Shown: piece after piece, positions 1 through 64,000 of the stretch
How the letters are laid out: each line of letters starts with the position of its first letter
Position numbering within the stretch: the stretch's first letter is position 1
Sequence record: LR756502.1
Reading direction: 5' to 3' (one strand)
Length of the DNA: 64,000 nt
The notes under the pieces: generated by a model
Told to the model about the DNA's origin: nothing
What the model saw: only the letters and a program-made list of their open reading frames with translations
Databases searched by the model: none
Made by a program: the position numbers and the translations under genes

Positions 1-8749: not shown

Positions 8750-9475
8750 ATGAACAGATTCGTATTTATAATACCATTTAGAAATGTATCAGCTTTTATA
8801 TCAGATTGCGCAACATCATTAATCAATCAGTCAAATAAGAACTGGATAGCTATATTCTGCGATGATGCGTCCACTGATGGTACAATTGATAAAATACCTA
8901 ATGATAGTAGATTTATAATAAAACGTAATAATGAGAGAGTTACTGCTCTACCAAATATTCACAACGGTATTGTTGACTCAAATCTTAATGATGATGATAT
9001 AATATGTATACTTGATGGAGATGATATGCTTATAAGAGCTGATGCGGTCGATATAATTGATAGATTATACTGTGATGATACATTACTAACATATGGTCAA
9101 TATATATGGCCTAATAATCAGGTTGGGCATTGTAAGGCTTATACCAAAGAAACATTTTCTCAACTTAGAACTGGTGGGTATTGGGCATCACATATAAGAA
9201 CATTTAAGTACAAGCTATATAAGGAGATGATGAATCAGGATCCTGGATTGTCTTGTTATAAAGATAAAGATGGTGAATTTTATAAGATTACTTATGATAT
9301 TGCCATAATGACACCTCTGATGGAGGTTGCTGGCTTTGATAAAATAAAGTTTAACCCAGATCCTGTTTATTATTATAGAATACATCAACAGAATGATCAC
9401 TTTGTGGATCCTAATTTACAAAAGAGTGTAGCAGATGAGATATTTGCAAAATCAAAATTTAAACAAGTTTTCTAA
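8750..9475 (+). CDS. GT2/GT-A glycosyltransferase
   Basis: IIPFRN, DDASTDGT, ILDGDD, YYYRIH. Confidence 0.85.
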   Translation: MNRFVFIIPFRNVSAFISDCATSLINQSNKNWIAIFCDDASTDGTIDKIPNDSRFIIKRNNERVTALPNIHNGIVDSNLNDDDIICILDGDDMLIRADAVDIIDRLYCDDTLLTYGQYIWPNNQVGHCKAYTKETFSQLRTGGYWASHIRTFKYKLYKEMMNQDPGLSCYKDKDGEFYKITYDIAIMTPLMEVAGFDKIKFNPDPVYYYRIHQQNDHFVDPNLQKSVADEIFAKSKFKQVF

Positions 9476-11067
9476 TGAAAGTCGGAGTTATCTTCTATCA
9501 CAAAAATATAACATCTATCTACCAAAGAGGTTGGATAGATGAGTGTGTCAATTCTATAATTAATCAATCATATAAGGACTTTGTAGTCTATGAACTTAAT
9601 TATGGTGATGATGATTTTGCTATACATAAGGAGTATGATATAAATGGTGAGATGCACTTCTTTAGAGAGAAATTTTCAAACCATGCTGATGCTATGAACT
9701 TTTTACTTGATAAGGCTGTTACCGATGGGTGTGATTGTGTTTTTAATACAAATATGGATGATAAATATCATATAGATAGATTTAAGATTCAGATAGACTA
9801 TATAAAAAGAGGATATGATTTAATTAGTTCTAACTTTATTCAAATAGATGCTAATGGTGCTGATGTAAGGCAAATGAATTTTTCAAAGATGGATATATAT
9901 GAAAACCTATCAAAAGACCATAATATAATTGCTCATCCGGTTGTTTGTTATAGTCGCAAATTCATAGAAGAAAATAGATATATGCCTGAGCAGATACCGA
10001 AAGAAGATCTACTTCTTTGGAGAAGAACTTGTCGTAGATATAAGTTTCATATATGTGATGAGCATCTATTGAGATATAGATTACACGGTAATCAAGTATC
10101 TGGTGTTAAGGTGGTTACTGATACATTAAATGTACAAGATTTAGTTGAGGATAAATCAACTCCTGATGTGGATCCTAACACTGTTAAATGGAGTGGTCCA
10201 TTCTCTGTTGCTAAAAAATCAAAGAAGTCAAATAAAGTTGGATTATTGATAATAGCAACCAATAAATATACAGAGTTTATACAGCCACTAATTGATAGTG
10301 CTGATGAGTTCTTTCTGAGTGGATATGACGTTACATACTTTATATTCACGAATAAAGAATTAGATGTGACTAGTAAAAGGAATATTATTAGTATTGATAC
10401 AATACATAAAGATTGGCCATGGATGACATTGGGTAGGTATAAAATATTTACAAGAAACTCTCCGATGCTTATGGATATGGATTATCTTTACTACTGTGAT
10501 GTTGATATGAAGTTTGTGTCGAATGTTGGTGATGAGATATTTGGTGACTTGGTCGCAACACAACACCCTGGATATTATGATAGGAGAGGATCTCCTGAGC
10601 AAAATGAAAAATCATTGGCCTTTATACCATCCAATTTAAAAACTCAGTATTTTGCTGGTGGGTTTAATGGTGGTAGTGTGGATGAGTTTCTTAAGATGTC
10701 TAGGATTCTATCCAAAAACATTGATATTGATTATAGTAATGGTATTGTTGCTATTTGGCATGATGAATCACATTTGAATAAGTATTTTTCTATGATAATC
10801 ACTCCAAGTGTTATACTTTCTCCAAGCTATTGTTATACAGAGAATAGTAATATTCCTTTTGAACAGAAGCTAATAGCTTTGAATAAGGATCACGATTTTT
10901 TTAGAGATGGAAAAGAAGAGAAGAAAGAAGAGAAAGAGGGGTCAAAAATAACTGATTTTGTTATAAACATAAATAAACAAAATATCAATAATAATACTTG
11001 TAGTTGTGGTGAAGTGAAAGATAAAAGATCCTTCAACTTTTGTCAAAAATGTCATAAACTATATTAA
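9475..11067 (+). CDS. Fusion: GT2-like domain + GT6 (ABO-type alpha-1,3-Gal/GalNAc transferase) + C-terminal Cys motif
   Basis: N-half NMDDKYH..RFKIQ, IAHPVV; C-half LLIIATNKY, YCDVDM, YFAGGFNGG, AIWHDESHLNKY; ends C-x-C...C-x2-C. Confidence 0.85.
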   Translation: MKVGVIFYHKNITSIYQRGWIDECVNSIINQSYKDFVVYELNYGDDDFAIHKEYDINGEMHFFREKFSNHADAMNFLLDKAVTDGCDCVFNTNMDDKYHIDRFKIQIDYIKRGYDLISSNFIQIDANGADVRQMNFSKMDIYENLSKDHNIIAHPVVCYSRKFIEENRYMPEQIPKEDLLLWRRTCRRYKFHICDEHLLRYRLHGNQVSGVKVVTDTLNVQDLVEDKSTPDVDPNTVKWSGPFSVAKKSKKSNKVGLLIIATNKYTEFIQPLIDSADEFFLSGYDVTYFIFTNKELDVTSKRNIISIDTIHKDWPWMTLGRYKIFTRNSPMLMDMDYLYYCDVDMKFVSNVGDEIFGDLVATQHPGYYDRRGSPEQNEKSLAFIPSNLKTQYFAGGFNGGSVDEFLKMSRILSKNIDIDYSNGIVAIWHDESHLNKYFSMIITPSVILSPSYCYTENSNIPFEQKLIALNKDHDFFRDGKEEKKEEKEGSKITDFVININKQNINNNTCSCGEVKDKRSFNFCQKCHKLY

Positions 11068-11098
11068 AATATAATGAACTAATAAAAACAAAAATGAG

Positions 11099-12400
11099 AT
11101 GAAAGAAATAGACGAAATATTATCTGACCTTACAGAGTACCTTAAGGAAAATAAGCCTAAATATCTTTATAACCAATCATTTATACCTGGTAAAAGTCAA
11201 GTTCTATACTCTGGTCCTTATTGGGATGAGCAAGAAATAATGGCTGCTATTACAACATTTATAACTGGTAAATGGGTTGTTGCTGGTGAAAATGTTCATA
11301 AGTTTGAGTCTGCCTTTTCGAAAATGTTTGGTGTTAAGTACTCACATATGGTCAATTCTGGTAGTTCCGCTAACCTTGTCTTGATTGCTGGGTTAAAGAA
11401 ACACTTTGGTTGGGAAGATGGTGATGAGGTAATAGTATCTCCTGTTGGATTTCCAACTACAATCTCAACACTTGTTCAGAATAACTTAGTTCCTGTTTTT
11501 ATAGACATAGAATATAATACTCTTAATTTTGATATTCACAAAATTGAGGAAAAGATAACACCAAAGACAAAGGCTATATTTGTATCTCCTGTTCTTGGTA
11601 ACGCACCTGATATGGATTTCCTTACAGAACTATGTAACAAGCATAATATAAAGTTAGTTGGAGATAGTTGTGATAGTCTTGGTTCTAAATGGGACGGTAA
11701 AGATCTAAGTAGCTATTATGTGGCTTGGTCATCATCTTTCTACCCAGCTCATCACATATCTACTGGTGAGGGTGGTATGGTTTGTACTGACATTGCTGAT
11801 CTAAAAAAGTTATTTATGAGCTTTTCTTGGTGGGGTAGAGATTGTCATTGTGTTGGATCTGCTAACCTTCTTCCTTGTGGAACTTGTGGTAATAGATTTG
11901 ATAAGTGGTTAGATTCATATGATGGTATAATTGATCATAAGTATGTATTTACTAATATGGGATATAATTTAAAGCCGATGGACTTACAAGGTTCAATTGG
12001 TTTGGTACAATTAACCAGATTTGCTGAAATAGATGTAAAGAGAAAGCATAGTAAGAAAACAATTGAGTCAATTTTATTGAGATATGTAGAAAACTTAAAG
12101 GGTGTTGAGATGTTGGATAAAGCAGATACTTGTTGGTTTGGTACACCATTTATATGTGAGTCTAAAGAATTGAAAGATAAGTTAGTTGCTTTCTTAGAGG
12201 GTAATAAGATTCAAACAAGAAACTACTTTGCTGGTAACATACTAATGCATCCAGCATATAGACACTTAGATGATTTGAATAAATATCCTAACTCTAATAA
12301 GGTATTGGATAAAGTATTCTTTTTAGGAGCGGCTCCTCACTATGATGAGTCTGTATTTAACTATATTGAAAATATATTTAAGGAGAAATGGGTAAATTAA
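11099..12400 (+). CDS. rfbH: CDP-4-keto-6-deoxyglucose 3-dehydrase (RfbH/DdhC, E1)
   Basis: SFYPAHHISTGEGG (His), WGRDCHC...C.TC Fe-S motif, YDHKY-like DHKYVFTNMGYNLK, TRNYFAGN. Confidence 0.9.
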   Translation: MKEIDEILSDLTEYLKENKPKYLYNQSFIPGKSQVLYSGPYWDEQEIMAAITTFITGKWVVAGENVHKFESAFSKMFGVKYSHMVNSGSSANLVLIAGLKKHFGWEDGDEVIVSPVGFPTTISTLVQNNLVPVFIDIEYNTLNFDIHKIEEKITPKTKAIFVSPVLGNAPDMDFLTELCNKHNIKLVGDSCDSLGSKWDGKDLSSYYVAWSSSFYPAHHISTGEGGMVCTDIADLKKLFMSFSWWGRDCHCVGSANLLPCGTCGNRFDKWLDSYDGIIDHKYVFTNMGYNLKPMDLQGSIGLVQLTRFAEIDVKRKHSKKTIESILLRYVENLKGVEMLDKADTCWFGTPFICESKELKDKLVAFLEGNKIQTRNYFAGNILMHPAYRHLDDLNKYPNSNKVLDKVFFLGAAPHYDESVFNYIENIFKEKWVN

Positions 12401-13806
12401 AAGTATTGGTGCTTGGTGATGGTCTACTTGGTAGTGAGATTGTTAAGCAGACTGGATGGGATTATGTTTCTAGAAAAAAGGATGGATTTGATATTAAGAA
12501 TATTCAATCCTTCTATAAATTATTCTTTGATACATTTGATGGTGTTGCTAATACCAGGAAATATGACATCGTATTAAACTGCATAGCGAATACAGACACC
12601 TACTCAAATGATAGGTCATCACATTGGTCTACTAATTATCAATTCGTTTATGATTTGATAAATTTTACCAATACACACAATATTAAAATGGTTCACATAT
12701 CAAGTGATTATGTGTATAGTGGATCATCTAATGAGGCATCTGAAAATGATGTTCCTGTTCATTGTAATAACTGGTATGGGTATACCAAGCTATTAGCTGA
12801 TGGGTTGGTTCAGTTGTCTTCTAATAACTATTTGTTATGTAGATGTACACATAAGCCATCTCCATTTCCATATGACTCTGCTTGGGTAGACCAAGTTGGT
12901 AATTTTGACTATGTTGATAAAATATCCGCCATTATTATTAATATGATTAATAATAACCTGGATGGTGTTTATAATGTTGGTACTGAACTAAAGACAATAT
13001 ATCAATTAGCATCAGCAACAAAGAATGTGTCACCAATATTATCTCCTGATAAAGCACCAAAAAATGTTTCTATGGATTTAAAGAAGTTGAGAAGGGCTTT
13101 ATATAATGATCCATTTCTATCAATTGCTATACCAGCATATGGGTATAATGGTAAAGGACATGAGTTTCTTGAATATAGCTTTTTCATAATGGAGAGTCAG
13201 ACATTCAAAGACTTTGAGGTAGTTGTATCTGATCATAGTGAGGATGATACTATTAAGAATTTATGTGATAATTGGAGTGATAGGTTGAGGATTAAATATG
13301 TCAGAAATGATATTGGTAGAGGCGTTATATCACCTAATTTAAATGTTGCAATGAAACATTGTAAAGGTGAGTGGATTAAGATATTATTTCAAGATGATTT
13401 TCTATATGACAGTGATTCTTTAAATCAAACTGTTAACTTTATTCTAAGTAACCCAGATTCTTCTTGGGTATCTACTAAATTTTGCCATAGTGATGATGGG
13501 TTGACCATGTATAGAGATCTATATCCTATATGGAATGATGATATGATAAGTGGTCACAATTCAATTGGATGTCCTAGTGTAATTTGTGTTAAGAATAATA
13601 ACGAAATGATGCTTTTTAATGAAGAGTTAAACTGGTTGATGGATTGTGAATACTATAAAAGAATGTATGATAAGTATGGATTTCCTCTAGTTATAGATAG
13701 TGTTACTGTTGTTAATAGATCCAATGGTGGTGATAGGCTAAGTGATACTATACCTCTTTCTGAAAAGAGAGCTGAGGTTGAAAAATTAAGATTGATTTAT
13801 GGTTAA
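12388..13806 (+). CDS. Fusion: RmlD-like sugar-nucleotide reductase + GT2 glycosyltransferase
   Basis: VLGDGLLGS, HISSDYVY, YGYTK; then SIAIPAY, VSDHSEDD, ILFQDDF, IGCPSV. Confidence 0.8.
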   Translation: MGKLKVLVLGDGLLGSEIVKQTGWDYVSRKKDGFDIKNIQSFYKLFFDTFDGVANTRKYDIVLNCIANTDTYSNDRSSHWSTNYQFVYDLINFTNTHNIKMVHISSDYVYSGSSNEASENDVPVHCNNWYGYTKLLADGLVQLSSNNYLLCRCTHKPSPFPYDSAWVDQVGNFDYVDKISAIIINMINNNLDGVYNVGTELKTIYQLASATKNVSPILSPDKAPKNVSMDLKKLRRALYNDPFLSIAIPAYGYNGKGHEFLEYSFFIMESQTFKDFEVVVSDHSEDDTIKNLCDNWSDRLRIKYVRNDIGRGVISPNLNVAMKHCKGEWIKILFQDDFLYDSDSLNQTVNFILSNPDSSWVSTKFCHSDDGLTMYRDLYPIWNDDMISGHNSIGCPSVICVKNNNEMMLFNEELNWLMDCEYYKRMYDKYGFPLVIDSVTVVNRSNGGDRLSDTIPLSEKRAEVEKLRLIYG

Positions 13807-14458
13807 TTTAGAAAATGTAACACTCATTGCCTTAACATCGGTTAAGATACCACAAACCATAAAGGCGTTGGAGTATAGCTGTAGAGGTATTAGGTTTGGG
13901 TCTGTTAAGTTGGTGTCTGATATAAAGCCAGATAATTTACCGTCTTATATAACTCACGAGTTTACTAATAAGATGTCTAATATTGATGAGTGGAACTATT
14001 CTGCAATATATGAGTTGGGTAAACATGTCGAGACGGAGTTTGCTATTCTTATACATGATGATGGGTTTATTGTAAATCCTGAATGTTGGAGAGATGAGTT
14101 TCTTGATTATGATTATATAGGAGCTCCTTGGCCGATACCAAATGATAGCTTTTCATTTAGAGATATAAATGGTGAGCTTATTAGATGTGGAAATAGTGTT
14201 TCTATTAGAAGTAAACGTCTTATAGACCTACCAGTTAAGCTAAATTTGGAGTGGAAACCATTTCATGGATTCTATAATGAGGATGGATTTATATGTGTGA
14301 ACTATAGACATATATATAAAGAGGCTGGTATGAGATTTGCTGATATTGAAGTTTCTAAGTACTTCTCACATGAGACAATTATCCCTGAGGTTTTGGGGAT
14401 AAAACCATTTGCATTTCATAAATGGAATGGTAGTAATCAAATTTATCCAAGATTCTAA
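13799..14458 (+). CDS. DUF5672-like putative glycosyltransferase
   Basis: ILIHDDGFIVN...FLDYDYIGAPW...NEDGFIC...PFAFH. Confidence 0.7.
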   Translation: MVNLENVTLIALTSVKIPQTIKALEYSCRGIRFGSVKLVSDIKPDNLPSYITHEFTNKMSNIDEWNYSAIYELGKHVETEFAILIHDDGFIVNPECWRDEFLDYDYIGAPWPIPNDSFSFRDINGELIRCGNSVSIRSKRLIDLPVKLNLEWKPFHGFYNEDGFICVNYRHIYKEAGMRFADIEVSKYFSHETIIPEVLGIKPFAFHKWNGSNQIYPRF

Positions 14459-15150
14459 TGATGAGTGATGCTTTTTTTGTAATAACCGATTATAACCACT
14501 TACCACAAGACATATCAGATTCTTGGGTAAATAAATATGCGAAAAATTATCTAATATATGATAGAGCTGATAGATGGGTAGAGTCTGATAATATTAAGAA
14601 ACAAATAAATGTTGGTGAGAATATCTATGATATGTTTGACTTTATAGTTAATAACTATTCTAACTTACCCGATGTTATGGTTTTTGTAAAAGCGGATGTT
14701 ATACCAAGACACTGTGGAGAGGAAAAATTTGCTAAAATAATTCATAATAAAGAATATACTCCAATTGAAAACTATTCAAGAACAGTTGCTGGGTACACAA
14801 ATGGAGCATACTCCTATGTTGATTCTGATGATGGATATATGGAGCGATCTAGTGAGATATCATATCTTCTTTCTCATATACATCCTGGTAAGTACTTCAA
14901 AACATATAATGATTTTTTATATGAGGTTTATGAGGATCCTGAATTTCCAGATTATATAAGATTTGCTCCTGGTGGATGTCATCTAATAACAAAGAAAGAT
15001 ATTTTAAAATATAATAAACATTTCTATGAGATGTTAAAAGAAGCTACTGGGTGGGATGTTAGACCAGGAGAGGCCTTTTTATTGGAGAGAGGTATATACA
15101 CTATTTTTAGAAATAGTTTCCGAATAAAAGAAAAATATAAAAATCAATGA
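14458..15150 (+). CDS. DUF3431-like protein
   Basis: NVGENIYD..DFIVNNYSNLPD, FAPGG...I, LLER. Confidence 0.55.
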   Translation: MMSDAFFVITDYNHLPQDISDSWVNKYAKNYLIYDRADRWVESDNIKKQINVGENIYDMFDFIVNNYSNLPDVMVFVKADVIPRHCGEEKFAKIIHNKEYTPIENYSRTVAGYTNGAYSYVDSDDGYMERSSEISYLLSHIHPGKYFKTYNDFLYEVYEDPEFPDYIRFAPGGCHLITKKDILKYNKHFYEMLKEATGWDVRPGEAFLLERGIYTIFRNSFRIKEKYKNQ

Positions 15151-16073
15151 TAACAACAAATTTAACAGGTAATTTTGGCAACCATATGTGGTATTATTCA
15201 ATATGTAGAATAGTTGCTGATAAACTTGGTTATGAATGGGGAGTTAATCCAGTAACAACACATGATTATTTTGGTGGCGCTAGTCAGTTCTATTTTATGG
15301 ATGTTGATTATGGTAAAAAAGTTACTCCTAATGGTAAAGATAAGAATGGTCTAAACGCATATGATGAGTGTCCAAATTTATATTCTGATAAGATTAAGGT
15401 CCATGTGTATCAAGGGGATAGCTGTTTAATAAATATGTATGATCCAGAAGTATTTAACATAGATGATAATACAATGGTTCATCTTATATCACAATCTGAA
15501 GATTACCTAATTGACCGTAAGTCTGAAATACTTAATTGGTTCAAAATAAAAGATGAGTATAGAGTATCATATGATGCTAAGTTGGATGAATTAGGTATAA
15601 AACTTGATGATGATACTTGTATTATAAACTTTAGAGGTGGTGAGTATGTTGGTGTTCCTAATCTAATAGCTCGTAGGGAATATTGGAGAGATAGTATTAA
15701 TCATATGTTGGGTATCAATCCAAATATGAAATTTGTTATAATAACAGATGACTTAAGGTCAGCACAATCATATATTGGGAATTATCCCTGTCATCATGTT
15801 GATGTTGGTTTTGATTTTTATGCTATCAATCAGAGCAAGTATTCAATTCTACCAAACTCTAGCTTTAGTTGGTGGGCTGGCTGGTTAAATCAAAACTCAA
15901 AGCTAATTATAGCCCCAAAATATTGGGCTAAACATAACATAAGCAATGGATACTGGTCACTTGGCGATTCCTATGCTAGATGCTTCAGTTATATGGATAG
16001 AGATGGTAATCTATCTGAGTATGATAAGTGTAGAGAGGATGCTATGGAATTCTATAAAAATAATAACTTGTGA
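15147..16073 (+). CDS. GT11 alpha-1,2-fucosyltransferase family
   Basis: GNFGNHMW, INFRGGEY, FVIITDD, NSSFSWWAGWL. Confidence 0.85.
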   Translation: MITTNLTGNFGNHMWYYSICRIVADKLGYEWGVNPVTTHDYFGGASQFYFMDVDYGKKVTPNGKDKNGLNAYDECPNLYSDKIKVHVYQGDSCLINMYDPEVFNIDDNTMVHLISQSEDYLIDRKSEILNWFKIKDEYRVSYDAKLDELGIKLDDDTCIINFRGGEYVGVPNLIARREYWRDSINHMLGINPNMKFVIITDDLRSAQSYIGNYPCHHVDVGFDFYAINQSKYSILPNSSFSWWAGWLNQNSKLIIAPKYWAKHNISNGYWSLGDSYARCFSYMDRDGNLSEYDKCREDAMEFYKNNNL

Positions 16074-16155
16074 TATTAAACAAAATCATAGTTATTTACT
16101 AAAATAGAAAATATATTACCAGGGCGGCTAGCTCTAATAAAAAATAACTATTTAT

Positions 16156-17064
16156 ATGAGTAAAATTTATGACTGCTTTCAATTCTTTAATGAATTAGAT
16201 CTACTAGAGATTAGACTAGAACTACTATATGATCACGTTGACTACTTTGTTATAAGTGAGACAAATAGAACACATGCTGATGGGTATAAAAAGATGTACT
16301 TTGAAGAAAATAAAGAATATTTTAAGAAGTATTTAGATAAGATAATTCATGTTAAGCATGACTACCCTCTTAATATATTGGATATGGGTAAGAAGGAAGG
16401 TACTGATAAATATAGTATGCAGTATAATAAAATATCAGAAAGATATGATATCGAAGAAAATGAAGGACAGTTAAAGAGATTTCCAACCTTTTGTAGAGAT
16501 TACTTACAGAAGGAGTTTATAAAATTTGGATTGATGGATTGTGAAGACGATGATTTGATAATGCTTTCTGATATGGATGAGATTCCTGATCCAAAGTTTG
16601 TTGATGAGGTAAGAGAGAAGAACCTATTTAATTATTGCTTTATGCAAGATTGTTATTACTATCATATAAATACACTTGCACACACTAATTGTTTTGGTAA
16701 TTATGTTGTTAAATATTCTGAAACGAAAGACGTATCACTTACACATTTGAAGAATAAAAGACTAACATTTGGAAAGCTTGAGAAAGCTGGATGGCACTTA
16801 AGTTTTATGGGTGGTGTTGATAGAGTTAAAACAAAAATTGAAAGTTATGCTCATCAGGAGTATAATAACCCATTCTATAAAAATAGAATTGAAAATAGTA
16901 TTAATAATGGTAGTGATATCTATGGTAGAGCTCCTTATACTGGAGCAGATGCTGTTGGCATGGAGTTTTATTTTGATAAAATGAAGGAAATTAATGTATC
17001 TGATGTTTATCCTGATAAAATGATAGATTTAATAAAACAAAAATATAGTTATTTAATAAAATAG
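16156..17064 (+). CDS. GT17 (MGAT3-like) beta-1,4-GlcNAc transferase family
   Basis: KIYDCFQFFNELDLLEIRL, VDYFVISE, SDMDEIP, GWHLSF, KIESYAHQEYN. Confidence 0.85.
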   Translation: MSKIYDCFQFFNELDLLEIRLELLYDHVDYFVISETNRTHADGYKKMYFEENKEYFKKYLDKIIHVKHDYPLNILDMGKKEGTDKYSMQYNKISERYDIEENEGQLKRFPTFCRDYLQKEFIKFGLMDCEDDDLIMLSDMDEIPDPKFVDEVREKNLFNYCFMQDCYYYHINTLAHTNCFGNYVVKYSETKDVSLTHLKNKRLTFGKLEKAGWHLSFMGGVDRVKTKIESYAHQEYNNPFYKNRIENSINNGSDIYGRAPYTGADAVGMEFYFDKMKEINVSDVYPDKMIDLIKQKYSYLIK

Positions 17065-17067
17065 AAT

Positions 17068-19671
17068 ATGAAAAAAATGACAAAAATAGTAATAACAGGT
17101 GGTTTAGGATATATTGGTACTGAACTGTGTAAATTATACTCTGGTGAGGCTAGGTATAAAAAAATAGTTGTGATGGATACAAGATTTGTATCTGAACGAG
17201 TTAAGCAGTTAACTGACTGGGGCATAGAATTTGTTCAAGGGTCAATTATGGATGAGACTCTTATGCAGAATCTTCTAAAAGATGCTGATGTTATTTACCA
17301 CTTAGCTGGAGTAACTGATGTTGCTTATGTTAAAACTCAATCAAACGAGGAAAAGGATAAAGAAATAAGAGAATTTGGCATTACTGGTACTAGAAATGTT
17401 ATAAAGTATGCTCCTAAAAGATCTAAAATAGTATTTCCATCTACACACGTTGTTTATGAAGGTCTTGATAATACAAAATTTGATATAGTTGAGAGTGAGC
17501 CAACAAAGCCAGTACTTGTCTATTCAAATGGTAAAGTGGAGTCCGAAAAAGATTTAGAAAATTCGGACCTAAACTATATTGTTGTTAGACTTGCCTCTGT
17601 TTATGGATACTCAACTGATACTATGAGAATGAATATTATGCCTAATCTATTTTCTAAGATAGCATCACAGAATGGAACAATAAGTCTATTCTCTGGTGGT
17701 ATACAACATAAGAGTTTAGTTGCATTACTTGATGTTGTTAGAGCAATGAAATTTTTAGCAGAGTCATCAATTAGTAGAGAGGTATTTCATCTATCTAATG
17801 AGAACATGACAATAAAAGAAGTAGCTGATATTTGTAAGAAGGTAAATCCAAAAGTTACTATTATTGAGACAAAAGATGAAATTCCAAATTTAGGATATAC
17901 AATATCAAATAGCAAATTATTATCAACCGGATTTACCTTTCTATATAACATTGAGACATCAATAAAGGATATGATTGGAAGTTGGTTAATGAGAAACCAA
18001 CCAGATGAGTTGGAGTATATAATGAAGGGTGAGAAGGAGTACATTGACGCTAGAGGTAAGATATCAAACTATGAGCTTACTGAACCAATAAATCTAATAG
18101 GATATATTGAATCTAAACCAGGTTCAATTAGAGCTAATCACTATCATCCAATACAGGAACAAAAGTGTTTGTTGATTACTGGTAAGTATATCAGTGTTAC
18201 AAAAGACTTAGCTGACCCGACCGCTGTTATCGAGACACGTGTAATAAATGCTGGTGACTTGGCGGTTATAAGACCAAATGTTGCACATACTATGGTTTTT
18301 CTTGAGGACTCTATCTTCCTTAACCTTGTTAGAGGTGAAAGAGAACATGAGAACTATGGAATTACACATACTATACCATATATACTTGTTGATGAGAAAT
18401 TTAAAAATGAATTAATGCAGAATTATAAGACATCTTGTAGATCTTGTGGAGGTTCTTTACTTAAAGATGTTGTTTCACTTGGAAAATCACCATTGGCCAA
18501 TAACCTATTGGATAATTTAGATGGTGAAGTTGATATGTTTCCTTTAGAAATGAAATATTGCCCATCTTGTCATAATGCTCAACTTTCATATGTTGTTCCT
18601 CCTGAGAAGATGTTTGATAACTACTTATATGTTTCATCTACAGCAGCTTCATTTAGAAACCATTTTGAGAAAGCAGCTGAGAAATATATTAATGAGTTCT
18701 CACTGAATAGTGATACATTAGTTGTTGATATTGGAAGTAATGATGGTGTTTTTCTTAAGCCTCTAAAAGATAGAGGTGTGAGTGTTCTTGGTGTCGAGCC
18801 AGCTAAAAACATAGCTGAGTTAGCAAATAGTAATGGGATAAGGACAATAAATTCTTATTTTGATAAAGAAGTTGTTGATAAAATATCCAAGGACTATGGT
18901 AATGCTAAGATTGTTACCGCATCAAATGTATTCGCTCACTCCGATGAATTAGTTAATATAACAAATAACGCATTTAAATTATTGGAAAAAAATGGATCAT
19001 TTATAATTGAAGTTCAGTATCTACTTGATACTATTAAAGACTTGACATTCGATAACATTTACCATGAACATACAAACTATTGGTCAGTTACATCATTAAA
19101 TAACTTCTTTAATAGACTTGGGTGTGTCATCTATCGTGTTGAACACATTGATACACATGGTGGATCTATAAGAGTGTATGTAAAAGATTGGGTTAATGGT
19201 GATAGTCCGATATTACTTGATGATAGTGTAAGTGATTTCCTTATAAATGAAAAGGAATTTGGTCTTACAGACTATGAAACTTATAAGACTTTTGCTAAAA
19301 GAGTAAGTGATATAAAAGTTACTGTTAATAATAACTTTAAAAGCTTGAAAGAGAATTTCAGTGTAATTGCTGCCTATGGGTCACCAGCTAAAGCTACAAC
19401 AGCTCTAAACTACTTTGGTATAGATAGTAGTATAATTGATTATACAATAGAAGATAATAAGATGAAGAACAATAAATTTATTCCAGGTGTTAATATACCT
19501 ATAAAGAATAAGGAATATTGTTATGAGAACTTACCAAATGTGATAGTTGTTTTAGCTTGGAACTTCTTTGAAGATATAAAGAAAAATAACCAAGATCTTA
19601 TAGATAGAGGTGTGTTATTTGTATCAATAAAGGATTTACAAGATGATAACTTTGATATATGGAGCTTCTAG
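17068..19671 (+). CDS. Triple fusion: NAD-dependent epimerase + cupin (3,4-ketoisomerase/epimerase-like) + sugar C-methyltransferase
   Basis: ITGGLGYIG and YSNGK; RANHYHP and RPNVAH; CRSC...CPSC, DIGSNDG, NVFAH, IYHEH, HGGSIR, AYGSPAK, LAWNF. Confidence 0.85.
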   Translation: MKKMTKIVITGGLGYIGTELCKLYSGEARYKKIVVMDTRFVSERVKQLTDWGIEFVQGSIMDETLMQNLLKDADVIYHLAGVTDVAYVKTQSNEEKDKEIREFGITGTRNVIKYAPKRSKIVFPSTHVVYEGLDNTKFDIVESEPTKPVLVYSNGKVESEKDLENSDLNYIVVRLASVYGYSTDTMRMNIMPNLFSKIASQNGTISLFSGGIQHKSLVALLDVVRAMKFLAESSISREVFHLSNENMTIKEVADICKKVNPKVTIIETKDEIPNLGYTISNSKLLSTGFTFLYNIETSIKDMIGSWLMRNQPDELEYIMKGEKEYIDARGKISNYELTEPINLIGYIESKPGSIRANHYHPIQEQKCLLITGKYISVTKDLADPTAVIETRVINAGDLAVIRPNVAHTMVFLEDSIFLNLVRGEREHENYGITHTIPYILVDEKFKNELMQNYKTSCRSCGGSLLKDVVSLGKSPLANNLLDNLDGEVDMFPLEMKYCPSCHNAQLSYVVPPEKMFDNYLYVSSTAASFRNHFEKAAEKYINEFSLNSDTLVVDIGSNDGVFLKPLKDRGVSVLGVEPAKNIAELANSNGIRTINSYFDKEVVDKISKDYGNAKIVTASNVFAHSDELVNITNNAFKLLEKNGSFIIEVQYLLDTIKDLTFDNIYHEHTNYWSVTSLNNFFNRLGCVIYRVEHIDTHGGSIRVYVKDWVNGDSPILLDDSVSDFLINEKEFGLTDYETYKTFAKRVSDIKVTVNNNFKSLKENFSVIAAYGSPAKATTALNYFGIDSSIIDYTIEDNKMKNNKFIPGVNIPIKNKEYCYENLPNVIVVLAWNFFEDIKKNNQDLIDRGVLFVSIKDLQDDNFDIWSF

Positions 19672-20624
19672 ATCCAACCTACATAAGAGATATATGTGAT
19701 TACTCATTTGGTGACCAATCTGGACTTGGGTGTCCTGGTGGTTATATGAAAAACTCTGATATAAATAATATAGAATTTATTAATAAGTATAGAAGTCTTG
19801 TAGGTGTTAAATCTTACATGACTTTATTCATAGATAATATTCGACTTTATAAAAGAGATGGTATAAAATATACCGCAATTGAGAAAGTAGATACTAGAGC
19901 TAGGTTATACAAAGACGCTGTTGTTAGTGAGTTTATGAAAAACAATGACTTACTATACCTATGTTCACAGCTTACTGATATGAACTTTATTATATTCACT
20001 GCATTTGAGGATACACCAATAGATGAATTTATCTTTGATAAGATACCAGATAATGTAATATCAATATATGCTTCAAACTGTATATCTTTTGGTGGAAAGG
20101 TTAAACCAATACCATATGGTATACAACGTAAAATAAGTTCTGGTGATAATAGACATGAAATATTATCATCTATGATATACAATAATGATGTCCCAACTAA
20201 ACTGCTTTACATAAACCACAGTTTGGGTACAAACCCAGAAAGAATAAAGATAAATGATATTCTATCAAATAAGCCTTGGGTTACAATTGCTAAAAATGTT
20301 GATTACTTTAATTATCTTATCGATATAAAGTCACATAAGTTTATGATATGTCCTGATGGAAACGCCATTGGTTGTGAGTGTCATAGAGATTGGGAAGTTT
20401 TGTATATGAGAAGAGTTCCAATTGTTGTTAGATCTGAGTATTTGGAGAGGATATTTGATGGATTTCCTGTTTTATTTGTTGATAGTTTTCTTGATATAAC
20501 AGAAGAACTTTTGATTAATAATGACCATCTATATCAAAGTGCATTGAGTATGAATATGGATAAGCTTGATATAAGTATTTTATATAACAACTATATCAAT
20601 GAATCCCTAAAAATAAATAATTAA
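19659..20624 (+). CDS. Exostosin/GT47-like protein (paralog 1)
   Basis: HKFMICPDGNAIGCECHRDWEVLYMRRVPIV. Confidence 0.65.
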   Translation: MELLDPTYIRDICDYSFGDQSGLGCPGGYMKNSDINNIEFINKYRSLVGVKSYMTLFIDNIRLYKRDGIKYTAIEKVDTRARLYKDAVVSEFMKNNDLLYLCSQLTDMNFIIFTAFEDTPIDEFIFDKIPDNVISIYASNCISFGGKVKPIPYGIQRKISSGDNRHEILSSMIYNNDVPTKLLYINHSLGTNPERIKINDILSNKPWVTIAKNVDYFNYLIDIKSHKFMICPDGNAIGCECHRDWEVLYMRRVPIVVRSEYLERIFDGFPVLFVDSFLDITEELLINNDHLYQSALSMNMDKLDISILYNNYINESLKINN

Positions 20625-20625
20625 A

Positions 20626-21612
20626 ATGAGATTACTAGACCCAACATTCCTTATGGATAATTGTGATTATTCATTCGGTAATTTAACCGGAGCTAACATG
20701 TATAATGGTCACTTAAGACCTGCTAATATTGGAAATCAAGAATTTTTAAGCAAGTGTGAGGCTCTAAGGGGTAATAAAGAATATATGACTCTATTTATAG
20801 ACAATATACGTCTTTATAGAAGAGAGGGTATTAGATATACTAATATGGAAAATCCTGGTGGGTCAAACTGGCAGTATAACAGATCCGCAAAAAATGATAT
20901 TCTTCAAAGAACATCAAGCGATGATCTGTTGAACCTATGTTCACAATTACCAGATATGAAATTTGTTATATTTGTTGGATTTGAGGATTCATCAATTGAT
21001 GAGTTTATTTTTGATAAAATACCTAGTAATGTTATTGCGATATATTCCTCAAATTGTATATCTTTTGGTGGTAAGGTTAGACCAATTCCATTTGGTATAC
21101 CTAGAAGAGCCAGTCTAAATGATAAAAGACAAGAAGTGACTATGTCATTGATTGACTTTGATAAACAACCAGTTAACCTTTGTTACATAAATCACAGTCT
21201 TGGAGCGAATCCGGAAAGGCCACTAGTTAATGAGTTCCTATCTAATAAAAGCTGGGTAACTATATCAGGTCCAACAACCATTGCTGCTGATGATTATAGA
21301 GCTTACTTAATGGAGATTAAAGACCATAAATTTATGGTGTGTGTTGATGGTAATGCTATTGGTTGTGAGTGTTATAGGAACTGGGAGACTTTATATATGA
21401 GAAGAGTTCCAATTGTTAAACGATCGCCATATATGGAGAAGATATTTGAAGGATTTCCGGTATTATTTGTTGATGAGTTTACTGACATAACCGAAGATTT
21501 GCTTATATCAAATGATCATCTATACCAAGAGGCATTAAATTTGGATATGAGTAAGCTTGATATGGATGTTTTGTATAATAAAATAATCTCGGATATAAAC
21601 TTAGACAAATAA
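20626..21612 (+). CDS. Exostosin/GT47-like protein (paralog 2)
   Basis: Colinear similarity to 19659-20624 (LFIDNIRLY, GNAIGCEC, LYMRRVPIV). Confidence 0.65.
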   Translation: MRLLDPTFLMDNCDYSFGNLTGANMYNGHLRPANIGNQEFLSKCEALRGNKEYMTLFIDNIRLYRREGIRYTNMENPGGSNWQYNRSAKNDILQRTSSDDLLNLCSQLPDMKFVIFVGFEDSSIDEFIFDKIPSNVIAIYSSNCISFGGKVRPIPFGIPRRASLNDKRQEVTMSLIDFDKQPVNLCYINHSLGANPERPLVNEFLSNKSWVTISGPTTIAADDYRAYLMEIKDHKFMVCVDGNAIGCECYRNWETLYMRRVPIVKRSPYMEKIFEGFPVLFVDEFTDITEDLLISNDHLYQEALNLDMSKLDMDVLYNKIISDINLDK

Positions 21613-21628
21613 GAAAATATAAAGTAAA

Positions 21629-22390
21629 ATGGAAATGAAACTAGAAATTGTAAATTGGATAAAAAGCTATACAAAGGATCAAAACTTCAAATTGGTTGTT
21701 GGTATATCTGGTGGTATAGACTCTGCAGTTGTTTCCACTCTTTGCGCAATGACTGGTATTGATACATATGTTGTATCTATCCCTATTCATCAAAAGAAAG
21801 ACCAGTTAACAAACGCTAAGAACCATATAAATTGGTTACAGAACAACTTCACGAATGTCATTGATTGTGATATAGATATGTCATCAACCTTTGATTTATT
21901 TGCTAGTATGTTTAATGATGGTCTTAATAGTAATCTTTCATTAGCAAACTCTAGATCAAGACTACGAATGATGACACTTTATCAAATATCTGCAAATATA
22001 AATGGTATAGTTGTTGGTACGGGTAATAAAGTGGAAGATTTTGGTATCGGGTTCTTTACGAAGTATGGTGATGGTGGTGTTGATATATCGCCAATTGCTG
22101 ATATAAATAAGTCCGAAGTGAGACAGTTAGCTAGAGAATTAAATATTATTGATGATATAATTAAAGCAAGTCCTACTGATGGTTTATGGGAAGATGATAG
22201 AACAGATGAAGATCAGATAGGTGCTACATATGAGGAGTTGGAATTTGTAATGGATTATAAAGGTAGCGTAGATCTTTTGTCTGATAGACAAAAGGAGGTA
22301 CTTTCAATATACAATGGATTTAACACAAGGAATCAACATAAGATGGTTTCTGTGCCGGTTTTTAAAAATAAAAAAAATGAAAAATTATGA
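21629..22390 (+). CDS. nadE: NH3-dependent NAD+ synthetase
   Basis: VVGISGGIDSAV, ANSRSRLRM, VGTGNKVE, FFTKYGDGGVD, PTDGLW..RTDE. Confidence 0.95.
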   Translation: MEMKLEIVNWIKSYTKDQNFKLVVGISGGIDSAVVSTLCAMTGIDTYVVSIPIHQKKDQLTNAKNHINWLQNNFTNVIDCDIDMSSTFDLFASMFNDGLNSNLSLANSRSRLRMMTLYQISANINGIVVGTGNKVEDFGIGFFTKYGDGGVDISPIADINKSEVRQLARELNIIDDIIKASPTDGLWEDDRTDEDQIGATYEELEFVMDYKGSVDLLSDRQKEVLSIYNGFNTRNQHKMVSVPVFKNKKNEKL

Positions 22391-23640
22391 ATATAGGATT
22401 TATAGGTTTAGGTAAACTAGGACTACCTTGTGCATTGGCATCCGATGCTAAGGGGCATAAAATTTTTGGATTTGATATTAATCCAGATGTTGAGAATATT
22501 TTAAAGACTAAAAAGCTACCTTATAGAGAAGAAGGAGCACCTGAGCTTCTTGAGAATCACAACATAAGCTGGTCTAGTATGTCTGAGGTTGTTTCTAATT
22601 CAGATATAATATTTGTTCCGATACAAACTCCACATAATGAGAAGTATGAAGGTGTTACTAGAATTCCTGATGAGAGAATTGACTTTGATTATACTTGGTT
22701 GAAATCTGGAATGAAGGATCTATCAGATGAGATAAAGAGACAAGGAAATGATAAAGTTGTTGTTATAATATCAACAGTTTTGCCTGGTACTATAAGAAGA
22801 GAAATAAAGCCTCTATTAAATGATAATGTAAAATTGTGTTACAATCCATTCTTTATAGCGATGGGTACAACTATTAAGGACTTTAGCTCTCCTGAGTTTG
22901 TTTTGTTTGGTGTTGATGATGATAGTGCTTATGAATTAGCTACTAAGTTTTACTCCACAATACATGATAAACCAGTCTATAAATGTACTATTGAAGAAGC
23001 TGAGATGATTAAGGTTACATACAATACATATATAACAATGAAGATATGTCTAGCTAATACTGTTATGGAACTATCTCATAAGATGGATAATATAAATTGT
23101 GATAATGTTATGGGTGGTCTATTTTTAGCAAACCAAAGACTTATCAGTACTAAATATCTTTCTGGTGGTATGGGTGATGGTGGAGGATGTCATCCAAGAG
23201 ATAATATTGCATTATCTTGGTTGGCCAAAGAGGTTGATCTAAGCTTTGATTGGTATAATAATTTGATGTTTTGTAGAGAGAGTCAGACTGAGTGGTTATG
23301 TGATCTTATTATAGAAGAGAAGAAAAAAACTAACTTACCGGTTATTATTCTTGGTAAAACATTTAAGAAAGAAACAAACCTTGTTGTTGGTAGTACATCA
23401 ATTCTTTTGAAGAATATCTTGGAAGAGAAAAAAACTGATGTTTTGATGTATGATCCATGGATAGATAGTGGTGATGCTCCATTGAGCAATCCATCTATAT
23501 TCTTCATTGGTACTAACCACGATGCTTTTCTTGATTATAGATTCCCAGTAGGATCAATTGTTATTGATCCTTGGAGATATATGAGAGAACAAGAAGGTGT
23601 TAGATTAATAAAAATAGGAGATTCAAAACATGGAAAGTAA
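22387..23640 (+). CDS. UDP-glucose/GDP-mannose dehydrogenase family
   Basis: IGFIGLGKLG, ISTVLPGT, YNPFF, GGGCHPRD. Confidence 0.9.
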   Translation: MNIGFIGLGKLGLPCALASDAKGHKIFGFDINPDVENILKTKKLPYREEGAPELLENHNISWSSMSEVVSNSDIIFVPIQTPHNEKYEGVTRIPDERIDFDYTWLKSGMKDLSDEIKRQGNDKVVVIISTVLPGTIRREIKPLLNDNVKLCYNPFFIAMGTTIKDFSSPEFVLFGVDDDSAYELATKFYSTIHDKPVYKCTIEEAEMIKVTYNTYITMKICLANTVMELSHKMDNINCDNVMGGLFLANQRLISTKYLSGGMGDGGGCHPRDNIALSWLAKEVDLSFDWYNNLMFCRESQTEWLCDLIIEEKKKTNLPVIILGKTFKKETNLVVGSTSILLKNILEEKKTDVLMYDPWIDSGDAPLSNPSIFFIGTNHDAFLDYRFPVGSIVIDPWRYMREQEGVRLIKIGDSKHGK

Positions 23641-24463
23641 TATTATAGAAAAGGGTATAGATGATGTGAAGTTATATTGGAATACAAGACCTTGTAACAT
23701 TAGACACTCAAATAAAGAGATTGGTACCGCTCAATATTTTGATGATGTATCTGCTAGAAGATATATGGTTGAGCCACATATAGTTAACTTTGCTAATTTT
23801 GCTGATTGTAAAGACAAAACAGTACTAGAGATAGGGTGTGGAATTGGAACAGATACATCGTCATTTATACAAAATGGTGCAATCGTTACCGCTGTTGATA
23901 TTTCTGAAGAGAGCTTAAATATTGCTAGAAAGAGAATGGATGTATTCAATCTAAAGGCTGATATTAGATACGCTGATGCTGAAGAGTTGTCAAAATTTGT
24001 TGATGAGAAGAAATATGATATTATTTACTCATTTGGTGTTCTACATCATACTCCGACTCCAGAGAACGCTTTTAGAGAAGTGACTAAATTTATGGATGAG
24101 AATTCTGAGTTTAGGCTTATGGTATATCATAAAGGAGCTTTTAAGGTTTTTCAAATATTGGAGGATTATGACTTTGATTATAAAAATGCAGATGCTCTTA
24201 TAGCAAAGCACTCAGAGGCACAAACAGGTTGTCCGGTTACATTTAGTTATACTCCCAAAGAGATAACTAAGGTGTTGGATAGTGTTGGTTTAGAGGTTGT
24301 TAATATTGAAATAGCTCATATCTTCCCATATAAAATAGATGAGTATAAAAGATATGAATATGTAAAAGAAGATATATGGAATATGCCAGAAGAGACATTC
24401 AATGAATTTCAGAAAAAGTATGGATGGCATTTATTAGTTACTTCTAAATTAAAAAATAAATAA
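23630..24463 (+). CDS. Class I SAM-dependent methyltransferase
   Basis: VLEIGCGIGTD, YDIIYSFGVLHHTP. Confidence 0.85.
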   Translation: MESNIIEKGIDDVKLYWNTRPCNIRHSNKEIGTAQYFDDVSARRYMVEPHIVNFANFADCKDKTVLEIGCGIGTDTSSFIQNGAIVTAVDISEESLNIARKRMDVFNLKADIRYADAEELSKFVDEKKYDIIYSFGVLHHTPTPENAFREVTKFMDENSEFRLMVYHKGAFKVFQILEDYDFDYKNADALIAKHSEAQTGCPVTFSYTPKEITKVLDSVGLEVVNIEIAHIFPYKIDEYKRYEYVKEDIWNMPEETFNEFQKKYGWHLLVTSKLKNK

Positions 24464-24467
24464 AAAA

Positions 24468-25919
24468 ATGAAGGTATTAATTACAGGAGGAGCGGGATTT
24501 TTTGGTTCTAAATTAGCAGAGAAGCTTTTGGATAGAGGTGATGAAGTCACTGTATATGACAACTTATCTTTTGGAGATGCTGGTTGTAAGAATTTTATTA
24601 AAAAATCAAAATATAAACTGGTTGTTGGTGATGTTACTGACTTTAATTTACTAGAGTCGGTTGCTTTGGAGAATGATGTTGTTGTTCATATGGCTGCTCT
24701 TGTTGGTGAACCAATATGTAAAGCAAATAAAGATAAGGTTTATAAAATAAATACTGAACCTGCTGAATTTTTGTCTAGTTTATGTGATAAGAATGGAAAG
24801 AAATTTATCTTCCTAAGTACTTGTTCAAACTATGGTAAAAATGAGCAAATGGTAAATGAGGACTCTCAATTAAATCCACTTGGTTTATATTCTGATTCCA
24901 AGATAAAGGCTGAGAATTATATAATAAACAACGTTAAATCATATCTAATATTAAGATGTGCTACACTATTTGGAGTATCTCATAGAATGAGAGTTGACTT
25001 AACAATCAACCAATTTTTGTTTGAGATTTTTAATTCTGGTGGGGTTAGTGTTTATGGTGAGGCTGCTTGGCGACCATATCTTCATGTTAGTGATGCTTGT
25101 AATATGATTATTATGGCAATTGAAAAAGATTTAAAAGGTGTATATAACTTAGGCAACGAGTCATTAAACTATACAAAGAAGCAAATCATTGATGATTTAA
25201 AGAAATTTGGTGACTTCAAGATAGAGTATGTTTATTTTGATGATCCAAGAGACTATAAGGTCAATTTTAGAAAGATCAATTCAGTATTAGATTATAAGAT
25301 ACAATTTGACCTAGAGACTGGTATAGATGAGATATCTAACTATCTAAATAAAGAGGGTAAGATACCTTTTGTTAGACCTATGTCATCCAGTAATCTAAAG
25401 AAAGGTAGTGATGTATTCATAGATACCGACTCTGTAATTAGAAGACCAAACCTATCTAGTGTAGGAAACCATGTTGCTATAGATAAGGGATTCTATTGCA
25501 CTACGTCTATTGAAATAGGTGATTATACTCACATATCACCATATGTTACTTGTATTGGTGGTGAGAATGGTAAATTTATCTGCAAAGGATTTAATAATAT
25601 TATGACTGGATCTAGAATAATATGTTCATCTGATAGATTTGATGATAGTGGCTTATTTGGATCAATGATTCCAGTTGAGTTAAAGGGTAATCAGATTACC
25701 AAGCCAGTTGTGATGGAGGAGTTTTCAAATATTGGAACAAATTCAATAGTTATGCCTGGTTCTACATTGAGAAGAGGTGTATTACTATGTGCTGGTAGCT
25801 TATTAATTGGTGATACTGAAGAGTGGGGTGTTTATAAAGGAAACCCAGCAGTTTTGGTAAAGAAGATAGATCCTACGAAAATATTAGAGAATGCTAAAAA
25901 ACTTGGATATAAAGGATAA
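24468..25919 (+). CDS. Fusion: NAD-dependent epimerase/dehydratase + left-handed beta-helix acyltransferase
   Basis: LITGGAGFFGS, LYSDSK, RPYLHV; C-terminal hexapeptide repeats ending GVYKGNPAV. Confidence 0.8.
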   Translation: MKVLITGGAGFFGSKLAEKLLDRGDEVTVYDNLSFGDAGCKNFIKKSKYKLVVGDVTDFNLLESVALENDVVVHMAALVGEPICKANKDKVYKINTEPAEFLSSLCDKNGKKFIFLSTCSNYGKNEQMVNEDSQLNPLGLYSDSKIKAENYIINNVKSYLILRCATLFGVSHRMRVDLTINQFLFEIFNSGGVSVYGEAAWRPYLHVSDACNMIIMAIEKDLKGVYNLGNESLNYTKKQIIDDLKKFGDFKIEYVYFDDPRDYKVNFRKINSVLDYKIQFDLETGIDEISNYLNKEGKIPFVRPMSSSNLKKGSDVFIDTDSVIRRPNLSSVGNHVAIDKGFYCTTSIEIGDYTHISPYVTCIGGENGKFICKGFNNIMTGSRIICSSDRFDDSGLFGSMIPVELKGNQITKPVVMEEFSNIGTNSIVMPGSTLRRGVLLCAGSLLIGDTEEWGVYKGNPAVLVKKIDPTKILENAKKLGYKG

Positions 25920-26635
25920 TGGAAGAGGTAAATTTTATATTAAGTATTGGTGATTGTTGTGTATCTGCTGAGTTATGTAAGGCTAATAAGGCTAGTGTGG
26001 ATAGACTTGGATATGGGTTTATATTTGACTGGGCTGGTAGTGATATTAAAATTGTCTGTGATGTTGTTGAGAATGGATTTGATTGGCATATAAATAATAA
26101 TATTATAGGTATGAAACTTAATAAAAGACATACTACTGAGACTAATGATTATGACCCATACTTATCACCTGGTCAAAGACCATTTAGAGTTGATAGATAC
26201 AATAACTTTTTTTGTCCTCATCATGGAGGAACTGAGATTGTCGGTGGTGTGGAGGTACCTAGAGGAGTTGAGTATATGACTAAATGTGCTGAAAGATTCT
26301 TCAAGGTATTAAATAATACAAGTGGATATAGTGTTGTCTTTTTATATATGTCTGCTATGGAGTTGCCGACAGATGATCTTTTAAGATTTGTTGATATAGT
26401 TAGTAGAAATTATACCGGCTTGAAATTCAAGGTTGTTGCTGCGAATTCAATCTATACTGATGAGCCTCTTGGAATAAAGCATACAAAAATAAATGAATCA
26501 CTTGATATTTATAACTGTAAATCTCCTGGTGTATTCTATTCGAATGCTATGAAAGATAATCAATTCTATGTTGATTTGTTTAATACTATTATTCCATATA
26601 AATTAAATATAATTAATATAGATGATGTTGGATAA
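25919..26635 (+). CDS. DUF1796-like putative papain-fold protein
   Basis: LSIGDCC, FIFDW, FCPHH, KCAERF. Confidence 0.5.
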   Translation: MEEVNFILSIGDCCVSAELCKANKASVDRLGYGFIFDWAGSDIKIVCDVVENGFDWHINNNIIGMKLNKRHTTETNDYDPYLSPGQRPFRVDRYNNFFCPHHGGTEIVGGVEVPRGVEYMTKCAERFFKVLNNTSGYSVVFLYMSAMELPTDDLLRFVDIVSRNYTGLKFKVVAANSIYTDEPLGIKHTKINESLDIYNCKSPGVFYSNAMKDNQFYVDLFNTIIPYKLNIINIDDVG

Positions 26636-26921
26636 AAAAGATATAATATTGGAATTTATTATTAGTGAATTTGGTGGAAAGAAAGGACATTATTCATATT
26701 GTTTATTCCCGGAGGGAGAATGCACTTGTAGACATTTAAGTACCGCTTCATATGATACATCCTTGATAAGGGGTGGTTATGTTGATTCCTTCTCGATGAT
26801 TAATGTTTTGGTTTTTTTGGAAAAAACATTTAATGTTAGGATACCAGATGATAAGGCAACCGCTGATCATTTTGATACGGTTAATAAAATGGTTGATGTG
26901 TTAGATTCATTGGGAGTTTAA
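26622..26921 (+). CDS. Acyl/aminoacyl carrier protein (DltC-like)
   Basis: GYVDSFSMINVLVFLEKTFNVRIPD...FDTVNKM with phosphopantetheine Ser. Confidence 0.75.
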   Translation: MMLDKKDIILEFIISEFGGKKGHYSYCLFPEGECTCRHLSTASYDTSLIRGGYVDSFSMINVLVFLEKTFNVRIPDDKATADHFDTVNKMVDVLDSLGV

Positions 26922-26936
26922 AAAAATTATAAAAAT

Positions 26937-27749
26937 ATGATAACAGTTAATTTTAATAGAGTTTTTGTTGAGAATAATATAGCATTGGGTAACCATATGT
27001 TTCAGTACGCAGTTTGTAGATTAGTTGCTACTAAGAATAATTACAACTTTTTTATATCATATGGCGATTATATATCAAAGTGCTTTCCAGGTATTGATCT
27101 TGGTGTTAATGATGGGAAGTCAAAATATACTTGGATAGATGATAATATGTCTCAGGCATATAGATCGGATATATTCAATATTCCTGACTTCACTGACTTA
27201 CACGGATTTTATCAAACTGATAAATATTTTCAAGGTAATGAGGAATTGGTTAAATCTTGGTTTCCAATTGATATCAATGATGATTCTTTTAGTGGCACAC
27301 CTACTGTTAAATCAATAGCTGAGTTGTTTCCAGTTGATGATTTTTGTTACATGCATATTAGAGGTGGTGATGCTAAAAATGATGCCAATTGGTTAATGCC
27401 AAGGAAGTATTATTCTGATGCTATGGCTGAGGTTAGAAAGATTAAACCAGACATCTCCTTCGTTATAATAACCGATGATATTGAATTATCTAGAGAATAT
27501 TTTCCAGAAATAACTGCTATTGGATATGATGATTCTATTGATAGTATATCTGCACTTATGATAGATTTTAGATCGTTATATAATTCAAAATATTGTATAA
27601 TATCAAGCTCAACATTTTCTTGGTGGGCATCTTGGTTAAGTGATAAGATAATAACTGTGGCTCCAAATAATTGGTTGAATTATAACAAACCAACCGGAAG
27701 TGGTTTTTATCCAGTTGATATTAAGGTTGATAAATTCACCTACGTTTAA
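26937..27749 (+). CDS. GT11 alpha-1,2-fucosyltransferase family
   Basis: LGNHMFQYA, MHIRGGD, VIITDD, SSTFSWWASWL. Confidence 0.85.
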   Translation: MITVNFNRVFVENNIALGNHMFQYAVCRLVATKNNYNFFISYGDYISKCFPGIDLGVNDGKSKYTWIDDNMSQAYRSDIFNIPDFTDLHGFYQTDKYFQGNEELVKSWFPIDINDDSFSGTPTVKSIAELFPVDDFCYMHIRGGDAKNDANWLMPRKYYSDAMAEVRKIKPDISFVIITDDIELSREYFPEITAIGYDDSIDSISALMIDFRSLYNSKYCIISSSTFSWWASWLSDKIITVAPNNWLNYNKPTGSGFYPVDIKVDKFTYV

Positions 27750-27763
27750 AATAAAGTATAGAT

Positions 27764-28354
27764 ATGAGTTTTAATAGTATTACAGAGTTTGAAAATAAGT
27801 TAGCAAAGTTTTATGGTTCTCCATATGCTGTTGCTGTTGACTGTTGTACTCACGGTGTTGAGTTGAGTCTTAGATATACAAATGCTAAAAGTATAACAGT
27901 TCCAAAGCATACTTACTTATCAATACCATTCTTAGCAAATAAGCTTAATATTGATTTGATATGGAAAGATGAAAATTGGAAAGATTATTACTATGTAACT
28001 GATAATGTTATTGATGCTGCTGTCTTGTGGAGGGAAAACAGTTATGTTCCAAATACTTTTATGAGTGTAAGTTTCCAGTTTCGTAAACATCTTAGTTTAG
28101 GTAGAGGAGGTGTAATACTTACTGATAATAAAGAGGCTAGTTTGGAGTTGAAGAAGATGTCATATGATGGTAGACTACCAGATGTTCTTTGGAAGGAACA
28201 GGATATAAATAGCTTTGGATATCATTACTATATGACACCTGAAACAGCTGAGATGGGACTTAGTAAGCTTCCCAATGCTATTGCATCAGAACCAGTGTAC
28301 TGGACAGTTAATGACTGGCCAGATCTAACACAGATGAAAATTTTTAAGAAATAA
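27764..28354 (+). CDS. Short DegT/DnrJ-family aminotransferase-like protein
   Basis: FENKLAKFYG..YAVAVDCCT, SFQFRKHL..GRGG (Lys kept); only 196 aa. Confidence 0.65.
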   Translation: MSFNSITEFENKLAKFYGSPYAVAVDCCTHGVELSLRYTNAKSITVPKHTYLSIPFLANKLNIDLIWKDENWKDYYYVTDNVIDAAVLWRENSYVPNTFMSVSFQFRKHLSLGRGGVILTDNKEASLELKKMSYDGRLPDVLWKEQDINSFGYHYYMTPETAEMGLSKLPNAIASEPVYWTVNDWPDLTQMKIFKK

Positions 28355-29133
28355 TGATAGGTATAAATTACGATGATCCAAATATACTATTTGGTAACCA
28401 TATGTTCCAATATTCCTTATGTAGGTTAATATCATTAAAAAATGGTTATAACTTTCATATAAAGCATGGTAATCACTTGTTGGAATGTTTCCCGAATATT
28501 GATTTGGGTTCATGTGATGGTGAGATGCAGAGATCTTACGAGGAGAATATACATTCACAGGCATATTTACCCGATGTATTCAATATTCCCGATTTTACAA
28601 ATTTACTTGGGTGTTATCAAACAAGTAAATATTTTAATGGAAATGAGAATTTGGTTAAATCTTGGTTTCCTGTAACAATGGAAGATAGTGTTAGAGTGGT
28701 GTTGGATAAATATCCTGTAGACGACTTTTGTTATGTGCATATGAGAGGGTGTGATTACAAAGCAAATAATTGGAACTTACCAAGACAGTATTACCTAGAT
28801 GCGATGGAAGAAGTTAAGAAAATAAAACCAGATATTAAATTTGTTATAGTTACTGATGATCTTGAAATGGCTAAATTATACTTCCCGGATATAGATGTTA
28901 TATCAACAGAGGTACATGAGTATGGATTTTTTGGTAGGGATGGTATTATTGACTTCAAGTCTTTGTACTATTCAAAATATTGTATAATTGCAAATTCAAC
29001 ATTTTCTTGGTGGGCTGCTTGGTTGAGTGATAAGGTAATAACTGTGGCTCCAAACAATTGGCTAAACTATAATAAACCAGAATCCGGATTTTATCCGTTT
29101 GATATTAAAACTGATGGGTTTATTTACATATAA
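28354..29133 (+). CDS. GT11 alpha-1,2-fucosyltransferase family, close paralog of 26937-27749
   Basis: FGNHMFQY, VHMRGCDY, NSTFSWWAAWL; long near-identical DNA with 26937 gene at the 3' end. Confidence 0.85.
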   Translation: MIGINYDDPNILFGNHMFQYSLCRLISLKNGYNFHIKHGNHLLECFPNIDLGSCDGEMQRSYEENIHSQAYLPDVFNIPDFTNLLGCYQTSKYFNGNENLVKSWFPVTMEDSVRVVLDKYPVDDFCYVHMRGCDYKANNWNLPRQYYLDAMEEVKKIKPDIKFVIVTDDLEMAKLYFPDIDVISTEVHEYGFFGRDGIIDFKSLYYSKYCIIANSTFSWWAAWLSDKVITVAPNNWLNYNKPESGFYPFDIKTDGFIYI

Positions 29134-29151
29134 TAAAAAAAGAAATGAGAT

Positions 29152-30021
29152 ATGCAGAATAATGAAGAATGGAATGTTGATTGTATTAAAGCGAGTGAAT
29201 ATTTAGATATATGCTTAGATGCTGGGTTATATGATGATAAATTTAATGTATTTAAATCTAATCATAAATATAGAGCAATATTGGAACATGTTGGTGTTCC
29301 AATATCAAAGGTTATGTTGTCTGATATGGGGCTAGATACTGTTGGTAGTAGTCCATTAAATGATTTTATTCTATCTAAAATTGATAAGATGAGAGATAGT
29401 AATAAGTATGGTAATCCAGAGTTGTATGATTATCCATTGATTGGGGTTCTATCACCAAATACAATACGATATATTAAAAACTCATGGGATATATTAACTA
29501 ATATAGGATTTGATAAATTTTCAAGTAAAGATTATAAGACAATTGTAGAAATTGGTGGTGGTTATGGTGGTATGTGTACTGTTATTGATTCCCTTATTGG
29601 ATTTGAAAAGTATTATATTTTTGATTTAAAGGAAGTAAACTCCTTACAATCAAAATATCTATCAATGACTAAGTTAAGTGGTGATGTATTTCCTATAACT
29701 ACTAATGAGTGTCCTAATTTTAGAGATGGTGAGATAGATTTGGTTATAAGTACTCATGCACTATCAGAAGTTCCATATAATATACAGATGGAGTATATAG
29801 ATAAAGTTCTATCTAAGTGTAAATCATTCTATATGGATTGGAATTCTATATCAGAGAATAGTGAGTTAGCTAATGATTTTGAAAAGGGTATGTCACATAC
29901 AAAGTTTATAGAAATTATGAGTCAGTTTGATGTTAAGGTATACCCATCTGTTCGTAATTGTCCAGAGGATCCTATTGATAGCCCTGGTATTAGTAAAATA
30001 TTATATGGTACAAGAAAATGA
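29152..30021 (+). CDS. Putative sugar O-methyltransferase
   Basis: LSPNTIRY, IVEIGGGYGG, YIFDL, DLVISTHALSE. Confidence 0.75.
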   Translation: MQNNEEWNVDCIKASEYLDICLDAGLYDDKFNVFKSNHKYRAILEHVGVPISKVMLSDMGLDTVGSSPLNDFILSKIDKMRDSNKYGNPELYDYPLIGVLSPNTIRYIKNSWDILTNIGFDKFSSKDYKTIVEIGGGYGGMCTVIDSLIGFEKYYIFDLKEVNSLQSKYLSMTKLSGDVFPITTNECPNFRDGEIDLVISTHALSEVPYNIQMEYIDKVLSKCKSFYMDWNSISENSELANDFEKGMSHTKFIEIMSQFDVKVYPSVRNCPEDPIDSPGISKILYGTRK

Positions 30022-30785
30022 TAGTATGTAAAATACAAGCTGGTTTGGGTAACCAATTGTTCCAATGGGCAGTTGCTAGATCCTATGCAATTGATCATAA
30101 CTGCGAGTATAAGTTTGAGACATCATTCTACCCTACTCAGACAAAGAGACAAGTTAAGTTAAATGAATTTAATATAAAATTTGAGTTAGTTACTCAATTA
30201 GATATAAACAGACCAGTATTGCAGATAAATGACACTTTTAACTTTATTGAACTTCCATATGATCCAAGTAATATAATTTTCTTAAATGGGTATTGGCAAT
30301 CGGAGAAGTATTTCTCTAGAAACAGTGATGTTATAAGAAATGAATTACTATCTGGTAGAGATATGAGTAAACTTAGTAAAACTCCATTCATTGATACAAA
30401 TACAGTTTCTATTCATATAAGAAGAACAGACTATACTGAATCAAATGGATATCATCCAGTTCAATCTATGGAATACTATGAAAAGGCAATTGCTGAAATA
30501 GGTAGTTATGATAAATTATTTGTATTCTCTGATGATATCAATTGGTGTAAAGAAAACCTGAAATTTAGAGATATGATATTTATGGAAGGATTTACTGATA
30601 TAGAGGATCTATTCATAATGTCTATGTGTAAGAACAATATAATTGCAAATTCTAGCTTTTCTTGGTGGGGTGCTTGGTTAAACAATAACCCTAATAAGAA
30701 AGTTGTTGCTCCAATTAATTGGTTTGGTCAACAGGCTAACATTAGTACTGCTGATATATTGCCAGAAAATTGGATAAAGATATGA
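30018..30785 (+). CDS. GT11 alpha-1,2-fucosyltransferase family
   Basis: AGLGNQLFQ, GYWQSEKYF, SIHIRRTDY, FSDD, NSSFSWWGAWL. Confidence 0.9.
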   Translation: MIVCKIQAGLGNQLFQWAVARSYAIDHNCEYKFETSFYPTQTKRQVKLNEFNIKFELVTQLDINRPVLQINDTFNFIELPYDPSNIIFLNGYWQSEKYFSRNSDVIRNELLSGRDMSKLSKTPFIDTNTVSIHIRRTDYTESNGYHPVQSMEYYEKAIAEIGSYDKLFVFSDDINWCKENLKFRDMIFMEGFTDIEDLFIMSMCKNNIIANSSFSWWGAWLNNNPNKKVVAPINWFGQQANISTADILPENWIKI

Positions 30786-31447
30786 TAAAAATATATTCAA
30801 TACATTATAATAAACCGGAGTATATTTCTTTGCAAAAGAAATCTATTGATGATTGTGTTAAGATTCCATATGAATTTATAGTACTTGATAATTCAATAGA
30901 TCCATCTATTAAGAGTAGAATAGTTGAAACAACATCATCTTTGAATATTGGATATGTTGATTGCTGTAATACTATAACATCAATGGATTCGTTATCACAC
31001 CAAAATGCACTAAGAAAATTTGTTAGTATTATAAACGATGGTGATACTGTTATGTTAATCGATCATGACTTGTTTTTTACTGGTGTTTTTGATGAAAGAT
31101 ATTATGATGGATATGATATGGCGTATATAAATCAAACAAGAGGAGTTGTTAACTATCCATCAACAACAATAGTTATATTTAATAATATAAGAAATAAGAA
31201 TGATATATCATTTAACTCTGGTAAGATACTAGATGAGAACTGTGATACAGGTGGGTTTATGTATTACTATATAACTAATAATAATTTAAAGATTAGGAAT
31301 ATAGGAGAAAGTTATTTACAAGATGGTAAATTATTAATCGCTAACCTTGATGATACATTTGTTCATTTAATCTCTGGGTCTGACTGGAATGGTAATTATG
31401 ACCTAGTTGGTAAATTAAATTATATAAAAGAAAAGTTTAACATATGA
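30770..31447 (+). CDS. Hypothetical GT-A-like protein
   Basis: VLDNS, LIDHDLF (DxD), CDTGG; island context. Confidence 0.5.
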   Translation: MDKDMIKIYSIHYNKPEYISLQKKSIDDCVKIPYEFIVLDNSIDPSIKSRIVETTSSLNIGYVDCCNTITSMDSLSHQNALRKFVSIINDGDTVMLIDHDLFFTGVFDERYYDGYDMAYINQTRGVVNYPSTTIVIFNNIRNKNDISFNSGKILDENCDTGGFMYYYITNNNLKIRNIGESYLQDGKLLIANLDDTFVHLISGSDWNGNYDLVGKLNYIKEKFNI

Positions 31448-32223
31448 AAGTTTTAGAAAGCGAAGTTGTATTTGTAACTACAACACTATATACAAAGTGG
31501 TTGGATTACCAATCGTCAATAATTAAAAGGTTATTTCCGGATAGTCAGCATATCATTGTTGATGGTAGAGGAAATTGGCCAAACTCTTGGTTCTACTGGG
31601 TTGATGAGATTAAAAAATCGGATAAGAAATATTATATTCATATTGATGAAGATTTTTTTATAACAAGTAAAGATGAGTTAATGAAAGTAGTTCAGAAGAT
31701 GGAAGATGAGTCTATTGATCTTATTGGGTGTCCAGATGGATATCATCACTATCGTGGCGCTAATCCGGTTGCTATAAATACACTAATAATGTTTGGTCGA
31801 GTTGCTGATGTTAAAAAGATAGATATTGACTTTCAACAGATAAAGTTTTCACTTGTTACTCATGATGGTGTTAGTTATTCTTGGACTAATAACTATGGTC
31901 TATCATTTAGAGAGGAATATAAGAAAGATTTTAACTTTAAACATAAGATACAGGGAGGTTCAAATTTTATTAATGATCACGAACCTTATTATGCTTTCTT
32001 ATGGGAGATGAAGGAGATTGGTTGTAAGTTTGAATATTTATATCCCTTTTTCGATGAGAGATTTAAATCAACAAACCCTAGAATCGATGAAGGTTCTGAA
32101 GATATTGGCATACACATGTGGTATACTAGACAGTGGAATAATGAGATGGATGTACACGGTGTTACTAATATTAGTAGATATAATGAAGTTGAAAAATATC
32201 TAAGAAAGATATATGAGTTCTAA
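31444..32223 (+). CDS. Hypothetical GT-A-like protein
   Basis: HIDEDFF DxD motif, HEPYY, GIHMWY; island context. Confidence 0.5.
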   Translation: MKVLESEVVFVTTTLYTKWLDYQSSIIKRLFPDSQHIIVDGRGNWPNSWFYWVDEIKKSDKKYYIHIDEDFFITSKDELMKVVQKMEDESIDLIGCPDGYHHYRGANPVAINTLIMFGRVADVKKIDIDFQQIKFSLVTHDGVSYSWTNNYGLSFREEYKKDFNFKHKIQGGSNFINDHEPYYAFLWEMKEIGCKFEYLYPFFDERFKSTNPRIDEGSEDIGIHMWYTRQWNNEMDVHGVTNISRYNEVEKYLRKIYEF

Positions 32224-32425
32224 TGAAATGTCAGGTATTAAACCTATTGGTGCTCAATTTGGTATAGATATAGAAGACCAGCTTACCTCTTTGTTATCCG
32301 AGGAAATTGCTAGATCAATTGATAGAGATGTATTAATTGGACTTGGAATTGAACCAGATAGAAATAAAAGAAGATCAAATAGTATTAATAAGATTACTGA
32401 TAAAATTAAATCCTCTGAATTATAA
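32213..32425 (+). CDS. 70-aa protein containing a gp23 major-capsid-like helix segment
   Basis: GIDIEDQLTSLLSEEIARSIDRDVL resembles the T4-like gp23 segment G[ML]DA[DE]AEL..IL..EI..EINREV. Confidence 0.5.
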   Translation: MSSNEMSGIKPIGAQFGIDIEDQLTSLLSEEIARSIDRDVLIGLGIEPDRNKRRSNSINKITDKIKSSEL

Positions 32426-33014
32426 TAGGTATCTCTCCAAGTTCTAATACTTTAGATTGGTTTAGTAAGAATTCGATATCATAGAAATTGAAATGAAACG
32501 TCATGGTGAATTCTTTGGCGTTTACTTTTTGCTGAGAATAATCAAATGTGTTATCGGATAAGTTTTTTAATATAATTTCATAGAAATTAATTACGTATAT
32601 AGCATCTCTGTGTATATCTACACAAGTTATAGTAAATGGATTTAAAAATATATGTTGTGAACTGGACACATCTAAATAGTGTTTTGTTAGAATATCAAAC
32701 ATTAACCAGTAGTTCAAATCCGAATCAACCGATCTAAATGTTACACTTAATTCGTGTGTTGAAACTATATCCTGTACATTTGTAGCTGGTTTATACTTCC
32801 TTTGTTTACCTCTTACTAATGTTTGACTTGGCCCATCAAAGCTTATTCCTGGAAAGTTTACAGATTTAATAGTTGAGTTTAAATAATCTATAACATTCTC
32901 ATATTGAACCCAATTTTTCTCTAATATACCTGTATATGTATTTATAATCTCCTGTTGTAGGAAATCTGATGGTAAATTAAACACGAACTGACTATTCTGA
33001 CTACTTAATCTCAT
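32406..33014 (-). CDS. Tail completion/terminator protein, T4 gp3-like (tail-tube fold)
   Basis: IKSVNFPGIS, LSVTFRSVDSDLNYW, F.MTFHFN. Confidence 0.6.
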   Translation of the reverse strand: MRLSSQNSQFVFNLPSDFLQQEIINTYTGILEKNWVQYENVIDYLNSTIKSVNFPGISFDGPSQTLVRGKQRKYKPATNVQDIVSTHELSVTFRSVDSDLNYWLMFDILTKHYLDVSSSQHIFLNPFTITCVDIHRDAIYVINFYEIILKNLSDNTFDYSQQKVNAKEFTMTFHFNFYDIEFLLNQSKVLELGEIPIIIQRI

Positions 33015-33020
33015 TTTCTT

Positions 33021-34898
33021 TTACTTTTTAATATTAATCTTTGCGCTTAGATTAACGCTTGGTCTCTGTGATTTTGGTCTATTCGCCTCCTTACTAGATA
33101 CTAATTTTCTAGTTACAATAGCTGTTGCTTGTGATGAGCTAGTATCTTTGATAATAGTTGGTTGTGCAGCTGCCGCTTGAGACGCATTTACATCCGAATT
33201 TAAGCTGTTAACATTTGCAATTGAATCATATATTTTATACAATCCACTATATATAACTGTTGTTATTCCTTGTGAGGTGCTTGTAATATAAAATACTGTT
33301 AATCCTGATTCATATATTCTCTTTATATCATTAAACTTATTCTTAGATGCTTTGAATACTAACTGACCAATCGATAGGTTAACCTCTCCTGTTTCGGTAT
33401 ATATTGGAAATTCTGCTAATAATTGGTCATTCTTTATTACCATTTTTATCTCACCCATATTAGTAAGGTCCATATATTGAGGTGATGTATTATCACCTGT
33501 TGCTATTACAAACTTCACAATATTATCAAATGGGAATATTATAATTTGTAATTTACCAATACCATAAAATACTTTACTATTGAATCTAACATTCTCTGAT
33601 TTTGCAATTATATTAAATCTATCAATTAGAACTGGGAAAGGAACTTTAACAGTTTCGATCACAACATTACTACTACCTGTATTAAATCCACTTGGTCCAC
33701 TTGTGTTTTTAGTTCCCATACCAAGAGAGTTTGCATTACCAACAAGAGAAGGGTCTATTGAATTTTTAATGTTGTATATCTTTGGTTTGTAAGCATTTTT
33801 TAAGTTAATTTTCATTAATGATAAACTATACTTTGATACTTGATCTTGTAACATACCAAATGATGCCATTCTTATAATATATGACTCATCGACAGCGTCT
33901 ATTAGTCTCATTTCAACATCTATTACTGCTGTTGTTGTTGAGTATTTTATAATAGGTCTATATTCAATAGTTTCGTTGAAGTTATCTGTTACTGTGAATG
34001 TTTGACTTTTACCTCTTATATTTTGCTCATATAGTGTTATTATATATTGTACATAGTATTTATTACCAAGCTGAACAGAGTTGTTTATAAATTGATTAAA
34101 CTCGCCTAATGAGTCATTGTATGTTCCATATATCTCAAAGAAGTCACCTTGTGTAGACTCTTTAATAACTGTTCCTAACTTTTCAAATTCTGGAGATTGT
34201 GGTACTGTTGCTACTGTCTTTGGTGTTGTTAAGTAAGTAGTTACTCCATTTATTGTTTGAATCGCTGTTATAAATTGAAATTCTATAAATACCGGTGCCG
34301 TTAAACTCAACCCCATTCCATTAGTAAGGTTTGCATTTATACTGTTGTCCTTTGGTCTATTATCTACTCTTTGAGCCGCAACTTCACTTACTGCTGGTAT
34401 TTCTATTTTAATATTTTTACCCCATAGTTTTTCTTGAAAAAGAAGTGGAGGTGATGAGAAATTTAGTAAATATTGTTGACTAACATCAGTCATATCAAAA
34501 TAGAAGTTTGATAAGTCGTATGTCTCCTTATTTATATAGTCGAATGAATATACTTTTATATAACAACCTAAATACTCACCAAATGTATAGTTCATTGGTA
34601 AGTGTATCTTTATTGTATCATGTCTAACTGGTATACTAGATCCATAATTTCTTAACTGAAGAAAAGAATAGTAGTCTGGATTTACTTTACCATACTTATT
34701 AGCTATTTGATCAAGTTTAAATAATTGATTACCTATTACGTTTCCAGTGCCACTAGTATCACCTGCAATATATGAAAGGGTTTGATCTCTAGAGTTTACT
34801 AAAACATCATAAGCCTCTCCTATTAGGTTTCCATCATTATAAACATATTCTAATAGAATATCTTTATGTACCTTAATATATTTGGATATTTTTGCCAT
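33021..34898 (-). CDS. Large hypothetical protein, probably virion structural
   Basis: 625-aa ORF, beta-rich, co-oriented with gp3-like gene behind a late-type TATATA motif. Confidence 0.55.
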   Translation of the reverse strand: MAKISKYIKVHKDILLEYVYNDGNLIGEAYDVLVNSRDQTLSYIAGDTSGTGNVIGNQLFKLDQIANKYGKVNPDYYSFLQLRNYGSSIPVRHDTIKIHLPMNYTFGEYLGCYIKVYSFDYINKETYDLSNFYFDMTDVSQQYLLNFSSPPLLFQEKLWGKNIKIEIPAVSEVAAQRVDNRPKDNSINANLTNGMGLSLTAPVFIEFQFITAIQTINGVTTYLTTPKTVATVPQSPEFEKLGTVIKESTQGDFFEIYGTYNDSLGEFNQFINNSVQLGNKYYVQYIITLYEQNIRGKSQTFTVTDNFNETIEYRPIIKYSTTTAVIDVEMRLIDAVDESYIIRMASFGMLQDQVSKYSLSLMKINLKNAYKPKIYNIKNSIDPSLVGNANSLGMGTKNTSGPSGFNTGSSNVVIETVKVPFPVLIDRFNIIAKSENVRFNSKVFYGIGKLQIIIFPFDNIVKFVIATGDNTSPQYMDLTNMGEIKMVIKNDQLLAEFPIYTETGEVNLSIGQLVFKASKNKFNDIKRIYESGLTVFYITSTSQGITTVIYSGLYKIYDSIANVNSLNSDVNASQAAAAQPTIIKDTSSSQATAIVTRKLVSSKEANRPKSQRPSVNLSAKINIKK

Positions 34899-34918
34899 TC
34901 AAACGTGAAGTATTTCTC

Positions 34919-34929
34919 TTATATATAAA
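34919..34929 (-). promoter_or_regulatory. Putative late promoter TTTATATATAA
   Basis: 20 nt upstream of 34898, beside hairpin 34930-34965. Confidence 0.45.
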
Positions 34930-34945
34930 AAAAAAGAACCCTTCG

Positions 34946-35347
34946 TTATGAAAGGTTCTCTTTTTTTATTTCGTTATGAATTTGACTAATTATTTCTTTG
35001 TCTGTTACATTTGGATGCTTTTCTTTTATCAGTCGATAGAGTTCATTTTCCTCTACTCTAAGATTTTCTATCTCTGTATTCAGAGGATCTATAAGTTTTT
35101 CTAACCTTTCTCCTTCTCTTTCTACATCAGCTAGAATATCCATAGCCTTTTTAGCCGCATCATCAACATTGGTGACAACTTTGTTTTTAATATTCTCCTG
35201 AAGCTTATTTAACTTACTAACAGTTGATTCTAGTGTCTCTAAAACTTGTTTCGCTCTTGTCTCATATACACTAATGTCTCTTGTTACTTTAAGATAGGTT
35301 TTTCTTATCTCAACAGCTCTTTTTATAAATCTTTTATCAATTATCAT
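34946..35347 (-). CDS. Hypothetical coiled-coil protein
   Basis: 133-aa heptad-rich ORF. Confidence 0.65.
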   Translation of the reverse strand: MIIDKRFIKRAVEIRKTYLKVTRDISVYETRAKQVLETLESTVSKLNKLQENIKNKVVTNVDDAAKKAMDILADVEREGERLEKLIDPLNTEIENLRVEENELYRLIKEKHPNVTDKEIISQIHNEIKKENLS

Positions 35348-36282
35348 TTATATGATTTAGGTTTTGTCGGCTCTTTCCCTTCTTTCAACATTCTGTCCGT
35401 AGGTGGTGTTGGTTTCTCAGGTATTACCTTTTTAGCTACCTTCTTTACTACCTTCTTTGGTTTATCAGTCTGTGATTTAGCATCCACTTCAGCTTCCTTA
35501 TTAACCTCTAGTCCATAGACAATTTTTTTAATCCTATCTTTGATTATCTCTTTTATCTTTGATGGATCCTTTAGTATATTTTGTGTAAACTCTTCAGCTA
35601 AGAAATCAATTATACTAACTTCATAAGAGTCCTCCATCATCTCAATAAAATCCAGCCTAGGTATTTTATTTGAAATCTCAACACTCATTTTGAAGCTAAC
35701 ATTTCTTTTAACTCCTTTGAACATACTTGTTATTGGATCAACTGCCTCAACTCTAATAGTTGGTGGTGTGTTCTCTCTATGTGCTTCCACATGTTGAACT
35801 TTTGGTTCTCTAACTTGTTGATTTTGAGTTTGTTGAACCTTTGGTAAGTCATCCTCGTCTATTAGTTTAGCAAATGCTTCATTCTGACTCTGTATAGAGC
35901 TTTTATTATCAATTACTCCATACTTCTTAGCTAGTTCTGCTCTCTCATCCTCTACACTAGAAACTATTACTGCACTTTCATTTGATGCAGGTAGCTTAAC
36001 TCCATCTCTTATAACAACCTCCGCGTTTCCACTTCCATCATCATCAACTATGTTTTCCATTGGGATATTTTTAATCTTTTCAGCTAAAGAGTTATAAGCG
36101 TTTTGTGTATTGAAGAAATTCTTAGCATCAATTTGCTCCGTGTATAGATTATTATCCATAAGCCTTCTAACATCCACTCTTTGCTTGTTTTCAAGTATAG
36201 CAATATTATCAAATGAATCAATAACTTTTATTATTTCACCTGTTGTATTGTCTCTGAAAGATTTATTTGCAAGATTATTCAT
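35344..36282 (-). CDS. Hypothetical protein
   Basis: 312-aa ORF, ATGA overlap with downstream gene. Confidence 0.65.
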   Translation of the reverse strand: MNNLANKSFRDNTTGEIIKVIDSFDNIAILENKQRVDVRRLMDNNLYTEQIDAKNFFNTQNAYNSLAEKIKNIPMENIVDDDGSGNAEVVIRDGVKLPASNESAVIVSSVEDERAELAKKYGVIDNKSSIQSQNEAFAKLIDEDDLPKVQQTQNQQVREPKVQHVEAHRENTPPTIRVEAVDPITSMFKGVKRNVSFKMSVEISNKIPRLDFIEMMEDSYEVSIIDFLAEEFTQNILKDPSKIKEIIKDRIKKIVYGLEVNKEAEVDAKSQTDKPKKVVKKVAKKVIPEKPTPPTDRMLKEGKEPTKPKSYK

Positions 36283-36329
36283 AATTTATTTTATGATTTG
36301 TTATTTATACAAATATTTATATCTAAAGT

Positions 36330-36998
36330 TTAGATATAATCTATTTTATCTCTTTTAACCACTCTGTTTATATATGAGTCTAGCGGTTGTAAGTTAGTAT
36401 AATGGTTTAGTTTTATTACATCATCTTCAGTTATCGCTGATGATAGTGGTATTTTATGGTCTATGTCCCAAACTGATCCATGATTATCCCAATTCATTCC
36501 GTCTATAAATAGGTTTTCTAAATAAATTTTAAAAAATTCTATCTCACATCCAAGTATCTCTCTCGTTTTTTTATTTTTAGAAAATCCTTTATTCTTGAAT
36601 GATTTCCTTATTAACCCAGATATGGTGAATTTAAGTTTGAATATGTAATCAGTCTTTCTTCGCTCTCTTTGGTAGCTAGTCTTATACTTGGTTATTTTTT
36701 CTCTATTTTCCTTTGAGTGTTTTGATCTATACTCTTTTATCTTTTCTCTATTCTCTTCTGCATACTTTTTTTGATATTCTAATTTGGATTCTTTATTCAA
36801 AGTGTAGTTTTCTTTTAATCTATCCAATATTACATCCTTATTTAGGTTATAGTAGCTACTCATATATTCTTTAATCTTTTCGGAATTATTTATACGGTGG
36901 CTCTTTTTATATTCAGATACGCATAGTTTACATGAGTTTTTACCCTTAGTGAAAAGTATATCATCTTTTCCCACTCCACATTTTATGCATTTTTTCAT
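36330..36998 (-). CDS. Free-standing HNH homing endonuclease
   Basis: CIKC...CKLC zinc motif, K/E-rich helix, EILGC, WDIDHKIPLSSA, LNHYTNLQPL; probable start MKKC at 36998 (track start 37016). Confidence 0.85.
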   Translation of the reverse strand: MKKCIKCGVGKDDILFTKGKNSCKLCVSEYKKSHRINNSEKIKEYMSSYYNLNKDVILDRLKENYTLNKESKLEYQKKYAEENREKIKEYRSKHSKENREKITKYKTSYQRERRKTDYIFKLKFTISGLIRKSFKNKGFSKNKKTREILGCEIEFFKIYLENLFIDGMNWDNHGSVWDIDHKIPLSSAITEDDVIKLNHYTNLQPLDSYINRVVKRDKIDYI

Positions 36999-37012
36999 AA
37001 TGTATATATAAA

Positions 37013-37052
37013 ACAAAATAAGGGTTCCTTGAAAAAAGAACCCTTATTTTGT
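37013..37052. terminator. Inverted repeat/terminator after ssb
   Basis: ACAAAATAAGGGTTC-N10-GAACCCTTATTTTGT, 15-bp stem. Confidence 0.75.
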
Positions 37053-37068
37053 ATAAAATCTATAAGAT

Positions 37069-38031
37069 TTATAAGTCTGCAAAGAAGTCATCTTCCTCTG
37101 AAGTACCACCTGTAGTTGCCTTAGTTGCTCCTAAGTTTTCTTCAAAGTCGAAGTCACCAGATGATGGCTTTTCTGCTTTTGTAGAATTGTAATTAGAAGA
37201 AGCTTTTCCAGTCATGAAATTAATAATTTCACTTATCTTTGACTGTTGTTGGTCATCAAGTTTCTTAGGAGAATATTCTTCCAAGTCGTGATCCCTTTCA
37301 TTTAAGAAATCTTTGATTTTACCTTGAACTGATGGGTCAACTTTACCATCTACTAACGGAACGTTTTTGAAAGCTTGTTTATCTTTGAAGTATAAAGGTA
37401 ATGAAGAAGTCTCTGGTTTGAACATTGACATCTTGTAATCAGGGTATGTTTCTTCACCTGTTTGGATTTCTTTTACAACAAGAACGAAATCTTTACCAGC
37501 TGATAAATCAAATACGTTACAAGGAACGCCTGAGATTTCTCCATTTCTTTCAGCTGAAATTTTATCTTTAATTGTTTTCCCATATTGGAAAATCATAATC
37601 TTTCCAACGTGCTCTGGTTGTTGCTCATCTTCAAGAACAAGAACATAAGAGTAGTATTTTTTAGAATACTTTAACATTTTTGATTTTTCTACTAGAATTG
37701 CATTTTTTGAATTCTGCATTGTGTAGTAAAGGTCTGTAAGCGGACACTTCTCATTGAAGTTCTTTGGTGAATCAAACCAACCACTTAATTCTTTTTGATT
37801 TTTAATATCAACATAGTGAGTGATTTTCTCAATTGCTGATTGTCCAACCTTACCGTCTTTGGTTAAGTTAGGTAGAAATCTTACTACTGATCTCCATCCT
37901 CTTTTTTTGTCTTTTGCTAGAGCCATACTAACTCTATAAATTCCATCATTGTTTGTTTTTGCTTGTTCGTTTAGAAAGTCCATCTTTGTGTCCAAACTGC
38001 CGTTAAACAAGTCATCATTTAATTCTGCCAT
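37069..38031 (-). CDS. Single-stranded DNA-binding protein, T4 gp32-like
   Basis: VVRFLP, EKCPL, GKIMIFQYGKTIKDKI, VFDL..GKDFVL, YPDY..S.F, acidic tail EEDDFFADL. Confidence 0.85.
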   Translation of the reverse strand: MAELNDDLFNGSLDTKMDFLNEQAKTNNDGIYRVSMALAKDKKRGWRSVVRFLPNLTKDGKVGQSAIEKITHYVDIKNQKELSGWFDSPKNFNEKCPLTDLYYTMQNSKNAILVEKSKMLKYSKKYYSYVLVLEDEQQPEHVGKIMIFQYGKTIKDKISAERNGEISGVPCNVFDLSAGKDFVLVVKEIQTGEETYPDYKMSMFKPETSSLPLYFKDKQAFKNVPLVDGKVDPSVQGKIKDFLNERDHDLEEYSPKKLDDQQQSKISEIINFMTGKASSNYNSTKAEKPSSGDFDFEENLGATKATTGGTSEEDDFFADL

Positions 38032-38080
38032 TATTGCCGATTAATTTTGTTATATCAAGTGTTTTACGACTTAATTAGTA

Positions 38081-38107
38081 ATTATATAGGCTGATTAGGA
38101 AAAGTTT
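38081..38107 (-). promoter_or_regulatory. Putative middle-type promoter AAACTT-N15-TATAAT upstream of ssb
   Basis: Read on the minus strand. Confidence 0.5.
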
Positions 38108-38135
38108 AGAAAAAATTAGTGTAATTGAAAAAAAA

Positions 38136-39035
38136 TTATATATTAAGTAGAATCTTTAGTGTATACTCCGATGTGTCTACATTATCATTGAATTTCCTAT
38201 CAAATCGAGATTGATCAAATATAACTTCCTTATAATCTATATCATGTAGTATAGATGGTAGTACGTCATCCAGTTTTGATTCTATTTCTCTAAGGTTAAA
38301 TACTCCAGTAGCCATACTATCGGAGTGTCCTCCAATGTTTATAGTGACTGATGGTTGATACATATCAAGGAATAGGTTAATATCATATTTTTTCTTTTTG
38401 GATATATCGATATCATATCCTCCTGATGTTTTTGTAATATTGTGATGTGGTTTGATATAGTTGTCAATATTAAAGTTTTGACATTGATATTTTTTATCTG
38501 TTACGAAACACTCATCTTTGCCTGTTCTTAGAAGAGCATTTGACCTCCAACCACCAATAAATAGAGTTGGTAATATCATTTCTTTTATTATGTGTATTAT
38601 TACTCTAAATTTATTAACTTCATTACACTTTGGTATGTATATGGATCCACTAAATTTCCTACTTAGTAAGCTGTTGTATTTTTCTATATCACCATAGAGA
38701 ACAGCGAGAGATGTATGCTTTTTCTTACCTTCTGGTATCTCATCATAGACATCATACATTCTATCATTTATGTAATCAGTATCTACTTTTTTAAGTGAGT
38801 TAAATATGTTCTCAACATGGTTTGATATTTTATCAAACCACCCATCACCAATGAAATGATCGGTCCACATTTTAATACTATTAATATTTACTTTTGATCC
38901 TTCTGGATTTGTCATCCATTCATAACTTTTTAAGTCTTCAGACCAATCGTATATAGAATAATCATGTTGATTACCATCAGGAATTTTTTTATCAGATTCC
39001 AAAAATAAGCTATATGTTTTAATCTTCATATTCAC
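38136..39035 (-). CDS. Hypothetical protein with capsid-targeting-like leader (MKIKTYSLFLES)
   Basis: ORF track; leader shared with neighbours. Confidence 0.65.
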   Translation of the reverse strand: MNMKIKTYSLFLESDKKIPDGNQHDYSIYDWSEDLKSYEWMTNPEGSKVNINSIKMWTDHFIGDGWFDKISNHVENIFNSLKKVDTDYINDRMYDVYDEIPEGKKKHTSLAVLYGDIEKYNSLLSRKFSGSIYIPKCNEVNKFRVIIHIIKEMILPTLFIGGWRSNALLRTGKDECFVTDKKYQCQNFNIDNYIKPHHNITKTSGGYDIDISKKKKYDINLFLDMYQPSVTINIGGHSDSMATGVFNLREIESKLDDVLPSILHDIDYKEVIFDQSRFDRKFNDNVDTSEYTLKILLNI

Positions 39036-39771
39036 TTTTCTTTAATTTGAATACTTCTATATCAACAAAGCAATAACCACCAGTACTACTACCCCTTGAC
39101 ATTATTAACCCATATCCCATCGATCTTAACTCTTTTTTTAATCCATCCGATAATTCATCATATATTTCACTATCTCTAGATGAAAACAATACAAGTTGTT
39201 GATTGTATTCTGAATATGACCTGATAGATAGTATTTTATTGTATCTATTGCCTATTATGCGATCTTGTAACTCATAATACTCATATTTAGAGTTGGTGGT
39301 AAAACTAAAAAAACAATTAACCATCCTATTTATATTTGATCTGGAGTCTACGATTTTAGCAAATGTCTTACACCTTTCAATACAGTCTTTTACCTGAATT
39401 GCAATCTCTCTTGATTCACCATTAGTATATATAACATTGAACAAGTCGCTATGTATCTTTACTGTTATTGATTTTTCAACTTCCTTTTCATACTGTCTAT
39501 ACTTTTTTTCGGTATAATTATTACTGATTCTATGATCATATAAATATCTTTCAAAATTTATATCAATATCCGGGAATTCGTATCCTATTTCTCTGAAAAT
39601 ATCTTCTATACTGGATATGGTTTCATCTGACTCCTTTTTGAATTGATCTCTTGATTCTATACCAATATCAGCTAGATGTTTTTCTATAACTTCAAGCACT
39701 TCTCCTTCTAACTCAACTTTTGTTAAGTCTTCTGTCTTTACTATAGCTTCGAAGTATTTAATGTATTTCAT
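39019..39771 (-). CDS. Hypothetical protein with leader MKYIKYFEA
   Basis: True start probably 39771 (1 nt after upstream stop) rather than 39792. Confidence 0.65.
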   Translation of the reverse strand: MKYIKYFEAIVKTEDLTKVELEGEVLEVIEKHLADIGIESRDQFKKESDETISSIEDIFREIGYEFPDIDINFERYLYDHRISNNYTEKKYRQYEKEVEKSITVKIHSDLFNVIYTNGESREIAIQVKDCIERCKTFAKIVDSRSNINRMVNCFFSFTTNSKYEYYELQDRIIGNRYNKILSIRSYSEYNQQLVLFSSRDSEIYDELSDGLKKELRSMGYGLIMSRGSSTGGYCFVDIEVFKLKKSEYED

Positions 39772-39772
39772 T

Positions 39773-40312
39773 CTAGAAATATATTTTCTCACCTTCTGGT
39801 GTTGAGTATTTTATCCTACCAATATCTTTAATTGTGTATTTATAATTTGGATTAGCATATTTCTTACCAGTGCCCTTTTTAACATAAGCTAGTGTTATGT
39901 GTGGGTGGTATGTTGGATATTGATCAGAGTTTGGTAATTTTTTTAACTCATCATGTAATTCCTGTAGAGCTCCATCTGGAACTACATTTAACTTAACAAC
40001 ATCAAATTCCTCATTTTCAAATACACCAACACCATCTATCTCAACATGTATATCTCCGTGAAAATTATCAAATATTGACTTAACTTCCTCTTTTGTTACT
40101 CCCTTGTTTAGACCATATAATATTGTTACATGTGGGTTTGTTTCAACTCCATGTGATGGATCTTCTGGTAGATAAACATCATTTGCATCTATTGATGATA
40201 CTAACTCATCCCAATTAGATATATTTAGCTCTATCATCACACATCCATATTGGTATAGATTGCCTGGTTTCTCCTTACTCTCTTTCATGAATTCTAAGTA
40301 TTTTTTAATCAT
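39773..40312 (-). CDS. 2H phosphoesterase (Acb1/T4 57B-like), leader MIKKYLEFMKES
   Basis: Two HxT motifs: PHVTILYG and YHPHITLAY. Confidence 0.8.
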   Translation of the reverse strand: MIKKYLEFMKESKEKPGNLYQYGCVMIELNISNWDELVSSIDANDVYLPEDPSHGVETNPHVTILYGLNKGVTKEEVKSIFDNFHGDIHVEIDGVGVFENEEFDVVKLNVVPDGALQELHDELKKLPNSDQYPTYHPHITLAYVKKGTGKKYANPNYKYTIKDIGRIKYSTPEGEKIYF

Positions 40313-40313
40313 A

Positions 40314-40697
40314 TTAATCTACTTTTTTAAAATCAAACTGTATGCTATATATATAGTTTCTTTTAAATAAATTTATAACCTTATTATAGACATTGCTGTT
40401 ATTGGAAATATGTTTCTGTTGGTATCTTTTACTATTGTTGTAGTGTGTAATCATATCACATGTGCCTGTGAATTGTATCTTCCATCTATCTTCCATCATG
40501 CTTAATAACTGTATTATAGACCCCTTTATATCTGATACCTCAAAAATCTCTCCTCCCTTATCTATAAAAACTGAAAGTTTTGTTCCATCCTCTATTACCT
40601 GTATATCAAATTCATCGTCTGATAAGTAAGCCAGTATTTCTTTGACTTCCGTTACTATATCATTTTTTATAGATTCAAATAATTTAATATACTTCAT
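40314..40697 (-). CDS. Hypothetical protein, leader MKYIKLFES
   Basis: 127-aa ORF, paralogous to 40697-41134. Confidence 0.65.
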   Translation of the reverse strand: MKYIKLFESIKNDIVTEVKEILAYLSDDEFDIQVIEDGTKLSVFIDKGGEIFEVSDIKGSIIQLLSMMEDRWKIQFTGTCDMITHYNNSKRYQQKHISNNSNVYNKVINLFKRNYIYSIQFDFKKVD

Positions 40698-41134
40698 TAA
40701 AGTATCTCATTTTTTATAAATTCTAACTCTAAACTAACTATATCTATATCTCTATCTATAAACCATATATACTCATCCATGTCTTTTATTCCATATTTAC
40801 CCCAACTGCTACTTGATGTCTGTGATGATATTGTTAGAATTCTCCATCTATCATCTATCATCTTGTATAGCCTTCCTAACTCATCTTTAATATATGATAA
40901 TTTGAATGTGTCAAGAGTAGTAGTTGGATCTTCCTTTTTATAGTTTGTAAATGGCTTTTTTATGAATACTACAAAGTGACTTGGCGGCAAAAAGGCATTT
41001 CTTGCCCCGTTTCTATGATTAACATCTATATCAACTACAAACCCATCATCCCTTAACTCTGATAGTATTTCACCTACTTCGGATATCAATTCATTTTTAT
41101 TGGATATTGATTCGAATGTCATAATATATTTCAT
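40697..41134 (-). CDS. Hypothetical protein, leader MKYIMTFES
   Basis: 145-aa ORF directly behind late-type motif. Confidence 0.65.
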   Translation of the reverse strand: MKYIMTFESISNKNELISEVGEILSELRDDGFVVDIDVNHRNGARNAFLPPSHFVVFIKKPFTNYKKEDPTTTLDTFKLSYIKDELGRLYKMIDDRWRILTISSQTSSSSWGKYGIKDMDEYIWFIDRDIDIVSLELEFIKNEIL

Positions 41135-41139
41135 CTAAG

Positions 41140-41147
41140 TATATATT
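41140..41147 (-). promoter_or_regulatory. Putative late promoter AATATATA
   Basis: 5 nt upstream of 41134, heading five leader-tagged genes. Confidence 0.5.
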
Positions 41148-41157
41148 TTAATTTTAT

Positions 41158-41188
41158 GTTGATAATATGAAAAAGATTTATACCTTTG
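41158..41188 (+). promoter_or_regulatory. Bacteroidota-type promoter GTTG-N19-TACCTTTG
   Basis: Matches -33/-7 consensus and spacing; upstream of 41208. Confidence 0.55.
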
Positions 41189-41207
41189 TATAAAATTATA
41201 TTTAATT

Positions 41208-41402
41208 ATGGCTAGAGAAAGTGATATTATTAAGTTGGAAAAGGAAATAAGAGCTAAAATGATGCAGATAAAAAACAAGAGCGTTACTCCAAAGGACTCT
41301 GGAATTGGTAAGATTATTAATCTTATGAAATCATTTGACGAGCCTCTATATGATAAGCTAATGAATGAGTACAAGAAAGTATTAGAAAGAATAAAAGATT
41401 AG
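41208..41402 (+). CDS. Small hypothetical protein
   Basis: 64-aa ORF with own promoter. Confidence 0.6.
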   Translation: MARESDIIKLEKEIRAKMMQIKNKSVTPKDSGIGKIINLMKSFDEPLYDKLMNEYKKVLERIKD

Positions 41403-41926
41403 ATTTTCTTACCATGGTCACCTTTTCTAAATGGTGATATTAAGTGCTTCAGATTCCAATTTGGAGTAAATGATTTGTTCTTTTTCTCAAAGTCCTCGTA
41501 TGATTCGATTCCAGTATCAACTGGGTTATGAATATAGGCAATATTTGCACCTTGTTTATTCATATCAGAAACTCTATCACCGATATCAGTTCCTTTTGAA
41601 AGCTTTCTTAGTTTCTTTAACTGATCCACTGTGTGTTGTCTAGGTAATGACTCATTCTTAGATCCGTTTGTTAATTCAATTGTACCATCATCATTAAACA
41701 TTGCGAACGATGTTTCATCAACAATTGCAACTTCTTTACCAACCAACTCAGGGTTTATATTATCTATACCAAATGATTTAACTTTTTTAATACCATCCTC
41801 ATCGATAACAAAGTCGAAAGAGTCTCCGTGATTATTAGCAATTAGAGCTTTAATTCTGCCTTTAACAGAGATAAATTCTGTTGCTCCTTTACCCATTGAT
41901 TTTAGTCTAGCTCTTACGATTCTCAT
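41399..41926 (-). CDS. Hypothetical protein
   Basis: 175-aa ORF behind TAATATATA (41931-41939). Confidence 0.6.
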   Translation of the reverse strand: MRIVRARLKSMGKGATEFISVKGRIKALIANNHGDSFDFVIDEDGIKKVKSFGIDNINPELVGKEVAIVDETSFAMFNDDGTIELTNGSKNESLPRQHTVDQLKKLRKLSKGTDIGDRVSDMNKQGANIAYIHNPVDTGIESYEDFEKKNKSFTPNWNLKHLISPFRKGDHGKKI

Positions 41927-41940
41927 AAACTATATATTAA

Positions 41941-41973
41941 AAATAAAACCCACTTTTTTAAGTGGGTTTATTT
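41941..41973 (-). terminator. Intrinsic terminator after nrdB
   Basis: AAATAAAACCCACTT-TTTT-AAGTGGGTTTATTT. Confidence 0.7.
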
Positions 41974-41979
41974 AATTAT

Positions 41980-42942
41980 TTAGAAATCCTCTGAGAGATT
42001 GTTAAAATCAACATCTCTATCTGATGCTTTTTGATATTCAGAAACTCTTTTCTCGAAGAAGTTGCTCTTAGATTGTAGTGATAACATATCCATAAAATCA
42101 AATGGGTTTTCTGATTTATAAACCTTAGAACAACCCAACTCAACTAACCAAAAGTCAGCTACATATTCAATATATTGTGCCATTAACTTAGCATTCATTC
42201 CTATTAGAGATACTGGTAAAGATTCTGTTATGAATTCTTTTTCAATTTCAACTGCTTCACAAATAATTTGTGTTATTCTTTCTGATGATACTTTATTTTG
42301 TACATACTTATTGTGTAATAAACATGCGAACATGCAATGTAATCCCTCATCTCTAGATATCAATTCATTGGAGAATCCTAATCCAGGCATTAATCCACGT
42401 TTCTTTAGCCAAAATATAGAACAGAATGATCCTGAGAAGAATATACCTTCGACTGCAGCAAATGCTACTAGCCTTTCTGCGAAATCATCCGAGCTAATCC
42501 ATTTAAGTGCCCAATCTGCCTTCTTCATAATTGATGGGTAGTTATCAATTGCGTGGAAAAGTTTGTCCTTTTCATCTGTGTCTTTTATATAAGTATCAAT
42601 TAGAAGAGAGTATGTTTCTGAGTGAACATTCTCTATTGCTATTTGGAATCCATAAAAACATTTTGCCTCTGGATACTGAACTTCTTTTAAGAAATTTTCA
42701 GCAAGATTCTCATTTACTATACCATCAGAAGCTGCAAAGAATGCTAATACCATTTTTATAAAATGTCTTTCATTATCATTTAGCTTATCTTCCCAATCTG
42801 TTAGATCTTGTGCAAGATCTATCTCTTCGGATGTCCAGAATGAATGTTCTGCTGTTTTGTACATTTCCCATATATCATTGTATTTTAGTGGGAATAATAC
42901 GAATCTGTCTCTGTTTTCCGTTAGTATGTGTTCTTTTTTCAT
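41980..42942 (-). CDS. nrdB: Ribonucleotide reductase class Ia beta subunit
   Basis: [57 protein letters not shown]. Confidence 0.95.
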
Positions 42943-42976
42943 ATTTATTATATCGATTATATTTTAGTTGTTTATA

Positions 42977-43007
42977 TTTGATTGCTTAGTTAAAATTCCT
43001 ATATTTG
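42977..43007 (+). promoter_or_regulatory. Bacteroidota housekeeping promoter TTTG-N19-TATATTTG
   Basis: Exact consensus and spacing; heads 43029-44339 operon. Confidence 0.65.
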
Positions 43008-43028
43008 TATAAGTTTAAATAAAAAAGT

Positions 43029-43451
43029 TTGATAATGTCTAAGAATATAATAGATAAAATTATAGAGGCGTGTTTTGCTGGAAATATAGCATTATCTCAC
43101 AAATACTATACAGATAATATACTATCTAATTTGGATGTATATAATGTATTTTTTAATGTTTTGTCAAGTGAACCATTGATTAAAAATAAAAGAATTGAGT
43201 TTATCCTAGATGGGTTAAGTACACTTGATAAGGAAACTGTTCTTCTCGCCGCTATTGATGCTACAATGACAAACCTTGATATCGAACTATATTCACTACT
43301 TGTTGATGAGTTTAATGTAAACACATCACTATTTCAAATGAGGATTGCTAGTAATATGTTGAATAAAAGAAAGATTTTTCTAAATACTGATAGAACATAT
43401 GTTGAATTTATTAGAGAAATTAAATTAAGAAGTTTATTAGATGATAAGTAG
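43029..43451 (+). CDS. Hypothetical protein, C-terminal IREIKLRSLL
   Basis: 140-aa ORF. Confidence 0.6.
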   Translation: MIMSKNIIDKIIEACFAGNIALSHKYYTDNILSNLDVYNVFFNVLSSEPLIKNKRIEFILDGLSTLDKETVLLAAIDATMTNLDIELYSLLVDEFNVNTSLFQMRIASNMLNKRKIFLNTDRTYVEFIREIKLRSLLDDK

Positions 43452-43986
43452 TTCAAAATATAAAAATCTGAATAGATTAAAGAATGCTTTAGTAACTAAC
43501 GCGTCACTGAATCAAATTGATGCATTCAAAGTTAATTATAAACTTTGTCTTTCCAACCATACTAATAAGGAGCTATTTATGTCTGAATTATTGTATTTTG
43601 CTTATAAGAATTTGTCTAAGGATGTTGTTGAGTTCCTTATAGGTGATGGAGTTAAGTGTAACTATGCTTCTTGTATTTATGATTGTAAGTATAACCTATT
43701 GGAAGATGTTTATAATTATATCAATGAAATGATTGATAAGTATGGTAGTCTTACAGATAATACTATACAAATAAATAAGTGTATGATTATAAGGAGATTA
43801 ATAGAACCTGATAAGGCAAACGTTAATAGAGACCGTATATCATACACTATTGATTTAATAAGAAAAGGATTTTTAGATCCTATCGAAGTTAAAAAAATGG
43901 CAAACGAGTTATATAAAAGTGATAAATATAAGGGCACATTTTTAATGATGACTCGCGAATTATTACTTACTGAACTGGGTATATGA
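43441..43986 (+). CDS. Hypothetical helical (ankyrin-like?) protein, C-terminal TRELLLTELG
   Basis: 181-aa ORF; VVEFLIGDGV is ankyrin-like but not repeated clearly. Confidence 0.55.
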   Translation: MISSSKYKNLNRLKNALVTNASLNQIDAFKVNYKLCLSNHTNKELFMSELLYFAYKNLSKDVVEFLIGDGVKCNYASCIYDCKYNLLEDVYNYINEMIDKYGSLTDNTIQINKCMIIRRLIEPDKANVNRDRISYTIDLIRKGFLDPIEVKKMANELYKSDKYKGTFLMMTRELLLTELGI

Positions 43987-44339
43987 CGAGAAAACTTATT
44001 ATAGGTAAAGTTGTATATGATGTTATTAAATATAAATCACATCTTAGAGAGAATCAATGGGCAAATTTTATCCCATCTTCAATAAAGATTAATATGGATG
44101 TTGAGGATTATTTGAGTCTAAAATATATCGTTGAGAAGTTCGAGGGAGATTTTAATTTTGAGTTGATAGAGGATGGTGGTGTGTATTCTTGCAACGGTAA
44201 ATTAGATAATATGATTATAACATCAAGATTTCCAAATGGTGATGTGATTTGTAAAATGGATATACTCATTTTTGGTAAGAATAAACTAGAGATAAGTGAG
44301 TCTAGGAATACTATACTTGATGATATATTAAATGTTTAA
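43983..44339 (+). CDS. Hypothetical protein, C-terminal SRNTILDDIL
   Basis: 118-aa ORF. Confidence 0.6.
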   Translation: MTRKLIIGKVVYDVIKYKSHLRENQWANFIPSSIKINMDVEDYLSLKYIVEKFEGDFNFELIEDGGVYSCNGKLDNMIITSRFPNGDVICKMDILIFGKNKLEISESRNTILDDILNV

Positions 44340-44343
44340 AAGT

Positions 44344-44374
44344 GAAAAACAGGAGTAGCGAATTCCTGTTTTTC
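44344..44374. terminator. Bidirectional intrinsic terminator
   Basis: GAAAAACAGGA-GTAGCGAAT-TCCTGTTTTTC. Confidence 0.75.
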
Positions 44375-44424
44375 TGTGGTTTGTAACCATTCCGGTCCTA
44401 AAGGGGACTATTGTCCCACCGGAT
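44344..44424 (-). ncRNA. Candidate ~80-nt small structured RNA downstream of HNH gene
   Basis: TCCGGT/ACCGGA enclosing GGGAC/GTCCC, then TGGTT/AACCA hairpin, then terminator; TAATATATA at 44429-44437 on the minus strand just upstream. Confidence 0.4.
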
Positions 44425-44434
44425 ATAATATATA

Positions 44435-44986
44435 TTAAAAGTCTAACCTATCCTTTTTATCAACTATATTTACTTTACTATCTAGTGGTTGGTAATTGGT
44501 ATAATGATGTAATTTTATTATTTCCTCTTCGTTTTTAGCACTTGATATTGGTATTATGTGATCGAAGTGCCAAGTTTCTTGATATCTACCCGTATATTGT
44601 CCGTGATTCCCCCAATCCATCCACGGCTCAAACTTAGACTCAATGTGTATCTTAAACTCATCATATGAGCATCCCAGTATCTCATATGTTCTTGATTTTT
44701 TGCTGAAGAATTTTTCTCTCAAACAACTTCTTAGAGATCCTCCAATATTATCTCTTATTTTATATAGAATATTGTTGCGTCTTCTTTTCTTAAAATATTC
44801 CTTCCTGCTTTTATATATTCTACTTTTCTTATATTCTAAATATGACTCTCTGTATTCCTTTGTTTTCCTATACTCCTTTTTCTCATCAGACATACATTTA
44901 ATACAAACTGTTCTGTATCCACTTTTCTTTTTATAGAAATCACTCGTCAATTCTTTTTCAATTTTACACTTATTGCAGGTTCTCAT
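44435..44986 (-). CDS. Free-standing HNH homing endonuclease
   Basis: CNKC...CIKC, EILGC, WHFDHIIPISSA, LHHYTNYQPL; same family as 36330 gene. Confidence 0.85.
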   Translation of the reverse strand: MRTCNKCKIEKELTSDFYKKKSGYRTVCIKCMSDEKKEYRKTKEYRESYLEYKKSRIYKSRKEYFKKRRRNNILYKIRDNIGGSLRSCLREKFFSKKSRTYEILGCSYDEFKIHIESKFEPWMDWGNHGQYTGRYQETWHFDHIIPISSAKNEEEIIKLHHYTNYQPLDSKVNIVDKKDRLDF

Positions 44987-45119
44987 TATTGTTATACTTT
45001 TCTATCAAGTGTTTTATTAGCTGTGTATATGATAATTTTTTACCTATCTTAATTATTTGAGCATCCATTAAATCCTTTATTTCAGATTTGATCATTATTG
45101 ATTTGTATTTTTTATCCAT
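44970..45119 (-). CDS. 49-aa ribbon-helix-helix-like DNA-binding protein (not in ORF track)
   Basis: Translated by hand: MDKKYKSIMIKSEIKDLMDAQIIKIGKKLSYTQLIKHLIEKYNNNENLQ; alternating beta motif KSIMI then two helices; overlaps HNH start. Confidence 0.55.
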   Translation of the reverse strand: MDKKYKSIMIKSEIKDLMDAQIIKIGKKLSYTQLIKHLIEKYNNNENLQ

Positions 45120-45139
45120 AATATATATATTATGGATAA
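45112..45139. promoter_or_regulatory. Perfect 28-bp palindrome, candidate operator
   Basis: TTATCCATAATATATATATTATGGATAA covers the start codon of the 45119 gene. Confidence 0.55.
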
Positions 45140-45162
45140 TTGTCTTCCTTGGATAATTTTTG

Positions 45163-45170
45163 TATATTTG
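45163..45170 (+). promoter_or_regulatory. Bacteroidota-type -7 element TATATTTG (TTG 20 nt upstream)
   Basis: Immediately upstream of 45175. Confidence 0.5.
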
Positions 45171-45174
45171 TCAT

Positions 45175-45327
45175 ATGTTAATCAAAAATTACAATAATAT
45201 CCAAATTTACAGTGATGTCGAATTTAGAAGAAGAAGAATAAGGCATACGTTTGAGAAGGATAAGGAGTGGGATCTTAAAAAATATATTAGAAATGAGAAA
45301 TTAAATAAACTTTTGGTAGTTAAGTAA
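45175..45327 (+). CDS. 50-aa protein, C-terminal IRNEKLNKLL (not in ORF track)
   Basis: Translated by hand: MLIKNYNNIQIYSDVEFRRRRIRHTFEKDKEWDLKKYIRNEKLNKLLVVK. Confidence 0.55.
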   Translation: MLIKNYNNIQIYSDVEFRRRRIRHTFEKDKEWDLKKYIRNEKLNKLLVVK

Positions 45328-45362
45328 CTAAAACAATCTGTAACTTAAATAACTAAGATAAT

Positions 45363-45671
45363 ATGAAACACGAGATTAAGATTGAATTTACGGATTCGAA
45401 ATCACTTCAAGCATTAATTGAGAAGGCATACTTTGAGCAAGGTACAATGGGTAGAATTAAAGGACAGGATCACTTCCTTAGAATAGATGAAAGTGATGAT
45501 GTTTTGCATACAGTATTCAAAGGACTAAATAACGCGACAGTTAAAATACTTAACGATGACCTAATTGAAGGTAGTATGAGATTCCTAATAGATGAAACAA
45601 GTGGTGAGATACGAATCTATGCTGTTTCAATATTCTGTGTCAAAGACGAAGATAAATACTCATTTTACTAA
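45363..45671 (+). CDS. Hypothetical protein
   Basis: 102-aa ORF. Confidence 0.6.
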   Translation: MKHEIKIEFTDSKSLQALIEKAYFEQGTMGRIKGQDHFLRIDESDDVLHTVFKGLNNATVKILNDDLIEGSMRFLIDETSGEIRIYAVSIFCVKDEDKYSFY

Positions 45672-45850
45672 TGGGAAGATCTAGTAGACTAAGAAAATCA
45701 ATCAAGGAAAGGGATAGAGAAAGATCAAATTCTATTCCCATAATCTCTAAAGAGAAGAAAGAGGATACGTCTACTTGTCTATTCTGTGGAGTTGAGTATT
45801 CATCACTACACGTTTGTAATAATATGTTTAATAACATTAATCAAATTTAA
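45671..45850 (+). CDS. 59-aa basic protein with CxxC...HxC motif (not in ORF track)
   Basis: TAATG overlap with upstream stop; MGRSSRLRK...TCLFCGVEYSSLHVC. Confidence 0.5.
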   Translation: MGRSSRLRKSIKERDRERSNSIPIISKEKKEDTSTCLFCGVEYSSLHVCNNMFNNINQI

Positions 45851-45853
45851 AAT

Positions 45854-45967
45854 ATGAAAAAAATTTACGATTACTTCTTTAAGAAGAAAGATGGTGAGAC
45901 ACTATCACTTGGTTGGATAATTATATTTGGATCATTGTTGATAATTGCACTTTTACTACAAAAATAA
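45854..45967 (+). CDS. 37-aa single-pass membrane peptide (not in ORF track)
   Basis: MKKIYDYFFKKKDGETLSLGWIIIFGSLLIIALLLQK. Confidence 0.45.
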   Translation: MKKIYDYFFKKKDGETLSLGWIIIFGSLLIIALLLQK

Positions 45968-45976
45968 TAATTTTCT

Positions 45977-47053
45977 ATGGACTTTAATGATGTTCTAATT
46001 ACACCTGCTGTAACCTCAACAATACGATCTAGAAGTGAGATAAACCCATACCAACTTTCTATCGGTGATACAAATTGGCTACCCATTATTGTATCACCAA
46101 TGGATACTGTTATTGACTTGAATAACTGGCAACTATTTCTGAATGAGAAGATGCCAATATGCTTTCCAAGAGGAATAAGACCATCTGATATTAAAGGTGA
46201 TGATTTTTTAGTTCTTAAGTGTTTTAGTAGTGTTATATTCTTCTCATATTCTCTAGATGAAACGTCTGATATGATTGAGTGGTTGGTAAATAACCCATCT
46301 CAAGATCTGGAATATAATATACTTATTGATATTGCCAATGGTCATATGCAACATATGGTTGATTCTATTAAAGAACTTCGTAAAAGAACAAAAGTTAAGA
46401 TAATGGTTGGTAATATTGCCAATCCTGATACCTATCGAATACTTTCACATGCTGGTGCTGACTTTATAAGAGTTGGTATTGGATTTGGTGGTGGGTGTTT
46501 AACCGCTATGAATACCGGAGTTGGATATTCAATGGCATCTCTTGTAAAAGAGTGTCGTGATATAAAGGATGATATTGAAAAGTGGGATAAGAAAGAGGGA
46601 GCTATGATAGTTGCTGATGGCGGATTTCGTGAATATTCTGATGTTATTAAAGCACTTGCTCTTGGTGCGGATTATGTTATGCTTGGATCTATGTTAAACA
46701 AGACACTTGAATCCGCTGGTGAGACATTCTGGAGTAATTGGGCCTTTACTATGAAAGTTCCACAGGGACTAGCTAATATTCTATGGAAAAGAAAGTATAC
46801 ACTTGAAAAGAAATTTAGAGGTATGTCCACTAAAGAAGTTCAGAAGAAATGGGGTAAAGCTAAACTAACAACATCAGAAGGTGTGGTTAGAATGAGAACA
46901 GTTAAATATACATTATCTGGATGGAGAGAAAATTTTGAAGACTATTTAAGATCTGCGATGTCTTATACAAATAGTAGAACTCTAAAAGACTTTATTGGTA
47001 ATGTTAAATGGACAGTTATAACCGAGAATTCATTCAATAGATTTAATAAATAG
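45977..47053 (+). CDS. GMP reductase / IMP dehydrogenase family
   Basis: DFNDVLITP, SPMDTV, IDIANGH, RVGIG.GGGCLT, IVADGG, ALGADYVMLGS, SEG. Confidence 0.85.
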   Translation: MDFNDVLITPAVTSTIRSRSEINPYQLSIGDTNWLPIIVSPMDTVIDLNNWQLFLNEKMPICFPRGIRPSDIKGDDFLVLKCFSSVIFFSYSLDETSDMIEWLVNNPSQDLEYNILIDIANGHMQHMVDSIKELRKRTKVKIMVGNIANPDTYRILSHAGADFIRVGIGFGGGCLTAMNTGVGYSMASLVKECRDIKDDIEKWDKKEGAMIVADGGFREYSDVIKALALGADYVMLGSMLNKTLESAGETFWSNWAFTMKVPQGLANILWKRKYTLEKKFRGMSTKEVQKKWGKAKLTTSEGVVRMRTVKYTLSGWRENFEDYLRSAMSYTNSRTLKDFIGNVKWTVITENSFNRFNK

Positions 47054-47761
47054 CTATATCCACTTACCTTTTGATGCAACTATTACTCTTTGGTTTTTCT
47101 CATCAAGTATAACATTAAATTTACCCTGTAGTGTTTTATTAATAATATCATAGATAGAGTCTAATCCGTACTTATCCACTTTCTGTGTTATTATTAATTT
47201 ATTACTCTCCTTCTTGATATTCATTATCTTACTCTGGTGTTGGGTTAATCTTTCTTCTGCATTTTCTATTCCTGTTGTTACTTTTAGTTTAGCACCTTTC
47301 ATATCTGATATCACTAATGATGGGTCTATGATATCAGATGGATGATATGTTCTAATACAAACTTCGTTATTTGTAATCTGTGTTATTTTGCTATTATATT
47401 CATATCCCTCTAACTTTGTTAATAACTCAACAATTTCCATAAAAAATTCCTTAGAAAAGTTAGAAATACCATATGTACCAACTCCTCTAACTATTTTAAA
47501 ATTATATCCTTGATAGAATTCTCTTTCTAGAATTTCTAGCTTTCTACCTGGTTGATTAAATGCTGAGTCGTAAATTTCAAAATTAATTTTATGACTGTAT
47601 AAACCTCCAATTGTTTCTGGTATAACCCATCCTAATTCAGTGAATTCAGCTAAGAAATCATGAATCTCATCAACCCTATTCCAATCTAACCTTTTAATTA
47701 GATCTTCTTTCCAGTGTGATGGTCCAGCTTCAAATATTTTATATGGTGATAGATGTTTCAT
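47054..47761 (-). CDS. Hypothetical protein, leader MKHLSPYKIFEA
   Basis: 235-aa ORF downstream of neck gene. Confidence 0.65.
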   Translation of the reverse strand: MKHLSPYKIFEAGPSHWKEDLIKRLDWNRVDEIHDFLAEFTELGWVIPETIGGLYSHKINFEIYDSAFNQPGRKLEILEREFYQGYNFKIVRGVGTYGISNFSKEFFMEIVELLTKLEGYEYNSKITQITNNEVCIRTYHPSDIIDPSLVISDMKGAKLKVTTGIENAEERLTQHQSKIMNIKKESNKLIITQKVDKYGLDSIYDIINKTLQGKFNVILDEKNQRVIVASKGKWI

Positions 47762-47810
47762 TTAGACTTTTCTAACTTTTCTATGTTAATTGTAGTAAGT
47801 ATTTCCACTC

Positions 47811-48593
47811 CTATTTTTTCACCATGAAAAAAAATGAAGAATTTGATTGACCCTTAATTTCTTCTTCCACTTCTTTAACTTCTTCTTTACCTTGTGAAAC
47901 CATATCGGAAGAGTTTATCTTCACCCCACCTGGAAGGGTAAAATCATACCTACCAGTCATATTACCATATTGTATTTTAGACAATCCGGTGATATATTTA
48001 ATGAATAAGTCATCTTTGAATAAAAATTCTTGTGGTATATTAGCATATGACTCTATGATAACATTGTGTTTAACATTTGTTAGTATATGTAGTCTGTGAG
48101 CTAGTTGATTGAAGTGAAACTTAAGAGTATATTTATTTAACTGATTAAGCATATCACTCATGGAATCAAGTATTGTCTTATATACACCAAGCTCTCCAAT
48201 AGTTGTGACGTATGAGCTTAGGAATGGTTGGTTAGTAACACCAAGGTTAACTGATAAGTTTGGTGTATTGATGCCAAGTTGAAATAAAGAGTCTCCTCTT
48301 ACTTCATATAGGTATATTACTGATTGAATTTCACAAGGTACATTTACGAATCTATATTTAGTATATTCTTCTGTTTGAAAAGCATCTTGATGTATAAAAT
48401 AGTATATTTTTTGTACAGAATATTGGTAGTTACGATAGAACCAAGGTAATGCTTTGGTCTCAATAATTCTTCGAATCTCCGTATCTGGTAGATTTCTAGG
48501 AAGAGAGCATCCTATTGTAATGTCATTTTGGATAAGATCAATTAATTCCTCAATTGTATATCCTCCTTGGTATGGTATATATTCGTCAGCCAT
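47811..48593 (-). CDS. Neck/head-completion protein, T4 gp13-like
   Basis: FIKYITGLSKIQYG...TLPGGVKIN...GKEEVKEVEEEI matches the gp13 C-terminal pattern. Confidence 0.75.
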   Translation of the reverse strand: MADEYIPYQGGYTIEELIDLIQNDITIGCSLPRNLPDTEIRRIIETKALPWFYRNYQYSVQKIYYFIHQDAFQTEEYTKYRFVNVPCEIQSVIYLYEVRGDSLFQLGINTPNLSVNLGVTNQPFLSSYVTTIGELGVYKTILDSMSDMLNQLNKYTLKFHFNQLAHRLHILTNVKHNVIIESYANIPQEFLFKDDLFIKYITGLSKIQYGNMTGRYDFTLPGGVKINSSDMVSQGKEEVKEVEEEIKGQSNSSFFFMVKK

Positions 48594-48615
48594 AAAAATA
48601 CTTTATGTTTAATTC

Positions 48616-48624
48616 TATATATTA
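48616..48624 (-). promoter_or_regulatory. Putative late promoter TAATATATA upstream of gp13-like gene
   Basis: Motif precedes a structural gene. Confidence 0.55.
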
Positions 48625-48639
48625 AAAAACAAAACCCAC

Positions 48640-48837
48640 TCATTTGAGTAGGTTTTTAATCTTTCTTATTCTATCTTCATTTTTATCTACGTCTCCTTGG
48701 TATAACATATACCGTAACCAAATACCAGATGAGTATGTATATACGCTATTTGTCTTTCTATCATAATATGAATCACCCTCGACTGGATTATCTGGTCTAT
48801 TATCACCAAATTGATTTTTAGCTATATTTCTAAACAT
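48640..48837 (-). CDS. Small hypothetical protein, C-terminal [10 protein letters not shown]
   Basis: 65-aa ORF overlapping dnaJ end. Confidence 0.55.
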
Positions 48838-49891
48838 TGAAGTTTTTTGAGCTTTTTAACCTCTCAAGAATTACCTTTTCTTCTGGGTTTATCTTCTTTG
48901 GAATCTTAACATTTACTTTAATATAAAGGTCACCCATTCCATAGTTTATATCAGGTATTCCCTTGTGATCAAATTTTAATATTTTACCACTATCAGTCCC
49001 TTCATCCACATTAACTAGTAACTTACCGTGTGGTGTTAATATATCCATCTTCTTGCCAAGAATTGCATCTATTACAGATATTGTTACCTCTCCTGTTATG
49101 TTATTACCTTCTCTTTTCCAAATTGGGTCAGGTAACTCCTCTATTAGAATTTGTAAATCACCATGTATTCCATTTCTAGCATAGTTTCCGAAACCAGACA
49201 TTGTTAATTGCATTCCATTACCAACACCTGCTGGTATTTCTATATCAATTATCTCTTCTTTTACTTGTGATCCTTCTCCGTGACATGTAATACACTTACT
49301 GTGTATTATTTTACCAGTACCGCTACATCCATTACATGTTGTTGCTTGTCTGATCTGTCCAAATGATGAGTTTTGTATAACTATTCTTTGACCTGTACCA
49401 CTACATTGTAGACAGTCCTTAACATCACTTCCGCCTTTACCAGCGCAAGTTGTGCATTTATCATTCCTCTTAAACCTTAGTTTTTTCTTAGCTCCTTTTA
49501 GTATATCATCTAATGTTAGTTGTACTTTAATTCTAAGATCCGCTCCTCTTTGTTGTTGTTGTCTATTATTGTATCTATTGCCAAATGCTCCACCAAAAAT
49601 ATCACCAAATTGGCTGAATATGTCATCCATATTAAACCCGTGTCCATATTGTTGTTGATTTCCTTGGTTACCACCTCCAGCAGATCCAAATCTATCATAG
49701 TTAGATTTTTTATCTGGAGTTGATAGTATATCATAAGCTTCTGCTGCTTCTTTAAATTTCTCTTCGGATTCTTTATTATCCGGATTCTTATCTGGATGAT
49801 ACTTCATGGCCATTTTTCTATATGCCTTTTTAATATCATCCTCAGATGCGTCTTTACCAACTCCTAATATGTTATAATAATCTTTGCTCAT
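48830..49891 (-). CDS. dnaJ: Chaperone DnaJ
   Basis: J domain with HPD, G/F region, four CxxCxGxG repeats. Confidence 0.95.
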
Positions 49892-49918
49892 ATTTACTTT
49901 TATAATATTTTAGATAAT

Positions 49919-50428
49919 TTATCCTAATACAATTTTTGGATATCTAAATGGTTTGCCATTTACCGTATATCCTTTACTAATTACATCTACTACATTTTTA
50001 CCATCTGGTTTTATAATAGTAACAACCTCATGCATGTGTGGATCATATACATCTGTTTGTATAGATTCTATACTGTGTGATCTGAGAAATTTTTCCATTT
50101 TTGATATTATCAGATTAACACCATCTCTAGCTTCTTTGTCCTTAATATTCTTAAGAGCTATACTAAGATCACTATCTATGTCAAATATAGATGACATTAT
50201 TGATATTTTTGTATTATCCTTTATATCTTCCTTTTCTTTCTGCACTCTTTTTTTGAAGTTTTCAAAATCAGCATAAGTTCTCAAGTATTTATCAGTAGAT
50301 TCTGATAATTGAGATTTAAGACCAGATATAGTTTCTTTACAAGAACACTTTTCACTACAACTTGAATCTTTTTCGTCTGTCTTGCATTTGCAGTTTTCAC
50401 CGCATCCATTGTTTGTATTATCTTCCAT
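49919..50428 (-). CDS. grpE: Nucleotide exchange factor GrpE
   Basis: YLRTYADFENFKKR, YDPHMHEVV, KGYTVNGK.FR...V. Confidence 0.9.
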   Translation of the reverse strand: MEDNTNNGCGENCKCKTDEKDSSCSEKCSCKETISGLKSQLSESTDKYLRTYADFENFKKRVQKEKEDIKDNTKISIMSSIFDIDSDLSIALKNIKDKEARDGVNLIISKMEKFLRSHSIESIQTDVYDPHMHEVVTIIKPDGKNVVDVISKGYTVNGKPFRYPKIVLG

Positions 50429-50449
50429 TAGTCTAATAGATTTTTAATT

Positions 50450-50935
50450 TTAGTAATTAAATTTTAATAGTTTCTTCACCGCATTTGAGTTATAAAATTC
50501 ATAAGTTACATTTTTATCAACAATCTTATGTACTTCTAACTTATCTATTTCTATTTTTATAGCCTCGACATACTCAACTAGCTCTTTTAGAGATCCGATA
50601 TATCCTGCAGTAGGTACCCAATAGTCAGGGAACTTATCAACGAACTTATCAACGGATAAGTCTAATGTCTTCTTCCTAACTAAAAGATATTCTTTTTCTT
50701 TAATAGATTTATTTGTTAATAACTCAACTGTGTATGTGTTGAATTTGTGTATTAAGTTATCTGTTTCAATTACTTTCACAAGTCCAATAATCAATGCTTC
50801 CCTTTCGGTTATTTCGATTTCCTTATTCTCTTTTAGTATTTTTTCTGCTTCTTTTTCTGTTCCAAGAATGTAGTAAACATAATTATCCCATATACATCTG
50901 CGGACGATGTCCTCAGGAAAAACTTTTATTGTCAT
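50450..50935 (-). CDS. Hypothetical protein
   Basis: 161-aa ORF heading grpE-dnaJ; AAACCT-N15-TATAAT upstream (50955-50981). Confidence 0.65.
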   Translation of the reverse strand: MTIKVFPEDIVRRCIWDNYVYYILGTEKEAEKILKENKEIEITEREALIIGLVKVIETDNLIHKFNTYTVELLTNKSIKEKEYLLVRKKTLDLSVDKFVDKFPDYWVPTAGYIGSLKELVEYVEAIKIEIDKLEVHKIVDKNVTYEFYNSNAVKKLLKFNY

Positions 50936-51079
50936 ATTTCGATGATATTTTATTATTATATAACCTTAACAACAAAGGTTTAAAATTCTTAAAAAAACAA
51001 CAAAACTAATCAGTGAAAAATTATATATAATTCACTTTTATGATTAATAGGAGCCCAAAAAAATACATAATAAAAGAAA

Positions 51080-51322
51080 TTGAAAAACTCAGTTTGCGTG
51101 GAAGTGGATACACCTAAAGGTAAAGCCACTCTAGTTAATGTCTATGTTACTGAACTAGGCTATTTAATGGCTAAGGTTTATTATTCAAAGGAAAAGCTTT
51201 GGACGAATTACAAGATTGGTGACATCGGTAGTCTGATGGAAACCGCAAACATGAAGGCTTTGTCTTCTACCATAATAAAGAGTACGTTGCTTAAGAAGAA
51301 GTTTGATCTTAAGACACATTAG
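51080..51322 (+). CDS. Hypothetical protein
   Basis: 80-aa ORF, TTG start, TTATATATA at 51021. Confidence 0.55.
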   Translation: MKNSVCVEVDTPKGKATLVNVYVTELGYLMAKVYYSKEKLWTNYKIGDIGSLMETANMKALSSTIIKSTLLKKKFDLKTH

Positions 51323-51358
51323 GAAAAGGGGTTGATTAAATCAACCCTTTTCTTTTTT
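51323..51358 (+). terminator. Intrinsic terminator
   Basis: GAAAAGGGGTTGA-TTAAA-TCAACCCTTTTC plus T run. Confidence 0.75.
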
Positions 51359-51382
51359 AAATAAATTCCGTATATTTACATA

Positions 51383-51616
51383 ATGACTGTTAAATTAATA
51401 TATAATGATGTTGTGGTGGATAAGTCCAATAGTATTGACTCTTTAATAGAGGACTGCCTTTCACATTTTGGATTGGACTTCTCACAATACAGATTGTCTG
51501 AGATGAGACAGTCAGGTCTTTCCTATTTTGATTCAAAAACGATAGAGTTCCTATTAAAAGAAGAGGACTACATAAAACTAAGAGATAATAAAATTAATAA
51601 AATACTAAGTGAGTAA
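51383..51616 (+). CDS. Hypothetical protein, C-terminal LRDNKINKIL
   Basis: 77-aa ORF. Confidence 0.6.
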   Translation: MTVKLIYNDVVVDKSNSIDSLIEDCLSHFGLDFSQYRLSEMRQSGLSYFDSKTIEFLLKEEDYIKLRDNKINKILSE

Positions 51617-52250
51617 ATACAACCGAACATATCATTTACCCTTTTCACCTGGATCAACCAATGATGATAGAATCTCAGATAATGCAATTTCATTATTAGG
51701 AATTGATATCGTTATTACTGAGAAGTTAGATGGTGAGAATACAGGCATGACCCGTGATGGTGTCTATGCTAGAAGTCACGCTGCTTTTACTGAGTCTGCT
51801 TGGTCAAGAGAGGTGAGACAATTGCACTCTATGATTAAATCAAGTATTGACGAAGATGTTTTTATCTTTGGTGAGAATATGGAAGGTATACACTCTATTG
51901 AATATACCAATCTTATATCATATTTCTATATGTTTGGTGTTCGTGATAATAACATTTGGATTCCTTGGGAAGGAGTTGAGGAATATTCGTATCTACTTGA
52001 TATACCGACAGTTCCGGTGTTATTTAAAGGTATTATTAACTCAGAGAAAGAATTACAGCAAATAGTTGAGGATTTGGTTAAACAACCATCAGCTCTTGGT
52101 GGTAATAGAGAAGGTATTGTTATTAGAAATGCGAGTTTATTCCATAATGATGATTTCTCTGAAAATGTAATGAAGTGGGTTCGTAAAGGCCATGTTCAGA
52201 CAACATCTCACTGGACCCGTGATTGGAGAAAGGCTAAAATAAATGAGTAA
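51609..52250 (+). CDS. ATP-dependent RNA ligase family (Rnl2-like nucleotidyltransferase)
   Basis: KYNRTYHLP, TEKLDGEN, IFGEN, FYMFG, VPVLF, REGIVIR, KWV. Confidence 0.8.
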   Translation: MSKYNRTYHLPFSPGSTNDDRISDNAISLLGIDIVITEKLDGENTGMTRDGVYARSHAAFTESAWSREVRQLHSMIKSSIDEDVFIFGENMEGIHSIEYTNLISYFYMFGVRDNNIWIPWEGVEEYSYLLDIPTVPVLFKGIINSEKELQQIVEDLVKQPSALGGNREGIVIRNASLFHNDDFSENVMKWVRKGHVQTTSHWTRDWRKAKINE

Positions 52251-52509
52251 GTTTAAAGTCGGTGATAGAGTTATTCTGAAGGTAAGCACTCCCTATAATA
52301 GTATCGGTGATTCTGTTGTTATAAGAGAGGTTCGAACTAATATAGACACATTTGATGATAGCTTCATGTACTATACGTACTATATAGAAGAACTACCAGC
52401 GTCAAAATATCTATATGAGTGGCATTTAGATATTGATAAGCAATATTATAGAAATCAAAAATTAAATAAATTGATAGATGGATATAGAAGAAAAAATAGA
52501 ATTGAATAA
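52243..52509 (+). CDS. Hypothetical SH3/KOW-like protein, C-terminal YRNQKLNKLI
   Basis: KFKVGDRV start; 88 aa. Confidence 0.55.
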   Translation: MSKFKVGDRVILKVSTPYNSIGDSVVIREVRTNIDTFDDSFMYYTYYIEELPASKYLYEWHLDIDKQYYRNQKLNKLIDGYRRKNRIE

Positions 52510-52669
52510 GACTATTAGAAAATATACAGGTGGAAATAACTTTATAATTTCTATACAGAATCAATTAAAGGCAAGTAAGACAATTGAAAAGGTTGAATAC
52601 AAGGGTAAGATGGTTAAAGTATTGAGTGATAGACAATATGATGCTGTTAGGGGAATACTTAACACTTGA
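52478..52669 (+). CDS. Small hypothetical protein
   Basis: 63-aa ORF, NNFI.SI..QL...LSDRQ. Confidence 0.55.
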   Translation: MDIEEKIELNKTIRKYTGGNNFIISIQNQLKASKTIEKVEYKGKMVKVLSDRQYDAVRGILNT

Positions 52670-52694
52670 TTTGAAAATTCATCCTCCCATGTTT

Positions 52695-53723
52695 TTAGGG
52701 CATTCTTTCTCCTATACTGCGTTGTTTAATTTCGTCTAGTGACTCGGTAGTGAATTGTAAGTAAATCTTCCACACTAATATAGTTGTAATACCAACTTCG
52801 TCCTCATTTTCAAACCCTGTATTGATATTGGAATTTCTGCTTCCTGATACTACTCCATTACTCACTTCTTTCTGCATATCACTAAACATTCTATCTATAA
52901 ACTCTAGTGACAGTCCAGTACTAACTAATCTATTAGTATATCCTTGTTTTTTCCAATATTCTGGTTGAGTTATATATATTTTTTGATAGGCATTCATTTC
53001 TATTCCCTCATCTGACATCATATTTTTAATCCTATCAGATGTGTCTATAATTGTCGTTCTTAACTCATTAGACCACTCAATACCACGTTTAGGCATATCC
53101 CATTCTAATTCTACTGTTGCATGTTTTAGGTACAGATCAACATATGGCTTTATTTTAACTCCAAAGTCTTGTTCTAATTCAATGCATATATCGCTAATTA
53201 CTTGTTCTATATTTTTTTTAGTATCTACACTGTCGAACTTAGCAACCATTATTACTACGGGACATTCACCATTTTTTGAATCTATGTCCAGTCTTTCCCC
53301 ATTGTAATAGTCTCCCTTTTTAAGCTCATCCTTACTAATATAAATTACCTTTCTACCTATTACTCCACATACTGAATTAAAAGGTGTAGTTCCTTTATTT
53401 GAGTCTTCTACTAAATATACATTCCACTTACTAAAGAACATTGGTATCCTTAGATTTGATTTTGGTATTTGTTCGCTAGTTATTTTAGTTATATCATTTT
53501 TAATTTGACTAGGTATTCCTCCTCCTGAATTGGAAATTATTGTATCAAATCCTCTTTCTTTAGTAACTTTCTTTATTTCATTCCATCTAAAATTTAAAAG
53601 TGGATATATTCCCATTAATCTACCAATAGCTGATGCAATAAATCTTGGAACATTCAATAAAATTCTTTGATTTTTTGTTAGTTCCTCATTTATATGTTCG
53701 TTATATGATTGTATATGTCTCAT
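52695..53723 (-). CDS. Hypothetical protein, leader MRHIQSYNEHINEE
   Basis: 342-aa ORF. Confidence 0.65.
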   Translation of the reverse strand: MRHIQSYNEHINEELTKNQRILLNVPRFIASAIGRLMGIYPLLNFRWNEIKKVTKERGFDTIISNSGGGIPSQIKNDITKITSEQIPKSNLRIPMFFSKWNVYLVEDSNKGTTPFNSVCGVIGRKVIYISKDELKKGDYYNGERLDIDSKNGECPVVIMVAKFDSVDTKKNIEQVISDICIELEQDFGVKIKPYVDLYLKHATVELEWDMPKRGIEWSNELRTTIIDTSDRIKNMMSDEGIEMNAYQKIYITQPEYWKKQGYTNRLVSTGLSLEFIDRMFSDMQKEVSNGVVSGSRNSNINTGFENEDEVGITTILVWKIYLQFTTESLDEIKQRSIGERMP

Positions 53724-54163
53724 TTATTAGCAAAGTATAGTGATACACTATTAATTTTTTGTTCCTTTGGTAAATCCGATATGCTTTTATAGTAAACATA
53801 GTTTGGTATATCAACAACATAAACACACTCTATATCCAGCTTTAACTCTTCTTTTGAGTATGACTCTGCTTGTAGTAGAGTATCAAAAACATCCTTGATA
53901 TTGAAGTAGTCAAGTGATGGACCTTGTCTACCCTGCTTTATTTTATCAATATGTACTTCGGTTAGACTAATAGTATTATTCACATCATTGAATATAACCT
54001 CGGATGAATCTATTTTAGACTTATTTGTGAAATCTAACTTAACACAATTAACATTTTCTTTTACACGAACTCTTAATCCATCATCTTGAAGATAAGCGAA
54101 TAGATCCTTCATCCAATCAAAGTTATCATTTTCAAATATTTTATATTCTTTTAGATACTTCAT
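53720..54163 (-). CDS. Hypothetical protein, leader MKYLKEYKIFEN
   Basis: 147-aa ORF. Confidence 0.65.
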   Translation of the reverse strand: MKYLKEYKIFENDNFDWMKDLFAYLQDDGLRVRVKENVNCVKLDFTNKSKIDSSEVIFNDVNNTISLTEVHIDKIKQGRQGPSLDYFNIKDVFDTLLQAESYSKEELKLDIECVYVVDIPNYVYYKSISDLPKEQKINSVSLYFANK

Positions 54164-54750
54164 TATATATCTCCAAATCTTTTTATTTTGAAAATAGAAC
54201 TGATGTTATCAAGTTTTGCTTTAATGTCCGTAAGTATTTTCTTATGTATGTCATTTAGATTTCTATCCGATTCAATCGATTCAACTATCGCTGATGTTTC
54301 ATTAAAGTAGTTATTTCTAAACTTCTCTGAGGCAGTGAATGCGTCTGATATATTTTGTAACCTATCACATAGTTTAATGATAAGTGCATCATCTGACATA
54401 TGTGTCATTTTATAGATTAAGTAGTCTCTTTTACTACCATCGTATCTATGTTTCATTTCACCCTCATCTGATGTTAATTCCAATACTAAATCTGCAACTC
54501 TTTTACCAAATTTCTCTTTAATTGTACTATAACCCTCCCATTTATCCTTGAAACAATCCTCTATAACATCATGACAAATCGATGCTATTAGTAGATCTTC
54601 ATTTACTGTATATTGCTTAACTATACCATTTACCTTTTGTACATGAGCATCAAAATATGGCATATTAATAAACTTCCTAATTTGATCTTTATGTAGCTCC
54701 CTTGCAAAGTCCCATGCCTGTTTTTCCTTCTCTGTTAGTGGTTGGTTCAT
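54163..54750 (-). CDS. RelA/SpoT-type HD hydrolase (small alarmone hydrolase/Mesh1-like)
   Basis: FARELHKDQIRK...PY..H, SICHDVIED, FGKRVADLVLELT, IKLCDRLQN. Confidence 0.85.
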   Translation of the reverse strand: MNQPLTEKEKQAWDFARELHKDQIRKFINMPYFDAHVQKVNGIVKQYTVNEDLLIASICHDVIEDCFKDKWEGYSTIKEKFGKRVADLVLELTSDEGEMKHRYDGSKRDYLIYKMTHMSDDALIIKLCDRLQNISDAFTASEKFRNNYFNETSAIVESIESDRNLNDIHKKILTDIKAKLDNISSIFKIKRFGDI

Positions 54751-54783
54751 ATATTTTTCCAGATTATTTTATAGTTATTCATT

Positions 54784-54815
54784 CTTGTATATATTAAAAA
54801 ATATCCTTATATTTG
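54784..54815 (+). promoter_or_regulatory. Bacteroidota-type promoter CTTG-N20-TATATTTG
   Basis: Divergent from the late motif; heads 54843-55929 operon. Confidence 0.55.
54788..54796 (-). promoter_or_regulatory. Putative late promoter TAATATATA
   Basis: Heads 54750-52695 operon. Confidence 0.5.
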
Positions 54816-54842
54816 TAGTCTAACCACTAAAACCCATATAAG

Positions 54843-55265
54843 ATGATTACAGATAGTAAAATTTCAGTTATTCAGGAAAAGATTAAAAAAGCCATTGCTC
54901 AGATTGAGATTGATGAGAAAGTTAAAATTTCTTTTGGTAGATGTACTTATAATAAGGCGTTTTATAAAACTGGTATGCAGGTTACTACAACTGAAAAAAC
55001 AGAAGTTGTTAAAGATGTATATGCATCTATTTGTAGGCAACTTGGATTCACCCAAAACATAATTGGTATGAAGTTTGAGGGAACTAGTGGCATATATGAG
55101 ATTATTGATATAAAAACTCGTAATAGAAAATATCCAGTAATTGCTAGAGTTAATCTTAATGGTATAACTAAGCAATTTAAATACTCTGTTGCTGATATTA
55201 AAAAAAGAATCGGTGGTGATAAGGTAATTAATAGAAATGCTAACATTGAAAGATTAATAGGATAA
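54843..55265 (+). CDS. Hypothetical protein, C-terminal NRNANIERLI
   Basis: 140-aa ORF with KTRNRKYPV. Confidence 0.6.
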   Translation: MITDSKISVIQEKIKKAIAQIEIDEKVKISFGRCTYNKAFYKTGMQVTTTEKTEVVKDVYASICRQLGFTQNIIGMKFEGTSGIYEIIDIKTRNRKYPVIARVNLNGITKQFKYSVADIKKRIGGDKVINRNANIERLIG

Positions 55266-55508
55266 ATGATAACAGATAAGTCAATAAAAACATACATAGA
55301 AACCCTTGGGCATAGACCAGCCTGTCCTACCATCGACGCACCTAAAATCGTAGAAGAGTATAAGAGAGGTAAATATGAATTCGACTTCTATGTTAACCAA
55401 CACAACCTATGTTGGTACGCCGATGATATGTGGAAGAGATATAACTCAAACCTACCAACATTCAAAGTACACATCAGAGAAATTAAACTATCCGAAATAG
55501 GATTATAA
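55266..55508 (+). CDS. Hypothetical protein, C-terminal IREIKLSEIG
   Basis: 80-aa ORF. Confidence 0.55.
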   Translation: MITDKSIKTYIETLGHRPACPTIDAPKIVEEYKRGKYEFDFYVNQHNLCWYADDMWKRYNSNLPTFKVHIREIKLSEIGL

Positions 55509-55545
55509 CTAAGTGAAAGAAAAATTAATAAAATTCTAAAATAAA

Positions 55546-55929
55546 ATGAATATAAATGTTGTTGTAATTGGTAACCGTAGCTCTGATATTTGTAAAAGGC
55601 TATCAACTGACTTTGATTATACACTGATAAGTAGTAAATCAACTGATGTAATCTATGGTGAGTTTAAGAAGAAGATAGGACTTAATAAGTCTTATCTTAT
55701 CGATGGTTATCCTAATGACATTAACCAGGCAATTATTCTTGATCAAATGATTAATGTTCCTGTTATTATCTGGTTAACCCCATCAAAGTGCTCAGACTCA
55801 TTAAAGGATTGGTATGGTGATAGAATAGTTGAAATTGACTCCACTGATATAGAATCTATATACAAGGAGATAGTTGATACTATGTTTGAAACTGTTAAGG
55901 AGCCAAGGGATATAAGTGATATTATCTAA
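55546..55929 (+). CDS. Degenerate adenylate-kinase-like protein
   Basis: YLIDGYPNDINQA matches ADK LDG[FY]PR..Q; Walker A absent. Confidence 0.45.
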   Translation: MNINVVVIGNRSSDICKRLSTDFDYTLISSKSTDVIYGEFKKKIGLNKSYLIDGYPNDINQAIILDQMINVPVIIWLTPSKCSDSLKDWYGDRIVEIDSTDIESIYKEIVDTMFETVKEPRDISDII

Positions 55930-56687
55930 ACCCCTGATAGAAACATCTCTGATTCTTTAGCCCTTCTTGTTGCTAATCCAGGAAATTCTTTACTTACTTT
56001 AAAGTTCTTTATTGACTTTCCTGCATTTATGTAGTCCTTCTTTTTAAGATGTTGAAGGGCCTCCGCCTTTCTAAGTCCACCAACCCCAGTATTGTAAGCT
56101 ATTGATATTAAAGCATCATACATTGGTTGTGTTATTTTAACACCTAACTTCTTCCTGTCCCACTCTTTGAATATCCTCTTAACTCCATTCTCAATTACCT
56201 TTAGGTCTTTATTGAATATTTCATCAGCTTCTTCCTTAGATATAATTTCTCCTATTTTATACTTTGATGTTGATGGATCTTCAGCGTGACCCCATCCAAT
56301 ACTTATTTTACCATCACCAATGTTGTAAGCGGTTAATCTTAGTTTCTCATGTTCTTTAATACTGTCCTTACCTTCCTTAGATATACTAAATAGTTGTCCA
56401 GATTTGAACTTATCTTTCTTTACGTCTTTAAGAACATCAAGAGCAATCTCCTTTGTGTCGGAACTAGAGCTTGATATTATATCATACACATTATCAGCTG
56501 CTGATAATGTGAGCATTGATCCAATTAGATGTAATAGTATTTTCCTTTTGCTTTGGTTCGATAAGTTTTTAATTTTACTTAATGTCTTATCCCACATTGA
56601 CTTTATGTCCTCATTTATAGATGATTCTATGTATTCTATTATCTGTTCGCATATTTGATCCTCATTGAATGTTTTAATATATCTCAT
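55926..56687 (-). CDS. GH24 phage lysozyme with N-terminal extension (leader MRYIKTFNED)
   Basis: EHEKLRLTAY..GDG.ISIGWGH, TQPMYDALISIAYNTG, GLATRRAKE..MF. Confidence 0.85.
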   Translation of the reverse strand: MRYIKTFNEDQICEQIIEYIESSINEDIKSMWDKTLSKIKNLSNQSKRKILLHLIGSMLTLSAADNVYDIISSSSSDTKEIALDVLKDVKKDKFKSGQLFSISKEGKDSIKEHEKLRLTAYNIGDGKISIGWGHAEDPSTSKYKIGEIISKEEADEIFNKDLKVIENGVKRIFKEWDRKKLGVKITQPMYDALISIAYNTGVGGLRKAEALQHLKKKDYINAGKSIKNFKVSKEFPGLATRRAKESEMFLSGV

Positions 56688-56724
56688 AATCTATATATTT
56701 TTTTGTATATTTGTAAATTGAATT

Positions 56725-56733
56725 TAATATATA
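56725..56733 (+). promoter_or_regulatory. Putative late promoter TAATATATA
   Basis: Heads four leader-tagged genes 56738-59742; divergent copy at 56692-56699 heads the lysozyme. Confidence 0.55.
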
Positions 56734-56737
56734 ATTC

Positions 56738-57253
56738 GTGAAGAAATTTAGCAAAATAACGGAGAGTAAACAATTCCTTGGATGGTCAAAGGATAGAATA
56801 TATAAGGATTTGGATCTATTACTACATCCTGTTGAAATGACTATTAAATTGTTATATGTATATAATACTGGTGAGCAGAGTGAATGTGTGCAAAGTTTAG
56901 ATGAAGTTAGTGAGTATGATATAGAATCAAATATATTCTCACCAATGTTTTATGTTGATATAACATTAGGTGATTTTCCGAAAATGACCGCTTATAGTGA
57001 AGTTGGTGGTATTCAATCTGATAATTGGATGAATGAATCTATAAAATTTGATTTGGTTGCGGATCAGTTTATTAAACTATCTAATGTTTTAGATACATAT
57101 AAAGATGATTTCTATGTTTCAATGGAAAGTGGAAGTAAAAAGTGGAGTAACAAATTTCTACCATATGATGATGGAAATAAAAGAAGCTCAATTATCAATA
57201 TTGCTTTCTCACTTACTATGAAGGACTACCTTGAATATGATCAAATTAAATAA
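56738..57253 (+). CDS. Hypothetical protein, leader MKKFSKITES
   Basis: 171-aa ORF, GTG start. Confidence 0.6.
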   Translation: MKKFSKITESKQFLGWSKDRIYKDLDLLLHPVEMTIKLLYVYNTGEQSECVQSLDEVSEYDIESNIFSPMFYVDITLGDFPKMTAYSEVGGIQSDNWMNESIKFDLVADQFIKLSNVLDTYKDDFYVSMESGSKKWSNKFLPYDDGNKRSSIINIAFSLTMKDYLEYDQIK

Positions 57254-57255
57254 AC

Positions 57256-57693
57256 ATGAAATTGCATAGATATAACTCCTTTATAAATGAATCAGTTGAA
57301 GACAGACATCTTGATATAGATGATGTTAAAAACTTTTTTGCTGACTTTATGGATGAGTTTCCTTTGGGCTTTGAAGTTAAACAAGATGAATTTAGTATGC
57401 AAAGTTTTCGTCTTGATGGTATTCCAGGATACTTTAAAATAGAATCTCAATTGGCTGATTATATTTTAGTTAATGATATACTAAACTCTCATATATCCAA
57501 AGATATGTTAAGAGTAATAAAGAGTAGATTAATGGACTATGCCCCTATTTTAGATGGACATGAGTTTGAGTGGATATTAAGTTGTGGTGCAAGGAGTGAA
57601 TATGTTAGTAGAATTCGTGGTGAGCGAGTTGATGTTCCGGAGATAAAAGCTAGGATAGTAATATCCTGTAAGTTACAATATAAGAAAATATGA
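57256..57693 (+). CDS. Hypothetical protein, leader MKLHRYNSFINES
   Basis: 145-aa ORF. Confidence 0.65.
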   Translation: MKLHRYNSFINESVEDRHLDIDDVKNFFADFMDEFPLGFEVKQDEFSMQSFRLDGIPGYFKIESQLADYILVNDILNSHISKDMLRVIKSRLMDYAPILDGHEFEWILSCGARSEYVSRIRGERVDVPEIKARIVISCKLQYKKI

Positions 57694-57724
57694 AAAAATT
57701 ACATAGATATAACTCCTTTATAAA
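57265..57724 (+). repeat. Direct repeat of 23 nt CATAGATATAACTCCTTTATAAA at 57265-57287 and 57702-57724
   Basis: Identical DNA encoding the leaders of two adjacent unrelated proteins. Confidence 0.85.
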
Positions 57725-58961
57725 GGAGAGTTTAACCACACAAGAGGGAAGACATAGAATACCAACATATGAAGAGTGTGTTGAGATATGTTCTGGAGAA
57801 GAGCCATCATTTTATGAATCAAAGATGGTTGTTGATGGGTACAATTTGTCTGTTTTTAACTATCGTCTTGCAACGTATAACGATTTTGCTAACCCTATTC
57901 CAAGTAAACCAGATGTTAAGGCATATGAGATGCGTGGTCTTACATTTGTTTTTAATCAAGATGGTTCATTATTCAATAGATATATTTTATTGGAGAAATT
58001 CTTTAATATTAATCAGGTTCCTGAGTCTATGTACTCTATTGTTAAAGATTATAAAATTAAATTCGTTAATAATAAGGAAGATGGTTCTATTGCATCATTT
58101 ATAAAACTACCAAATGGTAAGATAGTTGGTAAATCAAAAATGGGATTTGATAATGATCAAGCTAATGGTATAAATAGAATTTATAAAACTAATCCAGATA
58201 TTAAGAAGTTTGTTGATTGGGCATTGGATAATGATTATGTTGCTGTTTTTGAATATGTTGCTCCACATAATCGCATCGTATTAAGATATTCAAACGAAGA
58301 GCTGATTTTACTTAGACTTAGAAATAATAAGACAGGTAGACACATTGATATAAGAGATCATTTAGATAAGATTGGTTCGATTAGAGTTGCTCCATTTGAA
58401 GATGACTTCAAAGATTTAGATGATCTACTTGAAGTTGTTGCTAAACAAGTTGATAAAGAGGGATGTATTGTTACTGCTACTGATGAAAATGGCAAAGACT
58501 TCTTCTTTAAGTTAAAAACACCTTGGTATATGGCTCTCCATGGGTTACTCACAAATGATATTTATACCGAACATACTATAATATCATATATTTTGGATGA
58601 TAAAATAGATGATATCCTTGGTCAGATACCGGAAGAAGAGGTCGAAGCTCATCAAAGAATAAATAAAATTATTGGAGTTGTTAGGAAGTCAATTTCCGAT
58701 AAAGTACAAGAGTTAGATAAGTCATATCAAATATTTATAAATATGGGTAGTGATAGAAAAGAATATGCTCTTAAATATAGAGGAAGTGAACCGAATTTTG
58801 GATATGTTATGGCAATGGCTAAAGGAATAGATCCTTATGAATTAGCTAAGGATTGGGTTAGAGATAACACTAAAAGATTGATGATAGCGAGAGATTTCTT
58901 AAAGAAGAGGGAACCATCACTATTCTTTCAAGACCCTGAAGAAAATGAAGATGATAACTAA
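57690..58961 (+). CDS. T4 Rnl1-type RNA ligase with leader MKKLHRYNSFIKES
   Basis: FNYRL, EMRGLTF, KFFN, KEDGS motif I, FEYV..HNRIV..Y, EGCIV, KLKTPWY..LH. Confidence 0.9.
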   Translation: MKKLHRYNSFIKESLTTQEGRHRIPTYEECVEICSGEEPSFYESKMVVDGYNLSVFNYRLATYNDFANPIPSKPDVKAYEMRGLTFVFNQDGSLFNRYILLEKFFNINQVPESMYSIVKDYKIKFVNNKEDGSIASFIKLPNGKIVGKSKMGFDNDQANGINRIYKTNPDIKKFVDWALDNDYVAVFEYVAPHNRIVLRYSNEELILLRLRNNKTGRHIDIRDHLDKIGSIRVAPFEDDFKDLDDLLEVVAKQVDKEGCIVTATDENGKDFFFKLKTPWYMALHGLLTNDIYTEHTIISYILDDKIDDILGQIPEEEVEAHQRINKIIGVVRKSISDKVQELDKSYQIFINMGSDRKEYALKYRGSEPNFGYVMAMAKGIDPYELAKDWVRDNTKRLMIARDFLKKREPSLFFQDPEENEDDN

Positions 58962-59742
58962 ATATAAATTATTTGAAAAGCTTAATAGTCGTGGGTCTAA
59001 ATCCTTGACTGAAGAAGAATTCAATCAAATATTAAAGACCAGTTGTAAAAATTGGGCTAAGTCAAAGACTTCTTTATATAGAGGTCAAGTTGATATGGGT
59101 CCTTATGTTTATGTTGATCCAATTGAAACAAAAAGAAAGTCAATTGACGATACCAACTTACATGTTGAATTAATTAGTAATCTACCTTGTTGGAAAAATT
59201 ATCCTAAATACTCATCATCTGTTATTGGTGTTTCTGATAATAAGTATATCGCTGATGGATATGGTGTATCATATGAAATTATACCATTTGATAATATTGA
59301 TATTGTTTTTTGTCCAGCTGCATCAATATGGCAATCATTTGATGATGGTGATGGTGGTTGGGGTGATACGGATACTATACATTTAACCCGTAGTTTCTTT
59401 GAATTACTTGATATAAATACTGATGTTTGGAAATCAACAGATGGACTAACAATTGAAGATAAATTAAAGGCAATTACTAACATTCCAGATCAAAAATTCA
59501 TTAAAATCTTCCACATAAATGAGGGAGATCATTTATTTTTGACACGAGCTTCTGAATATCTTAAAAAGAATAAAAATGAAATAACAGGAGAGGATTGTTA
59601 TGACTTTATCAATAACTATCTTTTTAATCCAGTTTATAGAGGATTTAAGACAGTTAAATATACTGCTGGATTTGATGAGCCAAGTAACAAGCAAATATGG
59701 ACTAATGGTCCAGTTTTGCTAATTTATAGAGAATTGGCTTAA
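58945..59742 (+). CDS. Hypothetical virion-type protein, leader MITKYKLFEK
   Basis: LYRG...RKS...YPK.SSS.I...YG..Y.I.P pattern. Confidence 0.6.
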   Translation: MKMITKYKLFEKLNSRGSKSLTEEEFNQILKTSCKNWAKSKTSLYRGQVDMGPYVYVDPIETKRKSIDDTNLHVELISNLPCWKNYPKYSSSVIGVSDNKYIADGYGVSYEIIPFDNIDIVFCPAASIWQSFDDGDGGWGDTDTIHLTRSFFELLDINTDVWKSTDGLTIEDKLKAITNIPDQKFIKIFHINEGDHLFLTRASEYLKKNKNEITGEDCYDFINNYLFNPVYRGFKTVKYTAGFDEPSNKQIWTNGPVLLIYRELA

Positions 59743-59760
59743 AAAATTAATATATAGAAT

Positions 59761-60018
59761 ATGAGAATAATAAAAAAGTATCAACAGTTTAACGAAGAAC
59801 TTAGAGTTCTTAGTGGATTCAAATGTCCAATTTGTAGAGGTGCTTTATATAGAACAGATGCTGGTGGTAACTCAGTAACCCTGCAATGTTCTTCTGATGA
59901 AGCTAAATTTTGGAACTTTCCTAGAGGAACTGAAGAGCAAAAGAAAGCACATGATCACTTTATGAAATCCACCACTAATATCTCTAATGAGGAGTGGCAA
60001 AAGGTTTTAAAGGGATGA
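59761..60018 (+). CDS. Zinc-ribbon protein, leader MRIIKKYQQFNEE
   Basis: CPICRG...QCS; TAATATATA at 59748-59756. Confidence 0.6.
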   Translation: MRIIKKYQQFNEELRVLSGFKCPICRGALYRTDAGGNSVTLQCSSDEAKFWNFPRGTEEQKKAHDHFMKSTTNISNEEWQKVLKG

Positions 60019-60164
60019 AAATAAAGAAATTTGATAAGTTCAAAAAAAGAAAAACAAGGATAAGTAAGGTATCCGATAATACTTATACTTGGAATCCTCT
60101 TTATAATCCAGGTAGTCCATCTCCAGGTACATCTACCCCAATGGTTAAAATTAAAATTGACTAA
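60015..60164 (+). CDS. 49-aa protein, leader MKIKKFDKF (not in ORF track)
   Basis: ATGA overlap with upstream stop; translated by hand. Confidence 0.5.
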   Translation: MKIKKFDKFKKRKTRISKVSDNTYTWNPLYNPGSPSPGTSTPMVKIKID

Positions 60165-60170
60165 CCTTTA

Positions 60171-60198
60171 AAACTTTTTAAAGTTATTTGAATATATT
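60171..60198 (+). promoter_or_regulatory. Putative middle-type promoter AAACTT-N16-TATATT upstream of dnaK
   Basis: Recurrent bipartite motif. Confidence 0.45.
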
Positions 60199-60281
60199 AA
60201 ACACGCTGTTGATATATTGTCTATGACATTTATATTTTTGGCACAACATTTGATAACTACTAATTAAAAACACAAAATTTT

Positions 60282-62165
60282 ATGAAAGACATAATAATCG
60301 GAATTGACCTCGGAACAACTAATTCATGCGTTGCCGTTGTCGAAGGTGGTGAACCTATTGTAATCACAAACGCTGAGGGTAAAAGAACTACTCCATCAGT
60401 CGTTGGATTTACTGATAATGACCGAAAAGTTGGGGATCCAGCTAAACGTCAAGCAGTTACTAATCCAAAAAACACAGTGTACTCTATTAAACGATTTATC
60501 GGTAAAGACTTCTCAGTTTGTACTGATGAGGTTACAAGAGTACCATATGAAGTAGTTAAAGCCAATGGTAACGTACCAGCAGTTAGAATTGGTGATAGGA
60601 ACTATACCCCACAAGAGATATCAGCGATGATTCTTCAGAAAATGAAGAAAACGGCAGAAGATTTCTTAGGTCAAGAAGTAAAGAGAGCAGTTATAACTGT
60701 TCCTGCATACTTCGGTGATGCTGAAAGAACCGCAACAATAGAAGCAGGTGAGATTGCTGGACTTAAGGTCGAGCGTATAATCAACGAACCTACTGCAGCG
60801 GCTTTAGCATATGGTCTTGATAAGAAGAATCAGGATCAAAAGATTATCGTATATGACCTAGGTGGTGGTACATTCGATATATCAGTTCTTGAAATTGGTG
60901 ATGGTGTATTTGAAGTTAAATCTACTGATGGTGATACTCACTTGGGTGGTGATGACTTTGATAACACAATTATCACTTGGATGGTTGATGAGTTCAAGTC
61001 TGAACACTCTATGGATCTTTCAAAGGATCCAATGGCTCTTCAACGTCTTAAAGACGCAGCTGAAAAGGCTAAGATTGAACTTTCGTCAACCACACAGACA
61101 GAGATTAATCTACCCTACATCACTGCCAAAGATGGAGTTCCTTTGCACTTTGTTAAAACATTGTCAAAGGCTAAGTTTGACCAAATGACATCATTTTTAG
61201 TTGATAGGACTATTGCTTGTTGTAAGTCAGCTCTTAAAAGTGCTGGTGTAAAAGGTTCAGACATCGATGAAGTTATTCTTGTTGGTGGTTCTACAAGAAT
61301 TCCTTCAGTTCAAGAAGCGGTTGAGAAGTTTTTTGGTAAAAAGCCTAATAAATCTGTTAACCCTGATGAGGTCGTTGCACTTGGTGCAGCTATTCAAGGA
61401 GCAGTTTTAACTGGAACTATTACCGATGTATTACTTCTTGATGTTACTCCACTTTCCCTTGGTATCGAGACAATGGGTAGTGTGATGACTAGATTAATTG
61501 AGGCAAATACAACAATTCCGACCCGTAAGTCAGAAACGTTTTCAACAGCCTCAGATAATCAACCATCTGTTGAAATACACGTATTACAAGGTGAGCGACC
61601 AATGGCGAAGGACAACCGTTCACTTGGTAGATTCCATCTAGATGGAATTATGCCAGCACCACGTGGTATTCCACAAGTAGAGATATCACTAGATATTGAT
61701 GCTAATGGTATCTTATCCGTATCAGCGAAAGATAAAGCAACAGGTAAAGAAAACAAAATTAGAATTGAGGGTGGTTCCCAACTATCTAAGGAAGAAATTA
61801 ACAGAATGAAAGAAGAGGCTGAAGCAAATGCTGAATCTGATAAACTCGAAAGAGAGAAAGCAGATAAAGTTAATCAAGCTGATTCACTTATATTTCAAAC
61901 TGAAAAACAATTGAAAGAGTTTTCTGACAAATTGACAGATGATGATAAAAATAACCTACAAAGTGCATTGGAAGAATTGAAGAAAGCTCACTCTTCCAAG
62001 GAAATTGATCAAATTGATGAGACTTCAAAGAAGTTAAATGATACTTGGTCAGAGATAAGCACAAGGATGTATCAAGAAAGTGCATCGAATGATTCAAATA
62101 ATGCAACCAACGATAGTGGTAACGGTGGTGGTGTGGAAGACACTCCCTACGAGGAAGTGAAGTAA
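60282..62165 (+). CDS. dnaK: Chaperone DnaK (Hsp70)
   Basis: [48 protein letters not shown]. Confidence 0.97.
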
Positions 62166-62184
62166 AATTGAATTAAAGAGCATT

Positions 62185-62214
62185 AAAAAACCCAGTCATA
62201 TGACTGGGTTTTTT
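62185..62214. terminator. Bidirectional terminator between convergent genes
   Basis: AAAAAACCCAGTCATATGACTGGGTTTTTT perfect palindrome. Confidence 0.85.
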
Positions 62215-62223
62215 ATTTTAATT

Positions 62224-63447
62224 TTAGTCGTATCCTCCATCGGTATCTCGAAGTTCTCTATCGTGATCATTATCATAGTCATTTGTTAGTGTATCACTAT
62301 CTGTGTCTAAAAGGAAGAATGTATCAAGATATGGATAATATTCAAAATCTGACTTTTTTAACTCAATAGTCTCTGAGGCTGACCTAGAATCTGTGCCATT
62401 TTCCATTGTAAAATCATTATCAGAATCTTGGCTTCTTTTCCACCAAAATCCCTCTTTCTTACCAAACTCTTTGAATAAATCAACATCTGAATCTCTTAGA
62501 GTATATATTCTGTCCATTATTTTATATCCTCTTGTTGTTGTCCATAGAATACATCTTCCAATTATTTTATCTGATGTGTATTTTCCATTCTCGTCAATTT
62601 TTCCTGACTCATCATAAAGAATAACCATTTTACAGGTGTCCTTATTTTTGGTGTATATCTTGAACCATTTTTTAGGACCACCAGCCATACATGAGTTACC
62701 TAGAACACCACCTTCTCCAGCGTAATTTTTATTGTTATACCAGTGTGCTATATCATCACCCTCGACTATATCAAATCTTATTAATGCATTTGCCATTAAG
62801 TCATAAGTTGCTTTATATAAGTTAACAAACTCCTCAATATCTCTATCTATGAATGGTTCTTTGGCTGATGTTAGAATTGCTCTAACCAATCTACCTATTT
62901 TAATATTGTTTCTAGATGTTGACCATATTTGATTGGATACTGAATCGGCTCTCTCTAATGCCTCTTTATTTAGTACAGTTTCCTTATCACTCCATTCTTC
63001 AATTCCCTTAAACCAAACATATATCTTACCGCTTCTTGGACTAACTACCTCTTTAACTATTATACCCATTGTGTCTTCACTTGGTGACCATACATCTGTT
63101 TTTTTCTCATATCCAAGTAGTCTGTATATTGGATCATTTCCAGGTGAGTTTGTTAGGTATTTTTCCTCTTCAATAACTTTATATGTCTCTTGACTGTCTT
63201 TTTCTAACTCTTGTACTTTTCTATCAGGTGTAAAAGAAACAGTGTCCTTTTCACTACCAACATCAACGTAGTTGTGTTGTAGTGTAATATCCTTACTATA
63301 TAAATCTATAAGCTTCTTAGCAATTTGATTAGTTTTCATTTTAGATAAAAAGTTAATAAGCTTTTTTGAGTAAACTAATTTGGATTCCAGTAATAGATCA
63401 TATATAACCTTCTCAGAAATATAATCATCGTATTTTTTAATATTCAT
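62224..63447 (-). CDS. Conserved-type phage hypothetical protein, leader MNIKKYDDYISEK
   Basis: LGNSCM, IIGRCILW, MDRIY motifs; TAATATATA at 63470-63478. Confidence 0.65.
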   Translation of the reverse strand: MNIKKYDDYISEKVIYDLLLESKLVYSKKLINFLSKMKTNQIAKKLIDLYSKDITLQHNYVDVGSEKDTVSFTPDRKVQELEKDSQETYKVIEEEKYLTNSPGNDPIYRLLGYEKKTDVWSPSEDTMGIIVKEVVSPRSGKIYVWFKGIEEWSDKETVLNKEALERADSVSNQIWSTSRNNIKIGRLVRAILTSAKEPFIDRDIEEFVNLYKATYDLMANALIRFDIVEGDDIAHWYNNKNYAGEGGVLGNSCMAGGPKKWFKIYTKNKDTCKMVILYDESGKIDENGKYTSDKIIGRCILWTTTRGYKIMDRIYTLRDSDVDLFKEFGKKEGFWWKRSQDSDNDFTMENGTDSRSASETIELKKSDFEYYPYLDTFFLLDTDSDTLTNDYDNDHDRELRDTDGGYD

Positions 63448-63535
63448 AAAAGATTATTTTTTATTAGAGTATATATTATTTATCTAATTTCAAAAGATAA
63501 AATAAAAGACAATTTTATTTTATTATATATATTTT

Positions 63536-63772
63536 ATGAAGAAAAAAGTAGCACAGATAATAAAAATATTAGGAATTGGTATAAATGAGTTGATAATTGA
63601 TATCGAACTCGATACTATAACAGTAAATTCTATTGAGTGGTCACCATCCGATAAAAAGATATATTTACATATTTTCAATGATGATATGGATATAGAGTTG
63701 GACTTTGATGATCTTTCTGATATTAATCAAGAAATTATATACAAAAATCTATCACAAATAACTTACAACTAG
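63536..63772 (+). CDS. Hypothetical acidic protein
   Basis: 78-aa ORF behind TTATATATA 63523-63531. Confidence 0.55.
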   Translation: MKKKVAQIIKILGIGINELIIDIELDTITVNSIEWSPSDKKIYLHIFNDDMDIELDFDDLSDINQEIIYKNLSQITYN

Positions 63773-63990
63773 TTTATTTCTTTAATTGATATACAAGGAT
63801 GCACTTCCCAGCAAGTTGCTCTCCATATATTAGTTCCTTTTGGTGATGTGTTTATAGCGTTTTGTTTGTGTTCCTCATCAAAGAATAACCATCCAGTTAT
63901 ATTAACTTTTTTACCAACAAGTAGTTTAATAAGTCTATATTCCATAGATTTATTATTTGCTATTGTGTATCTGTTTATTTCAACTATCAT
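63769..63990 (-). CDS. OB-fold-like hypothetical protein, probably 5'-truncated by window edge
   Basis: VNITGWLFFDEEH...RATCWEVHP; frame stays open to 63999. Confidence 0.55.
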   Translation of the reverse strand: MIVEINRYTIANNKSMEYRLIKLLVGKKVNITGWLFFDEEHKQNAINTSPKGTNIWRATCWEVHPCISIKEIN

Positions 63991-64000
63991 TCTCTTAGTA

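What the first reader, a model, noticed from the sequence alone, without database searches (positions are those of the whole stretch)
38136..63447. Genome-wide capsid-targeting-like leader: a candidate virion cargo-loading system
Seen: 16 proteins begin with M-[KR]-x(0-3)-[KHT]-[YF]-x-x-[FYHI]-x(0-2)-E: MKIKTYSLFLES, MKYIKYFEA, MIKKYLEFMKES, MKYIKLFES, MKYIMTFES, MKHLSPYKIFEA, MRHIQSYNEHINEE, MKYLKEYKIFEN, MRYIKTFNED, MKKFSKITES, MKLHRYNSFINES, MKKLHRYNSFIKES, MITKYKLFEK, MRIIKKYQQFNEE, MKIKKFDKF (no Glu), MNIKKYDDYISEK. Each lies in a unit behind the late-type TATATA motif, and none of the glycan, chaperone or replication genes has it. Known: T4 internal proteins IPII/IPIII carry the 10-aa capsid-targeting sequence MKTYQEFIAE, sufficient for packaging and removed by the prohead protease after Glu. 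Inference: this phage uses the tag at large scale to load enzymes (RNA ligase, 2H phosphoesterase, lysozyme) and many unknown proteins into the head for injection, a pre-made counter-defence payload.
Basis: partly seen in the sequence, partly recalled or inferred. Interest (0 to 1): 0.87.

Follow-up and report, generated by a model that had tools for sequence, protein, structure and literature searches.

The report
T4-like capsid-targeting leader, used genome-wide
About one in six proteins of this 642-kb uncultivated phage starts with a short tag that closely resembles the tag phage T4 uses to load proteins into its head, so these huge phages may deliver a large ready-made protein payload along with their DNA.

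Summary
Fifteen of the 16 quoted N-termini sit at ORF starts in the window, which is LR756502.1 434001-498000, a 642-kb Mahaphage-clade phage.

- **Scale:** 162 of 938 called proteins carry the leader, against about 2 expected.
- **Distribution:** it occurs in related huge phages and hundreds of IMG/VR contigs. It is almost absent from 185,579 bacterial and archaeal genomes, and absent from three other AT-rich Bacteroidetes phages.
- **Level of conservation:** mainly peptide-level. The leader is fused to unrelated folds, followed by a variable linker, and unstructured in AlphaFold models.
- **Head genes:** the phage has a T4-type head module: gp20-like portal, S77/S80 prohead protease (families that cut after Glu) and Gp23-family capsid protein.
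- **Cross-check against T4:** a model built only from this phage's leaders ranks T4 IPIII and IPII first and second among 479 T4 ORF starts. These two proteins carry the experimentally defined capsid targeting sequence.

The capsid-targeting reading is therefore the best-supported explanation, at about 0.6. Cleavage, packaging and injection remain inferred. Membrane proteins, acidic cargo and the number of tagged proteins argue that not all are head cargo. I rate it a new variant of a known kind, of high interest.

The parts
38136..39029 (-). Tagged gene, 297 aa, leader MKIKTYSLFLES, no Pfam family. Last gene of a five-gene tagged array.
   Evidence: 20.5 bits. The LR745206 orthologue has the leader plus an extra ~120-aa N-terminal domain.
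39019..39771 (-). Tagged gene, 250 aa, leader MKYIKYFEA.
   Evidence: 8.2 bits.
39773..40312 (-). Tagged 2H phosphoesterase (2'-5' RNA ligase / Acb1-like), 179 aa. Leader MIKKYLEFMKES, then a short variable linker, then the domain.
   Evidence: PF13563 2e-11, PF23474 1.6e-6; 9.7 bits; orthologue comparison.
40314..40697 (-). Tagged gene, 127 aa, leader MKYIKLFES. A second motif (..I.EIL..L.DD.F) follows.
   Evidence: 8.7 bits.
40697..41134 (-). Tagged gene, 145 aa, leader MKYIMTFES. First gene of the array.
   Evidence: 12.6 bits, promoter-like motif 5 nt upstream. Only 2 database relatives.
41140..41148 (-). Promoter-like motif AAATATATA, ending 5 nt before the ATG at 41134.
   Evidence: Genome-wide spacing statistics.
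47054..47761 (-). Tagged gene, 235 aa, leader MKHLSPYKIFEA.
   Evidence: 16.4 bits.
52695..53723 (-). Tagged gene, 342 aa, leader MRHIQSYNEHINEE.
   Evidence: 16.4 bits.
53720..54163 (-). Tagged gene, 147 aa, leader MKYLKEYKIFEN.
   Evidence: 18.2 bits.
55926..56687 (-). Tagged phage lysozyme, 253 aa, leader MRYIKTFNED. The lysozyme domain covers residues 111-245.
   Evidence: PF00959 4.3e-23; 13.2 bits, motif 4 nt upstream.
56692..56700 (-). Promoter-like motif AAATATATA, ending 4 nt before the ATG at 56687.
57256..57693 (+). Tagged gene, 145 aa, leader MKLHRYNSFINES.
   Evidence: 11.7 bits.
57690..58961 (+). Tagged T4 Rnl1-type RNA ligase, 423 aa, leader MKKLHRYNSFIKES with the same spacing as the T4 tag (Tyr7, Phe10, Ile11, Glu13).
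   Evidence: PF09511 1.7e-20. Across orthologues Glu13 is invariant, Tyr7 and Phe10 are at least 90% conserved, and the linker varies (120 N-termini read; 58 sequences aligned). AlphaFold pLDDT is below 50 for residues 1-20. T4 RnlA aligns only from residue 27. HMM score 7.0 bits, just under my cut-off.
58945..59742 (+). Tagged gene, 265 aa (263 aa from the second ATG at 58951), leader M(KM)ITKYKLFEK.
   Evidence: 21.9 bits.
59748..59756 (+). Promoter-like motif TAATATATA, ending 4 nt before the ATG at 59761.
59761..60018 (+). Tagged gene, 85 aa, leader MRIIKKYQQFNEE.
   Evidence: 24.9 bits.
60015..60164 (+). Small ORF, 49 aa, MKIKKFDKF. A borderline leader without the Glu.
   Evidence: 7.8 bits.
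62224..63447 (-). Tagged gene, 407 aa, leader MNIKKYDDYISEK followed by a second L-L-E-S site at residues 19-22. Conserved core gene of the clade; 8 BLAST-linked relatives in this genome.
   Evidence: 11.5 bits. 913 relatives, with Tyr6, Glu12 and Glu21 invariant. AlphaFold mean pLDDT 81.8 with a low-confidence N-terminus. No PDB fold match.
60282..62165 (+). Context, untagged: DnaK (Hsp70), with a host-type Bacteroidetes -7 box (TAnnTTTG) 41 nt upstream.
48830..50428 (-). Context, untagged: DnaJ (48830-49891) and GrpE (49919-50428).
37069..38031 (-). Context, untagged: gp32-like single-strand DNA-binding protein, a marker of T4 relationship.
41980..42942 (-). Context, untagged: ribonucleotide reductase small chain.

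Best explanation
The leader is a capsid targeting sequence of the T4 type that has spread to about one sixth of the genes of this huge T4-related phage and its relatives.

It is a 9-13-residue N-terminal propeptide: Met, Lys/Arg at position 2, an aliphatic residue at 4, then an aromatic pair three residues apart, then aliphatic/aromatic-x-Glu.

Proposed mechanism, all inferred:
1. During prohead assembly the leader docks the protein onto the scaffolding core. The likely partner is the long C-terminal part of the 699-aa protease-scaffold protein.
2. The S77/S80-family prohead protease cuts after the conserved Glu.
3. The mature protein stays in the head with the DNA and enters the next host cell with it.

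The cargo would be many small, fast-evolving acidic proteins plus enzymes: an Rnl1-type RNA ligase, a CCA-adding enzyme, a 2H/Acb1-like phosphoesterase, and proteins with NUDIX, GNAT, SET, DHH and lysozyme domains.

What is shown: the sequence pattern and its statistics, peptide-level conservation, portability, the T4-type head genes, the cross-match to the T4 tag, and the promoter motif shared with structural genes.

What is inferred: docking, cleavage, packaging, injection, and any counter-defence role.
For: 1. **Cross-recognition.** An HMM built only from this genome's N-termini scores T4 IPIII 11.5 bits and IPII 10.9 bits. These are ranks 1 and 2 of 479 first-ATG ORF starts in 150 kb of T4. 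IPI scores 6.6. In the T4 record the tag has Lys2, Tyr4, Phe7, Ile8 and Glu10. PMC9026906 maps targeting to residues 4 and 7 and processing to residues 8 and 10. The same aromatic-x-x-aromatic-aliphatic-x-Glu spacing occurs in 30 N-termini here, against 3.8 expected.
2. **T4-type head module** at 222.5-229.2 kb of the genome: portal (phrog_213; T4 gp20 phmmer 1.6e-27), protease (phrog_207 6e-28; Pfam S80 above its cut-off; S77 and S80 hit in 40 of 40 orthologues) and capsid protein (Pfam Gp23 3.7e-28). These protease families cut after Glu (PMC9026906).
3. **Similar motifs in the head proteins themselves.** V-L-E20-N and I-N-E43-N are invariant in 56 capsid-protein orthologues, and L-I-V-E8-N in 40 protease orthologues. 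T4 gp21 has a comparable site near its own N-terminus.
4. **Peptide-level conservation.** It begins sharply at the ATG. Synonymous codons vary, for example Lys5 AAA 39 / AAG 34, Leu4 spread over four codons and Ser12 over six. In 157 independent IMG/VR leaders, third bases from codon 7 onward match expectation.
5. **Portability.** After trimming the leader, the 162 tagged proteins fall into 148 BLAST groups. They carry unrelated Pfam domains. In the RNA ligase orthologues the Glu is invariant, Tyr and Phe are at least 90% conserved and the linker varies. T4-like RnlA lacks the first 26 residues.
6. **Structure models.** AlphaFold places the leader outside the fold, with pLDDT below 50.
7. **Shared promoter-like motif.** It precedes sheath, terminase, portal, protease, capsid, tail-fibre and baseplate-hub genes. 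Tagged genes are depleted in the host-type -7 box.
8. **Position in the genome.** Tagged genes flank the head module, and one keeps its place just downstream of the capsid gene in the related loci inspected.
9. **Precedent for a membrane segment.** SPN3US gp47 is an ejection protein with a propeptide followed by a transmembrane segment (PMC5694885).
Against: There is no direct evidence for cleavage, packaging or injection.
- 162 or more tagged proteins is far beyond any known case. T4 has a handful, and 201phi2-1 has 19 processed head proteins.
- A PQ-loop protein with several membrane spans carries a good leader (15.5 bits).
- The tagged set also gives PHROG matches to DNA primase and to HNH endonucleases, which are not obvious head cargo. 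I did not map these to individual genes, so their leaders may be weak ones.
- Tagged proteins are acidic (median pI 5.1 against 6.0), whereas T4 internal proteins are described as basic.
- The commonest leader forms (…Y-K-I-F-E-S, …Y-N-E-S) differ in register from the T4 tag.
- The promoter motif also precedes a topoisomerase II gene, so late timing is not established.
- Cleavage-type motifs are only weakly depleted inside tagged proteins: observed/expected 0.78-0.82 against 1.15-1.17 in untagged proteins, with the controls shifted the same way.
- The protease has no sequence match in the PDB.
- No cultured relative with the leader was found, so no virion proteome can be consulted.
Confidence: 0.6

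Rival explanations
1. The tag derives from a capsid targeting sequence, but only a minority of tagged proteins are real head cargo. For the rest it serves another N-terminal recognition role. Examples would be substrate marking for the prohead protease as a timer or activator in the cytoplasm, or recognition by the phage's own DnaK/DnaJ/GrpE system or by another hub protein.
For: - The number of tagged proteins is very large (162 of 938).
- The set includes membrane proteins and gives PHROG matches to primase and HNH families that are not obvious cargo.
- The mature parts are acidic.
- A full DnaK/DnaJ/GrpE set lies among the tagged genes in the window.
- The leader is a basic-flanked hydrophobic patch. 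From general knowledge of Hsp70 binding motifs, that is the type of site Hsp70s bind.
Against: - There is no positive evidence for any second receptor.
- The match to the T4 tag, the Glu-ending motif and the T4-type head genes all point to the prohead route.
- By simple scaling from T4's roughly 1000 internal protein molecules per head (PMC3012670), a capsid holding 642 kb could hold tens of copies of each of 160 proteins. This scaling is my inference.
Confidence: 0.2
2. The leader is an expression device rather than a sorting signal. It would be an N-terminal coding module selected for efficient translation start on leaderless or Shine-Dalgarno-less messages in a Bacteroidetes host. The peptide would be a by-product or an early-elongation 'ramp'.
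For: - The promoter-like motif ends 4-6 nt before the ATG in 58 of the 83 tagged genes that have an exact AATATATA within 80 nt. If it works like a -10 element, the mRNA would be nearly leaderless.
- Synonymous sites in codons 2-6 are biased. The third base of codon 6 is A in 85% although the amino acid varies. Codon 3 prefers C-ending His/Tyr/Asn codons. Ile9 is ATA in 19 of 20 cases.
Against: - Positions 7-12 are conserved as amino acids while their synonymous sites are free.
- Substitutions are conservative at the protein level: Lys/Arg, Leu/Ile/Val, Tyr/Phe.
- 61 tagged genes are internal to tight arrays without a promoter motif of their own, yet keep the leader.
- Tail-fibre, baseplate-hub and topoisomerase genes have the same close promoter arrangement and no leader.
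- Highly expressed structural genes lack it.
- Other AT-rich Bacteroidetes phages lack it.
- This view does not explain the match to the T4 tag.
Confidence: 0.12
3. The shared N-terminus is only an inherited remnant of one expanded gene family, with no present function.
For: - Tagged genes lie in tandem arrays.
- A second motif (…I.DIL..L.DDGF, about residues 20-45) recurs in a subset.
Against: - The leader sits on unrelated known folds: lysozyme, Rnl1, 2H, CCA-adding enzyme and PQ-loop, with NUDIX and GNAT domains also present in the tagged set.
- After trimming, 134 of 162 tagged proteins have no BLAST relative in the genome.
- In two conserved families the leader's Tyr and Glu are as invariant as core residues, while the adjacent linker drifts.
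Confidence: 0.03

Closest known systems
Capsid targeting sequence (CTS) of phage T4 internal proteins IPI, IPII and IPIII (Mullaney and Black 1996, as reviewed in PMC9026906 and PMC3012670)
   Same: - An extreme N-terminal propeptide of about 10-19 residues.
- Lys at position 2 and an aromatic pair three residues apart, followed by aliphatic-x-Glu.
- Attached to otherwise unrelated, fast-evolving proteins.
- The phage has gp20-, gp21- and gp23-type head genes.
- The leader HMM from this phage ranks T4 IPIII and IPII first and second among T4 ORF starts.
   Different: - Scale: about 162 proteins (17% of the proteome) against a handful in T4.
- Most leaders carry 1-3 extra residues (Lys-His/Tyr-Leu/Ile-Lys) before the aromatic pair, and the commonest forms end …K-I-F-E-S or …Y-N-E-S.
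- The cargo is mostly acidic and includes many enzymes and a few membrane proteins.
- Targeting and cleavage are untested here.
Long N-terminal propeptides of the head and ejection proteins of phiKZ-like giant phages (201phi2-1, phiKZ, SPN3US), removed by S80-family proteases
   Same: - Many head proteins are processed after Glu by a gp21-related protease.
- Paralogous ejection proteins share conserved N-termini.
- An ejection protein can have a transmembrane segment after its propeptide (PMC5694885).
- The protease here matches Pfam S80 above its cut-off.
   Different: - Those propeptides are mostly longer than 100 residues and are cut at Ser/Ala/Gly-x-Glu. Here the leader has about 10 residues, with an aliphatic or aromatic residue at P3.
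- The capsid protein here belongs to the T4 Gp23 family.
- The known number of processed proteins there is 8-19 per phage, not more than 100.
Hypervariable internal-protein loci of T-even phages: diverse anti-restriction proteins that share only the CTS (PMC3012670, PMC9026906)
   Same: Arrays of small, rapidly diverging proteins in which only the N-terminal tag is conserved.
   Different: An anti-defence role is known there (IPI* against a restriction enzyme). Here it is only suggested by a few domain hits: Acb1-like 2H and tRNA-repair-type RNA ligase and CCA-adding enzymes, with NUDIX and DHH domains also in the tagged set.

Membership tests
T4-type capsid targeting sequence / short head-protein propeptide | Lies at the extreme N-terminus and is about 10-19 residues long | tested here: met
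   The leader always starts at the initiator Met. The conserved Glu lies mostly at residues 8-13, and 154 of 162 tagged proteins have a Glu within residues 6-16.
T4-type capsid targeting sequence / short head-protein propeptide | Sequence likeness to the experimentally defined T4 tag, with determinants at residues 4 and 7 (targeting) and 8 and 10 (processing) | tested here: met
   The leader HMM scores T4 IPIII 11.5 and IPII 10.9 bits, ranks 1-2 of 479 T4 first-ATG ORFs. IPI scores 6.6. The same spacing occurs in 30 N-termini here against 3.8 expected. The determinants are taken from PMC9026906.
T4-type capsid targeting sequence / short head-protein propeptide | Ends at a prohead-protease site, with Glu at P1 | tested here: inconclusive
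   The pattern fits: P3 is Ile/Leu/Phe/Val/Tyr in 88 of 109 parsed leaders, and P1' is mostly Ser/Glu/Gly/Asn/Ala. Similar invariant motifs occur in the capsid-protein and protease N-termini. Cleavage itself cannot be tested with these tools.
T4-type capsid targeting sequence / short head-protein propeptide | The phage encodes a gp21-family prohead protease and a gp23-type capsid protein | tested here: met
   Pfam Gp23 3.7e-28. Protease phrog_207 6e-28. Pfam S80 27.6 bits (cut-off 23.4) and S77 in 40 of 40 orthologues. Portal matches T4 gp20 at 1.6e-27.
T4-type capsid targeting sequence / short head-protein propeptide | Portable: fused to unrelated mature proteins | tested here: met
   148 BLAST groups among 162 tagged proteins, with many unrelated Pfam domains. 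The leader is absent from T4-like RnlA.
T4-type capsid targeting sequence / short head-protein propeptide | Tagged proteins are found inside virions, and the leader is sufficient for packaging | not testable with these tools
   The phage is uncultivated. No cultured relative with the leader was found.
T4-type capsid targeting sequence / short head-protein propeptide | Made together with the head proteins (late expression) | tested here: inconclusive
   A promoter-like motif is shared with all structural genes identified, and the host-type -7 box is depleted. The same motif precedes a topoisomerase II gene. No expression data are available.
phiKZ-type long propeptides (S80 substrates) | Propeptide usually longer than 100 residues, cut at Ser/Ala/Gly-x-Glu | tested here: not met
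   The leader has about 10 residues and P3 is aliphatic or aromatic. For the RNA ligase and the 2H enzyme the catalytic domain starts about 20-25 residues in.
Sec, Tat or lipoprotein signal peptides | A hydrophobic core right after a short basic N-terminus | tested here: not met
   Only 6 of 162 tagged proteins have a hydrophobic 17-mer starting at residues 9-45, against 82 of 776 untagged proteins. The leader itself is charged and amphipathic.
RNA-level translation-start element (downstream enhancer of leaderless mRNA) | Conservation at the nucleotide level, independent of codon position | tested here: inconclusive
   Synonymous sites are modestly biased in codons 2-6 only. From codon 7 on they follow genomic codon usage while the amino acids stay conserved.

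The most novel reading that the evidence does not exclude
Most of the roughly 160 tagged proteins, about one sixth of the proteome of one of the largest known phages, are packed into the head through one T4-like tag and delivered with the DNA. The same would hold for hundreds of related uncultivated phages. Huge phages would then start infection with a large pre-made toolbox of enzymes and fast-evolving small proteins, and that toolbox could be read directly from genome sequence by a simple N-terminal rule.
Probability: 0.4. Interest if true: 0.9.

Novelty: new variant of a known kind. Interest (0 to 1): 0.8.

Why it matters
- **What the extra genes may be for.** If the tag works as in T4, a plain sequence rule would predict the injected protein payload of a whole clade of uncultivated huge phages. 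That bears directly on what the hundreds of extra genes in 0.5-0.7-Mb phage genomes do.
- **A candidate catalogue.** It would provide hundreds of candidate host-takeover and anti-defence proteins.
- **Age of the mechanism.** It would show that the T4 capsid targeting mechanism is ancient and conserved across very distant T4 relatives.
- **Scale.** Head-cargo diversity would be an order of magnitude above anything described.
- **If the tag does something else.** A clade-wide N-terminal signal on 17% of proteins would still be an undescribed sorting or recognition system. Full-text searches of the held library found no report of it.

Tried and rejected
- **Mobile regulatory cassette or recombination site.** Rejected: nothing is conserved upstream at a fixed distance except the short promoter-like motif, and conservation starts at the ATG.
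- **One paralogous family.** Rejected on the BLAST clustering.
- **Host feature.** Rejected: only 2 pattern matches in 185,579 species genomes.
- **Generic AT-rich N-termini.** Rejected by shuffles, internal controls and three AT-rich control phages.
- **Secretion signal.** Rejected.
- **Family search for the 145-aa tagged protein (40697-41134).** Only itself and one close relative were found.
- **PDB sequence searches with the protease.** Both the single sequence and a 40-member profile gave no hit.
- **Fold search of the 407-aa tagged protein.** No significant match; the best E-value was 0.017 and covered only part of the protein.
- **Cultured relatives with virion proteomes.** The nearest by capsid protein (PAU, MA9V-1/2, MaF61, PTm1/5, pT24; 24-28% identity) are distant. 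The two sampled, PTm1 and MA9V-2, have no leader.
- **Depletion of cleavage-type motifs inside tagged proteins.** The trend goes the expected way but is weak, and the controls shift too.
- **Raw count of the TATATA motif in the window.** Not above chance.
- **Literature.** Nothing was found on this leader.

Full report
**Identity of the window**

The window is identical to LR756502.1 positions 434001-498000. This is an unannotated 642,428-bp 'uncultured phage' genome. Its nearest relatives in the phage collection are the 634-, 636-, 735- and 462-kb genomes LR745206, LR756504, LR756501/03 and LR756500. A paper reports that the genomes above 634 kb belong to the Mahaphage clade and are predicted to infect Bacteroidetes (PMC7162821). 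I read the rest of the genome piece by piece. I called 938 genes with a simple caller of my own, using the first ATG and codon-usage scoring, which gave 91% coding. All genome-wide counts rest on these calls.

**The observation**

Fifteen of the 16 quoted N-termini are at ORF starts in 38136-63447. 'MKKFSKITES' is absent from the window.

An HMM built from those 27 matches finds 162 N-termini at 8 bits or more. About 2 are expected from internal 22-mers given a leading Met, or from shuffled N-termini. At 12 bits or more the count is 108 against 0.1-0.3. In the window, 13 of 43 genes in the flagged span pass and two more come close. None of the 41 genes to the left passes.

The main forms are these, each far above its internal-sequence control:
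- M-K-[H/Y]-[L/I]-K-x-[Y/F]-K-[I/L]-F-E-S
- M-K-H-L-K-K-[Y/F]-N-E-S
- M-x-I-K-K-[Y/F]-x-x-F-[I/V]-N-E-[E/S]

**Distribution**

The leader is present in sampled 50-kb stretches of all four relatives tested: 16 of 73, 12 of 42, 4 of 54 and 3 of 65 genes.

Around those hits, 550 of 2119 ORFs carry it. Many of these contigs also hold a capsid gene 67-86% identical to this phage's.

The same pattern hits only two contigs, both from metagenome-assembled genomes, among 185,579 bacterial and archaeal species genomes. Three other AT-rich phages of Bacteroidetes with T4-type heads have none: Lak-A2, PTm1 and MA9V-2.

**Peptide or nucleotide signal?**

Conservation starts sharply at the ATG. Synonymous codons vary at the conserved positions. 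Lys5 is AAA 39 / AAG 34. Glu is GAA 22 / GAG 15. Leu4 is spread over four codons, and Ser12 over both TCN and AGY codons.

In 157 independent leaders from IMG/VR that were not selected by my search patterns, third-base usage from codon 7 onward equals expectation. Substitutions are conservative at the protein level.

There is also a modest nucleotide-level bias in codons 2-6. The third base of codon 6 is A in about 80-85% although the amino acid varies. Codon 3 is His, Tyr or Asn with an excess of C-ending codons. This is typical of translation-start regions and is recorded as a side observation.

**Portability**

With the first 14 residues removed, the 162 proteins form 148 BLAST groups, of which 134 are singletons.

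Tagged proteins mapped individually include a 2H/Acb1-like phosphoesterase, a phage lysozyme, an Rnl1-type RNA ligase, a CCA-adding-type nucleotidyltransferase, a DHH-domain protein, an ankyrin-repeat protein and a PQ-loop membrane protein. Matches to NUDIX, GNAT (two members), SET, HNH, primase and endonuclease VII families also occur somewhere in the tagged set, but I did not map these to genes.

No head or tail family appears among the family matches that were listed.

In 120 orthologues of the RNA ligase the leader pattern is kept and the following 4-10 residues vary in length and sequence. In a 58-sequence alignment of these the leader's Glu is invariant and its Tyr and Phe are at least 90% conserved. 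T4-like RnlA proteins align only from residue 27. AlphaFold models of two tagged proteins give the leader a pLDDT below 50, outside the folded domain. An orthologue pair shows the leader staying at the very N-terminus while a 120-residue domain comes and goes behind it.

**Head genes**

At 222.5-229.2 kb the genome has a portal (phrog_213), a 699-aa protease (phrog_207, 6e-28) and a capsid protein that matches Pfam Gp23 at 3.7e-28. The sheath and large terminase lie nearby.

All 40 protease orthologues tested match both Pfam Peptidase_S80 and Peptidase_S77, the phiKZ gp175 and T4 gp21 families. T4 gp20, gp17, gp18, gp32, gp43, gp41, gp4, gp5 and gp3 find partners by phmmer.

According to PMC9026906 these proteases cut after Glu following a short motif, and T4 gp21 has such a site near its own N-terminus. 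Here the capsid protein has invariant V-L-E20-N and I-N-E43-N motifs, and the protease has L-I-V-E8-N. In the leaders, the residue three before the Glu is aliphatic or aromatic in 88 of 109 parsed cases.

**The cross-check against T4**

A tool displayed the T4 accession, and I fetched 150 kb of that record. The leader HMM contains no T4 information. It scores IPIII 11.5 bits and IPII 10.9 bits, the two best of 479 first-ATG ORF starts. The small protein gp61.1 is third at 10.8, and IPI scores 6.6. gp67, gp68, gp21, gp22, gp23, gp24 and the other proteins checked score 5.5 or less.

As read from the record, the IPII/IPIII tag has Lys2, Tyr4, Phe7, Ile8 and Glu10. The review maps targeting to residues 4 and 7 and processing to residues 8 and 10. 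The window's RNA ligase has Tyr7, Phe10, Ile11 and Glu13, which is the same spacing shifted by three residues.

**Promoter context**

A motif T(T)AATATATA ends 4-6 nt before the ATG in 58 of the 83 tagged genes that have an exact copy within 80 nt. Among tagged genes with more than 10 nt of spacer, 69 of 93 have it at 3-9 nt. Sixty-one tagged genes are internal to tight arrays and lack it.

The same motif lies 19-28 nt upstream of the sheath, terminase, portal, protease and capsid genes. It lies 5-8 nt upstream of a tail-fibre gene and a gp5-like hub gene. It also precedes a topoisomerase II gene, so 'late' is likely but not proven. Host-type TAnnTTTG boxes precede DnaK and other untagged genes and are rare before tagged ones.

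Untagged structural genes share the close promoter arrangement, and array-internal tagged genes lack it. So the leader is not simply a device for leaderless translation.

**What speaks against a pure cargo reading**

- The number of tagged proteins is very large.
- A multi-span PQ-loop protein carries a good leader, and about 6-9 tagged proteins have a hydrophobic segment after the leader. SPN3US gp47 is a precedent for an ejection protein with a membrane segment after its propeptide.
- The mature parts are acidic: median pI 5.1 against 6.0, p about 3e-10.
- Cleavage-type motifs are only weakly depleted inside tagged proteins.
- There are no expression or proteome data at all.

Capacity is not a barrier by simple scaling from T4's roughly 1000 internal protein molecules per head. 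This scaling is my inference.

**Verdict**

The finding is real, clade-wide and apparently unreported in the held literature. The best explanation is a T4-type capsid targeting propeptide used on an unprecedented scale (confidence 0.6).

The main rival is that the tag derives from the capsid targeting sequence but only part of the tagged set is true head cargo (0.2). An expression-device reading is weaker (0.12). A functionless family remnant is nearly excluded (0.03).

None was used. All T4 letters used came from the fetched record.

Noticed in passing
window 41140-41148(-), 56692-56700(-), 59748-59756(+); genome-wide in LR756502.1: The promoter-like motif T(T)AATATATA ends only 4-6 nt before the ATG of most unit-leading tagged genes. 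If it acts like a -10 element, these mRNAs would be leaderless or nearly so. Structural genes have it either 19-28 nt or 5-8 nt upstream.
   Followed up: partly
window 60282-62165(+), 45977-47053(+), 43035-43451(+), 54843-55265(+): A host-type Bacteroidetes -7 box (TAnnTTTG) precedes DnaK, the GMP reductase/IMPDH-like gene and some other untagged genes. This suggests two promoter classes, with tagged genes almost never in the host-type class.
   Followed up: partly
codons 3 and 6 of the leader, genome-wide and in IMG/VR loci L019-L211: Codon 3 is almost always His, Tyr or Asn (all NAY codons), with C-ending codons about twice as frequent as expected. The third base of codon 6 is A in about 80-85% although the amino acid varies. 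This is a nucleotide- or tRNA-level constraint on top of the peptide signal, and it is unexplained.
   Followed up: partly
window 48830-50428(-) and 60282-62165(+): The phage encodes a complete DnaK-DnaJ-GrpE chaperone set.
   Followed up: partly
window 51747-52250(+) and 57690-58961(+): Two RNA ligases lie close together. The PF09414-family one is untagged and the Rnl1-type one is tagged. A tagged CCA-adding-type enzyme lies at genome 597869-599053.
   Followed up: partly
LR756502.1 315773-316270(+) and 542908-543423(+) (L007, L012): Two small proteins (165 and 171 aa) copy parts of the N-terminal region of the major capsid protein. They may be decoys or accessory head proteins.
   Followed up: no
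LR756502.1 56658-57272(+) (L002:9658-10269): A PQ-loop (SemiSWEET-like) membrane protein carries a good leader, followed by N-E-E-V-x-W-R-K and a hydrophobic segment. Several other tagged proteins share this 'leader + NEE.xW[KR] + hydrophobic stretch' layout.
   Followed up: partly
residues ~20-45 of a subset of tagged proteins, e.g. window 40314-40697(-), 40697-41134(-), 53720-54163(-): A second recurring motif (…I.[DE]IL..L.DDGF) suggests a shared small N-terminal domain behind the leader in part of the set.
   Followed up: no
T4 record NC_000866.4, gene 61.1 (start at 19130, minus strand; L299): The 54-aa T4 protein gp61.1, annotated as hypothetical, has an N-terminus that scores 10.8 bits with the leader HMM. 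That is as high as IPII and IPIII, so it may be an unrecognised tag-bearing protein.
   Followed up: no
window 32406-33014(-) and 33021-34898(-): A weak T4 gp3-like protein (tail sheath stabiliser; phmmer E=6e-4) lies next to a conserved 625-aa protein of unknown family. The 625-aa gene has the promoter-like motif 21 nt upstream and is probably a virion gene.
   Followed up: partly
L015 (LR745206.1) 7257-8573(-): The orthologue of the tagged 2H phosphoesterase is a 438-aa fusion with an extra C-terminal part. The orthologue of the untagged window gene 41399-41926 carries a leader in LR745206. So the tag is gained or lost between close relatives.
   Followed up: no
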